NCBI RefSeq assembly: GCF_004010195.1
Contig: NC_057751.1
Span: 4,080,961-4,144,960 of the forward strand
Reading direction: 5' to 3'
Length of the DNA: 64,000 bases
Source of the DNA: Chiloscyllium plagiosum
Lineage: Eukaryota
In this document: positions 1-64,000 of the stretch, one piece after another
Numbering within the stretch: the first letter of the stretch is position 1
Layout of the letters: each line of letters opens with the position of its first letter
Program-made: the position numbers and the translations under genes
The notes under the pieces: model-generated
Told to the model about the DNA's origin: nothing
Databases searched by the model: none
What the model saw: only the letters and a program-made list of their open reading frames with translations

Positions 1-120
1 GTTTGGAGGGATATGAGCCAGGTGCTGGCAGGTGGGACTAGATTGGGTTGGGATATCTGGTCGGCATGGACGGGTTGGACCGAAGGGTCTGTTTCCGTGA
101 TGTACATCTCTGTGACTCTA
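1..120 (+). mobile_element. CR1-type LINE 3' end fragment (HER1-like)
   Basis: gtttggagggatatg...ggaccgaagggtctgtttcc tail recurs at the ends of the CR1 fragments at 18085-18460, 22514-22960 and 33375-35315. Confidence 0.7.
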
Positions 121-3098
121 ACTTCCATACCCTTCATTTTATTATCATCCATGTGCCTATCCAGAAGTATATTAAATATCCCTAATGCATCTAATTTTAC
201 TGCCACTGCTGACAGTGCATTCCACTCATTCACCACTCTGTATGTAACGAACCTACCTCAGAAATCTCCCCTTAACCATCCGCTAATCACCCAAAAATTA
301 TACCTCCTTGTAATAGCTATTTATGTCAGGGTAAAAAATCTCTCTCTATGGCTGGTCGTGAAGAAGCAGTGCCAAGTGGCAAAGGATAACTGCATTCTGT
401 AACTGATGATGATTATACCAATGATTGTACCATGTGGACCAGGCACATGTTCAAAATATCCAGTAAAATCTGATGGAAAATGTGAACCCAATTCCTGTGT
501 CAGTTGTCACCATTTCAAAGTCTAATGTTATCAGACTCACATTCTGTGGTTTGAAAATGATTATGTCACAGCTTGGCTCTGCTCAACATTGCAATGCACT
601 TTTCCCATTTGAGCAGAAAAACCAAGTGCAAACATTGCATTCTTTTTATGATCTGAACTACCCTACACAAAAGGGAGATAGATAGAGACACCGCAATAAC
701 TTTTTTTTAAATGGTACTATATAAATCGTGGAGATGGAAACATTTGCAGGTCACTGGAGAAGGAGAAGAGAGTTAGACTGATCGGATGGACCTTTCCAAC
801 AGCTGCCCCAGACACATTGGGCCAAATGGTCTTCTCCTGTGCACTCCATTTCTCTTATGCTTCTTTGAAGATGTTTGTTGTGGGGATTGTGTCATTCTGT
901 GTTAATGAAGATGTGGAAAATCAATGCTTTTGCATCCATTATGAATGAAGAGGTTGCACACGGTTGATCTATGTCCTTCCCTGACAACAGTCTTTGCCAT
1001 GCACACTCCAGAAAACTCTCCTATTGCACCATTGTGACTGATCTGTTACTCACATCAGTCATTTGTCTTTTTATGAAACACAGTTAAATTATGTGCTACT
1101 GCACCCATACAGGACCCTGTCAAGACTTGTTAAGTGTATTTCACTTACAGCCCTCACAGCAGCAGAGAAAGGTTTTAATGGAATTATTTTTGGCTTAGTT
1201 TGAACCCAGGTCTCAACCTAAGTTGGAACAACAACATACAACGTATTGAACCATTCAATTCCCATCAGGAATTCCAGATTTCCATCCATTCTTCTGGATG
1301 GATGAATGTCTGTCAGCCTTAGTCCCTGTGACTGTTCTATAGAAAAGAGAAAACTGAGACGTAATCAAATAGACATTTTTGAAGTTATGAATGAAGATAA
1401 TTGTATTGAAGATTTTTCCTTTTTTGGGTGAGTTCAAACGCGGGTCATAAGATTGTCACGAACAAATCGACTGAGGAATTCAGAAGAAACCTCTTTTTTC
1501 AGACAATGCAACTGTGCTTCCTTAAGAAACATGCAAAAGGTTTAGATAGGAATTTTCAGAGATTTGGGCTTAGCCAGCTAAAGGCAAGCTCACCAGTAGT
1601 ACATCGATTCAAAGCAGGGCAGTACAAAATGCTAGAAATGGGGGAGAAACTATATTTTGGAGATTTGCAGAACTGGAGGAGCTATATAAATGAGGGACTG
1701 TGTCTTTCTGTATTCCAAGCAACTCAAGGTAATACACGTTGAAATCCCTTCCCATTTTTCCATTGATGTCAAGCTGCACTCTGATGTTATCTCAATGAAT
1801 ATAAACAGTAAGTGCCTCAATTAGTGGCAATGGTAGCTCCTTGATTATTCACTCCTGAGCATTGCCTGCAACTGTGGGAATCAGAACTGGTACACGCATA
1901 ACTTGTGCAATCGCAGTAAACTACTTGTGTTTTTCTCCTTTCAAAAAATCGAACAGAACTCAACATTCTGGACAATTCTTCACTTGAACTATAGAATAAA
2001 AGATGATATTCTGGAACATCAATTCGATATTTGGAGTCCTTTGGAAAGGAACCAATGAATGACTCATATTCAAGATTTATTTGATTTCCATTGTTCTTTC
2101 CTGAAGTCACAAGCACTAATCCATTCATTAGCTGGCAAATCGAGAAACCAGTTCACAGTTTAATCATGTTATGATTATGTTTGCTCGGGGTGGTCCCAAG
2201 TGTTGAATTTAATGCTGGAAGCTGATCTGTTTATCTTACAGAATCAGTAATTCCTCCTGTCTTTCATGCTCAGTGCAGCAGCATTTCTGCAGTAGGTTTA
2301 TTATGATTTTCGCAGCTCAATTTCAAATAAACTTTCTCCTTCTGATTCTGCTTTGTTTATTTTTTCCCCTCCTGGCGCTGCAAATTTCTCTGGAGTATCG
2401 AGGTATCTTATTACCTCTTCCATCATAGCTGCTCACAGCTGCAGAGAACCTTTATGACTGAGAAGTGAATTGCATGGGTCACAAGCAACAATCTCTACCA
2501 CTTAGACAATCACTGTAGTTCAGCTGACAGAAGCACATTGCCAGAGGCCAACACAATTCTAGTTCATTTCCTTGTTGACGCTTAAAACAGGTGAGCTCAA
2601 TGAAACTGCACATCTCAATTGTAACAAGGAAACATGCAGTGACACAGAGACTAATATTTATATTTAGTCTGGGTAGTGGGCAACGATCACTAAATGAAGT
2701 CCTAGTGCCTGTTTCCACTGAGAAAGTCACTTTCCACAAATGCCATTGAAAATGCTCAAGTCTTTGAGTGACCACTCAATCAGATTTGTCATATGCATTC
2801 CTCACCTTGACCCCAAAACCAACAAATGATTTAGCAAGCATGCCAGCATACTTGTGATAGTACCTGCTCCAGGTGCATCTGGCAATGGCCAATGTGGGAA
2901 GGTGTCTTATATCTCAAGCCAATTGTAATGCGGAGAATGATAGAGTAACCATCCCACTACCTGTCTGGCCATTTTACATCCTATTGACCCCAGTTATGTT
3001 AACGTTCCTTCAAAGAGCTGCAAGTGGTGGAGTGGACTGAGTTGGCAGAGAAGAAACATGATTCCTCAAGCAAAAGATGATGCAATTTGTGAATTTCG

Positions 3099-3413
3099 AT
3101 TAGATTACTTACAGTCTGGAAACAGGCCCTTCTGCCCAACAAGTCCACACCGACCCGCCGAAGCACAACTGACCCAGACTCATTCCCCTACATTTACCCC
3201 TTCACCTAACACTCCAAGCAATTTCCCATGGCCAATTCACCTGACCTGCACATCTTTGGACTGTGGGAGGAAACCTGAGCACCCGGAGGAAACCCACGCA
3301 GACACAGGGAGAATGTGCAAACTCCACACAGTCAGTCGCCTGAGGTGGGAATTGAACCCAGTTCTCTCGCACTGTGAGGCAGCAGTGCTAACCACCGTGC
3401 CACCGTGCCACCC
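3099..3413 (-). mobile_element. tRNA-derived V-SINE (HE1-like)
   Basis: Minus strand has a tRNA-like head (A box tggttagcactgc region, B box ggttcaattccc), the V-domain (tgtgtggagtttgcacattctccc...ccacagtccaaagatgtgc), a CR1-like tail and a taatc repeat end. Confidence 0.85.
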
Positions 3414-3499
3414 CTCAAATATACTCCACAGATAATCAGGTTCTTCTTTAATTTATTTACAACACTAACTATTTACAAGGCAACAATATCACGTTTTTT

Positions 3500-4270
3500 C
3501 TTTTCTTGCAAAAATACTTTATTCATAAAAATATCTTACATTCATACACAGTTACTAAAATAGTCGAGTTCTGCACAGTCTTTGCATATGGAGAACAAAC
3601 AAACATTGCAGTTTGACTTTTTCCATAATTCCAGCAAACCCAAAGCAATTTCTTAATTACCCAACACTCTACTTACATATATCTTCCCCCACTGCGCCTT
3701 GGCAGCAGCTGCCCCAAGCTTATTGCATCCCTCAATACATTGTCCTGAATCTTGGAATCTGCTGGTCAGCAACACTCGGTCGAAGTTAATTCTTTATACA
3801 CTGGAAGACCAACAAGTTTTGGGCAGACCAAAGCGTGTCTTTCACTGAGTTGATCGTCCTCCAGGCACAGTTGATGTTTGTCTCGGTGAGTGTTTTGAGG
3901 AACAAACATAGAGTACACAGTCCTGCATCACGGAGCTACTTAGGATGTACTTAGACAAAATTCACTGTCTCTCTCCATGCTCCTTTTGCACCGGTGCATT
4001 CCAGAAGGAAATATGTAACTGTCTCTTCCCCCTTCCGCAGGCACTTCAAGGGGAGTGTGCAGTGGCACAGAGGGTCTGGGCATACATGAACAATCTCACA
4101 GGTGGTGCCCTTCTCAAGTGACATTTTGTTGGATTGTTCTGCCGATGAGGCGCTTGACCAAATGACTTTAACAGGCTGCTCAGGGAACAACCCAACAAGA
4201 TTAACCCTCTCCTTCTCCATAAGGGTCTTGAGGACACTATGTGCAGACAACTTCCTGATGAATATCACAG
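3500..4270 (-). mobile_element. Tx1-like (L1 clade) LINE 3' fragment, degraded
   Basis: Minus-strand remnants read ...GEETVTYFLLEC... (zinc-knuckle-like) and AWRTINSVKD-like C-terminal sequence, followed by AATAAA and an A-rich end near 3500-3530. Confidence 0.6.
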
Positions 4271-7200
4271 ACTGGGTGTGGACTGAATGATGTGTGTGTG
4301 TCATTGCACATACACAGCTTACTGACTACATTGATTCCATGAAACAGAGACTGAAAGCCTTTATTGTGGAACATCATTGTGAAGTCATTCAGCTGTCTTC
4401 ATGCTTCAGGCCTGTCTGGTCTGGAATCTCTTCAAGAAAGCAACAGAAAAGCTGAAATTGACCAACACAGAGTCATCAAACAACATCTGTAGGCTCACTG
4501 TGCATGGTCACATAATTTTCTTCAACCATCATTTTGATATAGAGATTACAAGCATGAAAATCACAGACATTAAAAACACCGATATTTTTCTATCATGTAC
4601 AGAATCGGTTTGGCTTGTATTCTGCTATTCCAGTGATTCAATAGACTATTTTCTGTTAGAGATATTTATTTCCTGATGGAAAGTAATTCACAAGGCAATA
4701 AAACACAAAAAGGAAACCGTACATTATCTGAACATTTAAGTACATGAAATGTCAGAGCAAGCATCAACAATCCAACCAGGTCTTTAGTATTCAAAGATGC
4801 TAAAAACTCCAGGCTATTCACAAAGCAGTCATTGAACAGTTCAAATTTTGTGATGTGTTCAGAAGACTGCACTGTTTAATAGATAAAACAAAAACTCGTG
4901 GAAATAATCAGCACATCAGGTAGCATGTGTGAAGACGGAAACAAAGTTACTTGCAAAGTTTCAGAATCCAAACCTCAGTTGTACTTTGCTTTACACTGCA
5001 GTTCAGGAGATATTGAATTAAACAATTTGTGAAAGGAAAAGTATGTTTTCAGCATAATGTGTAAGGTACATGGATTTGACAAGGTAGAAGGAGAGAAGAC
5101 GTTTCCACTTGTGGTCTCCTCCATAACTGAGGGTCACTAATATTAGTTGATGATGTATTCAATGAGGAATTCAGGAGAAACGTAAATACTGAGAGGGGGA
5201 TGAGAATCGAGAGCTTAAGTGGAACAGTTCAAGTAAACAACATAGACATTTTTAAGGTGTGGCCAGATTTGTATAGATGGAAGAAACAAATAGAAGAATA
5301 TGTTGACTGACTGATATTTAGACAGATGGAAAGAGGCATTTTGAGGACATAAACATAGATGTGTTGAACTAAGTTGTCAAATTCAATAATGAAAACTAAA
5401 TTAATTATTCGAATGTGAAGATTGAATGGAATGAGTCTTTTCTCCATGGAGTAGAGAGAGAGTTGCTTACTTTAAAATGTGGAAACCACAAAGGAGGTGC
5501 TGAGAGACTGGTCCCCCAACTCATCAGTCTACAGCTCGAGGTCATAGTCTCAGGGTAAGGCATCAACCATTTAGGATTGAGATGAGACATTTCTTCATGC
5601 ATAGAGTTTGAATCTCTTCAATGTCAATGCTTAGTTGTAAAAAGAATTTAAGAATGAGATTGATAGAATTTTCAATACTTGGGGAATGAAAGGATAAGTG
5701 GGTAAGTGAAGTTGAGATAGATAGCCAACCACGATGTTCCATAGGACAATGTTATTGAATGTAGAATAGGTTCTAGACGAGCTCCAGCCTAGACTTGGTA
5801 TTTCACATGTTCCAATAAATTCCAATAAAAAAGTACCAGCAGCTGTCAAGTCACTTTGGTACCTTTGCTCATGATGGAAGTCCTGGAATGGAGGTCAGCA
5901 GGTTGTTGTTTTCAACATATGACTCTCCAGAATGACAAACTTTTCTCACATTTTTGTAATAATCCAAATATATTAATGCTGCTGAGTATTTGCCCAGAGC
6001 TGCCATTGCACCACTGGATGTATTATACAGGCTAACAGCTCAGAAGAAAGCTACAAAAAGATTCAAATGTTCCAGAGGAGTTACAACCGAGAACTTCAAT
6101 TCTCCTATTATAAACTGGGAATGAAATTGTGTAATTGACATACAGGGGAGAAGAGTTTCTAAAGTACATACAATTGAATTTTCTTGATCAGTAGGTTTGC
6201 AGTCCAATTTGAAAGGAGGCTTCACTAAATCTGGTTCTGTGGAATAAATCTGGTCAAATGAATCAAGTATCAATCAGGGAACATATAGGAAATAGCCCTC
6301 ACAGTTTCACATATTCAGGTTAATTCTGGAAAAGGAACAATTGAGAGCAAAATTACACAATTGAAGTAGAACCACTTGCAGAGGTCGAGCCAGTAGCAGC
6401 TGAAAGAGATCAAATTTGGATTGAGATGGCAGGTAAGACTGCCAAGAAAAGAACTGCTTTGGTTAGTGTCAAACTACATTGCTCTGGGGGAAAATGTAAA
6501 GCAATGAAAGTTAGCTCCCCAGAAAATCAAAGCAATAATAAGATGCGGTCAATAAACATTGTGGATGGTAGTTGTCAATTTGAAAATACAAGTAAGACCC
6601 AGACTGAATATAAAAAGATGGTAGTTAGCCTGACTTGGACCATTATCAAAGATAGAAAAAAAGAACTGCAGTCAGATTTCATTGTTAAATGAGAGGAAAA
6701 AATGTGTTTATTATGACAAATTTGTCTGTTAGCAAGTGACAAAATGCATTATGAATTACGAAATGCAAATTTAAACAATATGCTCTTTAAATCCCAACAC
6801 AGACATATTCATTCACAAATAGGGAAGACAAGACATCCATTTCTGCAGAAATATCATGGGTCGAAAAAACGGGCAAAAAGGAATAAATTCTGTGGTCCAT
6901 GACTCCAAACCACAAGGGTGGAATGAAGTAACTTCCTCACATTTCTGGTGATGATATCACATTGTTGTCGACTGCAGCAGCCCTCAATCTGGTAGACACT
7001 CTGATAGACCTAGAATTTTAGCTTGAGTTCAAAGTTCTTCTTCTTTGTAGTGTTGTTACTTTTCCAGTCAGTGGGAGAAAGAAAAAGAGATGTGACTTGA
7101 CTTGCAAGCTTTCAGGAGGTATGTACCTCAAGTCTTTGACAAACTGCAACTTCACTATTAAAGCTGTTGTTAGGCAGGTTTTAAGCCAAAGGCACCTCAA

Positions 7201-7689
7201 TCTGTCTCACAAAAAAATCAAATCCAGCTTCTTATCAAAATGTTACATTACCTGTGTGACCAACAAGTGAACATCACACAGTTCCAAGTTTCCTTCAAAT
7301 TGTAAACAAAACCTCGCTTGTTATCTGCAACACAACAGTGTCAAAACTTCCATTTTCCCAGTTCATCTTCCCAAATGAAAATATATGGAAATAAGGAAAT
7401 AAAAAAGGGAAAGAGGGGGAGAGATGAGAACAGACTAGAAGACAACACAAAATCTAATTTTAAAATCATCTATCATCAATTGTAAATGGATTAGTGATAG
7501 GGATCAAAAAGAGGATCCAGGCATGGTGGCAGAAAACATGGCTGAGGTACTAATTAAGTATTTTGAAGGGTGCCTGGCCATTGAGATGCCCTCCCAGTGC
7601 AGCAGCAATTGCGGTGAATGCCATTATTAGCCATTGCAAAGGCCCCAATCTGAGGCAGGAATGTGAATGAGACTGAATGGACCATGTGG

Positions 7690-9236
7690 CACTGCCCTTA
7701 GCATCAGAGGTGACAAACTCAGGCCTGTCAACCCTGCAAAATCCTCCTTACTAATTGGGGGCCACTGGGAGGAGAGCTGCCCTACAGGCTAATCACACAG
7801 TCTGGCACAGTCACATTCACAGAAATGTATATTGCACACAATATTTCAGCCACTTCTGGATATGTCCTGTTCCCCCAGCTGCAAAGAGCTGGAAGAGGTG
7901 GTGGAACAATTTCTGCTGATCACCACTTACCTCTCCCAATCCATAAGCTGATCAATCAGTATGTCTTCACTGAGGGTGGTACATATGCAGTATGTACACT
8001 GGGTGGGGGACTCAATATCCGTGAGCATGAGTCACTCAGCAGCACCACCACTGACAAAACTGCCAGACTTGGTCTGGCACCAGAGGGAATCAACAGAAAG
8101 GGAAAATGTACTTGGAGTCATTCTCAACAATTTATCTGGAGCAGGTGTATCAGTAATGAATACTGATAACAATTGTACATACAACTGGAGGAGAAGGCTC
8201 CACAAATGTCACAAAACGTAAGGCTGAAGCAATCACAACAATAGTCAGCCAGAAGTGCCGAATGGACGATCAACCTTGGCCTGTTCCAAAAATCCCCAGC
8301 ATTGTCGATGGCTGTCTTCATTCCACATTAGGTCGAAAAATGGCTAGAGGTACTCAATTCTGTTAAGATAATGGGCCCTGGCAAGATTCCAGCAATAATA
8401 CTGAAGAATTATGGTGTTGAGCCCCTCGCCCAGCTTTTGCATTACAACTACAACATTAATTTATTTACCTGGTAGAGTGGAAATTAACTCACATTTGTCC
8501 TGTACACACAAGTTGAACAAATCCATCCCAATCCATCAGCATACTCCTGATCAGGAATAAACGATGGAAGAGATCATCAAAAGTGCAATCAAACAGAACT
8601 TGCTTCACAAATACCCTGTTCATTGATGCTCAGTTGGGGTTCTGCCAAGGCCATTCAGCTCCCAAACTCATTCGAGCCTTGGTTCTAAAATGAATTAATA
8701 AGTTGTATTCCAGAAGTGAGGTGAGAGTGACAGACCTTTACATCAACGCAACATTTGACAGATTTTGGCATGCAGGAGCCTGAATAGAATTTGACTCAAT
8801 GAAAATTGGGTTAAAAAAACTCTTCACTGGATGGAGACGTACCTGACACAAATGAAGATGCTGATAGTTGTTGGAGATCCATCATTTCAGCTCGAGGACA
8901 TCTCTGCAAGAGTTCCTCAGGGTAGCGTCCTCAGCACAACAAAGATGTTCACTGATGATTGTGTAATGTTCAGCACAATTTGCGACTTCTGAGATACTGA
9001 AGCAGTCCGTGTTCAACTGCAGCATGACCTGGACAACATACAAGCTTGGACTGATATATGGCAATAAATATTTATGCCACTTATGCCACACTTTATGCCA
9101 GTTTTGTCATAGAAAGACCATTTCCAACAAAAGAGAATCTAATCTTGGCCCTGGTAACATAAAATTACCATCACTGAATCCTCCACTATCCGAGAATGTC
9201 CTTGTGAAGCAGAAACTGAACTACCCAGCCATATAA
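7690..9236 (+). mobile_element. Degraded non-LTR retrotransposon (CR1/L2 group), RT region
   Basis: RT-like remnants: gttcctcagggtagcgtcctc (VPQGSVL), ttcactgatgattgt (FTDDC, a FADD-like motif), cagcatgacctggacaacata (QHDLDNI). Many frameshifts. Related pieces at 27150-27950 (-) and 52410-52706 (+). Confidence 0.6.
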
Positions 9237-12200
9237 GTATGGGATGTGAAGGTGCCAGTGCTGAGCTGGGGTGGACAAGGTCGGATGTCAGACAACAACA
9301 GGTTACAGTCAGACTGGTTTATTTGAAATCACAAGCTTTCAGAGCATTGCCCCTTTTGTTCCCACTCCTTCTTTGTGCATTTACCATTGACAGTTTAAGA
9401 TACAGGAAAGTAACTCCTGAGAAATTGAACTGGGTGGAGATCACATGTCTGAAGTCTTGGGTGCTGAATAATATTCTGTGCAAAGAAATGGGAGATATTG
9501 CAAAACAAAATAATTTGTTTAGACAGTATAATCTATTAATTATTTTCAAGTTACATTGACATCAGTTCAGTTTGGACATGGTACTGCTACTTTTACATTT
9601 TAACACATCATGCGTTTTCTCGGGGGGTAAAATGAAGCTAGAAATATTATTGCTCAGACAGACAGTACAGGTTATTAAAGTTGCATTGACAATGCCGTAA
9701 GTAGTTGCCTTCTCATGAGTTACTGTGCATATACCTGCAATGTATTCTGCAGGGGTCAAACGGTGAATGACGTGTGCTCACGTGCTCTGATTTATATTCT
9801 GAAAGTATTTTTCAACCCAATTAACTGTTTGTCTGCTGTTATTCTCAGATTTCATTTGAATGTTCTAAATTTGAAAGTTTTAGATTCGAAGAGGAATCAT
9901 AGTCTAGACAAAGAATAAATCTTTTCTGAACTATGTGATTAATATTGAATTGAATAATTACTTATATGTGTTTGGACCAAGAATATGGAAGTCAAATAAT
10001 ACGTAGTGTTTTAAAATGTATTTGATGTGCAATTTCACGAAGCTTTTCTTCGCCTGAAACTTGTGTGTAATTTTGTTAGTGTTTTTGGATGTGCTGCTAT
10101 GTCATGCCACTAGATGTTATCAGAGGGAGAGTCATGAACAGCTCATCAGCATTTTTCCTTCCTCAGGCATTTTTAAAATTTATTTAGCGGTGCAAATCTC
10201 TCGAACTAAGCAATGGCCTCATTACTTGCTGATGTTCAGGCGATTAGTCAGCAACTCGGTCTATGGAAAGAGTCTCCTCCTCTGGAAGTCTCTCCGCAGG
10301 ATTGGTTTGTACTGCGGTCCTAGTGGTGGAGATTGGCTACACATTCTCATTCCTTCAGTTAAAGTTGTTTGCTGAGGTATGTTGTTCAGGAAGTTTGCTC
10401 ATTTTGGGGTGCCAAGACAGTGGTGGCAGGCAACAGGTGGATTAGGTAGGTCAGCGTGTGAGGGGCAGCATGAAGAATATCAGCCAACTTGTCGGTTTTC
10501 TTCAATTATCTGGAGCAGGTGGGACTTGAACCCGAGCCTCCTGGTCCAAGGGTCGGCGCAATACCAACTGCACGACAAGAGGAATTTGAGGCGAACTCAG
10601 CGTCAGATGAAGGCTTCTAATTGACCACTTTAGGATAAGTGAGTGCTCTCCCATTAAACCTGGGCTCAGTTCAGGCTCTTGAAATCACTGTTCCCGCCAG
10701 CTGAGCAACAAAGTGGAAACTTGGTTCAATTCCAAGTGACCCCTCTGTCATTGAATTAAAAAGAGTTAACACGCTTAAAGCGGCAACGTTTCTCAGTTCA
10801 GAGTTTGCATTTCCCAAGATTGCCCTGCTTTAAACCTGCAGATGGTACTAATTAAAGACTCATTCTTTGTTCTGATCATGGATTGTAAATTCAACGGAAT
10901 CTACAACCCCTGAAACAGACAATTTTTCCCAACAGATCATTGTCGGTATTAATATTCCACGTGAACCTCTAGACGCCACTTTCATATCGTCCCAACAACA
11001 GGATCGTTATTTGACAGTCATAATCCAATCAAATTAGTTATGACTGCGATTATTTCTGTTCCTCGCATCTGTTCTGTTGAATTTAACATGTATGAGAAGG
11101 TGATCTTCAATATATGTAGCGTAAGCAGAGATTTCAAGCCATTTTGGGAACACTCCAAGATAGTTCTTATGCCCTGCAGCAACATATCTGAAAGAGGAAA
11201 GTAAGATGGGCAATCACTTCACATTTGTTTTTATTAAAAAGTGATATGTAATCGAGGTCCAGCAGTAGCACAGCTGGTCAGACTGACTGTCCCAGAAATA
11301 TCCAAACTACCTCCTAACTCATCAAACGGAGAAAAATGTACCATGGACATTCACTTCTTAAGTTAGGGTTTATTTTCCACCACTTTCTATTTTAAGACTT
11401 CAAAATGCGAGAAATGTGAGAAGAATTCTTTAAATCTCACTTTATTCTTCAACTTCTCCCATTTTACTGAGGATCATCACAATGCTGTTTGATTACCCTA
11501 CTCCATCTTCTCCTATCAGTGACCCATTCCCCTTCCGATCATGTTGCATTTAACTCCTTAGCCACCATTTTTTAAATGTGATCTTCAGTTGTTCTCTTTT
11601 CCGATGTCCTGGCAATCCCATCTCCATCACATATTTCAGTCCCTTTCTGAAGTGGACGACCATATCAATTCATTCTGTTCAGTCTTTTTCTGCATCGTTT
11701 CCACAATCTTCACTGTCATCTTACTGGACTAATTCCTGATGCCTCCTTTCTTGTCACTGACCACATCCATTTCAGGAAGCGTACCTCTTTGCCTGAAATC
11801 ACAACAGCTTCACTCTGTCCCTCTTCCCTTGGATCTAACTGACAGTCTCTAAATTGGATCTTTGGTCTACAAATCATAATCCATGTCTTCCACTATTTTA
11901 TTCCAGATACTCAGTCATGTTCTCATCACCCTCAGCAAAAAGCTCCACTTGCAAACATCTGACCAAGACACTTCTTGACGAATTAGTTCTCTTAGAACAT
12001 CATTGACAACTGAATTGTTACATATGCTGTTATCTTTCCAAAGTATGTATTGGTAAAAAGAGTCCTCCAGCAAGGAGACAGGCCCTTCGGCCCTAACTGG
12101 TCCATGATGACCAAAAATTATGTGTAATATACATTTTACCATTTTCAAAACGTATCCATTGCTAAATCACAGACCTAGAATTTTTCTTTCACAACAGTAG

Positions 12201-12419
12201 CATTATGTCATTGACATGGAACAACCACTTTCTGTCCCAGAAAAACTGTAATCACTGTGAAAAAAGATGTCAAGTTTGGTCTGCTTAGCACATGAATCAC
12301 TGTCACAGGACTGGTCAGATGAACCCAGGACCTGATCCAGAACCACTTGACCTGAATAAGACACAAATGCAGCATGATACTCTGATTCTATTTCATTCAG
12401 ATGTGAACCTCAATTCAGT

Positions 12420-12815
12420 GGTCACACTCATGCCACGATGTCAGAGCGACATTATGTTCAAGCACAATTCCAGAGACTTGAGAACAGAGTCAAAACTGAC
12501 ACTTAAAGGGCAATCATTCAGATAAAGTCTTCAACCAAGACTCATTTGCCTTGTCAGATGAGTTTAAGCAAACTTATTATGAACTGCTGAAAGATGAGCA
12601 GTTCCCTTGGCGTCTTGTTCTCTTGGCATCTGGGTGATATTTATATCTCTCGGCATCACAACAGGAAAAACCGTTTTTGTATTACTGGGTTTGTATCTTG
12701 CTGTGCGCAATTTGAACCCTGTATTCCCCTCAAGATAATGGTAGTTGTACTACAAAAAGCACTTCATTAGTTGCGAAATGCTTTGAGAGATTGTGACAGG
12801 GTACATAAATGCAAA
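12420..12815 (+). mobile_element. Ancient SINE relic (DeuSINE/SacSINE1-like)
   Basis: Degenerate gctgtgcgcaat...aaaagcacttcattagttgcgaaatgctttg...ataaatgcaa block. Similar blocks at about 13880-14020 (+), 19960-20120 (-), 36330-36480 (+) and 58460-58990 (-). Family named from recall only. Confidence 0.4.
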
Positions 12816-13065
12816 CATTTTGTTTCCTGTTGTTTAATTCTTCCAATACTTGGACGTTTCCCTTTTCTTGTGACTTGTTTTTCTCTTTTAAATCTCAATC
12901 TATATTGTAAGATAATCAAATTCACCTGATACCCTGTGCCAGCATTTCTTCCTTGCCCATGTGTCTCTCTCTCTCTTATTTAAAGTAGACTTAAAAATCA
13001 GACCGACTGAAATCAGTAAGTATTTCACTGGCAAGAAAGATTGGATAGCTTTTGTGGAAACAGTG

Positions 13066-13269
13066 TCGGTAGAATGTGGAGCTGGAAAGTCACGGCAGGT
13101 CAGACAGCAAGGGGAGGAGCAGGAAAGTCGACGTTTCGAGTCGGGACCCTTCATCAATCTGAATGAAGAATTCCGACCCAAAACATCGACTTCCCTTGCT
13201 GTCTGACCCGCTGTGACTTTCCAGCCCCACATATTATCGACTCTGTCTTTGCAGCATCTGCAGTTCTTA
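13066..13269. mobile_element. Fold-back element from a Penelope-like (PLE) terminus, degenerate hammerhead
   Basis: Inverted arms (ctggaaagtcac...cagacagcaaggg / cccttgctgtctg...gtgactttccag) with a cagcatctgcag end and eroded TGATGA..GAAAC motifs. Confidence 0.65.
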
Positions 13270-13500
13270 TTATCAATAGAGATAAGTAGCAAGGTATAAA
13301 ATAGACCCCAGTGTAACTGAAGGGATTCATAAATGTCCCAAAACCAGCCCTGCCTTTTTTGGACCGGGAACTTGTTGGCCTTACCAATCTGTTTTACGAA
13401 CATGCAAGTCCGATCCTAAAACAACGGTTGATGCTAAACTTTCTTGTGGCGTTGCCTGGCTTGGTACTTAGTTTTATCAAACTGTGTCACTACAATTGTG

Positions 13501-13736
13501 AGGACAAAGCGAGGACTGCAGATGCTGACGATCAGAATCAAAAAGTGTGGTGCTGGAAAAGCACAGCCGGTCAGGCAGCATCAGAGGAGCAGGTGAGTCG
13601 ATGTTTCAGGCAGAAACCCTTCATCAGGAATTAGGCTCATTCCTGATTAAGGAGCTTATCCCCGAAACGTCGATCCTTCTGCTCCTCTGATGCTGCCTGA
13701 CCGGCTGTGCTTTTCCAGCACCACACTTTTTGACTT
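13501..13736. mobile_element. Fold-back PLE-terminus element with TSD
   Basis: Arms of about 93 bp spanning 13538-13733. Flanking repeat tgtcactacaattgtg / tgtcactggaattgtg at 13485-13500 and 13737-13752. Partly eroded hammerhead cores. Confidence 0.8.
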
Positions 13737-14542
13737 TGTCACTGGAATTGTGTCAAGAGACATGGTCATGACATCATAAGATGTGACCTAAGGGTAAAAA
13801 GCTATCAGACGCCATCTTAACTGGGATCACCTGAAACACTTCCATGCTGACGGAAGAATGAGTTTCTGGTTAAAATTACATTGCTATTTGCTGAAGCCTT
13901 GTGTACAAATTGCTGCGTTTCCTTCATCATAACAGTGACACCTCTTCAAAAATACTTAATTGACTATCAAACAACTTGAAACATACAAACATTCTGAAAG
14001 GTGCTAAATAAATGCAAATCTATTTCTGGAATAAAGGATGTAGAGAATCGTTGAAATGGTCACATTGAGCTAGACACAGAATGCTGCTACTTCTGAAAAA
14101 ACATTCCTGGTGGCCACTTCCAGCCTCTGCAAAGCTCCTTATATCTGTAACTTCCCCAACTATTCCACTTCTCCGTATCTTTGAAAGCTTTACAAACCCA
14201 TCCCGATATCTGTAACTTCTTCCAGCCCCTACACCTTTCCCTATCTCTGCCACCATCTCCCGTCCTGCGTTTCTCCACATCTCGGCCCGAATTTTCGTCT
14301 GTTGTATATGAATGATTTACATCATTGGTGGTCGCTTTGCTATTCTCTCACGAAGATTGGCACTCTTACCTCCTTAAAGCTATCCCTTAGAGGAAACATT
14401 TGCCCACGGATTCTAATATCTCCCCTTTGGCTCTTTATCACATTCTGTTTAATAGTATTCCCGTTTAACTACACTAAAGGCACTGTCTATAAGCAAGTTA
14501 TTGTTACACTTCCGAATCATGGAAGGCACTCTTGGATCAGGA

Positions 14543-14716
14543 ATTGCTGGAAAAACTCAGCCGGTCTGGCAAATTCTGTAGAGAGATAGAAACGGTTCAC
14601 GTTTCGCGTCCCCTCGACCCTTCCTTAGAAATGGCCTTCTGAAGAAGTCGCACTCGCAACCTTATCTCTGTTTTCTGTCCACAGATGTTGCCAGACCGGC
14701 TGAGTTTTCCAGCAAT
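14543..14716. mobile_element. Older fold-back PLE-like terminus element (separate subfamily)
   Basis: attgctggaaaaactcagccggtctggcaa ... ttgccagaccggctgagttttccagcaat. Related arms at 14820-14955, 19280-19375, 32810-33005 and 35400-35480. Confidence 0.6.
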
Positions 14717-15769
14717 ATCTCTTTGTTTCAGGTGCAAATCTTGGATAAGGACATGAGCCCAGAATTCCATCGTCTCATGTTCATTGATGTTCACAAGTCA
14801 GCCATCGAATCGGATTGAATAAAAGCAAAATATTGCGGATGCTGGAAATCTGAAGCAAACACAGTGAATGCTGGAGAAACTCAGTAGGTCTGGAAGCATT
14901 TGTGGCGAGAGAAACAGAGTTAACGTTACGCGTCCGGTATGACTTCTTTCAGAACTCAGATGCTGTTTAATCTTTCGTGTTGCCTTTTACGAAATATCTG
15001 TGTGTTTTTGAAGAAAGCACATTTATCTCCCAGTCAATGGAATTGAACGATCAAAGACACAGAGAAGTACATGTTTGGACATTGTCCTTCGTGTTCGGGA
15101 TTTCCAATGCGCTGCTCAGTTTATCACGATGAGTGTTCATGTTGAAACATCCCTTCAATGAGTATCCCATCTCAGTGGGGTTGAGATGGGTCATGTAAGT
15201 TACGCAGGAGGACGGGAAACAAAGTTGATTTTTCCAGCCAGGCATCTGCTGTTGGGGGTGGGGCGTGGCATAAAATTTGGGTCAAAGTTCTGTCAAAGTT
15301 TGACTTTGTGCCCGCAACATAAATCCAGCTTGTTCAACTCGGGCTTTATTGTTCCTCGCGATGTTCGCATCAAACGTATCTGCTTTTCATCAAAAAGGGA
15401 AATATTGTAATGTTTTCAGACGCCCGGGGAAAAGAAGACAAAACAAACCCGGTCTGGAAGCGTTCATTTTTGCTTCTCCCTGCACAGTTACTGCTGAGTT
15501 GCTCCAGTACAATATTTTCACACATTTCAAAATACAAATAGACCCTATCTTTATTTTTTTTCCGCACACATAGATAGAGCAAGTGTTCTCAAAACTGTAA
15601 TCCCGTGCACCAGTTAAATTGCCCTTTTCGGGAAGGAGTGAGCTTTGCTCCTGTTTGTACTCTGGACATGGGTGTTGGGTAAGCTGCTGTTCGCAGGAGG
15701 AGCGGCATTGGGACAAGGTGGGGGTGGGGGTCTTACTCTTCCGGTGCACTCGAATATCAGATCATGGCC

Positions 15770-15885
15770 GTGACGCTCAGCCAATCGACGTGTGGGTAAC
15801 ACCCCAAATCCTTGTGCCAGACCAGTGGGCGGGGGATGCACCAGTCTGCGCCAATCGAGATGGGAAAAGGAGGTGGGCGCAGTTT
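15770..15885 (+). promoter_or_regulatory. Probable RHOBTB2 promoter (CCAAT boxes, GC box, CRE/AP-1-like site)
   Basis: tgacgctca at 15771, CCAATCG at 15781 and 15851, gggcggggg near 15827. These lie in the main CpG-rich stretch of the window (about 15.3-16.75 kb), upstream of a good splice donor. Confidence 0.65.
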
Positions 15886-15899
15886 CTCTGAGACCTCGC

Positions 15900-16412
15900 T
15901 CTCCACTGCAGAGTCTCTGCTCTTTGTGTTTTTTTTTGTGAATGAAGTAATAACTGCAGCGTGAGCCTGTTTCGGCCGATGGGCAGGAAAACAATCTGAC
16001 TTCACGCATAGATCTGCAGCCCTTGTTGCCACCTCTCCAATTGCCACCCCCTCCCCGCAACTCCATCTTCTCTCTCCCACATTCAGGAGTCAGGCGCAGG
16101 GCGCTGTAATTTCTGCGGAAAGATGATTTCTTCAGGGATTTCGGCTTGTGGCGCGATTCTCTTGTCTTCGTTCATAGCGTGAAGTCATTCCCTTTGCGAC
16201 AATGTCGAATTATTTATTCTTAATTGATACACTATTCAAATGGATACGATGACGAAGGTGCCTGCGATTCACTGAAAAAAAAAGGCGAACCGAGAGGAAC
16301 CTACTTCCTTATTGAAGAAAGATTTTCCATTCTGCACGGTGCGTGATGAATTATGACCATTTTGCCGGACATATCTGTCTGTGTGTATAAACATATATTG
16401 ATATATTTATAG
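15900..16412 (+). other. RHOBTB2: Probable non-coding first exon (5' UTR) of RHOBTB2; start approximate
   Basis: Follows the promoter motifs and ends at AG|GTATGT (16412/16413). An in-frame TAA at 16388-16390 blocks any ORF read-through into the start-codon exon. Confidence 0.5.
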
Positions 16413-18084
16413 GTATGTATCTTTCTGCTTCTATTTTGGGAAATGTCTGTCTGTGTTCAGAGTCTATTCGCGCTCATTAGTGGCTAAATTGAGCTGGTTG
16501 TCCTGGTAACAGGATTCGGGATGTGGACTTTTCTCCGAGTGAGTGCAGACCCCAGGAGCAGCGCGCACTCGGTTTGAGGGCTGGGTCCGGCGCCGCGCTC
16601 ACTTCGGCCTGAGCTTGACCCACACAAGCACTGCATGTGGTTGAGCTTCTGGTCTCCTGTCTGAGCCGATCATGTCATGTTCGAAGTCCCCCCCCGAGTC
16701 TTCTCGGGCTGGATTATTAATCAGTCGTGCGGCAGGGATTCATAATTCCGATTCACACCTTTTTAACATAGTGTTTTCCTCCTGCAATTGAACATTTCTT
16801 GTAGGCCCCCACTTTGCAGGTGTGGAGGCAGTCGGATTTCATGCAGCTTTTTAGAAATAGATACTTCTGAATTATTTTTCAACGTATGGAAAAGAGAAAT
16901 CCAGCTTTTCTCTCTCTTCCCCCCCCCCCCCCCCCCACCGCAACATACTTTATTCATAAAATTTGTCACAATACATGACAAAACATCTCAACTTGAAAAT
17001 GACAGAATTTGCAAGAAAACTTCTCCCCTTACAGCATGTTACACTCCGTATAAGAGCACTCGTCTAACACTCCATGTCAGATATACAGCCCGGGGTGGGG
17101 GGAGGCTCAAACTGGATATTGCAGAAAGAGCAATGGGTATTTTTTTCTCAGTACATCATTTGCTTCTTTGAGGTACTTCGGCATGTTTTTGATGCTCTTG
17201 ATACACAGTGTGTCTTGTTAGGCACTCAGCCTGTGCAATTTTACAGTCTCCAGCCCCACAGTGCACGTTAGCTGAACGGTCTGAGGTAGCGACCTTTACC
17301 CGTTACAGAAAAATAAAATTTGATAATTAAGCAGTTCAGAGATCATACCTGTATATCTAGCCACATGAGAGATTAGTTCATGATGGCCTAATTCCTATAA
17401 TCTTATAATCAAAGCACCACACATATGATACTCACACCAGAGTCCCTGTGTATAGCATCTTGATAGATTTCAGTCACTTGTAACTTCAACTTTTAGACTG
17501 GAACTGCAGGTAACTGCTTTCTGGAACTGTCATACACCTCAGCTTATCTCGGTACTTCTCGTCTGGGACTAACACTAATTCTGCGCTGCAAAGTGACCTA
17601 GTTCACTATATATTCTTTCCTTCTCAGAAGCACTGGTATCCACAACCATCTGAGCTCAAGGACTTCAGGTCTGCTTAAAACTTAAGTAAAAGCTGAAACT
17701 CAAAAATATTCCTCTCGAAGTTGTGACTGTTTCCCCAAACTTAAAAAATGATCCAGAATTCTCTAACAACAGTCTGACTGGCTTCCACACTGTAAGGATT
17801 CTGTGTTTCGAAGTTTGGAAGGAATTACTGGTGTTAATAGAGAGAGAGAGAGAGATTTTCTGCTGTTGATCATATTTCGAGAGGGGTCAGGAGAGCCCTT
17901 TCTTCATTCTGAGTGGCCTCCCAGCTGCCTCAGAAGATTCAATTTGATCAGTTTAAATTTAAGGTTGAGTTTTTTTTATTCTGTTAAGCAAGGGCATTCA
18001 AAGTCAGGATACCACCATCAGTCACCACCTCATCGATAAACAGTCGGCACTTATTACCCTTCTCCTGTCCTGATTGCTATGTGG

Positions 18085-18460
18085 TGCTGCAGGGTGACCT
18101 TACAGAGGTTTATAAAATCATGAGGGGCATGGATCGGATAAATGGACAAAGTCTTTTCCCTGGGGTGGGGGAGTCCAGAACTAGAGGGCATAGGTTTAGG
18201 GTCAGAGGGGAAAGATATGAGAGATCTAAGGGGCAACTTTTTCCCACAGAGGGCACTATGTTATGGAATGAGATGCCAGAGGATGTGGTGGACGCTGGTA
18301 CAATTGCACCATTTAAGAGGCATTTGGATGGGAATAAGAATAGGAAGGGTTTGGAGGGATATGGACCGGGTGCTGGTCAGATTAGGTTGGGATATCTGGT
18401 CAGCGTGGACAAGTTGGACCGGAGGGTCTCTTTCCGTGCAGTACATCTCTATGGCTCTAT
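18085..18460 (+). mobile_element. CR1-type LINE 3' fragment
   Basis: ORF2 C-terminus LQGDLTEVYKIMRGMDR...SRTRGH followed by the CR1 3' UTR tail. Confidence 0.85.
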
Positions 18461-20922
18461 ACCTTATTGCAAAACTGGGTAAGTGTAATCAATGTCGATA
18501 AGGGTCATAATGACTTTGTTTTATTCTTCAGTGAGATTTGGATGTCACTGACCAGCATCTGTTGCCCATCCCTAAGTGTTCTTCAAGTGAATAACCTGCT
18601 TGACCATTTCAATGGGCATTTAAGCATCAGTTAGATGGCTGTGCCTTTGAAGTCATGTGCAGACCAGTCCAGGTATAGATGACAGATTTCCTTTCTCAAA
18701 GGAAATAGATAAACTTTAATTTCCAAATTTGTTAAATTAATTTACATTCAACCAACTGTTATGATGGTGTGAAACCCTCATCTAACAGCATTAGCCTCGG
18801 AACCATCGTCTCCTCCATCCTGACTTAATTCCATGCTTTATTATATCCACAGGGTATTTGTAATTGAATATCTTATTAATGTGGATTTGAACTTTGAAAG
18901 CTATGTCTAAGTGAGTAAATATTTCCATTGTAAAAATTGCAAGACCCAGACAGAAAACAAAACAGTTGACGTGATTTGGTTTCTTTATTACTGTTTGTAG
19001 ATTTTAGACATTAGTCAGAATAGTTTTAGTAAATGACTCAACACATAATTATTCACATGCTAGAGCACAAAACATCCATTGTAAAATTTACCAAATTAGT
19101 AATCCTTGCAGATTAGGTTTTGTACACCAGTTCAAATGCATAGTAACATTTGAAATGACATCATTTGACTTGCATATGAGGCACTGAAATTTCGGCTTAT
19201 GTAACCTAATTAAGCAACTACAGCTTAGATGCAGATCAGCCGTGATCTAATTGAATGATAGAATGAGCTGGGGGGGTATGAAATAAAAACAGCCATGCTG
19301 GAGAAACTCAGCAGGTTTGGCAGCATCAGTGGAGAGAGAAACAGTCAATGTTTCCAATTCAAAGATGCTTTTTCAAGGGGGTGAATGGTCTTTCCTTAGT
19401 CTCCATCCTTATAATGCTGGTGCAGATGTTTTAACCTTGCAATGGACCTTGGCTGAGCCTGGTATCAAACTTCCTGAAAGCATTGACTGTTTTATGAGGG
19501 CTAAGTTCTTTGTGAGCCTGTGTGGTGTGAGTGTGTGTGATTGTCTGTGTGTTTGATACTTGAGTGTGTGGAAGCACCCCCAACCAGAATGAACAGCATG
19601 TTATTCCACTGTATCTACAGACATTTTTATTTTGCCATCTTTTCATTTGTTCCTCAAGTTGACCAACATTGATAGAAATCATTTATTGCTGAGTATTAAG
19701 AGGCAACTGCATCTCATAGGATTTGACTTAAATGCCCGTTTGGGTAGCACGATATCTTCTCTGAAGGAGATCTTATGCATGCATTCTGCAGTGTAGTTTA
19801 CTTCTCTGATTTTATTGAGATGGTTTGTGAAAATTATTGCTTGGCAGGCTTTATTGCCATGGATTGACAGAAAATGTCCAATGTTACTGAAACAGCAACC
19901 TTGAGGTTCAGGAAATGAAATAAGTTGGATGTGAATTGTGTCTTTGTTAACCAAAGCACTTGACAGCTGTGATTTACATTTGAAATGTGGTCACCTTGGA
20001 AATTTGGCAGTCAATTTTGAGTACAGTGAGGTCTCCAACATAAAGCAATGGGATACATCACCAGCTAACTAGATTGCTGACATGAGGGATACAACTGGCC
20101 AGGATGCCAGGAGAAACTCCACTCCCCAAGCTGCTAGGGTCTTGTTAGTTTCCACCACGTACTGCTCAAGATTTGCAACAAGGAAAGAAGACTTACAAAC
20201 TTATTTAAGTTTTAACATGCACAGCATTAATTTTAGCCATTAACTGAACATACTGAGTACCCAGTTGAGGATGTAGTGCAGCAAGCAGATGAGCAAGCTT
20301 TCAGCTTTGATCCACGGTCCTTGAAATTTACAAAACAAATTCTTGCTAATCATGGAGGCAAGATTGAGTAAATTTTACGTTATTTGAAAATTGTGTTTGA
20401 TAGCTTCTGTATATGCGATTGACCACTGTATACTTGTGATGGATTAAGTCAAAAAGAAGACATTTTAGATCTGTTGTGTTTACAGGAATGGGTGCTTTTC
20501 TGGAACAGAGATCCACAATTTTGCTTGCTTCAGCCTTTGTCGTCAAGTTTCTCCTATTCTGGAACAGTCAATGGAGACTGGACAGTGATATTGACCTGAG
20601 GACCAAAGTGTCACGTCAGCTATTACCCCCCATTTTATTTGACTGTGACAATTATCTTAACCCAAATTGTGACTGGCCTGTCAAACTCGACTGTTAATTT
20701 GAGGCCATCCTGCTGACCATATCTGAACTCAGACCGCCCAGTTCCCGTATCACCCCTGTGCTCCTTAAACAGCAAGGGCACACGCGACCAAGGAGCATTT
20801 GATTTGAAAATTCCCTTGTTTCCAAATTGCTTCATGACCCAGCCTCTCCGCAAATTCCTCCAGCCCCACAACTCCTTGAGATCACTGTGTTCATGCAATC
20901 CTGGTCTCTTCAACATCTTTGT

Positions 20923-21244
20923 GGGCGGCATGGTGTCACAGTGGTTAGCACTGCTGCTTCACAGCGCCAGAGATCCTGGTTCAATTCCCGCCTCAGGCGA
21001 CTGACTGTGTGGAGTTTGCACGTTCTCCCCGTATCTGCGTGGGTTTCCTCCGGGTGCTCCGGTTTCCTCCCATAGTCCAAAGATGTGCAGGGTCAGGTGA
21101 ATTGGCCATACTAAATTGCCCGTAGTGTTAGGTAAGGGGTAAATGTAGGGGTATGGGTGGGTTTCGCTTCGGCGGGTCGGTGTGGACTTGTTGGGCCGAA
21201 GGGCCTGTTTCCACACTGTAATGTAATCTAATCTAATCTAATCT
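20923..21244 (+). mobile_element. Full-length tRNA-derived V-SINE (HE1-like)
   Basis: gggcggc head, ggttcaattccc B box, V-domain, gggccgaagggcctgtttcc tail, (taatc)n end. Confidence 0.9.
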
Positions 21245-21986
21245 CCAAGTTTAATCCTGTCAGAGGGAGCAGTCCCTTTAGCTGTTGGTGCCTGAAATTT
21301 TTAAAATTTCTTCCCGTAATCTCTCTCCTTTCAGACCCGGCTTTACATCTTTGAGGCACCTGTTAAAACCAAAAGATTTGATCAAGCTCTTTGTCATCAG
21401 ACGTTGCTCATTGTAAAAGTTAGTTTTATATTGCCACCCTGAAATGTCTTGATTTGTTTTATTGTGTGAAAGTTACTTGACAGTTATGCTTAACTTACCA
21501 TTCCAAAAATGCACAATACCCTTATTCTGAATTGGAATATTGTCAAGGGATTATTTAAAATTAAAAATGGAAAGAAGAACTGAGAGTGCTGGAAATCATA
21601 ATCCAGCAATTCCTGTTTGCATTGTTTTTTGCTCATCTAAGATAGAAGATGGGAACATAGTTCAACACCTGATCCTGAAAAAAAGCCCTGTGACAATGGA
21701 GCACTCGCATGGTACTGGATTAGATTATCATACTTGACTTGTCTATTCCCCTCCTGGATTGAGACATGAACTCATAACCATCTGACTCAGATGGGAGGGT
21801 CTGACGCATTGGACCTCAAAATTGTGAAATTGTACATAATCAATAGCTGTGATACTACTTGAGATGGCAATTAAATCGTGCTGAGCCGAGTAAGCTTGAA
21901 GTCAATCTGCTTGCCACTTCAAAAACCAAACCGTAATTGTTCGGGACTTGGTGTGCGCTGGTTTGAGATGACTGGGTGTGAAAGAG

Positions 21987-22220
21987 GAGAAAGTGAGGAC
22001 TGCAGATGCTGGAGCTCAGAGTCGGAGAGTGTGGTGCTGGAAAAGCGCAGCAGGTCAGGCAGCATCCGAGGAGCAGGAGAATCGACGTTTCGGGCATAAA
22101 CCCATTAATCTGTAATGAGCATAATTCCTGATGAAGGGCTTATGCCCGAAACATCGATTCTCCTGCTCCTCGGATGCTGCCTGACCTGCTGTGCTTTTCC
22201 AGCACCACACTCGACTCTGA
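21987..22220. mobile_element. Fold-back PLE-terminus element with 12-bp TSD and hammerhead core
   Basis: Inverted arms. TSD ggtgtgaaagag at 21975-21986 and 22221-22232. CTGATGA-A-GGGC-TTAT-GCCC-GAAA at 22128-22151. Confidence 0.85.
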
Positions 22221-22513
22221 GGTGTGAAAGAGCTGAAGTCGGACTGACAGCTGGGATTTCTGACTGACACCAAAGAGTTCTTCTTTGAAACCCACAGCTC
22301 TGAAGCAGTACTTGGCTTCTGAGCATCCATCATACAAACATTACTACTTCCCAAAAACACTTTCAGCCTGTTGTGTTTTGGTGGAAACTGGAGAGATATT
22401 TATGAACAAACTGCATTTCAAGTTGTTATCTCTTTTTAACGTCACAGATTTCTCTGAACCAATAAAATTGAATTATCCAGCACAGGTAGGAATCATGCTG
22501 TGAAATTTTAAGG

Positions 22514-22960
22514 AGTTTGGAAAAGATTTACAAGGATGTTGCTTGGGCTGGAGGGTTTGAGCTGTCGCGAGAGGCTGAATAGGTTGTGGCTATTTTCCCT
22601 GGAGCTTCGGAGGCTGAGGTTTATAAAATCATGAGGTGTAGAGCAAATGAACAAAACCCTTTCCCCAGAATTGGGGAGTCCAAAGCTAGAGGTTTAAGGT
22701 GAAAGGGAAAAGATTTGCAAGGGAACCAAGGAGCAACGTTTTTACACCAGAATGGCGAGAAAATGGAATGAGCTGCCAGCGGAGGTGGTGGAGGCTGGTA
22801 CAATTAGAACATTGGAAAGGCATCTGGATGGGTATATAAATCAGAAGGATATGGGCCAACTGCTGGCAAATGGGACTGGATTAATTTCAGATATCTGTTT
22901 GACATGGACCAGTTGGACCGAAGGGTATGTTTCCATGCTGTACATCTCTGACTCTATGAT
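22514..22960 (+). mobile_element. CR1-type LINE 3' fragment
   Basis: RFTRMLLGLEGLS.RERLNRL and WNELPAEVVEAGTI remnants plus the CR1 tail. Confidence 0.8.
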
Positions 22961-23792
22961 TATGACTATTCTTACATGCTATAACAACTATGCCAATGTC
23001 CTTGCAACATAGAAGGCATGAAATTCTGTGACTAACAATTCAACTTATTGCACTATTTGTAATGCCTTGTCTATCACAATATACACCTTACACTGTAACC
23101 ACAAGCCACATGATCTCCACTTTTTCCAGCACATGGAGCACTATTTGATATGCTTGAACAGCAGAATGCAATTCACCAATGGTGCATTGGCAAATAATCA
23201 TAATTTCTGGATTAGTTGAGAAATTCATTTCCTTTGTATAATTTGTAGGTGTATTCATTTGCTCAGGTGTCACTTTGGTTGAGGAATTGCAAGGAATGCA
23301 ATATGATTGTGCATAAAGCTGTTGCTAAAACTTTTCTGAGTTTTGCCAGCAATTGTCGTTTCACTGAGTAAAGTATTTTTATTGTCATGGAATTAGAATA
23401 GTCTTTTCTTAAAACAGACTTTGCACTAAAGTTTTACATGGTCTGTTGCTATAAGGGCAATTTATTCTTGTTGTTTTGGAGTGAAAAGGAAATAAATCGG
23501 GAATGTTGGGAGAGTGAATGGGAATCAGTGTGAAGTGCTGCAGATTAAATCGATCTGTGAAAACATATTAAATACGTTTTCACATTCAAAGTACATGCTC
23601 AACTCGTCTTCTTCATTGGCTCCGGAATAATTTAAATAAAGTCTCTCGTTCTAACTATGCATCTTCATTGAAATGCTTAATATGAGCATACAAAATAGGA
23701 GCAGATATGGACCATTTGGTCCCTTGAGCCTGTTGTCTTGAATTCACATTGCCATCTCGCCTTGATGCTTCTGCCAAGTCAGAAATTAATCA

Positions 23793-24339
23793 TGTGATGT
23801 GAACCAGGCCAGTCCCTCTGAAAACATTTCAAGAAGGAAGCCCAGACCCAAACTTTTCTCATTAGATCAAGCAGGTACGAATGGAGTTTTCAAGAGTTTA
23901 AAAAAAACAAATCATTTACAGTGTAACGAATGAAACACAAACGAAAGAGAACAGAAAACAAAATAACTTAACCAATCCCCCTGCCACCCCCCTCCCCCAA
24001 CCTCAGCAAAAAGGTAAAACCAGCCACAGGCTGTTCCAGGAGAGACAGATGGCAGAGAGATTGAGCATGGAACCTCCCTACACTGTTGCTGTTTCTTTGG
24101 ATTTCCCAGCTTACCCTGACCAGCAGCTCTGAACAGCCAGACTGCGAAAACCAAACCAAACCAGAGGAAAGCTGAGCTGGGAGAACTGGCCACTTCCTTT
24201 TCGTTGGACAAGGGGTTTTTTTTTTAAACTTCAAAACTTCTTCAAGTAGATAAACCCCGAACCTCAGAACCCATGACTTTATGACCCCGCTGAAAACGAA
24301 ATGACAACATAACCTTGTTAAAGGAGCAGCATTGTCACA
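23793..24339. mobile_element. Putative solo LTR
   Basis: Block of about 550 bp bounded by TGTGA...TCACA. A catg/catg 4-bp TSD is possible if the start is 23795. Confidence 0.35.
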
Positions 24340-24734
24340 CATGTCTGTCTTAAAAAGGCATGCCTGCTCCTGGTTGATGTGGTTGTATTTGTGGCACAGA
24401 AAATGGCCAATTGACCTAATAGATCTTTACTGGTGTTTGTGATCCTCACTGGGTCCTCCCACTTAGTTAATCTCATTCCACATCCTGATATTATTGCTGT
24501 TTCACTGCACCCATACATCACAAAACTGTTTCATTCTTAAGTCACAGCATTCTTGAGAATTAGATGGAAAATGCACACAACACTCAGCAGGTCATGCAGC
24601 ACCTCTGTCGAGAGAAACAATGTGAAGAGTTTCAGTTTGGTGATGTCAAGGGTGTAATAGTTCTTAAGCAAATCTAGAGGCAGGCACAGGGGAATACAGA
24701 GCAAAAGGGATGATATGTGGCAGGTTGGAAGGCA

Positions 24735-25598
24735 GTCATGGAGCTGTACAGCATGGAAACAGACTCTTCGGCCCAACTGATTCATACCAATCAGATATCA
24801 TCAATTAATCTTGTACCATTTGCCAGCATTTGGCCCATATCCTGCTAAATGCTTCGTCTTGATATACCCATCCAGATGTCTTTTAAATGTTGTCATTGTA
24901 CCAGCCTCCACCACTTCCTCTGGCAGTTCATTTCATTATGTGCACCACCCTCTGCGTGAAAAAGTTGCCCCTTGCATCTCTTTTAAATCTTTGCCCTCTC
25001 GCCTTAAACCTGTGCACTTTAGTTTTGGACTCCACTGCTCTGGGGAAAATGCATTGGCTATTCACCCTATCCGTGCCCCTCATGATTTTAGAAACCTCTA
25101 TAAGATCACAACTCAGCCTCCAGGTAAATCAGCTTTGGCCTATTCAGCCTCTCCCGATAGCTCAAACCCTCCAATCCTGGCAACATTCTTGTGAATCTTT
25201 TCCGAACCCTTTCAAGTTTCACAACATCTTTCCTACAGCAGGGAGACCAGAATTGAACATAGTATTCCAAAAGTGGCCTTACCAAAGTCTGTACAGCCGC
25301 AACATGACCTCCCAACTCCTATTCTCAATACACTGACCAATAAAGGAAAGCATACCAAATGCCACCTTCATTATCCTGTCTACCTGCAACTCCACTTTTG
25401 AGGAACTATTAACCTGCACTCCAAGGTGTCTTTCTTCAGCAACATTCCCCAGGAGCTTAACATTTACTGTATAAGTCCTGCCATGATTTGCCTTTCCAAA
25501 ATGCAGCACCTCACATTTATCTAAATTAAATTCCATCTGCCACTCCTTGACCCACTGACCCATCTGATGAAGATCCCGTTGTAATCTGAGGTGACCTT
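24735..25598 (-). mobile_element. CR1-type LINE ORF2 3' fragment
   Basis: LQRDLHQMGQWVKEWQMEFNLDKCEVLHFG and LVRPLLEYYVQFWSP...LERVRKRFTRMLPGL. Confidence 0.9.
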
Positions 25599-26202
25599 CC
25601 TGGTAGTCGTAGTTGTGTGTGTGTAGTAACATCAAGTCAGGAAAGGATGGTAATTGGCCAAAAAGAGAACAAAAGGTTATTTAAAGGGTCTGTAGATGAC
25701 TACAGCAGAACCATGACCTGTAATTTGAAAAATGGTAACACAGGTCTGACATTGTTACACTATTTGTCAGGTATTTCATCAAAATTTCATGTTCTGCAAC
25801 TTGAGCTTCCATTGAACCTCTGTTGCAATAATGTTGCAGGGGAAGGTCTGTGTCGGATTGGGAAAAAGATTTGAAATTTAAATATGAATCAGGCTTGGGA
25901 ATGAATCTATCTGTTCAGCACAATAAATGTGAGCAAGGGCATCCTGAAGGGGAGGAATTTGACTTTGCATGGCCCAACCATGCAGCTAGCATTGCTTGAA
26001 CACCAATGATCATCTCTGTTTCATAGTCAGCGAATTTGTAAGTGAATATTGATTGGGAGCTTTACCAGGTGATCCTTTCGATCGTGACTCGACCAATGTG
26101 TAAGACCCTAAAATGGTCTTTGATACATCTCCTCCTGATCTTTGGTCGTTGCTATCCAGCTGCTGTTAATCCCAACTTGAACATTCATGCATGTATAAAA
26201 GT

Positions 26203-26300
26203 CCTCTTGTGGCACAGTGGTAGTGTCCCCACCCATGGACCGGGAGACCCGGGTTCAAGCCCCATCTGCTCCAGAGGTGTGTAACAATATCTCTGCATGG
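26203..26300 (+). mobile_element. Short tRNA-derived SINE head (non-HE1 family)
   Basis: tggcacagtggtagtg A box and gggttcaagccc B box. Related minus-strand copies at about 10510-10582, 32250-32320 and 35932-35990. Confidence 0.55.
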
Positions 26301-27149
26301 GTTCATTAGCAAAATCGGTTTACAAAAACAAATCAGAGATGTCCGCCAAGTTGACACAGCATTTGCAACAACAGGAGATGTTGAGTTCTACCCTCCTGAG
26401 TGGGAGAAAGGAAAAATAAAGCAGGCTTCTAGCAATAATTCCTCTTCAGAGGGTAGCTGCTGGCACGTGAGAATGGTGTTTGAGGAAATGATCGGTGGCG
26501 TGACTGACATCCCATAAATAACCCGAACAGAAATAGCATTTGAGCTCCCACTTGTGTGAAGTTTCACACGGCATCAATTAAGTGCAAAATTGTTGCTAAT
26601 AAAAGTGGAGGAGAAAGATTCAAATGGGGTGAGAGTGTGGAGAAATGAGATGCAGTGAATTCTCAGGATATTTATGATCTGTAAATGTGAACAGCTGATT
26701 GTGTGGGTGGCTGTGTCTCTGTGTTTAGGAAGGCAAGTCAATGCATTTTGAAATTAGCAGGTGGTTCCAAATGGAGGTGATAACAAATTGAGTCACCTTT
26801 GGTTGTATTCACAAGATTTGTTGCATTAGATTTATAACCATGATATGATATGCTGTTTTGTATCAAAGACATTGATGTACAGATGGTTCAAATCTTGCTC
26901 AACCTTTAATTCTTTTCAAATGCATTTTTCTTGTGGTAATTAACAACTAGTATGATTGTGTTCAATTAGTTTTGCTGGTGAATAGGTAATGCTGAAAGAA
27001 TTCAGAAAATATGGTTTCAGCTTTTCTGCCAATGACAACCAAAAATTGAAGTGTTTCACTTCTGGGCACATAATTGGCCACTCTTACTGTGTCTGGCCAA
27101 AGTTTATTCTAAACCCAAATTCATTCAGTTTTTTAAAAAATCACTGGCT

Positions 27150-27950
27150 GGACCAGCATGACGCCCATCCCTAATTGCACTGGAAATGGTGATGGTGAAC
27201 TGCCTCGTTGATGCACTGCAATCCATGGGGTGTCAGTACACCGACAATGCTGTTTGGAGGGTGCTCCAGGACTTTTAACCAGCAACAACAAAGGAACAGC
27301 AATACATTTCCAATTCTGCATGGTGAGTGACTTGGAAGGGAACTTGCAGATGGTCATGATCTCTTGTATCTGCTGCCCCTGTGCTTTTGATGGTATTGGC
27401 CAGGGGTTTGGAAGGTGCTGTCCTAAGAGTGTTGGTGATTTTCTACAGTGCAAATTGTAGATGTTGGACGCTATTGCTGCTGAGCATCGGTGGCGGAGGG
27501 AGTGGATGTTTGTGGATGTGGTGCCAATTAAGCAGGCTGCAATGTCCTGGGTGGACCTAACTGTTTGAGTATGTTGGAGCAAATGAGAAATATTGTGTCA
27601 CACTCCTGACTGGTGCCTTGCAGATGGTGGGGAGTGAAGAGGTAAATTACCCGCTGTCGGATTCCTAGCCTCTGACCTACTCTCAGCCACAGCGAGCTAG
27701 CTTACATACTTATCATCAACCTGGGCTACAAATCTTCTCAAAAATTGCGAACAGCATTTGTATGTCTCATCCAGTTGAGTTTCTGGTAAATGGTAACCCC
27801 CCAGGATGTAGATGGTGGGGTATTCAGTGATAGTAATGCTATTGAATGTCAAGTGGCAGCGTTTACATTGTCTGTCTGTTTCTTGTTGGAGATGATCATT
27901 GCCTGGCAATTTTTGTGGTGCCAACATCACTTGCCACTTCTTCGCCCAAG
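27150..27950 (-). mobile_element. Degraded LINE 3' fragment (same family as 7690-9236)
   Basis: ACLIGTTSTNIHSLRHR remnant. Its 27770-27900 portion is the reverse complement of sequence similar to 9110-9236. Confidence 0.55.
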
Positions 27951-29497
27951 CTGAAGGGACAGGTCAGGGGTGTGAGAGACCATTTCAGAGGTTTTCAAAA
28001 TAATGAGGAGGCTTGATGGGGTAGATAAGGAGAAATCTAAAAAGGATTATGAACAAGAGAGCATAAGTTTAAATCATTTACAAAAGGAGCAGATGTGATC
28101 CAAAAAACAACTTCTTCACACATTCACTGGAATACACTGCCTGAAAGTGTGTGGAGGCAAGTTCAACTGAGGCATTCAAGAGGGGCATGGGATTAATATT
28201 TGGGTTGGAATAATCTGCAAGGGACTGGGGATAAAAAGCAGAAAATTGGCAGCACGGAATGATGCTCACTTCGAGGGCAGCCGCAGACCTAATGACCTGA
28301 ATAGACTCCTTCTGTGATGTGAACAAAGTTAGTAAAACATGAAAGGAAACAAAGAGGATAGATAGAGAGAAACCATTTCTGCTGGTCGACCTATCTTGGG
28401 CAGGAAGGTGTGGCTTAAAAATTACAGCCGAACCTTTCTGAAGTGCTATCAGGTAACACATCTCACAATTGTTGGAATGAATTTTGGAACTCACTTCCAC
28501 AAATGGTGGAATTAATGCTGGGTTAGATCTCTTTTAAATTTGAGGTTTGTGGATTTTTGATATCCACAGATATTAAAGGATATGTGCCAAGGTTGGTGTC
28601 CAGATTTAGTTACCAATTTGTTCTGATCTCAGCAATTGATAAAACAGGTCAATGGGATGGAGTGACCTTCTCTTGTTCCGATCTGCTCCAGACCCAGGTA
28701 GTGTCTTGAGGGTCCCGTTGTTGGCATCCCTTTCTCTGAATGATAAGCTCTGGTTTGAAGTCCTGGTCCAGGACTTGATGGTCAATGAAGGTGCATTTAT
28801 AATACGGCCAGACAGGTTGAGTATTTGGTCAATAACAGATGCTCGGAAGAGAAGAGACACCTGATCAGCCATAACATGTTGGGGCCTTGCTCATCACTAT
28901 CCACACCTCCAAAATGAACTACACACAAGAAAGTGCATGTTGCCACAGCAACTCTGACTCCTTGCGTGAACTGTAATCCACCACTGCCAATTTGGAATAC
29001 CTTGCACAGTTCAATTGCTGGGAGAAAGTAAAGGGGCAAAAGGACAAACCATTCCCACTTTCAGAGGGCATACTGCACCCGTTTATTGTGGCACATCAGC
29101 ATCCTTCATAATGTCATCTATTACTGGCTAATGTAAAACCGAATAGCCTGAGACCCCGCTGTTGTGTGCCACGAATGCATTTGAAATGAGATCTGATATA
29201 TGTAATGTGCAGAAAGAATTCAAGAGCACTTCAGTTTCACTGGGCCTTACAGAGTCTATAAATAAACTGCAGCCCAGTTTGCCTTGTACACAGTAACATG
29301 AAATGAGATGGCTGATAAAGATCTCATGATTTGTGTTTCAGGCATCTGTCGGGTGAGAATTGGAGTGCATTTCCTCCACCTTTAGGTTTTTTAATCCCTT
29401 CTGTTGATAGATCAGAGATACACCTCCTACCCATTGCAGAGAGGACACTGGCAACAGTGCTGGCACTGGGCCACAACTCATTGCATGAAAGCAAGAA

Positions 29498-29792
29498 TGT
29501 TGTTTCATGGAATCCATACAACGTAGAAGCAGGCCATTCATCCCATCAAGTCCATACCAACCCTCTGAAGAGCATCCCTCCAGACTCTTTTTTTTTCAAA
29601 TGTTTTTTCCCCCTCCCTAATCTATCCCTGTAATTCTGCACATCTTTGGACTGTGGGAGGAAACCAGTGCACCCGGAGGAAACCAATAGGGAGAATGTGC
29701 AAACAACGCACAAAAAGTCACCCGAGACTGGAAACAAACCTGGGTCCCTGGCGCTGTAAGACAGCACTGATAACCACTGAGCTCCCCTGCCA
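29498..29792 (-). mobile_element. Diverged HE1-like V-SINE
   Basis: ctgcacatctttggactgtgggaggaaacc...ggagaatgtgcaaac V-domain plus a degraded head. Confidence 0.7.
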
Positions 29793-31062
29793 CTTTAAGA
29801 TCAATGATGTCTGTGCCAATCATAAGCCAAGCTCTGCCTTCAATATCATTGAGTTGATAGAAAGGTAAATATGTTCATCCAATGTGCTAGATAGTCTGTT
29901 TATCGAAAGATCAGCTGTGGCATGGAGAGCTGGAGAGATCCCCAATTCCATTCCTGCCCAGTGTTGAGTCAGCTGATGGATAGGCAGCACAAATTGTAGA
30001 GTGCCTAAGTGCCTTGTCCAAGAGTAAGGGGAAACCATTCAGCTGCTTCTGCGCTTGATCTTGATCCATCTTCTGACTATGTGCTTGCGAACATGTCTGG
30101 GCTTTTCAGTCTGTCAATGTAATCATTCATCATTTTTCAGTGATGGAATATGGTGACGAGTGCACCGTACCCAAAGCTAGGACACCATGCTTGTGCAACT
30201 GTCTGACTGCAATCTTTCATCCAGTCATTTAAATCAGTGGAAAATTGCTATCTTTAGTTAGAAGAAAGAAAAATCTGATAGCAACATTAGATCGAGAGAA
30301 ATATTCTCTGAGACGTGGATAATACTTGAAAGATTGGTATGCTCAATAAATGCATGACAAATACTTGTGCTATTTATAAATCCCAGCTGGCATCTAAGAT
30401 TACATTGCAGTTTCAGTTGTCAGTAACAACACTCAGCTTTCCCAAGTTACACACACTTTACACAGTTTGTTTGATTTCTATGTAAGACATTAAATTTTCC
30501 TTGCCGTTTGAGCATTCTGTCCATGTCTCTGCTACAGGTGCTGATATTCATCAGAGGGTATTGCCTCTTTTGTGAGGTCACTGCTACATTACCAGGATGC
30601 AATGTGTGTTTAATCACAGCTATGTTTAGTGAGCACACAAACAAAGTGTTGTCAAGTGGTGACTGTGTGAAATTTGAGAAAAAACCCTGAAACACAATTT
30701 ATTACAGCTATTTCTCATATTACATGTGTTTTTTATAGACACTCCTGCAAATATAGATGATGCACCCTTCATAGCTTCAGGGCATCTCAAAGCTAGTGAA
30801 ATAATTTAGAAGCCACCCAAAAAATCTTGTGATTCCTTCACATTGTCAGAGCACAACTTGTCAGATTGTTGCAATTTTATGTGTACAGCTCAAGAAGGGG
30901 AGTGCAGAGCGATGGGTTAATTGTTTTGTACTGTCCCAGCAAAGAGCTGGCACAACACAATGGGTTGAATGTCATTTTCAGCTGCAAACTCTGGTAGGAA
31001 GAAAGAAAGAAAGAAAGCAATAATTCTGGCATTTCCAGTGTGTGCATTTTGTTTTAATATGA

Positions 31063-31365
<303 letters not shown>

Positions 31366-33173
31366 TGATAGTGAGATCTCAAATATTGCAAAAGCAGGAT
31401 CTTGTGCAGAAAAAATGTTGACTATTAACAGATGCTCAGGGATCAATACCATATCTTTCAATTCAGCACTTTACGACATTGTGAAATTAATATTGTGTTC
31501 AACAATTCCTGCTCCTAGGGAAAGCGGGTGGTGGCAATAAGTTTTGCCAGTTACAGCTCATTTAGCCCTTTTTTTTAATCTGCCCTTCCCCTTTTATGTT
31601 ATCTTTGCGTGCCCAGTACATTTTCCAAATTCTTTTGTTTTCGCCCTTGTGCTGTGATCCTGTTGAATCTCTCCTGCCTTTCACACTATCAGTGTTTTTT
31701 TGATCTTTTGCTTCCTTTCTCACTTTTCCTGCATCTGTACTTGGTAAAAATCTGGTAAAGCTGTGAAATTTTCTACTTTTCGCACAAGGTCAATGATGGG
31801 AAATTATTTTGCGTAGATGCTGCCTAATTTGGTGACTATCAATATTTTCTGTATGTTATAAAACAGGCAATATATTTTAGTACACAGGCCTGATGGACTG
31901 AACAACCTTCATCCTGCCTCATTCTGTGATTGCTGATATTATAGGCATGAGATGCGAAATACAAATGCTTTGTTTACTCCAGATAGCCAGTGGGTGAAGG
32001 AGGAATGCAAAGCTAACCTTTATTTGGAATAGCCTTATTCACAAAGTGAAACATTATAAATACATATCTCTTGATTCCATTCCATTCTTGTCTCTTAATA
32101 TGTCCTTCAGGGACCATCCAATCTTAACTGTCCATCTGTACGTTCTTAGTTTTAATTTAAACAATTCGCAAGCACAATCATCTATCAATAAGCAGGAACT
32201 AAAGACAGGGAATTTGGATAATTTTAACTTGTGCATTATATCACACCTTTGGAGCAGTTGAGACTTGAACCTAGACCTCCTGGGTTTGAGATAGGGAAAC
32301 AACCATGCACTACAAAAGCCCCAGGAGATTTACAATTAAATGAACTTAGAATCAAAATGAGAGAACTTGACTGGCTGGATGCTGTGGGAAAGACTCAGAA
32401 GATCACAGTTTAACAATCCATGAAGTCTTTTGAAGTCAGAGGTGAAGAGAATTTCTTTACTCTGTGAAGGTCATTAATCTACAGAGTTATCTTGTCTTGA
32501 GAGCAGTGGAGGCTTGGTGAATGGATATTCTTTTAGTTGAGGCAGATGGATTCTTGACTAATGAGTAAGTCCAAGGTTATTGAATAGGCAGGGAAGAGAC
32601 ATTGAAGGTACAGTCAGATCAGTCATTGACTGAGTGAATGGTAAAAGAGGCTTGGGGGCCAAATGGCCCTGTTGGGCTCCTGATCTGTGTCTTCGTATGT
32701 ATGCACTACAATAAGAACTGGAATTCATGCTTGCACTCACGGTATCTTGCCATTTCATTTGTCTTTGGAGTGTTGGTCATGCTGTTTCTATAAAGTATAA
32801 ACAAAGAACTGCAGTTGCTGTAAATCTGAAACGCAAAGTGTGGAAGAAACTCAGCAGGTCTGACAGCATCTGTAGAGAGAGAAACAGATTCAACGTTTCG
32901 AGTCCAGTGTCCCTTTGTCAGAATGGTGTTAGAAACATTAACTCTGTTCCTCTTCACAGATGCTGCTACCAGACCAGTTGAGTTTCTCCAGCACTTTGTA
33001 TTTTAGCATAAGGTAGTTTCTGCTTGTCCTGAGGGTCAGTCTGACTTTGTATGTATGTCGGTTAGGTAGGACCGAGTGGGACTCATTCAATGAAATTTGG
33101 GCCTTTACAGAGAGGCAACTGTTACTCAGATGCTTTGGCCCTCAGCTATACAATTTTCTCAATGTCCTCCTTC

Positions 33174-33176
<3 letters not shown>

Positions 33177-33216
<40 letters not shown>
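33177..33216. repeat. (TC)n microsatellite
   Basis: About 20 perfect TC units. Confidence 0.95.
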
Positions 33217-33219
<3 letters not shown>

Positions 33220-33374
33220 TTCCTGTTTTAGGGGGACACCTTAAATTTTGCATGTTTAACTCAGCTTTTGGTTAACTGATCTAAAATTTCCTTCGTGATT
33301 CAATATTATATTTGGTTTAATAATATTCTGTGAAGCATGCAGGGTATCCTATTACTTTAAAGATGCAATCTAAA

Positions 33375-35315
33375 TTCAAGTTGTGAAGGGCAGGTCTGGT
33401 AGGTGAAAAGGATGCGAGATGATAGAAATTGAGGCTCTGGTCAAGAAAAAGAGAAGGAAGCATATATCAGGTATAGACCGCTGCAATCAAGTCAATCCCT
33501 GAAAGAGTTATAAGGGCAGTAGGTGTATGCTTAAGAGGGAAATCAGGAGAGTAAAAAGTGGATGTGAGATAGATTTGACAAATAGACTTCAGAAGAATCC
33601 AAAGAGATTCTACAAATACAATAAGGACGAAAGAGTAACCAGGGAGACAGTTGGGCTCCTGAAAGATCAACATGGCTGTCCAAATGTGGAACCACAGGAA
33701 ATGGTTGAGATACTTAAAAACCTTTTGCATCAATATTTACTGTAGAGAAGGATATGGAAATGAGGGAACTTGGCGAAATAAATGGTCATGTCTTGAAAAG
33801 AGTTCATATTTTAGATGAGGAGGTGCTAGAGGCCTTAGAACACAATAAGGTAGATAATTCCCTGGGACCTGATCAGGTGCTTCCCAGAAATTTTTCAAGA
33901 AGAGATTTCTGGGCCCCTTACTGAGATATTTGGATCATCAACAGCCATGGGGGAGGTGCTGAGAGACTGAAGGTTTGCTAATGCGTTGTCATTATTTAAG
34001 AAACACTTTGAGGAAAAGCCAGGGAGCTCAAAACAGGTAAGCCTTCAGTCAGTGTTGGGTAACTTGTTAGAGCCGATTCTCAGTGACAGGACACAACGTG
34101 CATTTGGAAAAGCAAGGACCAATCAGGGATAGTAAGCGTGGCTTTGGAAATTATGGGAAATCATATTTCAGAAATTTGATTGAGTTTTTTGAAGAGGTGA
34201 CAAAGAAGATTGAAGGCAGAGCTGTAGACCTTATCTCCATGGACTTCAGCAAAGCATTCGAGAAACTTCTGCATGGTAGACTGGTTAGTCAGGTGAGATC
34301 ACATGAGATCCAGAGAGCGCTAGCCAATTCAGTACAAAATTGGCGAGAAGGTAGAAGAGGGTGATGGTACAGGATTGTTTTTTGGACTGGAGGCCTGTGA
34401 CAAGTTGACAAGTAGTAGATTTATTTCTCCTTCATTTATGTAAGTATCTTGGATATGAATATGGAAGGTACGTTAGTAAGTTTGCATATGACACCCAAAT
34501 TGGAGGTGCAATGGACAGTGTAGAACTTTATCTCAGAGTACATTGGTACGTTGATCAGAAGGGCTAATGGGCCAAGAAATGGTTGAATTTAAATGAATAC
34601 AAGATGCTGCATTTTGATGAGGCAAACCAGGGCAGAACTTAGACAGTTAATGGTTGGGGAGTGTTGACGAATAAAGAGACCTTGGGGTGCAGGTGCATAG
34701 TTCCTTGGAAATGGAGTCACAGGTAGATAGGGTTCATTGGTCATAACATGAAGTCGAGGAGTTGGGATGTCATCATGTGGCTGGAGAGGACGGTAGTTAG
34801 GCCACTTTTGGAATATTGCATTCAGTTCTGATCTTACTGTTGTAGGAAAGATGTTGCTAAACTTGAAAGGGTCCAGAAAACATTTGAAAGGATGTTGCTG
34901 GGACTGGAGCGTTTGAGCTATAGAAAGAGGCTGAATAGGCTGGGGACTTTTTCCCTGGAGCATTGGAGACTGAGGGCTGATCTCTTAGAGGTTTATAAAA
35001 TAATGACGGGAATGAATAGGGTGAATAGCCAAGGTCTTTTTTTTTCCAGGCTAGGAGAGTCCAAAACTGGAGGGTTTAAGGTGAGAGGGGCAAGATTTAA
35101 AAGGGATCGGAGGGGCAGAGGATGTTGGGTGTATGGATCAAGCTACCAGAGAAGATGATGGAGGTGGGTACAATGGAACATTTAAAAGGCATCTGGATGA
35201 GTATATGAATAAGAAGGGATTAGGGGGATATGGGCCAAATGCTGGCAAACAGGACTTAGTCAGATTGGGATGTCTAGTCGGCATGGACTGTTTCCATCAT
35301 GTATAACTATATGCC
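33375..35315 (+). mobile_element. CR1-type LINE, about 1.9 kb 5'-truncated and degraded ORF2
   Basis: NPKRFYKY, NLIEFFEEVTKKI..AVDLISMDFSKAF, LRADLLEVYKIM and the CR1 3' tail. Many stops and frameshifts. Confidence 0.9.
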
Positions 35316-38148
35316 TCGATAAGTTATTGTTGCACATGGTTATTTGTGCTTACATTTATTTGAGTGGAAAACAATAACACAGCACAACAAACACTTGAAC
35401 TTCAAAACAAAGGCAGAAAATGCCACAAGTACTCAGGAGATCAGGCAGTATCTGTGGAGAGAGAAAGGGTTTACCCTTCAGTTTGATGAGTTTGAGTCCG
35501 ATTTAATAAAGTATGTTTAGCAATGTGTGACCTCGATTCTCAATCCCTTGATTAGAGTTCTGGTATAGTCATTGCAAAGCTCCAGTACCCTCAATTTGAT
35601 TTTGCGAAAGGCAGAGTAATTTACTTCGACTCATTATCATTCACATGGGGAGATTGGTGTTGAGCTTTACTTCTGAGTTCAAGAAATCTGAACAGCATTG
35701 AAAACCATGGAGCATAAAATGTTGTATCACTGGGAAAAGAAAGAGAATTGAAGTTGGCATTAATTACAGCTGAAGAGGGTAATGTCTTTCAAAATACATC
35801 AGTCAGTAGTGTTCTCACCTCTGTCAGAATGTTGTGGGTTCAACATTGAACCCATCGTGGGTTCAACTGCTCCAGAAACCTGGGCAAATCATTTAGCTAA
35901 CTTCCTAATCAGTGATGCTATTACTCATGTCTGAGCAGGTTGGACTTTAACCTGGGCCTGTTGCCCAGAGGTAGGGACACTGCCACAACAGACATCTTGA
36001 GCACGTAATCTCTGCTGATTTACAGATGCATAGGCAGTACAACAGTGTCAAAGGTGCCATCTTTCATGTGGATTATGAAACAAAAGCCCTGTCTGCCCTC
36101 CCGGATGGACATGTTCAGCCCTGCAATCTTCATTCACTGAACAGCATGGAAAGTTTTGCCAATGTAATGTCTTGGCCAATATTTATTTCTCAGTACGGCT
36201 TTTACTGGTTTTGTCCATAATCTGCGTAACTATCATACAAGATATCATGTCATCTGTCAGATGACGTAATACTTGGAATGTATTCATAGGTCCAGAATGA
36301 CATGGTCAGTAAGAGCTCTCTAGCAACAAAGGAAACAGAACATCAGTCAATGTGGCAGGTTATCTGTTTATCATTACATTGTTTTTGATGGGAATTTGCT
36401 GTTCTCAGGTGGAGTACTGCTTTTCCTGTATGACAACAGTGAGTACACTTCAGTACATTGCACCACAATGAATTGTTTGCTCTATGTCCATCATTTCTCT
36501 TAAGTGGAAAGATGATGACAAATACACTTAAATAAAACATGTTTAACTGTGAAACCGTCCAGGATGTCCCAAGATCATCAAAGTTACTTTTTAATGCGGA
36601 TAGTTTTATCAGGAGCATCCAGTTTAACCTATTAAAAACATGTAAACATTGGTTGATAGCTAACAAGTTTTTGAAGATGTAAGTTTTAATTTGTAAATAA
36701 ATATAGGTATGTTGAGTTGCAAACCCAAGAGGACATTACTGGTGTTAGTTACATAATCCCAATTTTGTTTCTGTAAAGGCATGGTGTTTTACCTGTTCAA
36801 TAATGTGACAGCACTGGCAAATCAGTGTTAATTGATCATCCCCTATTCTACTGAGATCATTAAAAGTCAAAACGTGTTTTGTTTCCTGGCATCAGTCCTT
36901 GACATACCTTTTTAACAGTTTGAAGCTATATTCCCCTGCTGTACAATTTCAGTATAACTTACATTCATGTTCCAGTTGCATCCTTCTCCATATTTGTAAC
37001 TGTTCCACACGATTATGAGATTACCAATAACACTGTTAGATCACTGACATTTTTCCAATCAGACTTTGAGTCCACTGGTAGATTCAGGTACAACTTTGTT
37101 ACAGCTTCAGATTTTTTTTGCAGTAAGGCATGCAAAGACTTCAGATTGTGTACAGTTAAAACTTAAGAGTGCCCACATCCCTCTTGATATTATTGGTCTG
37201 TGGCATTGAGATGTCCCTCTGTAATTCGCTGTCTCATACAACATATGAAAGAGATGGACAGGCTGGTGGTCCATTCATGGTCATGATATTTTCAGTAACT
37301 TCAATGATAAGGCGGGGGGCGGAAAGGGGGCTGAACCTGGTTTGAATCTTTTCTTTTGCTGAATATTTTGCATATATGCGGATCTATAACTACCTCAGAA
37401 TCTGTATCTATGATTATCTGAAGAGTCTGTACTGAAACCGACTCTTAATATTGCAACAGATTGATTAAATAATTCAAGAGGAACAACTATTTATGTAAGC
37501 TGCATGCTCTATCTAAGCTGGTGACCTTGATTGAACAGTTTTGCTCTGTTCGACTTGCTGAGACCACATTTTCCGAAGGCTGTCTGCCTACTGTCAGCCA
37601 TGTTCTGCTGCATTCTGTCAGCCTTTGTCTAATCAGTTATGGGCAACCCCATTGGCTATTTTGTGCCACTTGGTCATGGGCAGCACTAACAAGCACCAAT
37701 CCGAAATTACACCTCAGCCTTCCACCATCAGACGCCAACCTTTTAGTTCTTCTTTACACTGTTGCCAGTGCTTGAATGTCTCCCTTGTATCTTCACACCA
37801 AAAGGTGAAGGAGAATTCAAGATGCTGTCCTGTTATTATGCACCTCAGAGACAGTTTGTTCTCTCCCACACTCTGGTATTTTGGCAGTGCAGTTAAGTAT
37901 TTTGGCAACATAGTTCGATATGAGTGTAACTGAACATTGGGTGGGCACGCTATCTGCCAAATCAACTAAAGCACGTGACTCTAATACATTTGGGTGTCAA
38001 CTCCGACAACATTCTTCATGGAAGAAATGTCTGGTTTATGTTCTGTTCCTTGGCACTGGTCATTATGGGGCAGGGACTGAGGGTGTCACTTTTCAGGCAA
38101 GGGATTTGAAATGCATAAAATCACCTCCTCAGTTTGTTTTTTGTTTGA

Positions 38149-38298
<150 letters not shown>

Positions 38299-39032
38299 TG
38301 AGTGGGAAACTCCAGATTTCCAGTTGAAGCATTTAGTCATGGAGGAAAGAAATACTGAAGCAACCAATGGCATGAAAACTCCATTCTCTTCAGAATATTC
38401 TGCTTTCCATAAGCTACATTCCACCACAATTCAAATGCGAAAAAAGACTTTTTTCACCTTTGTAAATGCATGCCTTACAATGTCCTGCAGGGTTTATTTT
38501 CAGAGTGAACCATCATGAAATGAAAATTAGCATTTGATGCCAAACTGTAATCCTTTTGATAAACTCAGTATTTCATGAACAAATCTGAAATGAGAGAAAT
38601 GTTGTGAATCTGGGGAATTGCAGCCCTCAGCCAATGAAGTATTCTCTCGGAATGATGCAGCATCTCTGCTGCGTCATTCAACTGCACTGTGAACCTTTCA
38701 CTCTGGAGACATGCTCTGCATCATTTTGAAAACCTGGCCAATGAAGGAGCCTGAGATCAAACTTCCACTGGTGCCAATCGAGGAGAGTTTCATCTGCAAC
38801 TATTTTATTCCATGTATTTGATTTTCAAGTCTTCATTGATAAGTGCAGCTAATTTGCAATGACTTAATCCGCATGCAATCGGTGTTCACCTCAATAATAG
38901 ACATAGTCAGATATTGCAGCGCTTCGTTCCTATAAATGTCAGTGAAGAACAGTTATTTTTAAGCAAATTATGGCTGCATTTAAGGGGAGGCTGGATAAAT
39001 GTATCTGGGGGAGAAGGCCAGAATAATGTTGT

Positions 39033-39358
39033 TGGTAAAATCAATGACTGCAGATGCTGGAAACCAGATTTTGGATTAGTGGTGCTGGAAAAGCACAGCA
39101 GTTCAGGCAGGATTGAAGAAGTTTTCCTCCTCTCTCTACAAGAATCTCAGGGAGTCCCTCTCCCACTGCAACTCCCAGGTCATTTCCTCTGCCCTGAACC
39201 TCTATTCTATGCTACTTTCTCCCCACCTTCCTCTCATTTATCTCTCCACCCTTCAGGCACTCTGCCTGTATTCCTGATGAAGGGCTTTTGCCCGAAACGT
39301 CGATTTTCCTGCTCCTCGGATGCTGCCTGAACTGCTGTGCTTTTCCAGCACCACTGAT
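39033..39358. mobile_element. Fold-back PLE-terminus element with 15-bp TSD and intact hammerhead core
   Basis: TSD ccagaataatgttgt at 39018-39032 and 39359-39373. A partial inverted arm, a pyrimidine-rich spacer, then the + arm with the core. Confidence 0.85.
39270..39305 (+). ncRNA. Minimal type I hammerhead ribozyme motif (PLE type)
   Basis: attc-CTGATGA-A-GGGC-TTTT-GCCC-GAA-ACGT-C-gatt. Palindromic ACGU stem III, GUC cleavage triplet, weak stem I. Confidence 0.6.
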
Positions 39359-39571
39359 CCAGAATAATGTTGTGACAGGCTAAGATTAAATAGGGCAAGT
39401 CCATTGGAAACATAAAACACCAGCATGCATCAGACAGGCTGAATGGTCTGTTGCTGTGTGATGCATGCTATGAAATAAAATGCAATCGCTAAGGTTTCTG
39501 ATACATCCATTGGCGACACAAGCATTATGTCACTGTGTGGTCTCTAGCTCTTTTGGAATTGTAATGGGTAA

Positions 39572-39793
<222 letters not shown>

Positions 39794-40834
39794 TAATGCC
39801 TATGTTCACGTCAAGTGAGGAAATGTAATTTGTACTCATATTTTAGTATCTGGTCAAATTACAACCAACAGTCAGAGTTTTCCCCCGAAAGTCCAATTGA
39901 CTTTATCTAAAGAATTGATGAGCAGATAGTCTTTGTGAAATGTGAGTCTGCAAACTTTGGTCAGGATAGCCAGTCCAGTAATCCTCTGTCAGGTGAAGTA
40001 TGGGAAGGAATCCATACCCAAGTTGGGTGGAGGTAGAATTGGGCCAGGTTTTGTGCCCTTCGTTCCCCCACAAGAATTGACTGACTGAACCTGGATCACA
40101 AGTAGAAATGTTTACCTGAATGAGGTACCATGAGGTAATTCATGCCAGTGCAAAGCAACCTCATTGTGAGTCATTCAGGAGAAACCCATGAAGAGAAAAT
40201 TTGGGAATGCATCATGGATGTGATTGGCCAGCCTGACTCATTTATGATGTTTTGGTTTGGAAAATTAAAACAAAGAAAAATCAAATCTCCAGTACCCTTC
40301 AACATGTCTCCTCATCTTGCTGGCCATCCCACCCTTACCCTTCAGCAGAGTAGCAATTCTGTACTGTTGACTCCCAAATCAACTGCTGCACTGTCTATCA
40401 AGCCTCGTTCATTGAAAAGCCTTGGTTTAATGTTTGTTTCAGGCGAGATTAAGAATTACCTGGATGAAAATGATACTCGTGAGTATTGAATGTTTTTAAC
40501 TGCTGCACAAGTTATTTAAAGGTTTTCTCAATGCTCTAACCATGCAAAGCCTGTTATTTCCCATGCAAAGCTGGCAATACTTCATTTACATCCGTAGCAG
40601 TGGATTTTGGGCAGTAACTTATTAATACACTGTCATATGTGCCAGAGAATATTCAGTTTCATTTGAAGGTCGCGAAATTGAATATCATTGGGATGAAGCA
40701 TATGGGGATGAGGTGGGATATTCACGATAGGGAATCACCTTAGATACAGTCAGTTTGTACCACCACCTGATCTTGCCCCATGGACTTCTTCATGATCAGC
40801 TTCAATCTCCCATTATGAATATAAGCATCTACAA

Positions 40835-41225
40835 CATAGGAACTGGAGTAGGCCATTCAGCCCCTCAAACCTGTTCTACCATTCAATCAGGTCATTGCTG
40901 ATCTGTGGCTTAATCCATCCACTCCCTTTGGCCCATATCCCTTCACACTTGCTCAATAGAAATGTATCTGTTTAAAACGAAAAACTGATCCAGAATCCAC
41001 TGCTGTTTGTGGAAGAGAGTTCCAAACCTCTATCACCCTTTGTGTGTGGAAGTGCTTCCAAACATGTCCCCTGGATAGTCTGGACCTAATTCTCAGACTG
41101 CGTCCCAAGTTCTCGAAGTCCCAACCATCGGAAATCGTTTATCTTTATCTTCCCCTGTCTTTTGCTGTTAATGTCTTGAAGACTTTGATCAGATCACCCT
41201 TTAATCTTGTAAATTCAAGAAAAAA
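40835..41225 (-). mobile_element. Old CR1-type LINE 3' fragment
   Basis: ggagtaggccattcagcccctc tail, agagttccaaacctctatcaccct and agatcaccctttaatctt motifs. Confidence 0.6.
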
Positions 41226-41812
41226 CAGGAAATTACGTGGATCTTTTTTTCTTTATGCTCCCTTTACATGGAAAACCTTTCAGTTGTTAGATTCTCCAAC
41301 CACCACCCCAGTGAAGAACTGGCTGAGCAAATTGGAATGACTCGTGGCTTAGAGACTTAGAATTTGTCTTTGGGATGTGGTATACTCTAATTTCTTGAAC
41401 TATAGGACTGCATAATTCACTTTTTTGCTCAATGACTGCAGCTGTGTTGTGTTTCTTTTTAACTTTACACTTTGTTCCTTTCAAAGTGCATCTGAGATGT
41501 TTCAGTTACTGGATCTCAGATGTATTTTGCTTGTGCTGCAGATCTATCCCACTCTGTCCGAGTATCATGAACGACAATACAGATTAACCGAGGCACCTGC
41601 ATGGTTACAATATTGATTTGTACTTCATATTTAGAAAATCTGGATTTAAGTAATATTTTATACACAGTCATAATTCTCAAACATGGCGATTTGATGCTTC
41701 CAACAAGTTTTACATTTTCGGCCTTTCAAGCAGTGAGAGAAAATGAGAAGACGTAAGTGGTAGTTTTGAGTTAATTTTGTTGAGCTCACATTATGGCTTT
41801 ATTCATTCACAG

Positions 41813-42804
41813 GCCAATACGACACAATGAGATTTTGCCTCCAGAAAAAGGTCGTGAGGTCGCCAAAGAATTGGGAATCCCCTATTATGAAACCAGCGTG
41901 GTGGCCCAATTTGGCATTAAAGATGTCTTCGATAATGCCATCAGAGCTGCCTTAATTTCCAGGCGGCACCTCCAGTTCTGGAAGTCACATCTGAGGAATG
42001 TTCAAAAGCCTTTACTCCAGGCCCCATTTCTGCCTCCCAAGCCACCTCCCCCCATCATCACTGTCCCAGATCCCCCCAAGACCAATGAAGAGCATCCCGC
42101 CCACTTATTGGCCAATCCTCTTTGTGCAGATGTCATCCTGGTGCTTCAAGACAAGGTTAAAATCTACGCCCACAAGATTTATCTGTCTACCTCCTCCTCT
42201 AAATTTTATGACTTGTTTCTAATGGACCTCAATGAAGAGCCAGAGTCTGGCAGTGAAAGAGCAGTGAGCCACAATGACAGGCAGGGCAGGGAACACTTAA
42301 TGAGAGCTGCTAGTTTTGATGTCAGTGAAAGTACAGATGAAGTTCCAACCACCCAACCATTATCCAATCTTCGAGCCTCTACCAGTGATGGTATCTTGAA
42401 ACTGAATGCCTGTGATCACAGTGCAAGAGCAAAAGCATGGCTCAAAAGAAGAAAGATATTATCGACGTGGAGCAAAGCTTTTATCAGCATCCAGGAAGAG
42501 ATGGCTGAAGATCCCATCACGCTGAACAATCGGCTGATGACTGTTGTCAGGATGGACTACTCTGTTCACCCTGATGCGTTCAGTGCTGTCATGCATTACT
42601 TGTACACTGGCCAGCTGGATGAGAATGAGAAGGAGCTGATGCAGATAGCCCACATTGCAGAGCTGCTGGAGGTTTTTGACCTGCGTATGATGGTCGCCAA
42701 TATTTTAAACAATGAGGCCTTCATGAACCAAGAGATTACCAAAGCATTCCACGTGAGGAGGGCAAACCGTGTCAAAGAATGCCTTGCCAAGGGGACCTTC
42801 TCAG
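41813..42804 (+). CDS. RHOBTB2: RhoBTB2 coding exon 4 (end of GTPase, proline-rich region, split BTB1)
   Basis: [29 protein letters not shown]...PPKPPPP...CADVILVL...[17 protein letters not shown]...[11 protein letters not shown]. cag| acceptor, |gtaaac donor, 992 nt, phase-consistent. Confidence 0.98.
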
Positions 42805-43117
42805 GTAAACCTGTTTGGTGTGCTTTCAATGTGTGTTTCAAAATACAGCAAAAAAACCCTGTAAATCTGAAAATGTAAACTCCAGTCTGCCCAGACCAGT
42901 CATCTCGTAGCTTCCTTGGTTTTGTGTTGTTTCTGTCCCCAGTTCAACAGTGTTTAGCCAGTCAATATATTTGAAATGGCAATTTAATCAGAGGACCTGA
43001 GGCAGTGCATGGATGAACATTGATCAGAAACAATGATTTATAATCATAACCCTAACTTCAGTTCCATATCTTAGCAAAATAACACTGTTTCTTTTGTTTT
43101 ATACCTTCGGGACAAAT

Positions 43118-43435
43118 ATTAGACTAGATTACATTACAGTGTGGAAACAGGCCCTTCGGCCCAACAAGTCCACACAGACCCGCCGAAGCGCAACCCACCC
43201 ATGCCCCTACATTTACCCCTTACCTAACACTACGGGCAATTTAGCATGGCCAATTCACCTAACCTGCACATCTTTGGACTGTGGGAGGAAACCGGAGCAC
43301 CCGGAAGAAACCCACGCAGATACGGGGAGAACGTGCAAACTCCACACAGTCAGTCGCCTGAGGCGGGAATTGAACCTGGGGCTCAGGCGCTGTGAGGCAG
43401 CAGTGCTAACCACCGTGCCACCCACATTGCCGCCC
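43118..43435 (-). mobile_element. Full-length HE1-like V-SINE
   Basis: Highly similar reverse complement of 20923-21244. Confidence 0.9.
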
Positions 43436-43534
43436 ACATTCAGGCTGTTAAGTCCTCTGCCTACAAGGTTTCTGAGGCAGAGGCTTGAGAGTTTTTGACT
43501 TAGAAAACTTGCTTTCCATTTCTTCAGCATTATT

Positions 43535-43830
43535 CCTCACGGCGCCAGGGACCACTGTCTGTTTGGAGTTTGCACATTCTCCTTAAGTCAGTGTGGGTTT
43601 CCTCTGTATGCTCTGGTTTCCTCCCAAAGTCCAAAGATGTGCACCTTAGTTGGATTGGCCATGCTAAATTGTCCATTGTGCAGAGATGTGCAGGCTATAT
43701 GGGTTAGCCATGGGAAATGGAGGGTAATAGGAAAGGGGTGGGGGTAGGTGTAAGTGGGATGCTGTTCAGAGAATCAGTGTAAACTTGATAGACTGAATGG
43801 CCTGCTTCCACACTGTAAGGATTCTGTGAT
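43535..43830 (+). mobile_element. Diverged V-SINE
   Basis: ggagtttgcacattctcc...gtccaaagatgtgca V-domain and a degraded tail. Confidence 0.7.
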
Positions 43831-43938
43831 TGATGAGCTGACAGATGCTCACAGCATTGAGTGTGTTGAAGATATGCATTGTTGAAACTTTATTGCTGGA
43901 ACAGCACAGCAGGTCAGGCAGCATCCAGGGAACAGGAC

Positions 43939-43974
43939 ATTCGACGTTTCGGGCACAGGCCCTTCTTCAGGAAT
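43939..43974 (-). ncRNA. Minimal hammerhead ribozyme motif
   Basis: Minus strand reads ATTC-CTGAAGA-A-GGGC-CTGT-GCCC-GAA-ACGT-C-GAAT, with a perfect 4-bp stem I and stem II. Confidence 0.7.
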
Positions 43975-44173
43975 CTTCTTCAGGCCATTCAGTATTCTGT
44001 ATGTTACAATTAGATTCCCCCTCATCCTTCTGAACTGAGTATAGATGCAAAGTCTCCAAAGTTCTTCATATTCCAGCTTTTCATTCTTGGGACCATTCTC
44101 ATGAACCTTCTCTGAACATGCTCCAAGATTAGTACATCCTTCCTGAGATATGGGGCGCAAAACCGCATACAAT

Positions 44174-44209
44174 ACTCCTGAAGAAGGGCCTGTGCCCGAA
44201 ACGTCGAAT
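44174..44209 (+). ncRNA. Minimal hammerhead ribozyme motif
   Basis: actc-CTGAAGA-A-GGGC-CTGT-GCCC-GAA-ACGT-C-gaat. The 5' strand of stem I is altered at the capture junction. Confidence 0.6.
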
Positions 44210-44429
44210 CTCCTGTTCCCTGGATGCTGCCTGACCTGCTGTGCTGTTCCAGCAATAAAGTTTCAACTTTGATCTCCAGCATCTGCAGACCTCACTTTCT
44301 CCTCGAAGATATGCATTGCTCCAGTGTTCTATTTTGATTATGTTTTTATGGAATGATGCCAGTTTAATGGGAAGGTGTTTCTCTGTACAGAGGTGTGTGT
44401 ACTTGGCTGATGCTGCACTGAACATAAAG

Positions 44430-45012
44430 CAGGGATGTACCTCTAAGGTTCTGGAAGGCTCTGGTCAGACCACATTTGGAGTATTGTATGCGGTTTTGCG
44501 CCCCATATCTCAGGAAGGATGTACTAATCTTGGAGCATGTTCAGAGAAGGTTCATGAGAATGGTCCCAAGAATGAAAAGCTGGAATATGAAGAACTTTGG
44601 AGACTTTGCATCTATACTCAGTTCAGAAGGATGAGGGGGAATCTAATTGTAACATACAGAATACTGAATGGCCTAGACAGAGTAGATTTTGGGAAGATGT
44701 TTCCATTGGGAGGAAAGACAAGGACCTGAGGGCACAGACTGAGAGGAAAGGGAAGACTTTCGGAACAGCGATAAGGAGAAACCTCTTCAGCCAGAGAGTG
44801 GGGAATCTATGGTATTCACTGCCACAGAAGGCTGTGGAGGTCGGGTCATTGAGTATATTTAAGACTGAGATAGATAGGTTCTTGAGTATCAAGGGGATCA
44901 AGTGTTATGGGGAAAAAGCGGGAGAATGGGGTTGAGAAACTTATCAGCCATGATTGAATGGTGGAGCAGAGTCAATGGGCTGAATGGCCTCAATTCTGCT
45001 CCTGTGTCTTAT
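44430..45012 (+). mobile_element. CR1-type LINE 3' fragment (donor of the captured segment)
   Basis: LVRPHLEYCMRFCAPYLRKDV, RRMRGNLIVTYRILNGLDRV, FSQRVGNLWYSLPQKAVE, then the tail. Confidence 0.85.
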
Positions 45013-45221
45013 GCTCTGACAAATCTGAGAATGCTGATCTCGTGAATCTGGATGCTCACTTTGGACGCGGTTGGGGGCTTTGGTGGGGCAGTCATTGATC
45101 AAAACAATCCGACAATTGGGGGCCTGAAAGAGGCCTGGTTCCACTGCTTATAGATGGAGGAGTGTGTGTTGTACCTCACACTGCAAAGCAATTTCTTTGT
45201 GGCCTGTAACATTTTAATCAC

Positions 45222-45316
45222 ATTCCTGAAGAAGGGTTTTTGCCTGGAATGTCAACTGTCCTGCTCCTTGGATGCCGCCTTACCTACTGTTCTTTTCCAG
45301 CACCACACTTTTTGAC
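45222..45316 (+). mobile_element. Single degenerate PLE-terminus arm
   Basis: attcctgaagaagggtttttgcc...ttttccagcaccacactttttgac. Confidence 0.65.
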
Positions 45317-45895
45317 CGTAACATTTTAATGTTCATAATGGGCTCATCATGACGAACTGCAGCTGCCCAACATAGCGACTGCCTCTCAAGCAGGATGCCT
45401 AGGTCGCTGTGTCCGTGAAAAATTGTTTCTTCCCAATAATATAAGCTGAGTGCAGAACGCAACATAGCAGAACTGTGCAGGTTCAAAGCCCAGAGTACAT
45501 CATGATGTTGAATACACTGATTGAGCTAAGATTGATGACTGTTTGGTTTCAGTGGTGTAAATCTGGCCACTGTTTATCTCAGCAGGATTTTTTTTTGCAA
45601 TGAAGGCTGTTCAGCTGCTTTGATTGTCACCCTGCAAAACATCAGCCTCGCCAACTCCTTATTGCATTGTCAGATAGGGTTAGGGGTAATAAAATTAATG
45701 CAAAGTTGCCATGTCAATCTTGTGTCTTCCTTTTAACTTCTTGTTGATGATGAGCCTCGATGCCAGGATAAAACTAAAATTGCCCTTCACAATCTTGAGG
45801 AAAGCACAGCAGGTCAGGCATCATCACAATCTTGAGCCTGTTCCCTTTAATCACCTTTTGAAAGAAGCTGACAATGTTATCCTGACTTCACTTAC

Positions 45896-46147
45896 TATAG
45901 TTACAAATCACACAGCACCAGGTTATAGTCCAACAGGTTTAATTGGAAGCACACTAGCTTTCGGAGCGACGCTCCTTCGTCAGGTGATTGTGGAGGGCTC
46001 GATTGTAACACAGAATTTATCGCACAATTCTGTGTTACGATCGAGCCCTCCACAATCACCTGATGAAGGAGCGTCGCTCCGAAAGCTAGTGTGCTTCCAA
46101 TTAAACCTGTTGGACTATAACCTGGTGTTGTGTGATTTTTAACTATA
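45896..46147. mobile_element. Near-perfect 252-bp hairpin element, second PLE-terminus family
   Basis: Arms 45896-46017 and 46026-46147 (122 bp each, few mismatches) with the 8-nt loop tatcgcac. Each arm carries a hammerhead core. Confidence 0.9.
46057..46091 (+). ncRNA. Minimal hammerhead ribozyme motif (mirror copy on the - strand at 45952-45986)
   Basis: CAC-CTGATGA-A-GGAGC-GTC-GCTCC-GAA-AGCT-A-GTG. Stem I CAC/GTG, 5-bp stem II, palindromic AGCU stem III, CUA triplet. Confidence 0.7.
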
Positions 46148-49100
46148 ATCTAACAGGTATTGTAGACCTCAGCCCTAAGTCCCTGTGTCTCTTCCTGAGG
46201 TGGAAGGCAAACTTGGCAATGTGTTTCTTCCTGTTAGCCTTGCATCACTGCAAATGAACCTTGATTCCTAACTCCTAGTGTGAGTAGTCAGCTTGGATGT
46301 TGGATATGACTGTGATGCAAACCTCCAAATAAAATTGTGTTTAGTAATTAGAGTCCAAGAATACGTGACAAGAATGAACCTTGACAGTTGATGCCTTGTG
46401 CATGACGTTTACAATATGATTTTGGAGACAGGTAGTGCTGGATTAAAGTCTATTCTTGGTTGTGAAATGAGAATGAGACATGCAAATTGAGATGCAGATA
46501 AGTGATGATATAAAACAGTTGCAGAACAGCCTCAAGGAGATGAAATGTCTTCTTGCATACTTCAAGGCCAATCACAGATTTGTCTTTTCACCTTTGCACT
46601 TTAAGTATGGATTCAATCCAGACTGGTGAGCCAATTTTACTTTTTAAAAAAAAAAAAGGATATTTGGCACAGACATAAAATTAAAAATACGAGCACAGGA
46701 ATTGGTTTATTGTGTTTTGAGCAAAGAGTAAAGTTGGGATGATTACTCAGACTCATCTGAACGTCAAGTAACATAGTAACTCTGACTGTAACTGTAAGAG
46801 ACATTCTGAAATCCAATTGCCAACTCAGCAGAAACACCTTAACCCAGAGAGTAGAGGGAACAAGGAGTGGATGAGGAATGAACAGGAGGCTAGATAATCA
46901 CATGCTGGAGAATGGAATAGAAGGATACGTTGACAGAGTGAGTTGAAAAGGAATGACAGGAGGCTCGTGTGGATTGTAAAAACCAGTTGGGTTGTATGGC
47001 CTGTTTCTTTACATTACATTGGACGGGTATATTGGGTGTTTGAGAATTTCAGTTTTGGGGTGTCCAAAAAGCTTTATTCTAAACCACTTAGATTCTTCAA
47101 GTTGAGAAGCACCAACACTCGACTCCCCTATCAGAAATTCACCTGTTGTTCTAATTAAAGAAAGTTGCTACTAAGTTCAATGATCACGGGAAGAAGATGT
47201 AACTGGAAAGCATTTTATTGAATTGATATGAGAGCAGCTGAAGTACTCAGTGGCTTTTCACAGAGGAACATGTGTTTCACTTCAATGATTGAGAATTAAC
47301 CAGAATGTACAGATAACCTGTTAACATTGCCTGTTGACACGTTTGTGCAAGTAACAGATGGCAGACGTGAATGGAACATAATTAAATCCACAATGGCTTC
47401 TTTTCATATATTTCCTTGGGTTGGGATGTTTGGTCCTTTTCCCGAAGTTTCACACACTGGATGCAATTCACACACACCGACTGCTGCAAACAGTTAAAAG
47501 TTTAATAAAGCTTGTACAAGCTAGGTGACACCTCTGATACTCTTCGCAGGCATGCAAAGTTGAGTCAGAAGAGAGACCCCGAATAAAGTAAACAATCCCC
47601 TTTATATAGGTCAGTTGGCAATGCTTCCAGATAGTCTGGCCACTCCCCCACAGTCACATGCCATTCAAGACAACCCCCAGCCTCCCAGTCATATGTTACC
47701 CCAGGTGCAATGGTCAGATGAGATCATCCTCTGAGTTAATGCAAATGCTAATGTCCTCATCCTGTGGAATCGTTTTGCAGACTATTTTCTGACTTGGTGA
47801 TTTCCCAAGACAATGTCGGTGTGATGTGTCCTAGCTTCGGGTGGCCCTGCAAATGAGTTCTGGCTCCTGCTGCTTCCTCACATGATGTTGGTGTGGTGGG
47901 CTGCAGTGATGATCATGCAAGTGAACCTGATTGGCTGGGGATGGCTATGAAAGTATGGAATAGATTAAATAATAGTTTAATTTGATTAAGGTAGGGGGGA
48001 GTAGTAGCAAATGACTGTCTAATTGGAGTGGGAATCATTCGCATTCCTGTCTGTCTGTCATCCCCAGCCACTTCCAGAATGTTCACTCAGTGTAGTTTAA
48101 TCCTTTAATATTACCTTAATGTCCAGAGGTATATTTCCATTTAATCTTTTAAAATTGCAGGGAAACAGTCTGCTCGGTCAACAGAAATGATCACAGTTCC
48201 CAGTTTAGAAAGTTGCATATTTTAGTCCAACACTTTCTTAACAATGCACTTTGAGGTTGCTCATAATTTTCAGGTGTGAATCCTCACTTCTCAGCCGAAT
48301 TGAAACGTTCGGATGCTCAATCCAGCTCTATTGCTTTTCTCCATTTTCTCTCCCTGGAAGATTGACTGACTGTGCTTCGAAATTGTGCTGAAGGTATATC
48401 CGGGAAATTATTTGCATTCCTCTGACAATTTAATTTTGTACACATGAAAGGGATTTGTCACAGAGCTGGCTCTGTTCTTTTGTCTGTCATGAAAGGATTA
48501 TGTGTAGGCAAAAGTTCACGGAGTTCTCATCACAATCAAGAAACCGAGTTTGGAAGAAAGGTTTCCATACTGTTCCTTTAAAATATTCAGAAATAAAACT
48601 TTTAGGTAATAGTGACTGACAGCTCATTGGGTGCAACCTAGGTGTTGTTTATCTAGTTCCACATTCAGCTGCCAGTCCTATTTGAAACTTGGGTGCCTTG
48701 ACTGAGCTTGAGTCAGTGAGCAGAGCTTCAAAACCTATGGGTTTCATTAACCAGAGCCATGCAATGAGTAAAGGAGCTGCTCTCTTGTCAGCCTTGGTAA
48801 TTCCACACACTCCCAGCATTTCAATCGGATGTACTGATTCCTTCTCCAGCATTATGTTCTTGCCAAAGTGAATAAGTTAAAGCAATTTTACAAGAGACAT
48901 CTTTTTTTTTCCACCGGACAAGTGCGGTGTCAGGATCCAGTGAGGGTACAACAAAGATATTAAGAGTCTTAGCAGACATCAATTAGATGGTCAGACGAGA
49001 TAAGACAAGATTTTTCTCTTGGGAGTGAGGAAATTAATTGGCTGAATCTTTGGTTATTTTTGGCTGAGTCCAATTTGTGTTGAATTTCTCGCGAGGATTC

Positions 49101-51190
49101 TGCCAGGATGTTGGGCAGATAAATTTCTGTTGGTCAAATCAGGCAAATGACGTTGCACTGTTTGGTTTTTAATCAGAAAGAGATTAAGGGGACAGGCAGT
49201 CACTTTGGCATTGCTATGGCGACAGCTTGACCAATTGAAATTTGCCAGCTGACACTGACAGTTAAGATTGACAGTTTACTGTTGTACTAATCAATCAGCA
49301 GCCTCTTCTCACGCTGCACAAATTGGTGTCCCTTTTTCTCAAGTCTTCGGTCGGTTGAGTGCAAGGTGAAAAGCTTTGACTTCGTGATTGCCTGTGACAG
49401 TACACAACTTAAACACTATCAAGCAATTTCTTTGCCAAAGTGCTTCTGCTGAATCAGTTGTGAAAGCAGATTCACAATATCTTTGTACTTTGGCCTATTT
49501 CTCCAGAGTCTTTAAGTGTGTTTAAGTGAACAGGAGTACAAGCCAAAGCATCTCGCGTTCTGTCCTGGAGCTATCAGATATTAATTAATGATTCTATTGC
49601 CTTGATCTTGACAATTTCCTCTGGTGTTGTTGCCAGGAAATGCAGACAGGAACACATCAGCTTAAAATAAGAACAAGTCAGGCCTAGTGAAAGCATGCTT
49701 CATGAAAGTCTTCAACTTTTCTACTCACAAAAACATGTTGGGGGTGGGAATGGATTGTGAATTTCAAAGCTCACTGATAAATTGTTTGCTAGAGAAAGGT
49801 TTTGAGGTCCGTGAAACCAAGGCAGGTCTATAAAGGTACAAAACAAATGACTGAATAAAACAAAAAGTGATTCTCATTCAGAGTCGACAAAGACTTGACT
49901 GGCCAAATGCTCTCCTTCTGTGCTGTTAAAATTATGTCATTCTGACAGATTGAGAGAGTAGATGACCTAATTAAATCCCAATATTCCAAAATTAAGAATT
50001 TCTAAATTCTGCAGTTCAAGCTACCCGAGTAAAAAATGATGTCTGTGTTCTTGATTGTATCAAGGGTTGCTTTGGAGATCAGAAATATTACTTTAAGGAT
50101 GTCAGGAGATGAAAAACTGGCTCAAAGGTAGCAGTGTGACAGCTCTTACCTGAATTTAGGAGGGATATAAAGAAACAGAGTCCCTCATGATGTGGAAAGG
50201 GCTGGGTATTCATTACTGTCTTGAAGAACATAGAGAAGCTCAATCTGGAAGATTCAACAGGGCACTGCCCCGGAAACATGCACAAAAAATAGAAACAAAA
50301 GCCACGCAGCGATCAGGACAAGTTTTATGTCTTGGCTCGCATTGAATAGGTGAAAGGATTAGTAGGTGATTTCATTTAGGATTACTGATCTGGGAATGTG
50401 TGTTCAAATTTGATTATATTGACATTTGAACCTAAGTCAATCTGGAATTAAAAGCTAGTCTCACGGCAACTGCATATCAATCGTCGTCTTAAAATGGGGT
50501 CACAGACAAATGTTGGTCATTCTATTTGTGAGCTTCTTGCAGAGATGGAGCAAGTTCATTGTTCATGATTGGATGCTGAGCACCAAGCTTAATTGTATAT
50601 CTTCCATTCAGAAACACTTTATCCAGTAATCCTTTGGTTGGGCAGCAGCCAATTGCTGTCATGATTTCTGACAGTCCTTAGTTTGGTTGGATCACTCGTC
50701 ATGTTCGAAGTTTCTGATGGCTTGTGTAACATATCCCACTGTGGTAAATTTCTCACCAGTCATTAGCAGCATCATGCTGTGCATTGTTCTGCAAGTTGGT
50801 GTCTTATTGCCTGAGGAATGAGGATCTCTGTCAATATTGCAGCACTTGTTTCGCTAACTCCCGTTCAGAAAGATATCTCCATGGCAACAACTTAAAGAAG
50901 AAAGATGTAAAGACACTGGGGAGAGTAAAAGATTTACAAGATTGATTCTGGGGTGAGAAATTGCAGTTATGAAGATAGATGGAAAAAGTTGGGGCTGCTT
51001 TCCTTGGCGAAGGTGGAGAGGGGGTTAGATAGAAGTAATTCAAATCATTCCAAATCAATATTAACGTTAAATCTGTCCAGCTGATGAAACAGATGCTTCA
51101 TGTTCTCTGAATTTGTTACAATTTGTGCAACTTTCAGAGACACAGATCATGTTGAAATTAGCCTTGTCTATTGTTCTTGTTTGCTGGCAG

Positions 51191-51309
51191 ATGTGGTTTT
51201 TAAGCTGGATGATGGGACAATCTGTGCACACAAGCCCCTGCTGATTTCTAGCTGCGATTGGATGGCTGCAATGTTCGGAGGTCCGTTCATGGAAAGCTCA
51301 ACTAAGGAG
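51191..51309 (+). CDS. RHOBTB2: RhoBTB2 coding exon 5 (start of BTB2)
   Basis: (D)[39 protein letters not shown]. cag| acceptor, |gtaagg donor, 119 nt. Confidence 0.97.
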
Positions 51310-52706
51310 GTAAGGAGACATCTGATGCTGTTTGTTGACATAATTTCGCATATTCAGGAATTGCTGATGCATCATGAAAGGGATTGATCGTGAAGCAAGA
51401 TGTTTGCTACGTATAGACACCCAAATCAAAGGCGCTCAAATACAGCATCAAAGACATTTACTTCAACTGCAGCTCATACTGAAAAACAGCTAGAGCCTGA
51501 GTTTAGTAACTTCCCGGAAAATTCAGCATGACATGGCATGGTGCATCAATCATTGTTGAAAGCAAATGTCATAGAAAATGTAAGTGCTAGCACTGCATTG
51601 AATTCTGCAGTGCAGCTGCAGTGTTAGGTCAGTAAATCTGGCAGTATGAAATGTCGAGGTTGCATTCAAATTGCAGTGCTCAGCGTTGGCCATGTGCAAC
51701 AGGCAGAAATGTCATTTGGTCACAATTTTGTGTTCATGTTAAAGGGACATGTCTTGCATCCCACACAGGGTCTCCAATAGAGTAGTTTGTTTCATCGAGA
51801 AACTGAAAATATACAAGAGAAATTTGGATGTATCACACCATTGCCAACGCTGATCAAATTTTGTTTCCTGTGCTGTGGCTCACAGAGTGCCTTCTTGTCT
51901 GAAGGTATAAAGAACTGTTTGACACTGGAAAATAATTGATTCACCAATTCTGTTACCGTTTGGTTCAGAAACATCTCTCTCATGTAACATTGAAAGAAAC
52001 CTGCCCATCTACAATGGAAGAGACCGCTGATCTCCCTGATCCTTCCTTGACTTTGGGTTTCCATATGCCATCTCCAGTCCTCACTCTTAGCTCACTCAAT
52101 GCTCCTCCACTCAAAACTTCCTATCTTTTTTTTGTCTAACCTGTAAACCAGCTAAAACGCATGCTCTCCTACCTTCCAGGTTTTATGCTGTTGAGATTAG
52201 GACTGACCGATTCTGAATCAAAATCTCAAAATTATGGCAATCCTTTCAACTAACCAATTGTACCACAGTGTTTAAACCAAAGCTTGCTATCTCAGTTATC
52301 CTCCCCTTCTTTCAACCTCAGTGCTGTTCTGAGCTTTAGCCCTTTCGCTACATTTCCTCAGTGACGACAGCCTGACCCTTTCCCATCAGCTTAGCAACAT
52401 TTGTAGTGTAAGTGTATGGAGGAGGAGGAGGCTCAACACGTATCTCCATCCTCAATGATGGAAGAGCTCAGCAGCTCAGTACAAAAGATAAGGCTGACCT
52501 TCAGCCAGAAGTTGCAAGTGGATGATTCACCTCGGCCTCCTCCAGTAGTCGCCAGTATTACAGATAGCAGTCTTCAGCCAATTCAACTCACTCCACATGC
52601 TATCAAGAAACAGTTGGAGACACTGAATACTGCAAAGGTTACAGGCTCTGACAACATTCTTCCAATTGTCCTAAAGAATTATGCTCCTGAACTTGCTGCT
52701 CCCCTG

Positions 52707-53206
52707 NNNNNNNNNNNNNNNNNNNNNNNNNNNNNNNNNNNNNNNNNNNNNNNNNNNNNNNNNNNNNNNNNNNNNNNNNNNNNNNNNNNNNNNNNNNNNN
52801 NNNNNNNNNNNNNNNNNNNNNNNNNNNNNNNNNNNNNNNNNNNNNNNNNNNNNNNNNNNNNNNNNNNNNNNNNNNNNNNNNNNNNNNNNNNNNNNNNNNN
52901 NNNNNNNNNNNNNNNNNNNNNNNNNNNNNNNNNNNNNNNNNNNNNNNNNNNNNNNNNNNNNNNNNNNNNNNNNNNNNNNNNNNNNNNNNNNNNNNNNNNN
53001 NNNNNNNNNNNNNNNNNNNNNNNNNNNNNNNNNNNNNNNNNNNNNNNNNNNNNNNNNNNNNNNNNNNNNNNNNNNNNNNNNNNNNNNNNNNNNNNNNNNN
53101 NNNNNNNNNNNNNNNNNNNNNNNNNNNNNNNNNNNNNNNNNNNNNNNNNNNNNNNNNNNNNNNNNNNNNNNNNNNNNNNNNNNNNNNNNNNNNNNNNNNN
53201 NNNNNN
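52707..53206. other. Assembly gap (500 N)
   Basis: Run of N inside an intron, next to a LINE fragment. The flanking exons join in phase with contiguous protein, so no coding exon needs to be missing. Confidence 0.99.
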
Positions 53207-53719
53207 CCAATTTGAAGTCCCTTTCCAGGACTTGTTAGCTGTGGAAGAACCCAGCCAAACTTACAAGCAAGATAGTGTGCATTGGTACAGGTCCCCAGCC
53301 TGAAGAAATAGCCAGTGTTAATAACAGGAAAGACCATTTGCAAGATCAAAAACAAACTGTGGATGTGAAGGAGTCTAAACCAGCATTTTGACAAGCTCAT
53401 CTAAGGTAAATGCCAAAACAGGATAGAAGGCTAGATTCTATCCATTTCTCTGCTTTCCTGCATCACCCCCCCCCATCTCGAGATAAGTGAAGTATTGCAA
53501 ATGAGAGTTCTTAGGAAGTGTAAATGTGTCAAGGACAGGCACATTTACCAATATGAAGCATTTCAAGATTGATCGATCAGGACTCGAATCTGTCACAATG
53601 GCTGCATTGATTGTGGTCTGAACTCCAGACTCCTGCTGAACCCCCAAGAACCATTTCTCCATGTCTTGCAGCCAATAAAGCACATTTGAACTGTTGTAAT
53701 ATTGGAAGGTGCAGACAGA

Positions 53720-55450
53720 AGGTGTAAAAACCAAGAAGAAGAGCAAAGAGGAAGCATGAAAAGGGATGGCCAGCCAACATAAAAGGAAATTCCCAAGTTT
53801 TGTATCAGCATATGAAAAGTAAAAAGTGTGAAAATGGCAAGTTAGGTCTAATAGGGACTTCCAAGAGGATTAATGTGTGGAGACAAGGGGCAGAGCTGAG
53901 GCACCAAATGAATATTTTGCATCTGTCCACACCAAGGAAGAGGATGCTAATGAGGCCAGGATGAAAGGAGAGGTAATTCATTCAGGACAGGAGTTCAAAA
54001 TTGATAATGAGAAGGTATTTGATCAGCTGTTTGTACCACACACTGAAACGGCTGTGGTGCAGATGAGATGTGTTCACTGATACCAAGGGGAGGGAGGGTG
54101 GTCAGAAATTTTCATGCATTCTTTAACTGAAGGATGGCGTCAGAGGATTGAGATTGTCAAAAGTCACACCTTCAGCTGAAACAGGGTTACAAGAGAAAAC
54201 CAGCAATGAGTGATGAGTCAGTTTGACTGCTCTTTCTGATATGTATTGCTGATGTCGACCTGGGTGAACAAGGTACAATTTCCAAATTTACAGATGATCC
54301 AAAACCAGGCAGTGTTGTGAACTGTGAGGTAGGTGGTGTAGAATTTCAAAAGGAGAGGGACGAGTGGATGGAGTGACCATACAGGTTACAGACGAAGCTC
54401 AACCCGGAGAAACGTGAGGTATTCCTTTTGTTGGAAAAACACACCAAGACAGTCTAAAATGAAGGTGATTATTTGGAAACAATGTGCAGCAGCAGAGACT
54501 AGGGTGTATATACATAAGTCATCAGCAGGTGCCAGCACAGCATATCATTGGATTTATTAACAGGAATCTGGAGGAGAAAGTCCACAGTGTGGCATTCTTC
54601 CTCCAGGGGGTAAGGGTTTGGCAATGAAGGAGGCCCAAGACCAGCATGTCCTTGGGGGAGTGGGAGTGGGGAGTTGAAGTGTTTGTCCACGGGGCAATGG
54701 GTTGCTTCATGCATCCCGGAGATGTTCTCTGAAGCGTTCTGCAAATAGGTGTCCTGTCTCCATAATTTAGAGGAAATCGTAATGGGGCAACATATACAGT
54801 AAAAGACACGTGTGGAAGTGCAGGTAAATCTCTGATGGGTGTGGAAGGACCCTTCAGGGGCTTGGATGTGTGGGCTCAGGTTTTGCAATTTCTGCCGTGG
54901 CAGGGGAAGGTGCCAGGGTGGGGATAGGGTTTGGTGAGGGTCATGGACCTGACGAGACTACAGAGAGAATGGTCTTTATGGAATGGAGATAGGAGTGGGG
55001 AGGGAAATGTGTCGCGGAGAGAAAGGTGATTGGGAAGAGCAAAGGATTCCACCACTCGGCCTCTTCATCCTGTTGCAGAAATGTTTCCAAAGATGAGGAA
55101 CTTCAATTATGAAGATTGATGGAATAATTTTGGGGCTTGTTCTCTTGAAGATGAAAAGGCTAAGAAAATATCTGAAATATTCAAAATGAGGAGGGACCTG
55201 AACAGAGACTTGACAATCAAAGCGAAATTAATATGAGGAAAAACGTTTGTCCAGCAATGACTGGGTTGGGAAATACCCTGCCTGAGACTGGAGTGAAGGC
55301 AGGTTCCACTGAAGCTTGGAGAACTGGAGTGTGTGACCTGAAAAGGAATAATGTGCAGCAGAATGGCACTCAGTGAATCGCTCATTGGGAGAGCCGGTGC
55401 AGACACGACGGGCCGAATGGTCTCCTTCCAAGTTGTAATCGTTCTGAGAT
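53720..55450 (+). mobile_element. Old, highly degraded CR1-type LINE interrupted by a Penelope fragment
   Basis: aatgaatattttgcatctgtc, atttccaaatttacagatgat (SKFTDD) and a tail at about 55400-55450. Confidence 0.55.
54587..55012 (-). mobile_element. Penelope-like element fragment, GIY-YIG endonuclease region
   Basis: SFHTHQRFTCTSTRVFYCICCP, a frameshifted ETGHLFAERFREHL-like segment and CPVDKHFNSP resemble the PLE CCHH/GIY-YIG domain. Confidence 0.75.
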
Positions 55451-56438
55451 TGCAGCCAATGAACACAGAGCAAGACCCCACAACGTCAATAAAGTAAATG
55501 AGCAGAGAGCTTTTCTTCCCTCATCTTGGTCAAGCGATCAATCTTTGCCCAGAACCGCTTAAACACTTGGGGTCAGGAGCCGTCTCTTTCAGAATGAGAT
55601 TTACCATCCACCGGACAGCAAGTGCTGTAGGTTTCGATGACGGCAGTTCAGTGCATCTGTCCTGCACTGTCTTACATAACACAAAACATGGTGAAAATGG
55701 CCATGTGAATCTTGTTTTATTAACCAGACAGGAGCTTGTTCAGTCGTCAATGTACCAATGATGTCAGATCTCATGTTGCTTGAAAGATATGGAGGGTTTG
55801 ACTTGATCTTTCGGCAGTAATTAAGAGAGATGTGAGGGGATGCAACTCTGACCTTCCGTGTTTCATGAAGCGCTGTGTTGCCTGGCTGAAGGTTACCGCG
55901 CTATTTATAGAGCTGGCGATGAAGCAACTTGACACTCCTTTATTCCAAGTTCAAAGCAAAACGACAATGATACAAATCAATCTAACAAACTCCGAGACAG
56001 TACATGAAACCAGCTGCTCATAGAGAGAGAGAGAGGATTTTTGTTGACTAGGACCTGTTTCTGAAATGTTTGGTGATTTTCCTTTTGTCTCACATGTCAA
56101 AGGCAGAGTCTGGGTTTTGGGAAACAGCCATGCAAAGAGGGTCGTGGCTGATTCCAGTTGCTTTTCGTCAGTAGCTTTCCTGGCTCTGCTAGATCCTTCC
56201 CCTTTGTGAAGGAGAGAGAAGTCGGTGTATTTTCCACATCGGTCAGTGTTTCATTAATGTGGTGTGCAAATGTCAACTTCCGTGCAGCACAAAACACACA
56301 CAGCGTCAGTCTCGTTGCACCGTGCGTCAGAACATGTTGGTGTGCCTTAGTGATGCAATTTGTGCATTTGTTTTGTCCCCGAATTGTTAAAGAAAATACG
56401 CAGAGATAAAGTTATATCCAGGCGCGTTATTATCAACG

Positions 56439-56458
56439 GCGACACTAGATGGCGCAGC
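56439..56458 (+). promoter_or_regulatory. Candidate CTCF site
   Basis: gcgacactagatggcgcagc closely matches the CCACYAGRKGGCRC core and sits in a local CpG-rich patch. Confidence 0.5.
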
Positions 56459-56544
56459 GACTGTCCGCTGGCATGGGTCTGCTGCCCGCACTTTGCCAAT
56501 TGGAGAGGCTCTTAGTTGCCTGATTGGATGATTGGTAAGATCAA

Positions 56545-57030
56545 AGGAGTAGGCCATTCGGCCTCTTCATCCTGTTTCACCATTCAATTAGATCACAGCT
56601 GATCATCTCTACCAATGACACTTTTCTGCACTTTCTGCGTATCTCTTGCTGTCCTTAGTCTTCCAAAATCTCCAGTGCTCAGAGATCAATATCTAAGCTT
56701 CCACATTCCTCTGAGGTAGAGAAATCCACAAGATCACCACCCTCTGGGTGAAGTAATTCCTTCGCAACTCAGTCTGAAGTGGCCTACCCCTTATCCTAGA
56801 AATAATGTCTCCCCAACCCACCCCCCCCATGCACGAGTCAGGGGAAGATCTACATCCACTCTGTTGCAACTGTAAGATGTGTGTGTGTTTCAATGAGTTT
56901 ACCTCTACTTCTTGATGACATTAGAGATGACCAGCATAATCTCCTCCATGTCACATCATCAGAAATTCCTGCCATCCCAGTGTTGAGTTTGGTGAACCTC
57001 TGCTGCAATCCCTCCATGCCAAATATCTCC
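56545..57030 (-). mobile_element. Old CR1-type LINE 3' fragment
   Basis: ELRRNYFTQRVVILWISLPQRNVEA and the tail motif ggagtaggccattcggcc. Confidence 0.65.
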
Positions 57031-57074
57031 TACCCTTGATATGGAACCTGTCCATTGATTATTGTCAGCTTTTC

Positions 57075-57800
57075 TCCACTTTGGAACAACTCGAACATCA
57101 TACACTTCATGGTGGAGTTGTGGGTAGTGTAGCCGAACCAAGAGACCGAGGGGTGCAGGTGCATAGATCTTTGCAATTGAAGTCCCAGGTAGACAGGGTG
57201 GTGAACAAAGTATTTGGCATGCTTGTCTTCATTGGTTACTCCATTGAGTATCAGAGGTGCGATGTCATGTTGTGGCTGGACAGGGCATTGGTTAGGCCAA
57301 TTTTGGAAAACTGTGCACACTTCCAGTCTGTATCCTACATACAAGATGTTGTTCAACTTGAAAGGATTTATAAAAGATTTTGAAGGCTGTTAAAGGAACT
57401 CGAGGTTTTGAGTTATAGGGAGAGGCTGAATAGGCTGGAGTTATTGTCCGTGGAGCATCGGGGGCTGAGGGCTGATGTTATATAAGTTCACATAATCACG
57501 AGCGTGAATAGCCAAGGTCTTTTTCTCAAGTTGGGGAAGTCCACATCTAGAGGGCGTGGGTGAGTGGGGAAAGCTTTAAAAAGGATGTGAGGATGAGCCT
57601 CCTTCACATAGATGGTTGTGCAAGCATGGACAGAGCTACCAGAGATGGCGGTGGAGGCAGGTACAATTACAACATTGAAAAGATATTTGGACAGGTACGT
57701 GAATTGGAAAAGTTTAGAAGGGATATGGGCCAAATACTGACAAATGGGACTGGATCAGTGTAGGATAGCATGTGATGATCATGGACGATTTGAACTGAAG
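57075..57800 (+). mobile_element. CR1-type LINE 3' fragment
   Basis: GVQVHRSLQLKSQVDRVV...ALVRPILENC...LERIYKRF. Confidence 0.8.
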
Positions 57801-59191
57801 AGTCATTGAGTTATACAGCATGGAAACAAACCCTATCAGTGGAGTAAAGATATTTGAAAATGAAGCACCTATTATTTTTCTCAGATTTGTTGGCATAATT
57901 GAGAGGTGTATCTTCATTACCTGGAGATGTAATGACAATTCTGAACCATGGCCAATCCTAGTTGTGAGGTTTCAGATTCACGACATAATGCCTTCAGTTG
58001 TATTTCCTACCTGCTATGCAATGAATTATGAAGGAATAGGAGTCCTAGCACAGACCCAGGGCATGTGAACCTGTGAAAGGAGGCACAGAGATTGACAACA
58101 CAGCTCTTCCCACACCACCATGAGAGGCCAAATGGCTTCTGTGGCATTGCATCATTCCATGATTCAAATACAGAAAACTAGTGATTGGAGTCACGTGGAT
58201 TGCCCCACTAGGTGTGTAGGTTTGCGTGGTCCTCACATGATTCCTGTGAGCTTCGTAAGCTGAGCTAGTTAGAACACAGTGTGTGGGAGAATATGTGTGC
58301 AGAATATATCGGTGACATATTCTTTTCACAAAGCTGATCTATACGAAGTCATCTTAGGTCCATTTGAGGGATCTTCTCAATTCTGTGATTATTAAACATT
58401 GTTTTAGCTGAAAAGTTTTTTTTTAATTATTCATGGCACCTTGCAGTAACAGAAACTTTCTACAGCATCTTTTACAATTTCAGGACATCCCAAAGCACTT
58501 CACAGTCAGTGCAATACACTTTTAAGTGCAGTGACTTTTTTTTAACATTTCAAAAAATACTTTATTCATAAGAGTTTTTATGCATACAAATTCACTAAAA
58601 CAGTTTTGTACAGAAACATATGAAGAAAAGAAACAAACATTTGAGTTTGACTCTATCCAAAAAACCAACCAAAAATACCTCTTAGTTGTGCAAGAGTTAG
58701 TGCAGTTACTATTGTAACGTAGAAAACACAGCATTCCACATCCACACATCACAAGCAGCAATGTGACAATGGCCAAGTAATCTGTTATGATGGTGTTAAT
58801 TGGGGCATGAAGGTTGACCAGGACACCAGGGAGATCCACGAGGGCAACTTGAGTTCCCGATTTAACATCTTGCAGGCACTCCGTTTCAAACAATGGGGCA
58901 GTGCCTCGCGAGTGTACTCTAGTGGAATTCAAGCTGAACTACACACTTAGGTCTCCAGTGTGAAACTTACATGCACAGCTTTCCAACTCTGAAGCAAACA
59001 CTTTCCTACTGACTGACAGCTGACACTGGGAATTTTGAAATTGTGTGTGGTTTGCAACCAAATATTTCTCTCCTGTGAACTGAAAGAAAAGAGTCAGGTT
59101 TATTTTTATCGTCAGGTCATGTTGCGATATTGGCATTATCCTTCTCATTCGGTATGTCCGAGACATTTTACCCTTTTTTATATTTCAAAAG

Positions 59192-59342
59192 GTGTACTTT
59201 CCAAACACGTACAAGAGTTGCATGCAAGCTGTGTTAGAATACCTGTACACAGGACAGTTCTGTTCTAGCCCGGACCTGGATTCCATGGAACTCATTGTGC
59301 TGGCAAACCGCCTCTGCCTACCTCACCTGGTAGCACTAACAG
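59192..59342 (+). CDS. RHOBTB2: RhoBTB2 coding exon 6 (BTB2)
   Basis: [50 protein letters not shown]. aag| acceptor, |gtaaga donor, 151 nt. Confidence 0.96.
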
Positions 59343-59725
59343 GTAAGAAATTGGATCTCATTAAGGTTCAACAGTCTATCCAAGGTTCATGGTGTTGAGA
59401 TCCCCATCTTTGGTGGGAAATGAGTTTGCTTTTGAAAATGCTTCAGTTTTAAGTTTTAAAAATGTTGTTCCCACAAGTGCTTCTCTCTCGTATCTCCCAA
59501 GTGGGACCTTGTCAAAATCTTTCTTATGTGCACACAGGTGTAAAGTAACTGTTCAGATTCTTCACCACTTCCACATCCTCCATTACCAATTCCCTTGTCC
59601 CTGCCTGAAGTTCTTTCAGCTTTCTTCCACATTCAGTGCATAAAATAAATCCAGATTTTGTATTTCATCTTCAAGATCTGATAACTGAGAAATGAAATGA
59701 ATGGATTGGTTTTGCTTTGTTGTAG

Positions 59726-59814
59726 AGCAGTACACAGTAATGGGCCTGATTGAAGCAACCCACCAAGGTGTAGACATCGATGGAGATGTTCTTCTGTACC
59801 TGGAAATGGCTCAG
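59726..59814 (+). CDS. RHOBTB2: RhoBTB2 coding exon 7; the gene continues beyond the window
   Basis: (E)[29 protein letters not shown]. tag| acceptor, |gtaaga donor, 89 nt. Not in the ORF track. Confidence 0.95.
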
Positions 59815-60332
59815 GTAAGAGTGTGTCTTGAAGGATCACGTCAACTGGTTTGTAATCCCAGCTAAATTAGATGGTCAAATCCATTTGCTGCTCAAAACGT
59901 AACTGTACAAGTTGGCCACAAACACAGAAACCATGCTCGTCGGTAGGCACAGTAATGGGAATGGAGACCGCTTTGCACAAAGGAAGAGATTGAACAGGGA
60001 TGACAAGAAAAAGAGAAAAATTCCATTTCAAGAGTTGCTTTTAAAATTTATTTTTGGGGTGTTGGCACCTCTGGCAAGGTGTGAACTTGTTTGCAATCCC
60101 TTGTTGCTCTTGAGAAGTAAATGCAGACCATATGTGATCTGCTTTTGTAAACTTGCTTCCAGGATATTGTCTCAGCTACCAAAAAGAAATGGAGCTGGAC
60201 GTCCAAGTCACGGTGTTGCATGACTTGAAGGGGAAAGAGGCCACATATTTTGGAGGTGCTGTCAAAGAGGGTAGAACAAACTACTGGCACTCCTGTTGTG
60301 GATGCTTAACTCCTGATTGAGTTCATCATCCA

Positions 60333-60442
60333 GGGCGGCACAGTGGCACAGTGGTTAGCACTGCTGCCTCACAGCGCCAGAGACCCGGGTTCAATTCCCG
60401 CCTCAGGGCCTGTTTCCACACTGTAAGTAATCTAATCTAATC
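60333..60442 (+). mobile_element. Internally deleted HE1-like SINE (head joined to tail)
   Basis: Intact tRNA-like head fused at agg (60405-60407) to gcctgtttccacactgtaagtaatctaatctaatc. The V-domain is absent. Confidence 0.85.
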
Positions 60443-60615
60443 GAGTGGGTTGTTTTGTCCTGATTGACGTTGAGCTACTGCACTGTTGTTGCAGCTGCAC
60501 CCATCCAGGTAAATGGAAAGTATTCAATTAGACTTCTGACTTGTGCTTCACAGGTAGTGATGAGGAGGTAGGGAGTCAGGAAGTGAACTACTTGCTGCAG
60601 AAGACACCCAACGTC

Positions 60616-61720
60616 TCAGCCTCCACTGCACTCTGTGGCAATGGATTCCACAGGCCCACCACTCTGGCTGAAGAAATGTCTCCTCATTTCCATTCTAAAT
60701 TGAGTCCCTCTAATTTTAAGGCTGTGCCCACGGGTCCTAGTCTCCCTGCCTACTGTAAACAATTTCTCAGCATCCATCCTTTGTAAGCCATGCATTATCT
60801 TGTAAGTTTCTGTTTGATCTCCCCTCATCCTTCTAAAGTCTAATGAATACAATCCCAGGATCCTCAGCTGATCATCATATGATAGGCCAACTATTCCAGG
60901 GATCATCGATGTGAATCTCTGCTGGACACGCTGCAGTGCCAATGTGTCCTTCCTGAGGTGTGAGGCCCAAAACTGGAAGACAATATTCTAAATGGGGCCT
61001 AATTAAAGCTTTATAAAGTCTCAGAAGCACATCACAGCTTTTACATTCCATCCCTCTTGAGATAAATGACAACATTAAATTGGCTTTCTTAATCACAGAC
61101 TCAACCTCGAAATCAACCTTGAGAGAATCCTGAACTAGCACTCCCAGATCCCTTTGTACTTCGGCTTTATGAATTTTTTTAGATTAGATTAGATTACTTA
61201 CAGTGTGGAAACAGGCCCTTCGGCCCAACAAGTCCACACCCACCCACCGAAGCACACCCACCGAGATCCATTCCCCTACGTTTACCCCTTCACCTAACAC
61301 TACGGGCAATTTAGCGTGGCCAATTCACCCTAACCTGCATGTTTTTGGATTGTGGGAGGAAACCCACGCAGACATGGGGAGAATGTGCAAACTCCACACA
61401 GTCTGAGGCGGGAATTGAACCCGGGTCTCTGGTGCTGTGAGGCAGCAGTGCTAACCACTGCGCCACCCGTTTTCTCACCGTTTTAAAAAAAATAGTCCAT
61501 GCCTGTATTCTTTTTTTACAAAGTGCAAGACCTTGTACTTGCTCACATTGAATTTCATCAGCCATTTCCTGGACCACTCTCCTAAACTGTCTGAAGCTTT
61601 CTGCAACCTCCCCACCTCCTCAGCACTACCTGCCTGTCCACCTCACTTTTGTATCATTGGCAAACTTAGCCAGAATGCCCCCAGTCCCTTCATCCAGATC
61701 ATTAATATATAAAGTGAACT
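60616..61720 (-). mobile_element. CR1-type LINE fragment interrupted by a SINE
   Basis: LYINDLDEGTGGILAKFANDTK, LYKALIRPHLEYC, LQRVQQRFTSMIPG...TRTRGHSLKI. Confidence 0.9.
61179..61468 (-). mobile_element. HE1-like V-SINE nested in a CR1
   Basis: Head, shortened V-domain, tail and (taatc)n end. It splits the CR1 sequence gaatttt|...|ttttctcaccg. Confidence 0.85.
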
Positions 61721-62257
61721 TAAATGAGGAGCTTATGTTCCTATTTCCAACAGTAAAGGAATTAAGAATTATAGTGAGAGGACGAGTAAGTGGAGCTGAG
61801 GCCACGGAAAGATCAGCCACGGTGTTATTGAATGGCGGGGCAGGCAGGTTTGGCCGGATGGCCGACTTCTGCTCCTCATCCTTCTGTTCTTATGACCTTA
61901 CAGCAGGGGCCAGGGAGAGAGGCTTTCTGCCTTCAATTCTTTATCAATGAGTGATCGCTGAGAGGAATGCACTTTGTGCAATTTGAAATAGTTCTGGTAT
62001 TCAGCGTGGAATAAAACAATGAAGGACATGCCTGGAGCTGAAATCCAACTTGCCAAGATCCTTGTGTCATTTATTCAAAGCCATTAATGTCCAAATGTCT
62101 TTAGAATGTATCAGAACCTAACAGGAAGACAGCTCAAAAACTCTGTTTAGACAGTTTACAAATGATAAGATGAAACACAAAAGCTGAAAGCAAGGATTTG
62201 GACCATTGTGTGTTGAAACAAATTGAAGTGATCAGTGCTGCATTAGATTGAGGACAA

Positions 62258-62493
62258 ATTAGGTTAGATTAGATTAGATTCCCTACAGCGTGGAAAGAGG
62301 CCCTTCGGCCCAACCAGTCCACACCGACCCTCTGAAGAGTAACCAACCCAGACCCATTTCCCTCTGACCAATGCACCTAGCACTATGGGCAACTTAGCAA
62401 GGCCAATTCATCTGACCTGCACATCTTTGGACTGTGGGAGGAAACCGTACGACCCAGAGGAGAGCCACGCAGACACAGGGAGAATGTGCAAAC
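62258..62493 (-). mobile_element. 5'-truncated HE1-like V-SINE
   Basis: (taatc)n tail and V-domain present, head missing. Confidence 0.8.
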
Positions 62494-64000
62494 CGAATAG
62501 ATTAAGACATTCAGCCCATTAAGTCTGCTCCACTATTCAATTCGATGATTGCAGATCTGATCATCCGCAGCTCCACTTCGCTGCCTTTACCCCCATGACC
62601 CTTACAGATTAACAATCTGTCTATCTCAACAAGAAAAATTATAGCTCATTAACAGTGAGGTCATCGTCAACAATGATACTGTGAGTGTTAAGTATCCAAG
62701 TGTTACTTTTAGGTTAGGGAGGCCATCCCGGTTACTTTTCCCTCTTCTTCTCTTCCCATCATGTTAAGTAGCTGGTGAGATGTGAACCTGGACACAGATT
62801 ATTTACTTGATGGAAAGTTTATTCCCACAGACCTCTGCTCCCTGGCTAGCAACCCACTCACTGTCGGACAGTGCTTTTTGATAGGACTTTCAGTGAACAT
62901 TCACAAATGAATATCAAATTCTTTTCAAGGGGTGTTTTCAGATTATTGTAACAAAAGCACAGTTGTTAAAAGGAAGGTTAACAAATTTAAAAGCATTATG
63001 GAGGAGATAATACACTCAAGTCTATTTCTCCCTCCGAAACTCTTTAATATTTACATTAATTCATGAATTGTATAGTAATTTAAAGGGACCACTTTTTTTT
63101 CTCATTTGAGGAACAAAATAAGCAATAAACCAAATTACGAACTCCTTAAAGGGTACTGTCAGGTTATTAAAATGAAACGGAAATGACAGAGGAGGCAATC
63201 CCTCTTTATAAATCATCAGACGTAATAAATAGATTAATTCATGCTCAAGGGCAGGACTCAGACAAACCTCGATAGAAATGTATCAACTTTAATTAACATG
63301 TCATTTGAAAGCATGTAGCTGCTTTTCAGGCCCTGACATGCCAATCGGTCATAGATGCCCTCAAGGGTACCAGGTATTTCTCCTCCAGGGAGCCATGGAT
63401 AACTGGCAGCAGTCGACACACTCAAGCCCCCTCCCCCTCAACCACACTCAGCCTCAACTCCATGGGCCAATGTCTGGAACAAACAACTACCACCTTTAGC
63501 AAGGTTCAGAAGCAGACTAACAAGGACCGACTCCGTCCACCTTCTCACTGGTTGGCCAAAGATCAGGAAGAAGGGGCTGGAATCCAACTATACATTGAAG
63601 AGCAGCCCCTTCCAATAGTGAAGATGGGTCTGTAATATTGCACAACCAACATTAAATGAAGAATTTGGCCTCCTTGGGCCCCAGAGATAACTAACAGTTT
63701 AGACTCCATTAACTCCTTGTTCACTGAATGTGCGAGACTGCTGTGTGTAACTTGCTCCCTGCCAAATACATGATGGAGAAAGGGAGGTCACCCTGTTAGT
63801 GCGTATCCCACTGGGGGCCTGTACTTCCTCTGGCAGGTCGGAAGGCCATGCAGTGCCTGAACAGGGACAAGTGTGACAAAGTGAACGCTGTGGAGCAGGA
63901 AAGCCCTATGTGCAGAAAGGAATGGTGCAACAGATATTGCTAACAGACAGCTTAAGATGTGAGACTGAGATTACTGAGAGTGGTTATACAGCCCAGGCCC

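Follow-up and report, generated by a model that had tools for sequence, protein, structure and literature searches.

Hammerhead-bearing fold-back insertions in the shark Chiloscyllium plagiosum are probably extremely 5'-truncated ends of Penelope-like elements

The 64,000-nucleotide stretch of Chiloscyllium plagiosum DNA analysed here (the window; NC_057751.1, positions 4,080,961 to 4,144,960) contains 15 loci composed of short repeated arms: eight fold-backs, in which two arms are arranged head-to-head, and seven single arms. These insertions are probably dead-on-arrival, extremely 5'-truncated ends of at least three families of Penelope-like elements (PLEs), generated by two-strand priming on uncleaved RNA. 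They display traits of EN+ PLEs, namely a minimal type I hammerhead, a tail at one end and 5'-truncated head-to-head copies with target-site duplications (TSDs). Most likely, the shark fold-backs follow a pattern already described for PLEs and do not represent a novel type of mobile element. The original prediction assigned them to Penelope termini, an identity which is supported, at the level of sequence features, by the fit to the motif consensus, the head-to-head layout, the one-sided tail of 30-40 nt and the TSDs. It also proposed that they are ORF-less ribozyme mini-elements mobilised in trans. This part is not supported, since the centres differ among copies and sizes are continuous down to a 24-nt insertion with a TSD.

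The seven inverted repeats initially predicted (starting at 13066, 13501, 14543, 21987, 39033, 43882 and 45896) were all located, and an eighth, J (32796-33006), a family-2 fold-back with a left-arm tail, had been overlooked. The 33-kb span from 13066 to 46147 includes eight fold-backs and 14 loci in total, a density somewhat higher than the one per 5 kb first estimated. Among the fold-backs, A (13060-13270) is old and carries its tail on the right arm; B (13501-13736) and C (21987-22220, core at 22128 on the plus strand) carry it on the left arm; and G (14543-14736) is an older family-2 fold-back without a full tail. E (43882-44304) is young, with arms 98.9% identical and the tail on the right arm, and K (45896-46147) belongs to a third family and forms a near-perfect palindrome (arms 122 nt, 97%; spacer 8 nt). 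D (39033-39358) is a composite of an inverted tailed arm, an ORF piece, an upstream repeat and a direct arm. The expected single arms are also present: H (14820-14955), with a tail and a decayed core, and the decayed I (19280-19354), both of family 2; the decayed arm fragments N (24582-24626) and O (35405-35474); M (45800-45823), a fragment of only 24 nt; and, beyond the span originally considered, L (9288-9355), a decayed arm of the K family. All of these are on the minus strand. The seventh, F (45219-45317), is on the plus strand, lacks the tail and begins 7 nt ahead of the core. Element sizes form a continuum from 24 to about 420 nt, and both arms of any one element always bear the same subfamily marks.

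The hammerhead core predicted in the better-kept arms is borne out. A strict minimal-hammerhead descriptor (CUGANGA, stem II, GAAA, a palindromic ANNU and H) gave five matches, whereas 100 dinucleotide shuffles averaged 0.05 and never exceeded 2. The motif agrees with the published consensus for minimal PLE hammerheads, sharing CUGANGAH, a stem II closed by G-C, GAAAN, a palindromic stem III, NUH and a short stem I (PMC4209133), and stems I-III vary among families with pairing retained. Intact motifs are found in D (39274..39301, plus strand; minimal type I, with an ACGU palindrome and a predicted cut after GUC), in both arms of E (43943-43970, minus, and 44178-44205, plus) and in both arms of K (45955-45983, minus, and 46060-46088, plus; AGCU palindrome). 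A check against the Rfam hammerhead models, suggested with the original prediction, was negative: no hammerhead family matched the window at E<=10. The best Rfam matches were miRNA families, far under their gathering scores and reflecting hairpin shape only. The paired hammerheads of a fold-back sit on opposite strands, so that a dimer ribozyme is impossible within one transcript. Dual minimal hammerheads on opposite strands, 100-700 bp apart, have been described in Schistosoma (PMC4209133), and one supplement file of that study contained no shark sequence. For transcripts of the C, E and K fold-backs, stem II is predicted to be lost (P ~0), as is burial of the ribozymes by the fold-back shape. 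The predicted RNA stability of whole arms is ordinary in three of four arms (z -0.36 to -1.07), with z -2.35 for C.

The 3' ends of the arms point outward, toward the TSDs, and fall into two classes about 35 nt apart, at approximately +81 to +101 and +125 to +131 relative to the core. The predicted asymmetry, with one arm running to the terminus and the other short, was recovered: the long end is present on exactly one arm in six of the eight fold-backs and on both arms in none, G and K being without a full tail. Since the tail cannot be scored in family K, this amounts to six of seven scorable pairs, and one-sidedness alone is not significant (~0.06 under an independent 50:50 choice). Inner ends do lie close to the ribozyme core, as had been noticed: 12 of 23 arms begin between -14 and +1 of C3. 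Most arms retain a complete core, with inner ends situated some 30-40 nt 5' of the cleavage site. Ribozyme cleavage was rejected as the maker of the inner boundary because well-preserved arms retain the full core and the rows listed show no accumulation of loose ends at the predicted cut (39302). Four decayed family-2 arms could be aligned only from +20 to +28, for which decay may account.

Four copies with TSDs of 12-16 bp had been reported, a number now exceeded, as seven insertions (B, C, D, E, F, G and M) carry them. Twelve loci (A-L) were compared with 150 random intervals, whose maxima were 7, 11 and 14 nt at zero, one and two mismatches, respectively, and six of the twelve lie above all 150. 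The TSDs are perfect for C (21975-21986 / 22221-22232, 12 bp), D (39018-39032 / 39359-39373, 15 bp), E (43868-43881 / 44305-44318, 14 bp) and F (45206-45218 / 45318-45330, 13 bp), and have two mismatches for B (13485-13500 / 13737-13752, 16 bp) and G (14528-14542 / 14737-14751, 15 bp). M is flanked by perfect 13-bp direct repeats (45787-45799 / 45824-45836), established by direct reading of the sequence outside the null comparison. By the same 150-interval null, no TSD above chance was found for A, H, I, J, K or L; a 6-bp direct repeat at K was rejected, being equalled by 34 of the 150 intervals. AT preference of the TSDs is weak (63%, compared with 58% in the window).

The centres of the fold-backs differ among copies, six of the eight being mutually unlike; the exception is the pair B and C, whose centres are similar (71 and 67 matches over 86 columns in the two orientations) and share centre letters including one core-breaking change. 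For the spacers of A, C, G, J and K, an origin in local flanking DNA was rejected, the matches obtained being only 7-9 nt long and at chance level. The arms of E are instead joined through a 197-nt minus-strand segment (43982..44178) which is an inverted, 100% identical copy of flanking DNA at 44478..44674 (plus), 160-356 nt downstream of E and its presumed template, although this flank copy could be an assembly error. Microhomology of 3-4 nt is present at each E junction, and the centre also shows a 10-nt duplication of arm sequence. The arms of D are unequal and chimeric, with 5' parts that do not overlap. Its inverted arm (39033-39113) bears the tail and lacks a hammerhead; it is followed on the plus strand by about 30 codons of high-copy ORF sequence (39113..39203) and by a high-copy pyrimidine-rich segment (39206..39269), which runs unbroken into the hammerhead at other loci and is presumably upstream pseudo-LTR (pLTR) sequence. 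The ORF sequence in D speaks against an ORF-less family.

This architecture is close to the insertion unit of EN+ PLEs, which consists of a pLTR, an adjacent inverted 5'-truncated copy and a tail of 30-40 bp (PMC8557442, PMC3846280). The head-to-head copy, the one-end tail, the TSD, palindromes at the inverted junction and foreign DNA caught between solo pLTRs are common to both; the shark copies differ in that nearly all are cut to the last 90-140 nt and are very dense, and in TSDs of 12-16 bp, as against 8-10 bp in rotifer examples. A further parallel is the Poseidon element PAc of Anolis carolinensis, the one PLE tested in vitro, whose enzyme cuts and extends both strands, with uncleaved RNA as template and a predicted dimer, and initiates at two internal sites, the distance between them being the tail (PMC11167929). 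In PAc, as in the shark, a hammerhead lies about 120 nt upstream of the insertion end, there are two end classes and the uncleaved ribozyme is retained; however, the PAc ORF begins in stem II, whereas the candidate shark ORF seemingly starts outside the arm (PMC11167929). For the PAc enzyme, the RNA has to reach +172 of the ORF, which is at least 54 nt beyond the main start site at +111-118 (PMC11167929).

By analogy with PAc, which is a different element, both nicked target strands would prime reverse transcription on uncleaved PLE RNA. Each cDNA would be some 90-140 nt long and would usually halt just 5' of the core, probably at an RNA 5' end, as in a strong-stop-like copy of a longer transcript's start, or else through stalling of the enzyme. 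Microhomology-mediated repair would end-join the two short cDNAs, on occasion adding templated filler, as in E, or following a template jump, as in D. Such insertions would be without the downstream RNA required for recognition and, on this proposal, unable to move again for that reason. The similarity between the centres of B and C is less easily explained by independent origins.

A different route to truncated PLE ends, in which a cDNA folds back on a 3' palindrome or hairpin and copies itself before an endonuclease trims one tail, is unlikely but is the strongest of the competing explanations. Hairpin self-priming followed by endonuclease resolution has been proposed for PLEs (PMC3846280, PMC8557442), and it would agree with the identical subfamily marks of paired arms and with the tight centres of A (about 13158), B, C, G and K, which lie on short palindromes or hairpins. 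It is difficult to reconcile, however, with the flank-DNA separator of E or the non-overlapping 5' parts of D, neither of which a single hairpin can yield; two separately made cDNAs fit both better. Moreover, the arm of C that reaches further 5' is the tail-less one, and the anole enzyme directly extends both strands (PMC11167929).

We consider it rather improbable that the insertions are, as originally suggested, non-autonomous ribozyme mini-elements copied in trans by PLE enzymes from short or palindromic masters. Non-autonomous PLE derivatives are known (PMC8557442), short copies far exceed longer ones in contig depth, inner ends are clustered, B and C have centre letters and a core-breaking change in common but bear their tails on opposite sides, and a few head-to-tail joints occur in contigs elsewhere (eight from sequencing run X1 and nine from run X13), the 15 window loci themselves including no tandem. 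Against this stand the six mutually unlike centres, the continuous sizes, which include TSD-flanked single arms (F and M), and hammerheads lying on opposite strands and predicted to be buried. Furthermore, judging from the anole enzyme, mobilisation in trans would need template beyond the point where such copies end, at the start site (PMC11167929). Slightly less probable still is a palindromic RNA derived from a PLE, its centre fixed and its tail start site used at either end, that is copied in trans and has B and C as its offspring; if it existed, it would constitute a non-autonomous retroelement of hairpin shape, separate from tandem retrozymes. MITE-like DNA transposons with hammerhead-resembling terminal inverted repeats, or chance hairpins, would provide inverted ends, TSDs and the lack of an ORF, but are largely refuted and most improbable given arms unequal by a fixed tail, TSDs of variable length, elements of 24 to about 420 nt, single arms with TSDs of their own, and a motif enriched 5 to 0.05 whose stems differ by family with pairing kept.

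Non-LTR retrozymes (PMC7229834; bioRxiv 10.64898/2026.07.22.740005) are likewise ORF-less and pLTR-related with a type I hammerhead, and are reported in one chondrichthyan, the sole one sampled; they are arranged as head-to-tail tandems with ribozymes on one strand, unlike the head-to-head shark copies. As to expression as circular or linear monomer RNA, none of the 8.3 million reads of raw RNA run X22 aligned, a result that carries no weight either way. No description of the shark family appeared in the literature searched, which does not prove its absence from Repbase or Dfam.

The later steps of PLE insertion, including the origin of the inverted copy and of the one-sided tail, are stated to be unvalidated (PMC11167929, PMC8557442). 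A genome rich in minimal products is of value as test material. Where inner ends fall, which side carries the tail and what fills the junctions could discriminate between two-strand priming and self-priming by a hairpin, and could indicate if the RNA 5' end sits just upstream of the ribozyme. Two observations merit following, the position of inner ends just 5' of the core and not at the cleavage site, and the perfect 197-nt flank copy in E. There is also a risk that hairpins of this kind are wrongly annotated as MITEs or microRNA precursors.

The ORF piece of D offers a candidate N-terminus of the parent element's ORF. It resembles residues 4-34 of a predicted protein of Chiloscyllium punctatum (90%) and, over 35 aa, the beginning of one from Hemiscyllium ocellatum (69%), and also lies upstream of an arm in contigs of other loci, in two organisms. 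The two proteins matched are frameshift-like and without Pfam domains. Full-length relatives of this N-terminus numbered 0 of 131 among the longer candidates of a protein search, and among those of near length 2 of 84 matched, the query itself included; a further search gave one representative, and two Atlas searches gave no informative match. A link to PLE reverse transcriptase (RT) is hinted at by a shifted-frame DKG motif, using motifs picked after viewing the sequence: P0002 was positive (6/200 and 15/200 shuffles) and P0003 negative. The searches made found no RT or GIY-YIG domain joined to an arm, and Pfam, applied to 34 of the window's 93 ORFs of at least 90 aa, found no PLE domain; a weak RVT_1 match (25282-25680) was rejected as the element's RT, since it belongs to a different repeat. 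Pattern and protein scans of metagenome contigs matched nothing. At 39270-72 the loose 5' ends are heterogeneous, with an agreement of 0.30-0.36 as against 0.41-0.55 at the 3' end. The pile-up at 39270 is confounded, as the D subfamily departs from the commoner subfamily at the same place. Contig depth, which is not copy number, is about 40-fold or more higher for the arm than for the ORF piece, and in one run about 97,000 contigs, again not a copy number, fell on a single 301-bp stretch.

The seven inverted repeats of the original prediction were all recovered by self-comparison and a repeat finder, together with an eighth fold-back at 32796-33006 (J), and a sensitive search of the window added seven single arms. 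The resulting 15 loci comprise 23 arms, each a copy or piece of a hammerhead-bearing terminal repeat. The 33 kb span holds fourteen loci, against none of these arms in the final 18 kb of the window (46148-64000). An assembly gap, a run of 500 N, occupies 52707-53206. Three sequence groups can be distinguished: A-F (including D) with M, G-J with N and O, and K with L. Fold-back A (13060-13270) is mixed, having features common to the A-F and G-J groups. Fold-back K is apparently young and is a candidate for presence/absence polymorphism.

All fold-backs share the same architecture: the ribozyme-sense 3' ends are directed outward and the 5' ends meet at the centre. Counted from core position C3, the 3' ends form two classes, at about +81 to +101 or +125 to +131. 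The asymmetry between arms proposed earlier holds, since the long 3' end is present on exactly one arm in A, B (13501-13736), C (21987-22220), D (39033-39358), E (43882-44304) and J, on neither arm in G (14543-14736) and K, and never on both. The inner boundary likewise falls near the ribozyme core, as had been proposed: 12 of the 23 arms start between -14 and +1 of C3. Although the reference arms extend only to -14, the inner end is physically bounded by a tight centre in A, B, C, G and J, by the target-site duplication (TSD) in the single arm F (45219-45317) and by a copy of flanking sequence in E. The right arm of D and both K arms extend beyond this interval on the upstream side, and the remaining eight arms either are decayed or have a downstream start. 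Cleavage is predicted at +28 from C3, which indicates that the well-preserved copies are derived from uncleaved RNA. K (45896-46147) is a near-perfect palindrome of 252 bp with an 8-nt spacer.

The predicted TSDs of 12-16 bp were confirmed at six of the 12 loci tested, where they exceed all 150 nulls (B 16, C 12, D 15, E 14, F 13 and G 15 bp); against the same nulls the remaining six loci gave no TSD. A perfect 13-bp TSD was recognised by eye around M, a 24-nt piece. M (45800-45823) is among the smallest possible products of the element and stops some 15-20 nt before the position at which short ends normally fall.

A strict descriptor of the minimal type I hammerhead substantiates the proposed ribozyme cores, with five matching arms (39274+, 44178+, 43970-, 46060+ and 45983-) against a mean of 0.05 over 100 shuffles; an Rfam search of the window found no hammerhead. 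Stem III differs between groups (ACGU versus AGCU), and stems I and II vary across groups with pairing kept. In predicted folds of whole transcripts, stem II is lost in C, E and K and kept only in D. Seven variable positions are listed for 39270-39301: five represent CpG transitions, and the other two, at N7 and in loop II, lie where the ribozyme imposes no constraint. This pattern weakly supports core conservation in the source elements, because the tabulated positions are biased by clipping and by differences that were not counted.

The insertions are real, dense and well formed but belong to an already known kind, and they are very probably ends of Penelope-like elements (PLEs). An inverted truncated copy with a one-sided tail, as seen in the window, is described as typical of PLE insertions in passages of two reports (PMC8557442, PMC8969392), and opposite-strand pairs of minimal hammerheads, with a consensus, appear in a section of another (PMC4209133). 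A literature search found no description of this shark family; repeat databases were outside its scope, and the supplements of the retrozyme paper might list its monomer.

The relevant sections on an anole PLE (PMC11167929) report that it cuts and extends both strands, that it is a predicted dimer, that synthesis begins at two internal sites separated by the length of the tail, and that its template is uncleaved RNA, required to +172 of the ORF. By analogy, reverse transcription of element RNA would be primed from both nicks in the target, usually one per start site; the cDNAs would end close to the ribozyme's 5' boundary, and host repair would join them. We consider it fairly probable that the insertions are PLE ends and also arose by such two-strand priming. 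The cDNA stop most likely marks the 5' end of the RNA, because internal initiation near the transcript start must yield very short cDNA; the excess of tiny copies would then be explained without a separate non-autonomous family. Alternatively, the stop near the ribozyme 5' edge may reflect stalling. A fold-back master locus behind B and C could draw on their alignment across the centre, which is slightly better when the tails are placed on opposite sides (71 of 86 columns) than in the other orientation (67), two copies being too few to settle the matter. Hairpin self-priming with endonuclease resolution, as outlined in part of PMC3846280, fits only in part, being compatible with the tight centres but incompatible with D and E.

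The centre of E is a 197-nt inverted copy, 100% identical in the assembly, of flanking sequence 160-356 nt downstream, and its junctions show microhomologies of 3-4 nt; in addition, arm sequence is duplicated over 10 nt. When microhomology-mediated end joining proceeds by snap-back synthesis on a resected end, it produces an inverted flank copy with microhomology, as seen in E. This signature implies that two separate cDNA ends would have had to be joined. The centre of D is bipartite, with peptide-coding sequence (39113-39203) followed by upstream repeat sequence (39206-39269). The peptide shares 90% identity with a predicted protein of Chiloscyllium punctatum (residues 4-34) and 69% with the beginning of a protein from Hemiscyllium ocellatum; both proteins become low-complexity downstream, like frameshifted repeat ORFs. 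One shifted frame of predicted protein P0002 is compatible with L-x-K-G-L-x-F-x-P and with K-x-[AS]-D-K-G, motifs picked after inspection of the sequence; among 200 shuffles, 6 and 15, respectively, did as well. Predicted protein P0003 matched neither in the shifted-frame test. DKG is among the motifs that PMC8557442 gives for PLEs. The compatibility of P0002 is suggestive of a reverse transcriptase (RT) and is no proof.

Four sequencing runs were compared with 39100-39400 at 85% likeness. Matching contigs numbered 97,236 of 22.7 million in X1, 94,062 of 20.4 million in X13 (a second organism) and 7,584 of 1.8 million in X11. Summed depth in X1 was lowest in the unique flank (5-10), reached 0.11-0.36 million in the ORF piece, fell to 8-23 thousand at the join and rose again to 0.2-1.3 million upstream of the core and to 8.5-16 million in the arm; neither contig counts nor contig depth equal copy number. 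In X22, a raw RNA run, 0 of 8.3 million reads matched, a result that does not count as a test. Loose 5' ends concentrate at 39270-72 (1386, 451 and 325 contigs in X1), a position confounded by subfamily divergence. Their agreement is low, at 0.31-0.33, which argues against one common upstream sequence; ends on the 3' side, with tail letters visible, reach 0.42-0.48. Among the joints listed, opposite-strand joins at 39270 occur in 19 contigs of X1, 29 of X13 and 2 of X11, head-to-tail joins of the short unit (39349-39355 to 39270) in 8 of X1 and 9 of X13, and same-strand links from ORF piece to arm number 6 and 7 in these two runs. The head-to-tail joins are possibly tandem dimers able to form a dimer ribozyme, in a retrozyme-like manner; retrozymes are described as tandem units in part of a preprint (bioRxiv 10.64898/2026.07.22.740005). 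Asymmetric fold-back joints recur in other loci, at 39270 and 39307-39318, with one arm beginning at stem I and the other, at +33 to +44, shortly beyond the cleavage site and stem I on their 3' side. Possible causes are stalling at the folded ribozyme, RNA that had been cleaved, or subfamily-dependent clipping.

On the plus strand, an open frame of 364 codons (41784-42878) contains a BTB domain and matches Ras weakly; it probably represents a large exon of a gene of the RhoBTB type, in which case D and E would sit in introns of that gene. An interspersed repeat of about 310 bp, SINE-like by size alone, is present in both orientations, its copies 75-93% alike (3095-3413, 20920-21237, 29636-29793, 43118-43423, 43554-43680, 60333-60442, 61179-61467 and 62252-62493). 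Old LINE-like fragments, 67-74% alike, are found at 18094-18460, 22486-22957, 24734-25590, 34532-35256 and 57121-57803, with a weak RVT_1 match among them at 25282-25680.

Follow-up and report, generated by a model that had tools for sequence, protein, structure and literature searches.

The window, meaning the whole stretch of DNA that was analysed, covers 64,000 nucleotides of the Chiloscyllium plagiosum genome, and all positions given below are counted from its first letter. It contains a Ras-family exon, a BTB-domain exon and a further BTB-like exon of a plus-strand gene (Table 1) and, judging from this combination of Ras and BTB exons, the host gene would be of the RhoBTB type. The cassette described here (43868-44318) is located in a predicted intron of about 8.4 kb of this gene, where a single cassette of this kind represents a neutral-looking intronic scar. 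Elsewhere in the window, at 60343-61466, a LINE fragment seems to divide a SINE that is itself partly inverted, with inverted matches between 60343-60406 and 61403-61466 (97%) and between 60405-60442 and 61182-61219 (100%).

From left to right, the cassette is composed of a 14-nt target-site duplication (TSD), a short inverted arm, a 10-nt re-copy, an insert, a long forward arm and the second copy of the TSD. The coordinates that a sequence-only reading had assigned to these features are all correct, and both the 3-nt microhomology that it had described at each insert junction and the 10-nt re-copy are present in the sequence. The two arms are identical at 91 of 92 nt; a private change is found in the short arm at 43938, where the other letter is carried by 174 of 184 and 153 of 173 raw family reads. 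Each arm is interpreted as a cDNA, with priming on the top strand for the short arm and on the bottom strand for the long one. The same reading had also regarded the inverted repeats as nested. They are instead interleaved, in the order left arm, insert, right arm and source and, in the predicted fold, the 197-bp duplex between insert and source forms and the duplex between the arms does not.

Table 1. Host exons, cassette components and insert source in the window
Feature	Position	Strand	Remarks
Ras-family exon	39572-39793	+	plus-strand gene
Open frame with upstream host exon, BTB domain	41784-42803	+	donor GT after 42803
Left TSD copy, 14 nt	43868-43881	+	100% identical to right copy
Short arm, Penelope-like element end without tail	43882-43974	-	stops at the family's short end
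Minimal hammerhead motif, short arm	43939-43974	-	4-bp stem I intact, no stem III
10-nt re-copy of the short arm's inner end	43975-43984	+	last 3 nt common to insert
197-nt insert, exact inverted copy of 44478-44674	43982-44178	-	sequence alignment
Minimal hammerhead motif, long arm	44174-44209	+	core 44178-44184, stem II 44186-44197
Long arm, element end with tail	44176-44304	+	first 3 nt common to insert
37-nt tail, delimited by the two outer end sites of the family	44268-44304	+	
Right TSD copy	44305-44318	+	identical to left copy
Source of the insert, inside decayed LINE fragment	44478-44674	+	repeat block 44419-45020
Next BTB-like exon	near 51190	+	plus-strand gene

The insert aligns with the reverse complement of its source without a single mismatch over 197 nt, the match ends exactly on both sides, and the source starts 159 nt beyond the right TSD, within a LINE fragment that, from its translation, we take to be CR1. 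In a genome-wide search, the two window copies were the only ones with 100% identity among 40 scored of 3,668 candidates, the best match among the other 38 reaching 85%. Within this scored set, 44478-44674 is the sole perfect partner of the insert, as had been anticipated. Moreover, an alignment of 206 columns that includes the 8 best other copies sets source and insert apart at 14 columns, of which 7 are deletion columns. Since these private columns are common to source and insert, the insert was copied from this particular decayed LINE copy, in agreement with the earlier proposal that it carries the decay changes of its neighbour. A young dispersed CR1 as the donor is ruled out by the same columns and by the 85% identity of the next-best match. 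The general claim of a local template, copied at about the time at which a recent Penelope-like insertion occurred, is upheld.

On the evidence of their sequence, the arms are identified as the ends of a young, endonuclease-bearing Penelope-like element (PLE). A 37-mer taken from the arm has 11,451 copies without mismatch in the genome, as counted by pattern search. A longer copy of the family (locus L124) contains an open stretch of 130 amino acids that matches PF01541 (GIY-YIG; E 4e-5, above the cut-off) and ends about 160 nt upstream of an arm identical to that of the cassette; the window copy is 5′-truncated and carries no GIY-YIG. Copies of the family terminate at either of two sites about 36 nt apart, and the features that distinguish Penelope-like insertions, namely an inverted pLTR, a one-sided tail of 30-40 nt and a TSD, are all found. 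In the accessible text of PMC11167929 the tail is tied to two adjacent start sites of the reverse transcriptase (RT), and a related protein is described which cleaves both strands of the target in vitro and extends them, starting from two adjacent sites; a one-sided tail of the same kind also appears in the available part of PMC8557442.

Older related elements populate the same gene within the window: four are fold-back pairs, one is an arm on its own and one is a 23-nt remnant of an arm that stands between 13-nt direct repeats (13081-13263, 13500-13720, 21984-22204, 39048-39350, 45224-45311 and 45787-45836). Outside the window, four dispersed loci (L077, L080, L093 and L094) have in common a rearranged, element-derived centre of 200 nt, indicating that a rearranged element unit can amplify, though no host-derived centre did. 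Furthermore, loci L017/L018 and L029 are near-identical long-armed pairs with the same flank, situated about 3.5 Mb apart on contig C1, and represent either a segmental duplication or an assembly duplicate.

The organization of head-to-head pairs was analysed in 65 unselected insertions located in the first part of contig C1 (among loci L011-L040 and L106-L145). As the second batch of 40 omitted pairs already present in the short-centred listing, the proportion of pairs in this set cannot be taken as a genome rate. Each of the 24 simple head-to-head pairs combines one long, tailed end with one short, untailed end, an outcome with a chance of about 1.6e-8 if the ends were independent. The set also comprises 2 complex pairs and single copies with 15 long and 24 short ends; one end is atypical and one locus was left unclassified. 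At loci chosen for their long centres, simple pairs follow the long-plus-short rule in 39 of 44 cases. An overlap of at least 2 nt with the continuation of the element is seen at 38% of the 58 long outer ends and at 50% of the 56 short ones, where chance would give 18%; in this cassette the overlap at the long end amounts to 6 nt, that is, the first 6 nt of the right TSD equal the continuation of the element beyond its long end (target-RNA microhomology). Because the overlap is above chance at both ends, both look like priming sites on RNA, and the long-plus-short rule points to two separately primed cDNAs. The inner ends of the unselected pairs cluster within about 10 nt of the hammerhead core.

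We consider it probable that the cassette derives from one Penelope-like insertion with a templated repair patch at its centre, which sealed two cDNAs. As suggested by the TSD, both target strands would have been cut 14 nt apart and, following cleavage, each 3′ end would have primed its own cDNA on the element RNA, one from the long start site and the other from the short start site about 36 nt upstream. Both cDNAs end at a family hotspot just 5′ of the hammerhead core, where synthesis presumably comes to a stop. The two single-stranded tails so produced, being of the same sense, would be unable to anneal, and their joining through a few bases of microhomology would give the ordinary head-to-head pair. 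In this cassette, by contrast with that ordinary outcome, one tail would have paired by 3 nt with the flank beyond the right TSD, a template probably exposed by resection, and would have been extended along it to yield the 197 nt of the insert. The tail may then have been released, re-primed on the other tail, as the 10-nt re-copy suggests, and sealed. End joining by Pol theta generates microhomology and iterated templated filler at junctions. Both are seen at the junctions described here, matching this signature, and a host end-joining enzyme of the Pol theta type seems likelier as the patch polymerase than the RT of the element.

A different route had been proposed at the outset, in which the polymerase switched from element RNA to neighbouring DNA and back again. 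The local template stands; the return does not, because the sequence that follows the insert, when read from the right TSD, is element sense, and a return to sense RNA could not have yielded an inverted arm. The element's RT might nonetheless have jumped from element RNA to neighbouring DNA, the inverted arm being produced by self-priming or on an antisense template and no host repair polymerase being required. The geometry would be the same and all switches fall at the end point of the cDNA; in addition, L1 ORF2p reportedly uses DNA templates (PMC11702581, in its accessible part), and self-priming has been proposed for head-to-head pairs (PMC3846280, likewise). However, copying of a fold-back would not lead one to expect that, in all 24 pairs, the second arm stops at the other start site of the family and has microhomology to the target, and we hold this route to be unlikely.

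To place the cassette among its relatives, pairs with centres of 48-358 nt were collected with two patterns and filtered against plain element continuation, giving 57 rows and 54 distinct insertions; the filter passes about 56% of random centres, and this cassette was itself missed. A near-exact copy of the local flank, 25-262 nt long, occupies the centre in 24 of the 54, so that the suggestion to survey fold-back copies for spacers matching nearby sequence brought 24 further cases. In a cross-locus control, matches were obtained in 6 of 552 pairs and were just 27-37 nt long. Including this cassette, 13 of 25 patches are inverted and 12 direct with respect to their sources, which are found on the long-arm as well as on the short-arm side. 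In the 23 cases with a called TSD, the gap between cassette and source is at most 843 nt, with 269 nt as the median; another source lies about 1.8 kb away. The TSD measures 13-19 nt in 23 of the 25 patched cassettes measured. A complex re-copy of flank and arm (L078) was excluded from the local-copy count; in the remainder of the 54, three centres (L074, L088 and L090) are unassigned and 22 consist mainly of element pieces or short filler.

Four of the 54 centres are foreign and have no source within 10 kb, one of them coming from another scaffold, which implies that resection of the flank is not the only route to a template. Specifically, the centre at L082:1546-1800 is a 255-nt copy, 99% identical, of L146:2901-3155 on another scaffold, a distant template with no element arm within about 3 kb. 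The other three are the centres of L061, L071 and L083 (130, 169 and 301 nt): the first has no second match in the assembly, and the last is a LINE piece whose nearby matches reach just 80-88%.

Filler is present at 19 of 48 junctions, often as re-copies of the arm ends. At the filler-free junctions, microhomology of at least 2 nt is observed in 15 of 29 (19 nt in one of them), chance being about 17%. No asymmetry emerges between near and far junctions, filler being confined to the near one in 6 cases and to the far one in 5; this comparison, made to identify the strand on which synthesis began, thus points neither to a starting strand nor to a role of resection. The share of patched pairs is estimated at about 2% (about 43 after correction for the filter, vs 2,037 short-centred palindromic pairs), with a denominator that omits pairs having trimmed or mutated anchors.

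Those 2,037 palindromic pairs would equally provide substrates for a later revision of the centre, in which an ordinary near-perfect palindrome first landed and afterwards broke at its hairpin tip and was patched, a process called centre-break revision. In line with such a dependence on the palindrome, no clear local patch of at least 20 nt was seen in 38 single-arm copies, a result that is also expected at a rate of about 2%; no TSD of at least 10 nt was called in 22 of the 67 loci of this search. Against a later break, inserts are as diverged from their sources (22 of 2712 positions, 0.81%) as arm is from arm (11 of 1700, 0.65%; p = 0.59), which fits a single event. Moreover, both arms retain 0-10 nt, mostly 4-8, past the core and thus reach the normal stop point of the cDNA, with no evident sign of a central deletion. 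Breakage after insertion is accordingly judged quite improbable. One locus excluded from the patch count, L115, has a single arm enclosed by a tandem duplication of host DNA that measures about 120 nt, and the duplication may have preceded or accompanied the insertion.

The template could also have been the nascent RhoBTB pre-mRNA, copied by the element's RT. The site is intronic, and one such case is reported for L1 in the available text of PMC10191854. On the other hand, the sources cluster at distances of up to about 1 kb, whichever the side or orientation, a pattern that suits DNA exposed near the break better than a long transcript, and the orientation at one locus cannot decide, as either cDNA is extendable. 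An RNA template is, on these grounds, very unlikely.

Sequencing support for 43600-44470 was sought in three sets of contigs and in about 4% of one raw run; the resulting evidence is an inference from coordinates and depth, and repeat copies swamped the records. Run X15 contains a contig that ends exactly at 43881 and another that carries the TSD, the right flank and 16 letters, which corresponds to the 30-nt overlap expected of an empty allele. Run X1 has a contig whose first position is exactly 44305, together with a record at half depth over the left TSD; run X5 (organism B) gave no informative piece. These records suggest that an empty allele exists and that the insertion is polymorphic and recent. 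The empty allele that had been recommended as a check thus has some support from X15 and X1, but no record that bridges an insert junction figures among those listed from the three contig sets and the raw run, and this cassette is confirmed in the assembly only.

That last point, together with the absence of mismatches to the source, the division of the assembly into 101,977 contigs and the right-flank contigs of X1 and X15 that cross the start of the source without interruption, although an insert-bearing allele would be expected to create a branch there (which cleaning of the contig graph could hide), would accord with a library chimera or a misassembly at a hard-to-sequence palindrome; yet 9 of 25 inserts differ from their sources, at the rate at which arms differ from each other, the junctions bear fillers and iterated re-copies, and 2,037 tighter palindromes were assembled without patches, an argument for the class and less for this copy. 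An artefact appears highly improbable.

The sequence-only reading had further envisaged that the cassette packages host sequence between two ribozyme termini. The arm motif agrees with the minimal hammerhead described in the accessible text of PMC4209133, having a CUGANGA core, an extra base before stem II, GAAA, a palindromic stub in place of stem III and a stem I of 4-5 bp. An Rfam search of the window returned no family, hammerhead included, and in the folding prediction only stem II forms, leaving the monomer without an active hammerhead fold. The two motifs lie on opposite strands and face outward, away from the insert; hence the insert is not enclosed by two cut sites in any single transcript. 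The right-arm motif is the only one in sense orientation on the plus strand, with a predicted cut after 44205, and the insert supplies the letter at 44175 that mismatches its 4-bp stem I. Among the 28 foreign centres, none is common (at least 30 nt, at least 95% identity) to another of the 56 centres compared. Given the arrangement of the motifs, the mismatch in stem I and the lack of any recurring centre, the packaging proposal is not sustained.

Retrozymes are non-autonomous elements bounded by ribozymes, which form direct repeats on the same strand and enclose a centre common to the copies. The cassette resembles them in having hammerhead motifs on either side of a non-coding centre, and differs in that its motifs are inverted and each centre is unique. 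A retrozyme-like mobile cassette was therefore considered and rejected, the motifs not being on the same strand and the insert occurring, among the scored genome matches, only here and at its source. In a lizard element, the RNA is described as requiring sequence beyond the RT start sites (accessible part of PMC11167929), sequence that the inserted stub would lack. The cassette is a dead-end scar and not a mobile unit. An exon or an enhancer could in principle be duplicated, in the form of a local copy shorter than about 300 nt.

Taken together, a near-exact copy of the flank that lies inside the TSD and is absent from other copies identifies the insert as a locally templated insertion at a retrotransposon junction. 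The cassette is one of a recurring class of repair scars and, as no captured centre has been seen to move again, not a shuttle for host DNA. The long-plus-short rule, the microhomology at the outer ends and the foreign DNA at the centre add up to a concrete two-cDNA model, testable in the existing in vitro system (PMC11167929). Tentatively, and as a serious possibility short of the probable, we propose for the family as a whole that twin priming is fixed, with one cDNA per start site, that the tails are sealed by templated end joining, and that about 2% of events copy up to about 260 nt from a site up to about 2 kb away or from another chromosome. If true, fixed twin priming would replace the antisense self-priming model and explain the one-sided tail, and thousands of young pairs would constitute a natural record of the reach of germ-line repair. 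In this class, a retroelement is seen to duplicate short stretches of local DNA and to add inverted repeats to introns, at a rate that can be measured.

With respect to known systems, the cassette corresponds to the head-to-head insertions of endonuclease-positive PLEs, as far as these are described in the accessible portions of PMC3846280, PMC8557442 and PMC11167929, in its inverted 5′-truncated copy, one-sided tail of 30-40 nt, TSD, minimal hammerhead and upstream GIY-YIG. Unrelated sequences captured between solo pLTRs with TSDs are reported in PMC3846280, whose available text describes no local source; here, in contrast, the origin of the captured DNA lies in the flank of the very site of insertion, and the cases are counted. 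The same source attributes head-to-head pairs to self-priming on an antisense template, and PMC8557442, in its accessible part, presents the formation of PLE inverted structures as unresolved; compared with antisense self-priming, the counts obtained here favour two primings. Within a literature search of mainly open papers, neither a locally templated patch nor twin priming was found reported for Penelope elements.

Further parallels come from other retrotransposons. For L1, the available texts report 22 templated insertions vs 3,598 insertions, typically within 15 bp of the site (bioRxiv 10.1101/2024.08.27.596794), four target-site foldback inversions of about 52-220 bp, one of them with twin priming (PMC10191854), and further templated insertions (PMC11702581). 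As in those cases, a new retrotransposon insertion takes up a copy of nearby genomic DNA shorter than about 250 nt; unlike them, the median gap is here about 270 nt, the two orientations are about equally frequent, and the patch lies between two cDNAs. In R2 snap-back, the 3′ end of the cDNA primes synthesis on the cDNA or on nearby target DNA before joining but, according to the accessible text, the R2 cases are engineered single-cDNA insertions at a fixed site in human cells (PMC11371274). Finally, as in L1 twin priming, both nicked strands would prime cDNAs that are joined by microcomplementarity. In L1, however, the second primer is internal and variable in position, whereas the start sites are here fixed, about 36 nt apart, so that the two cDNAs represent the same stretch and together make a palindrome.
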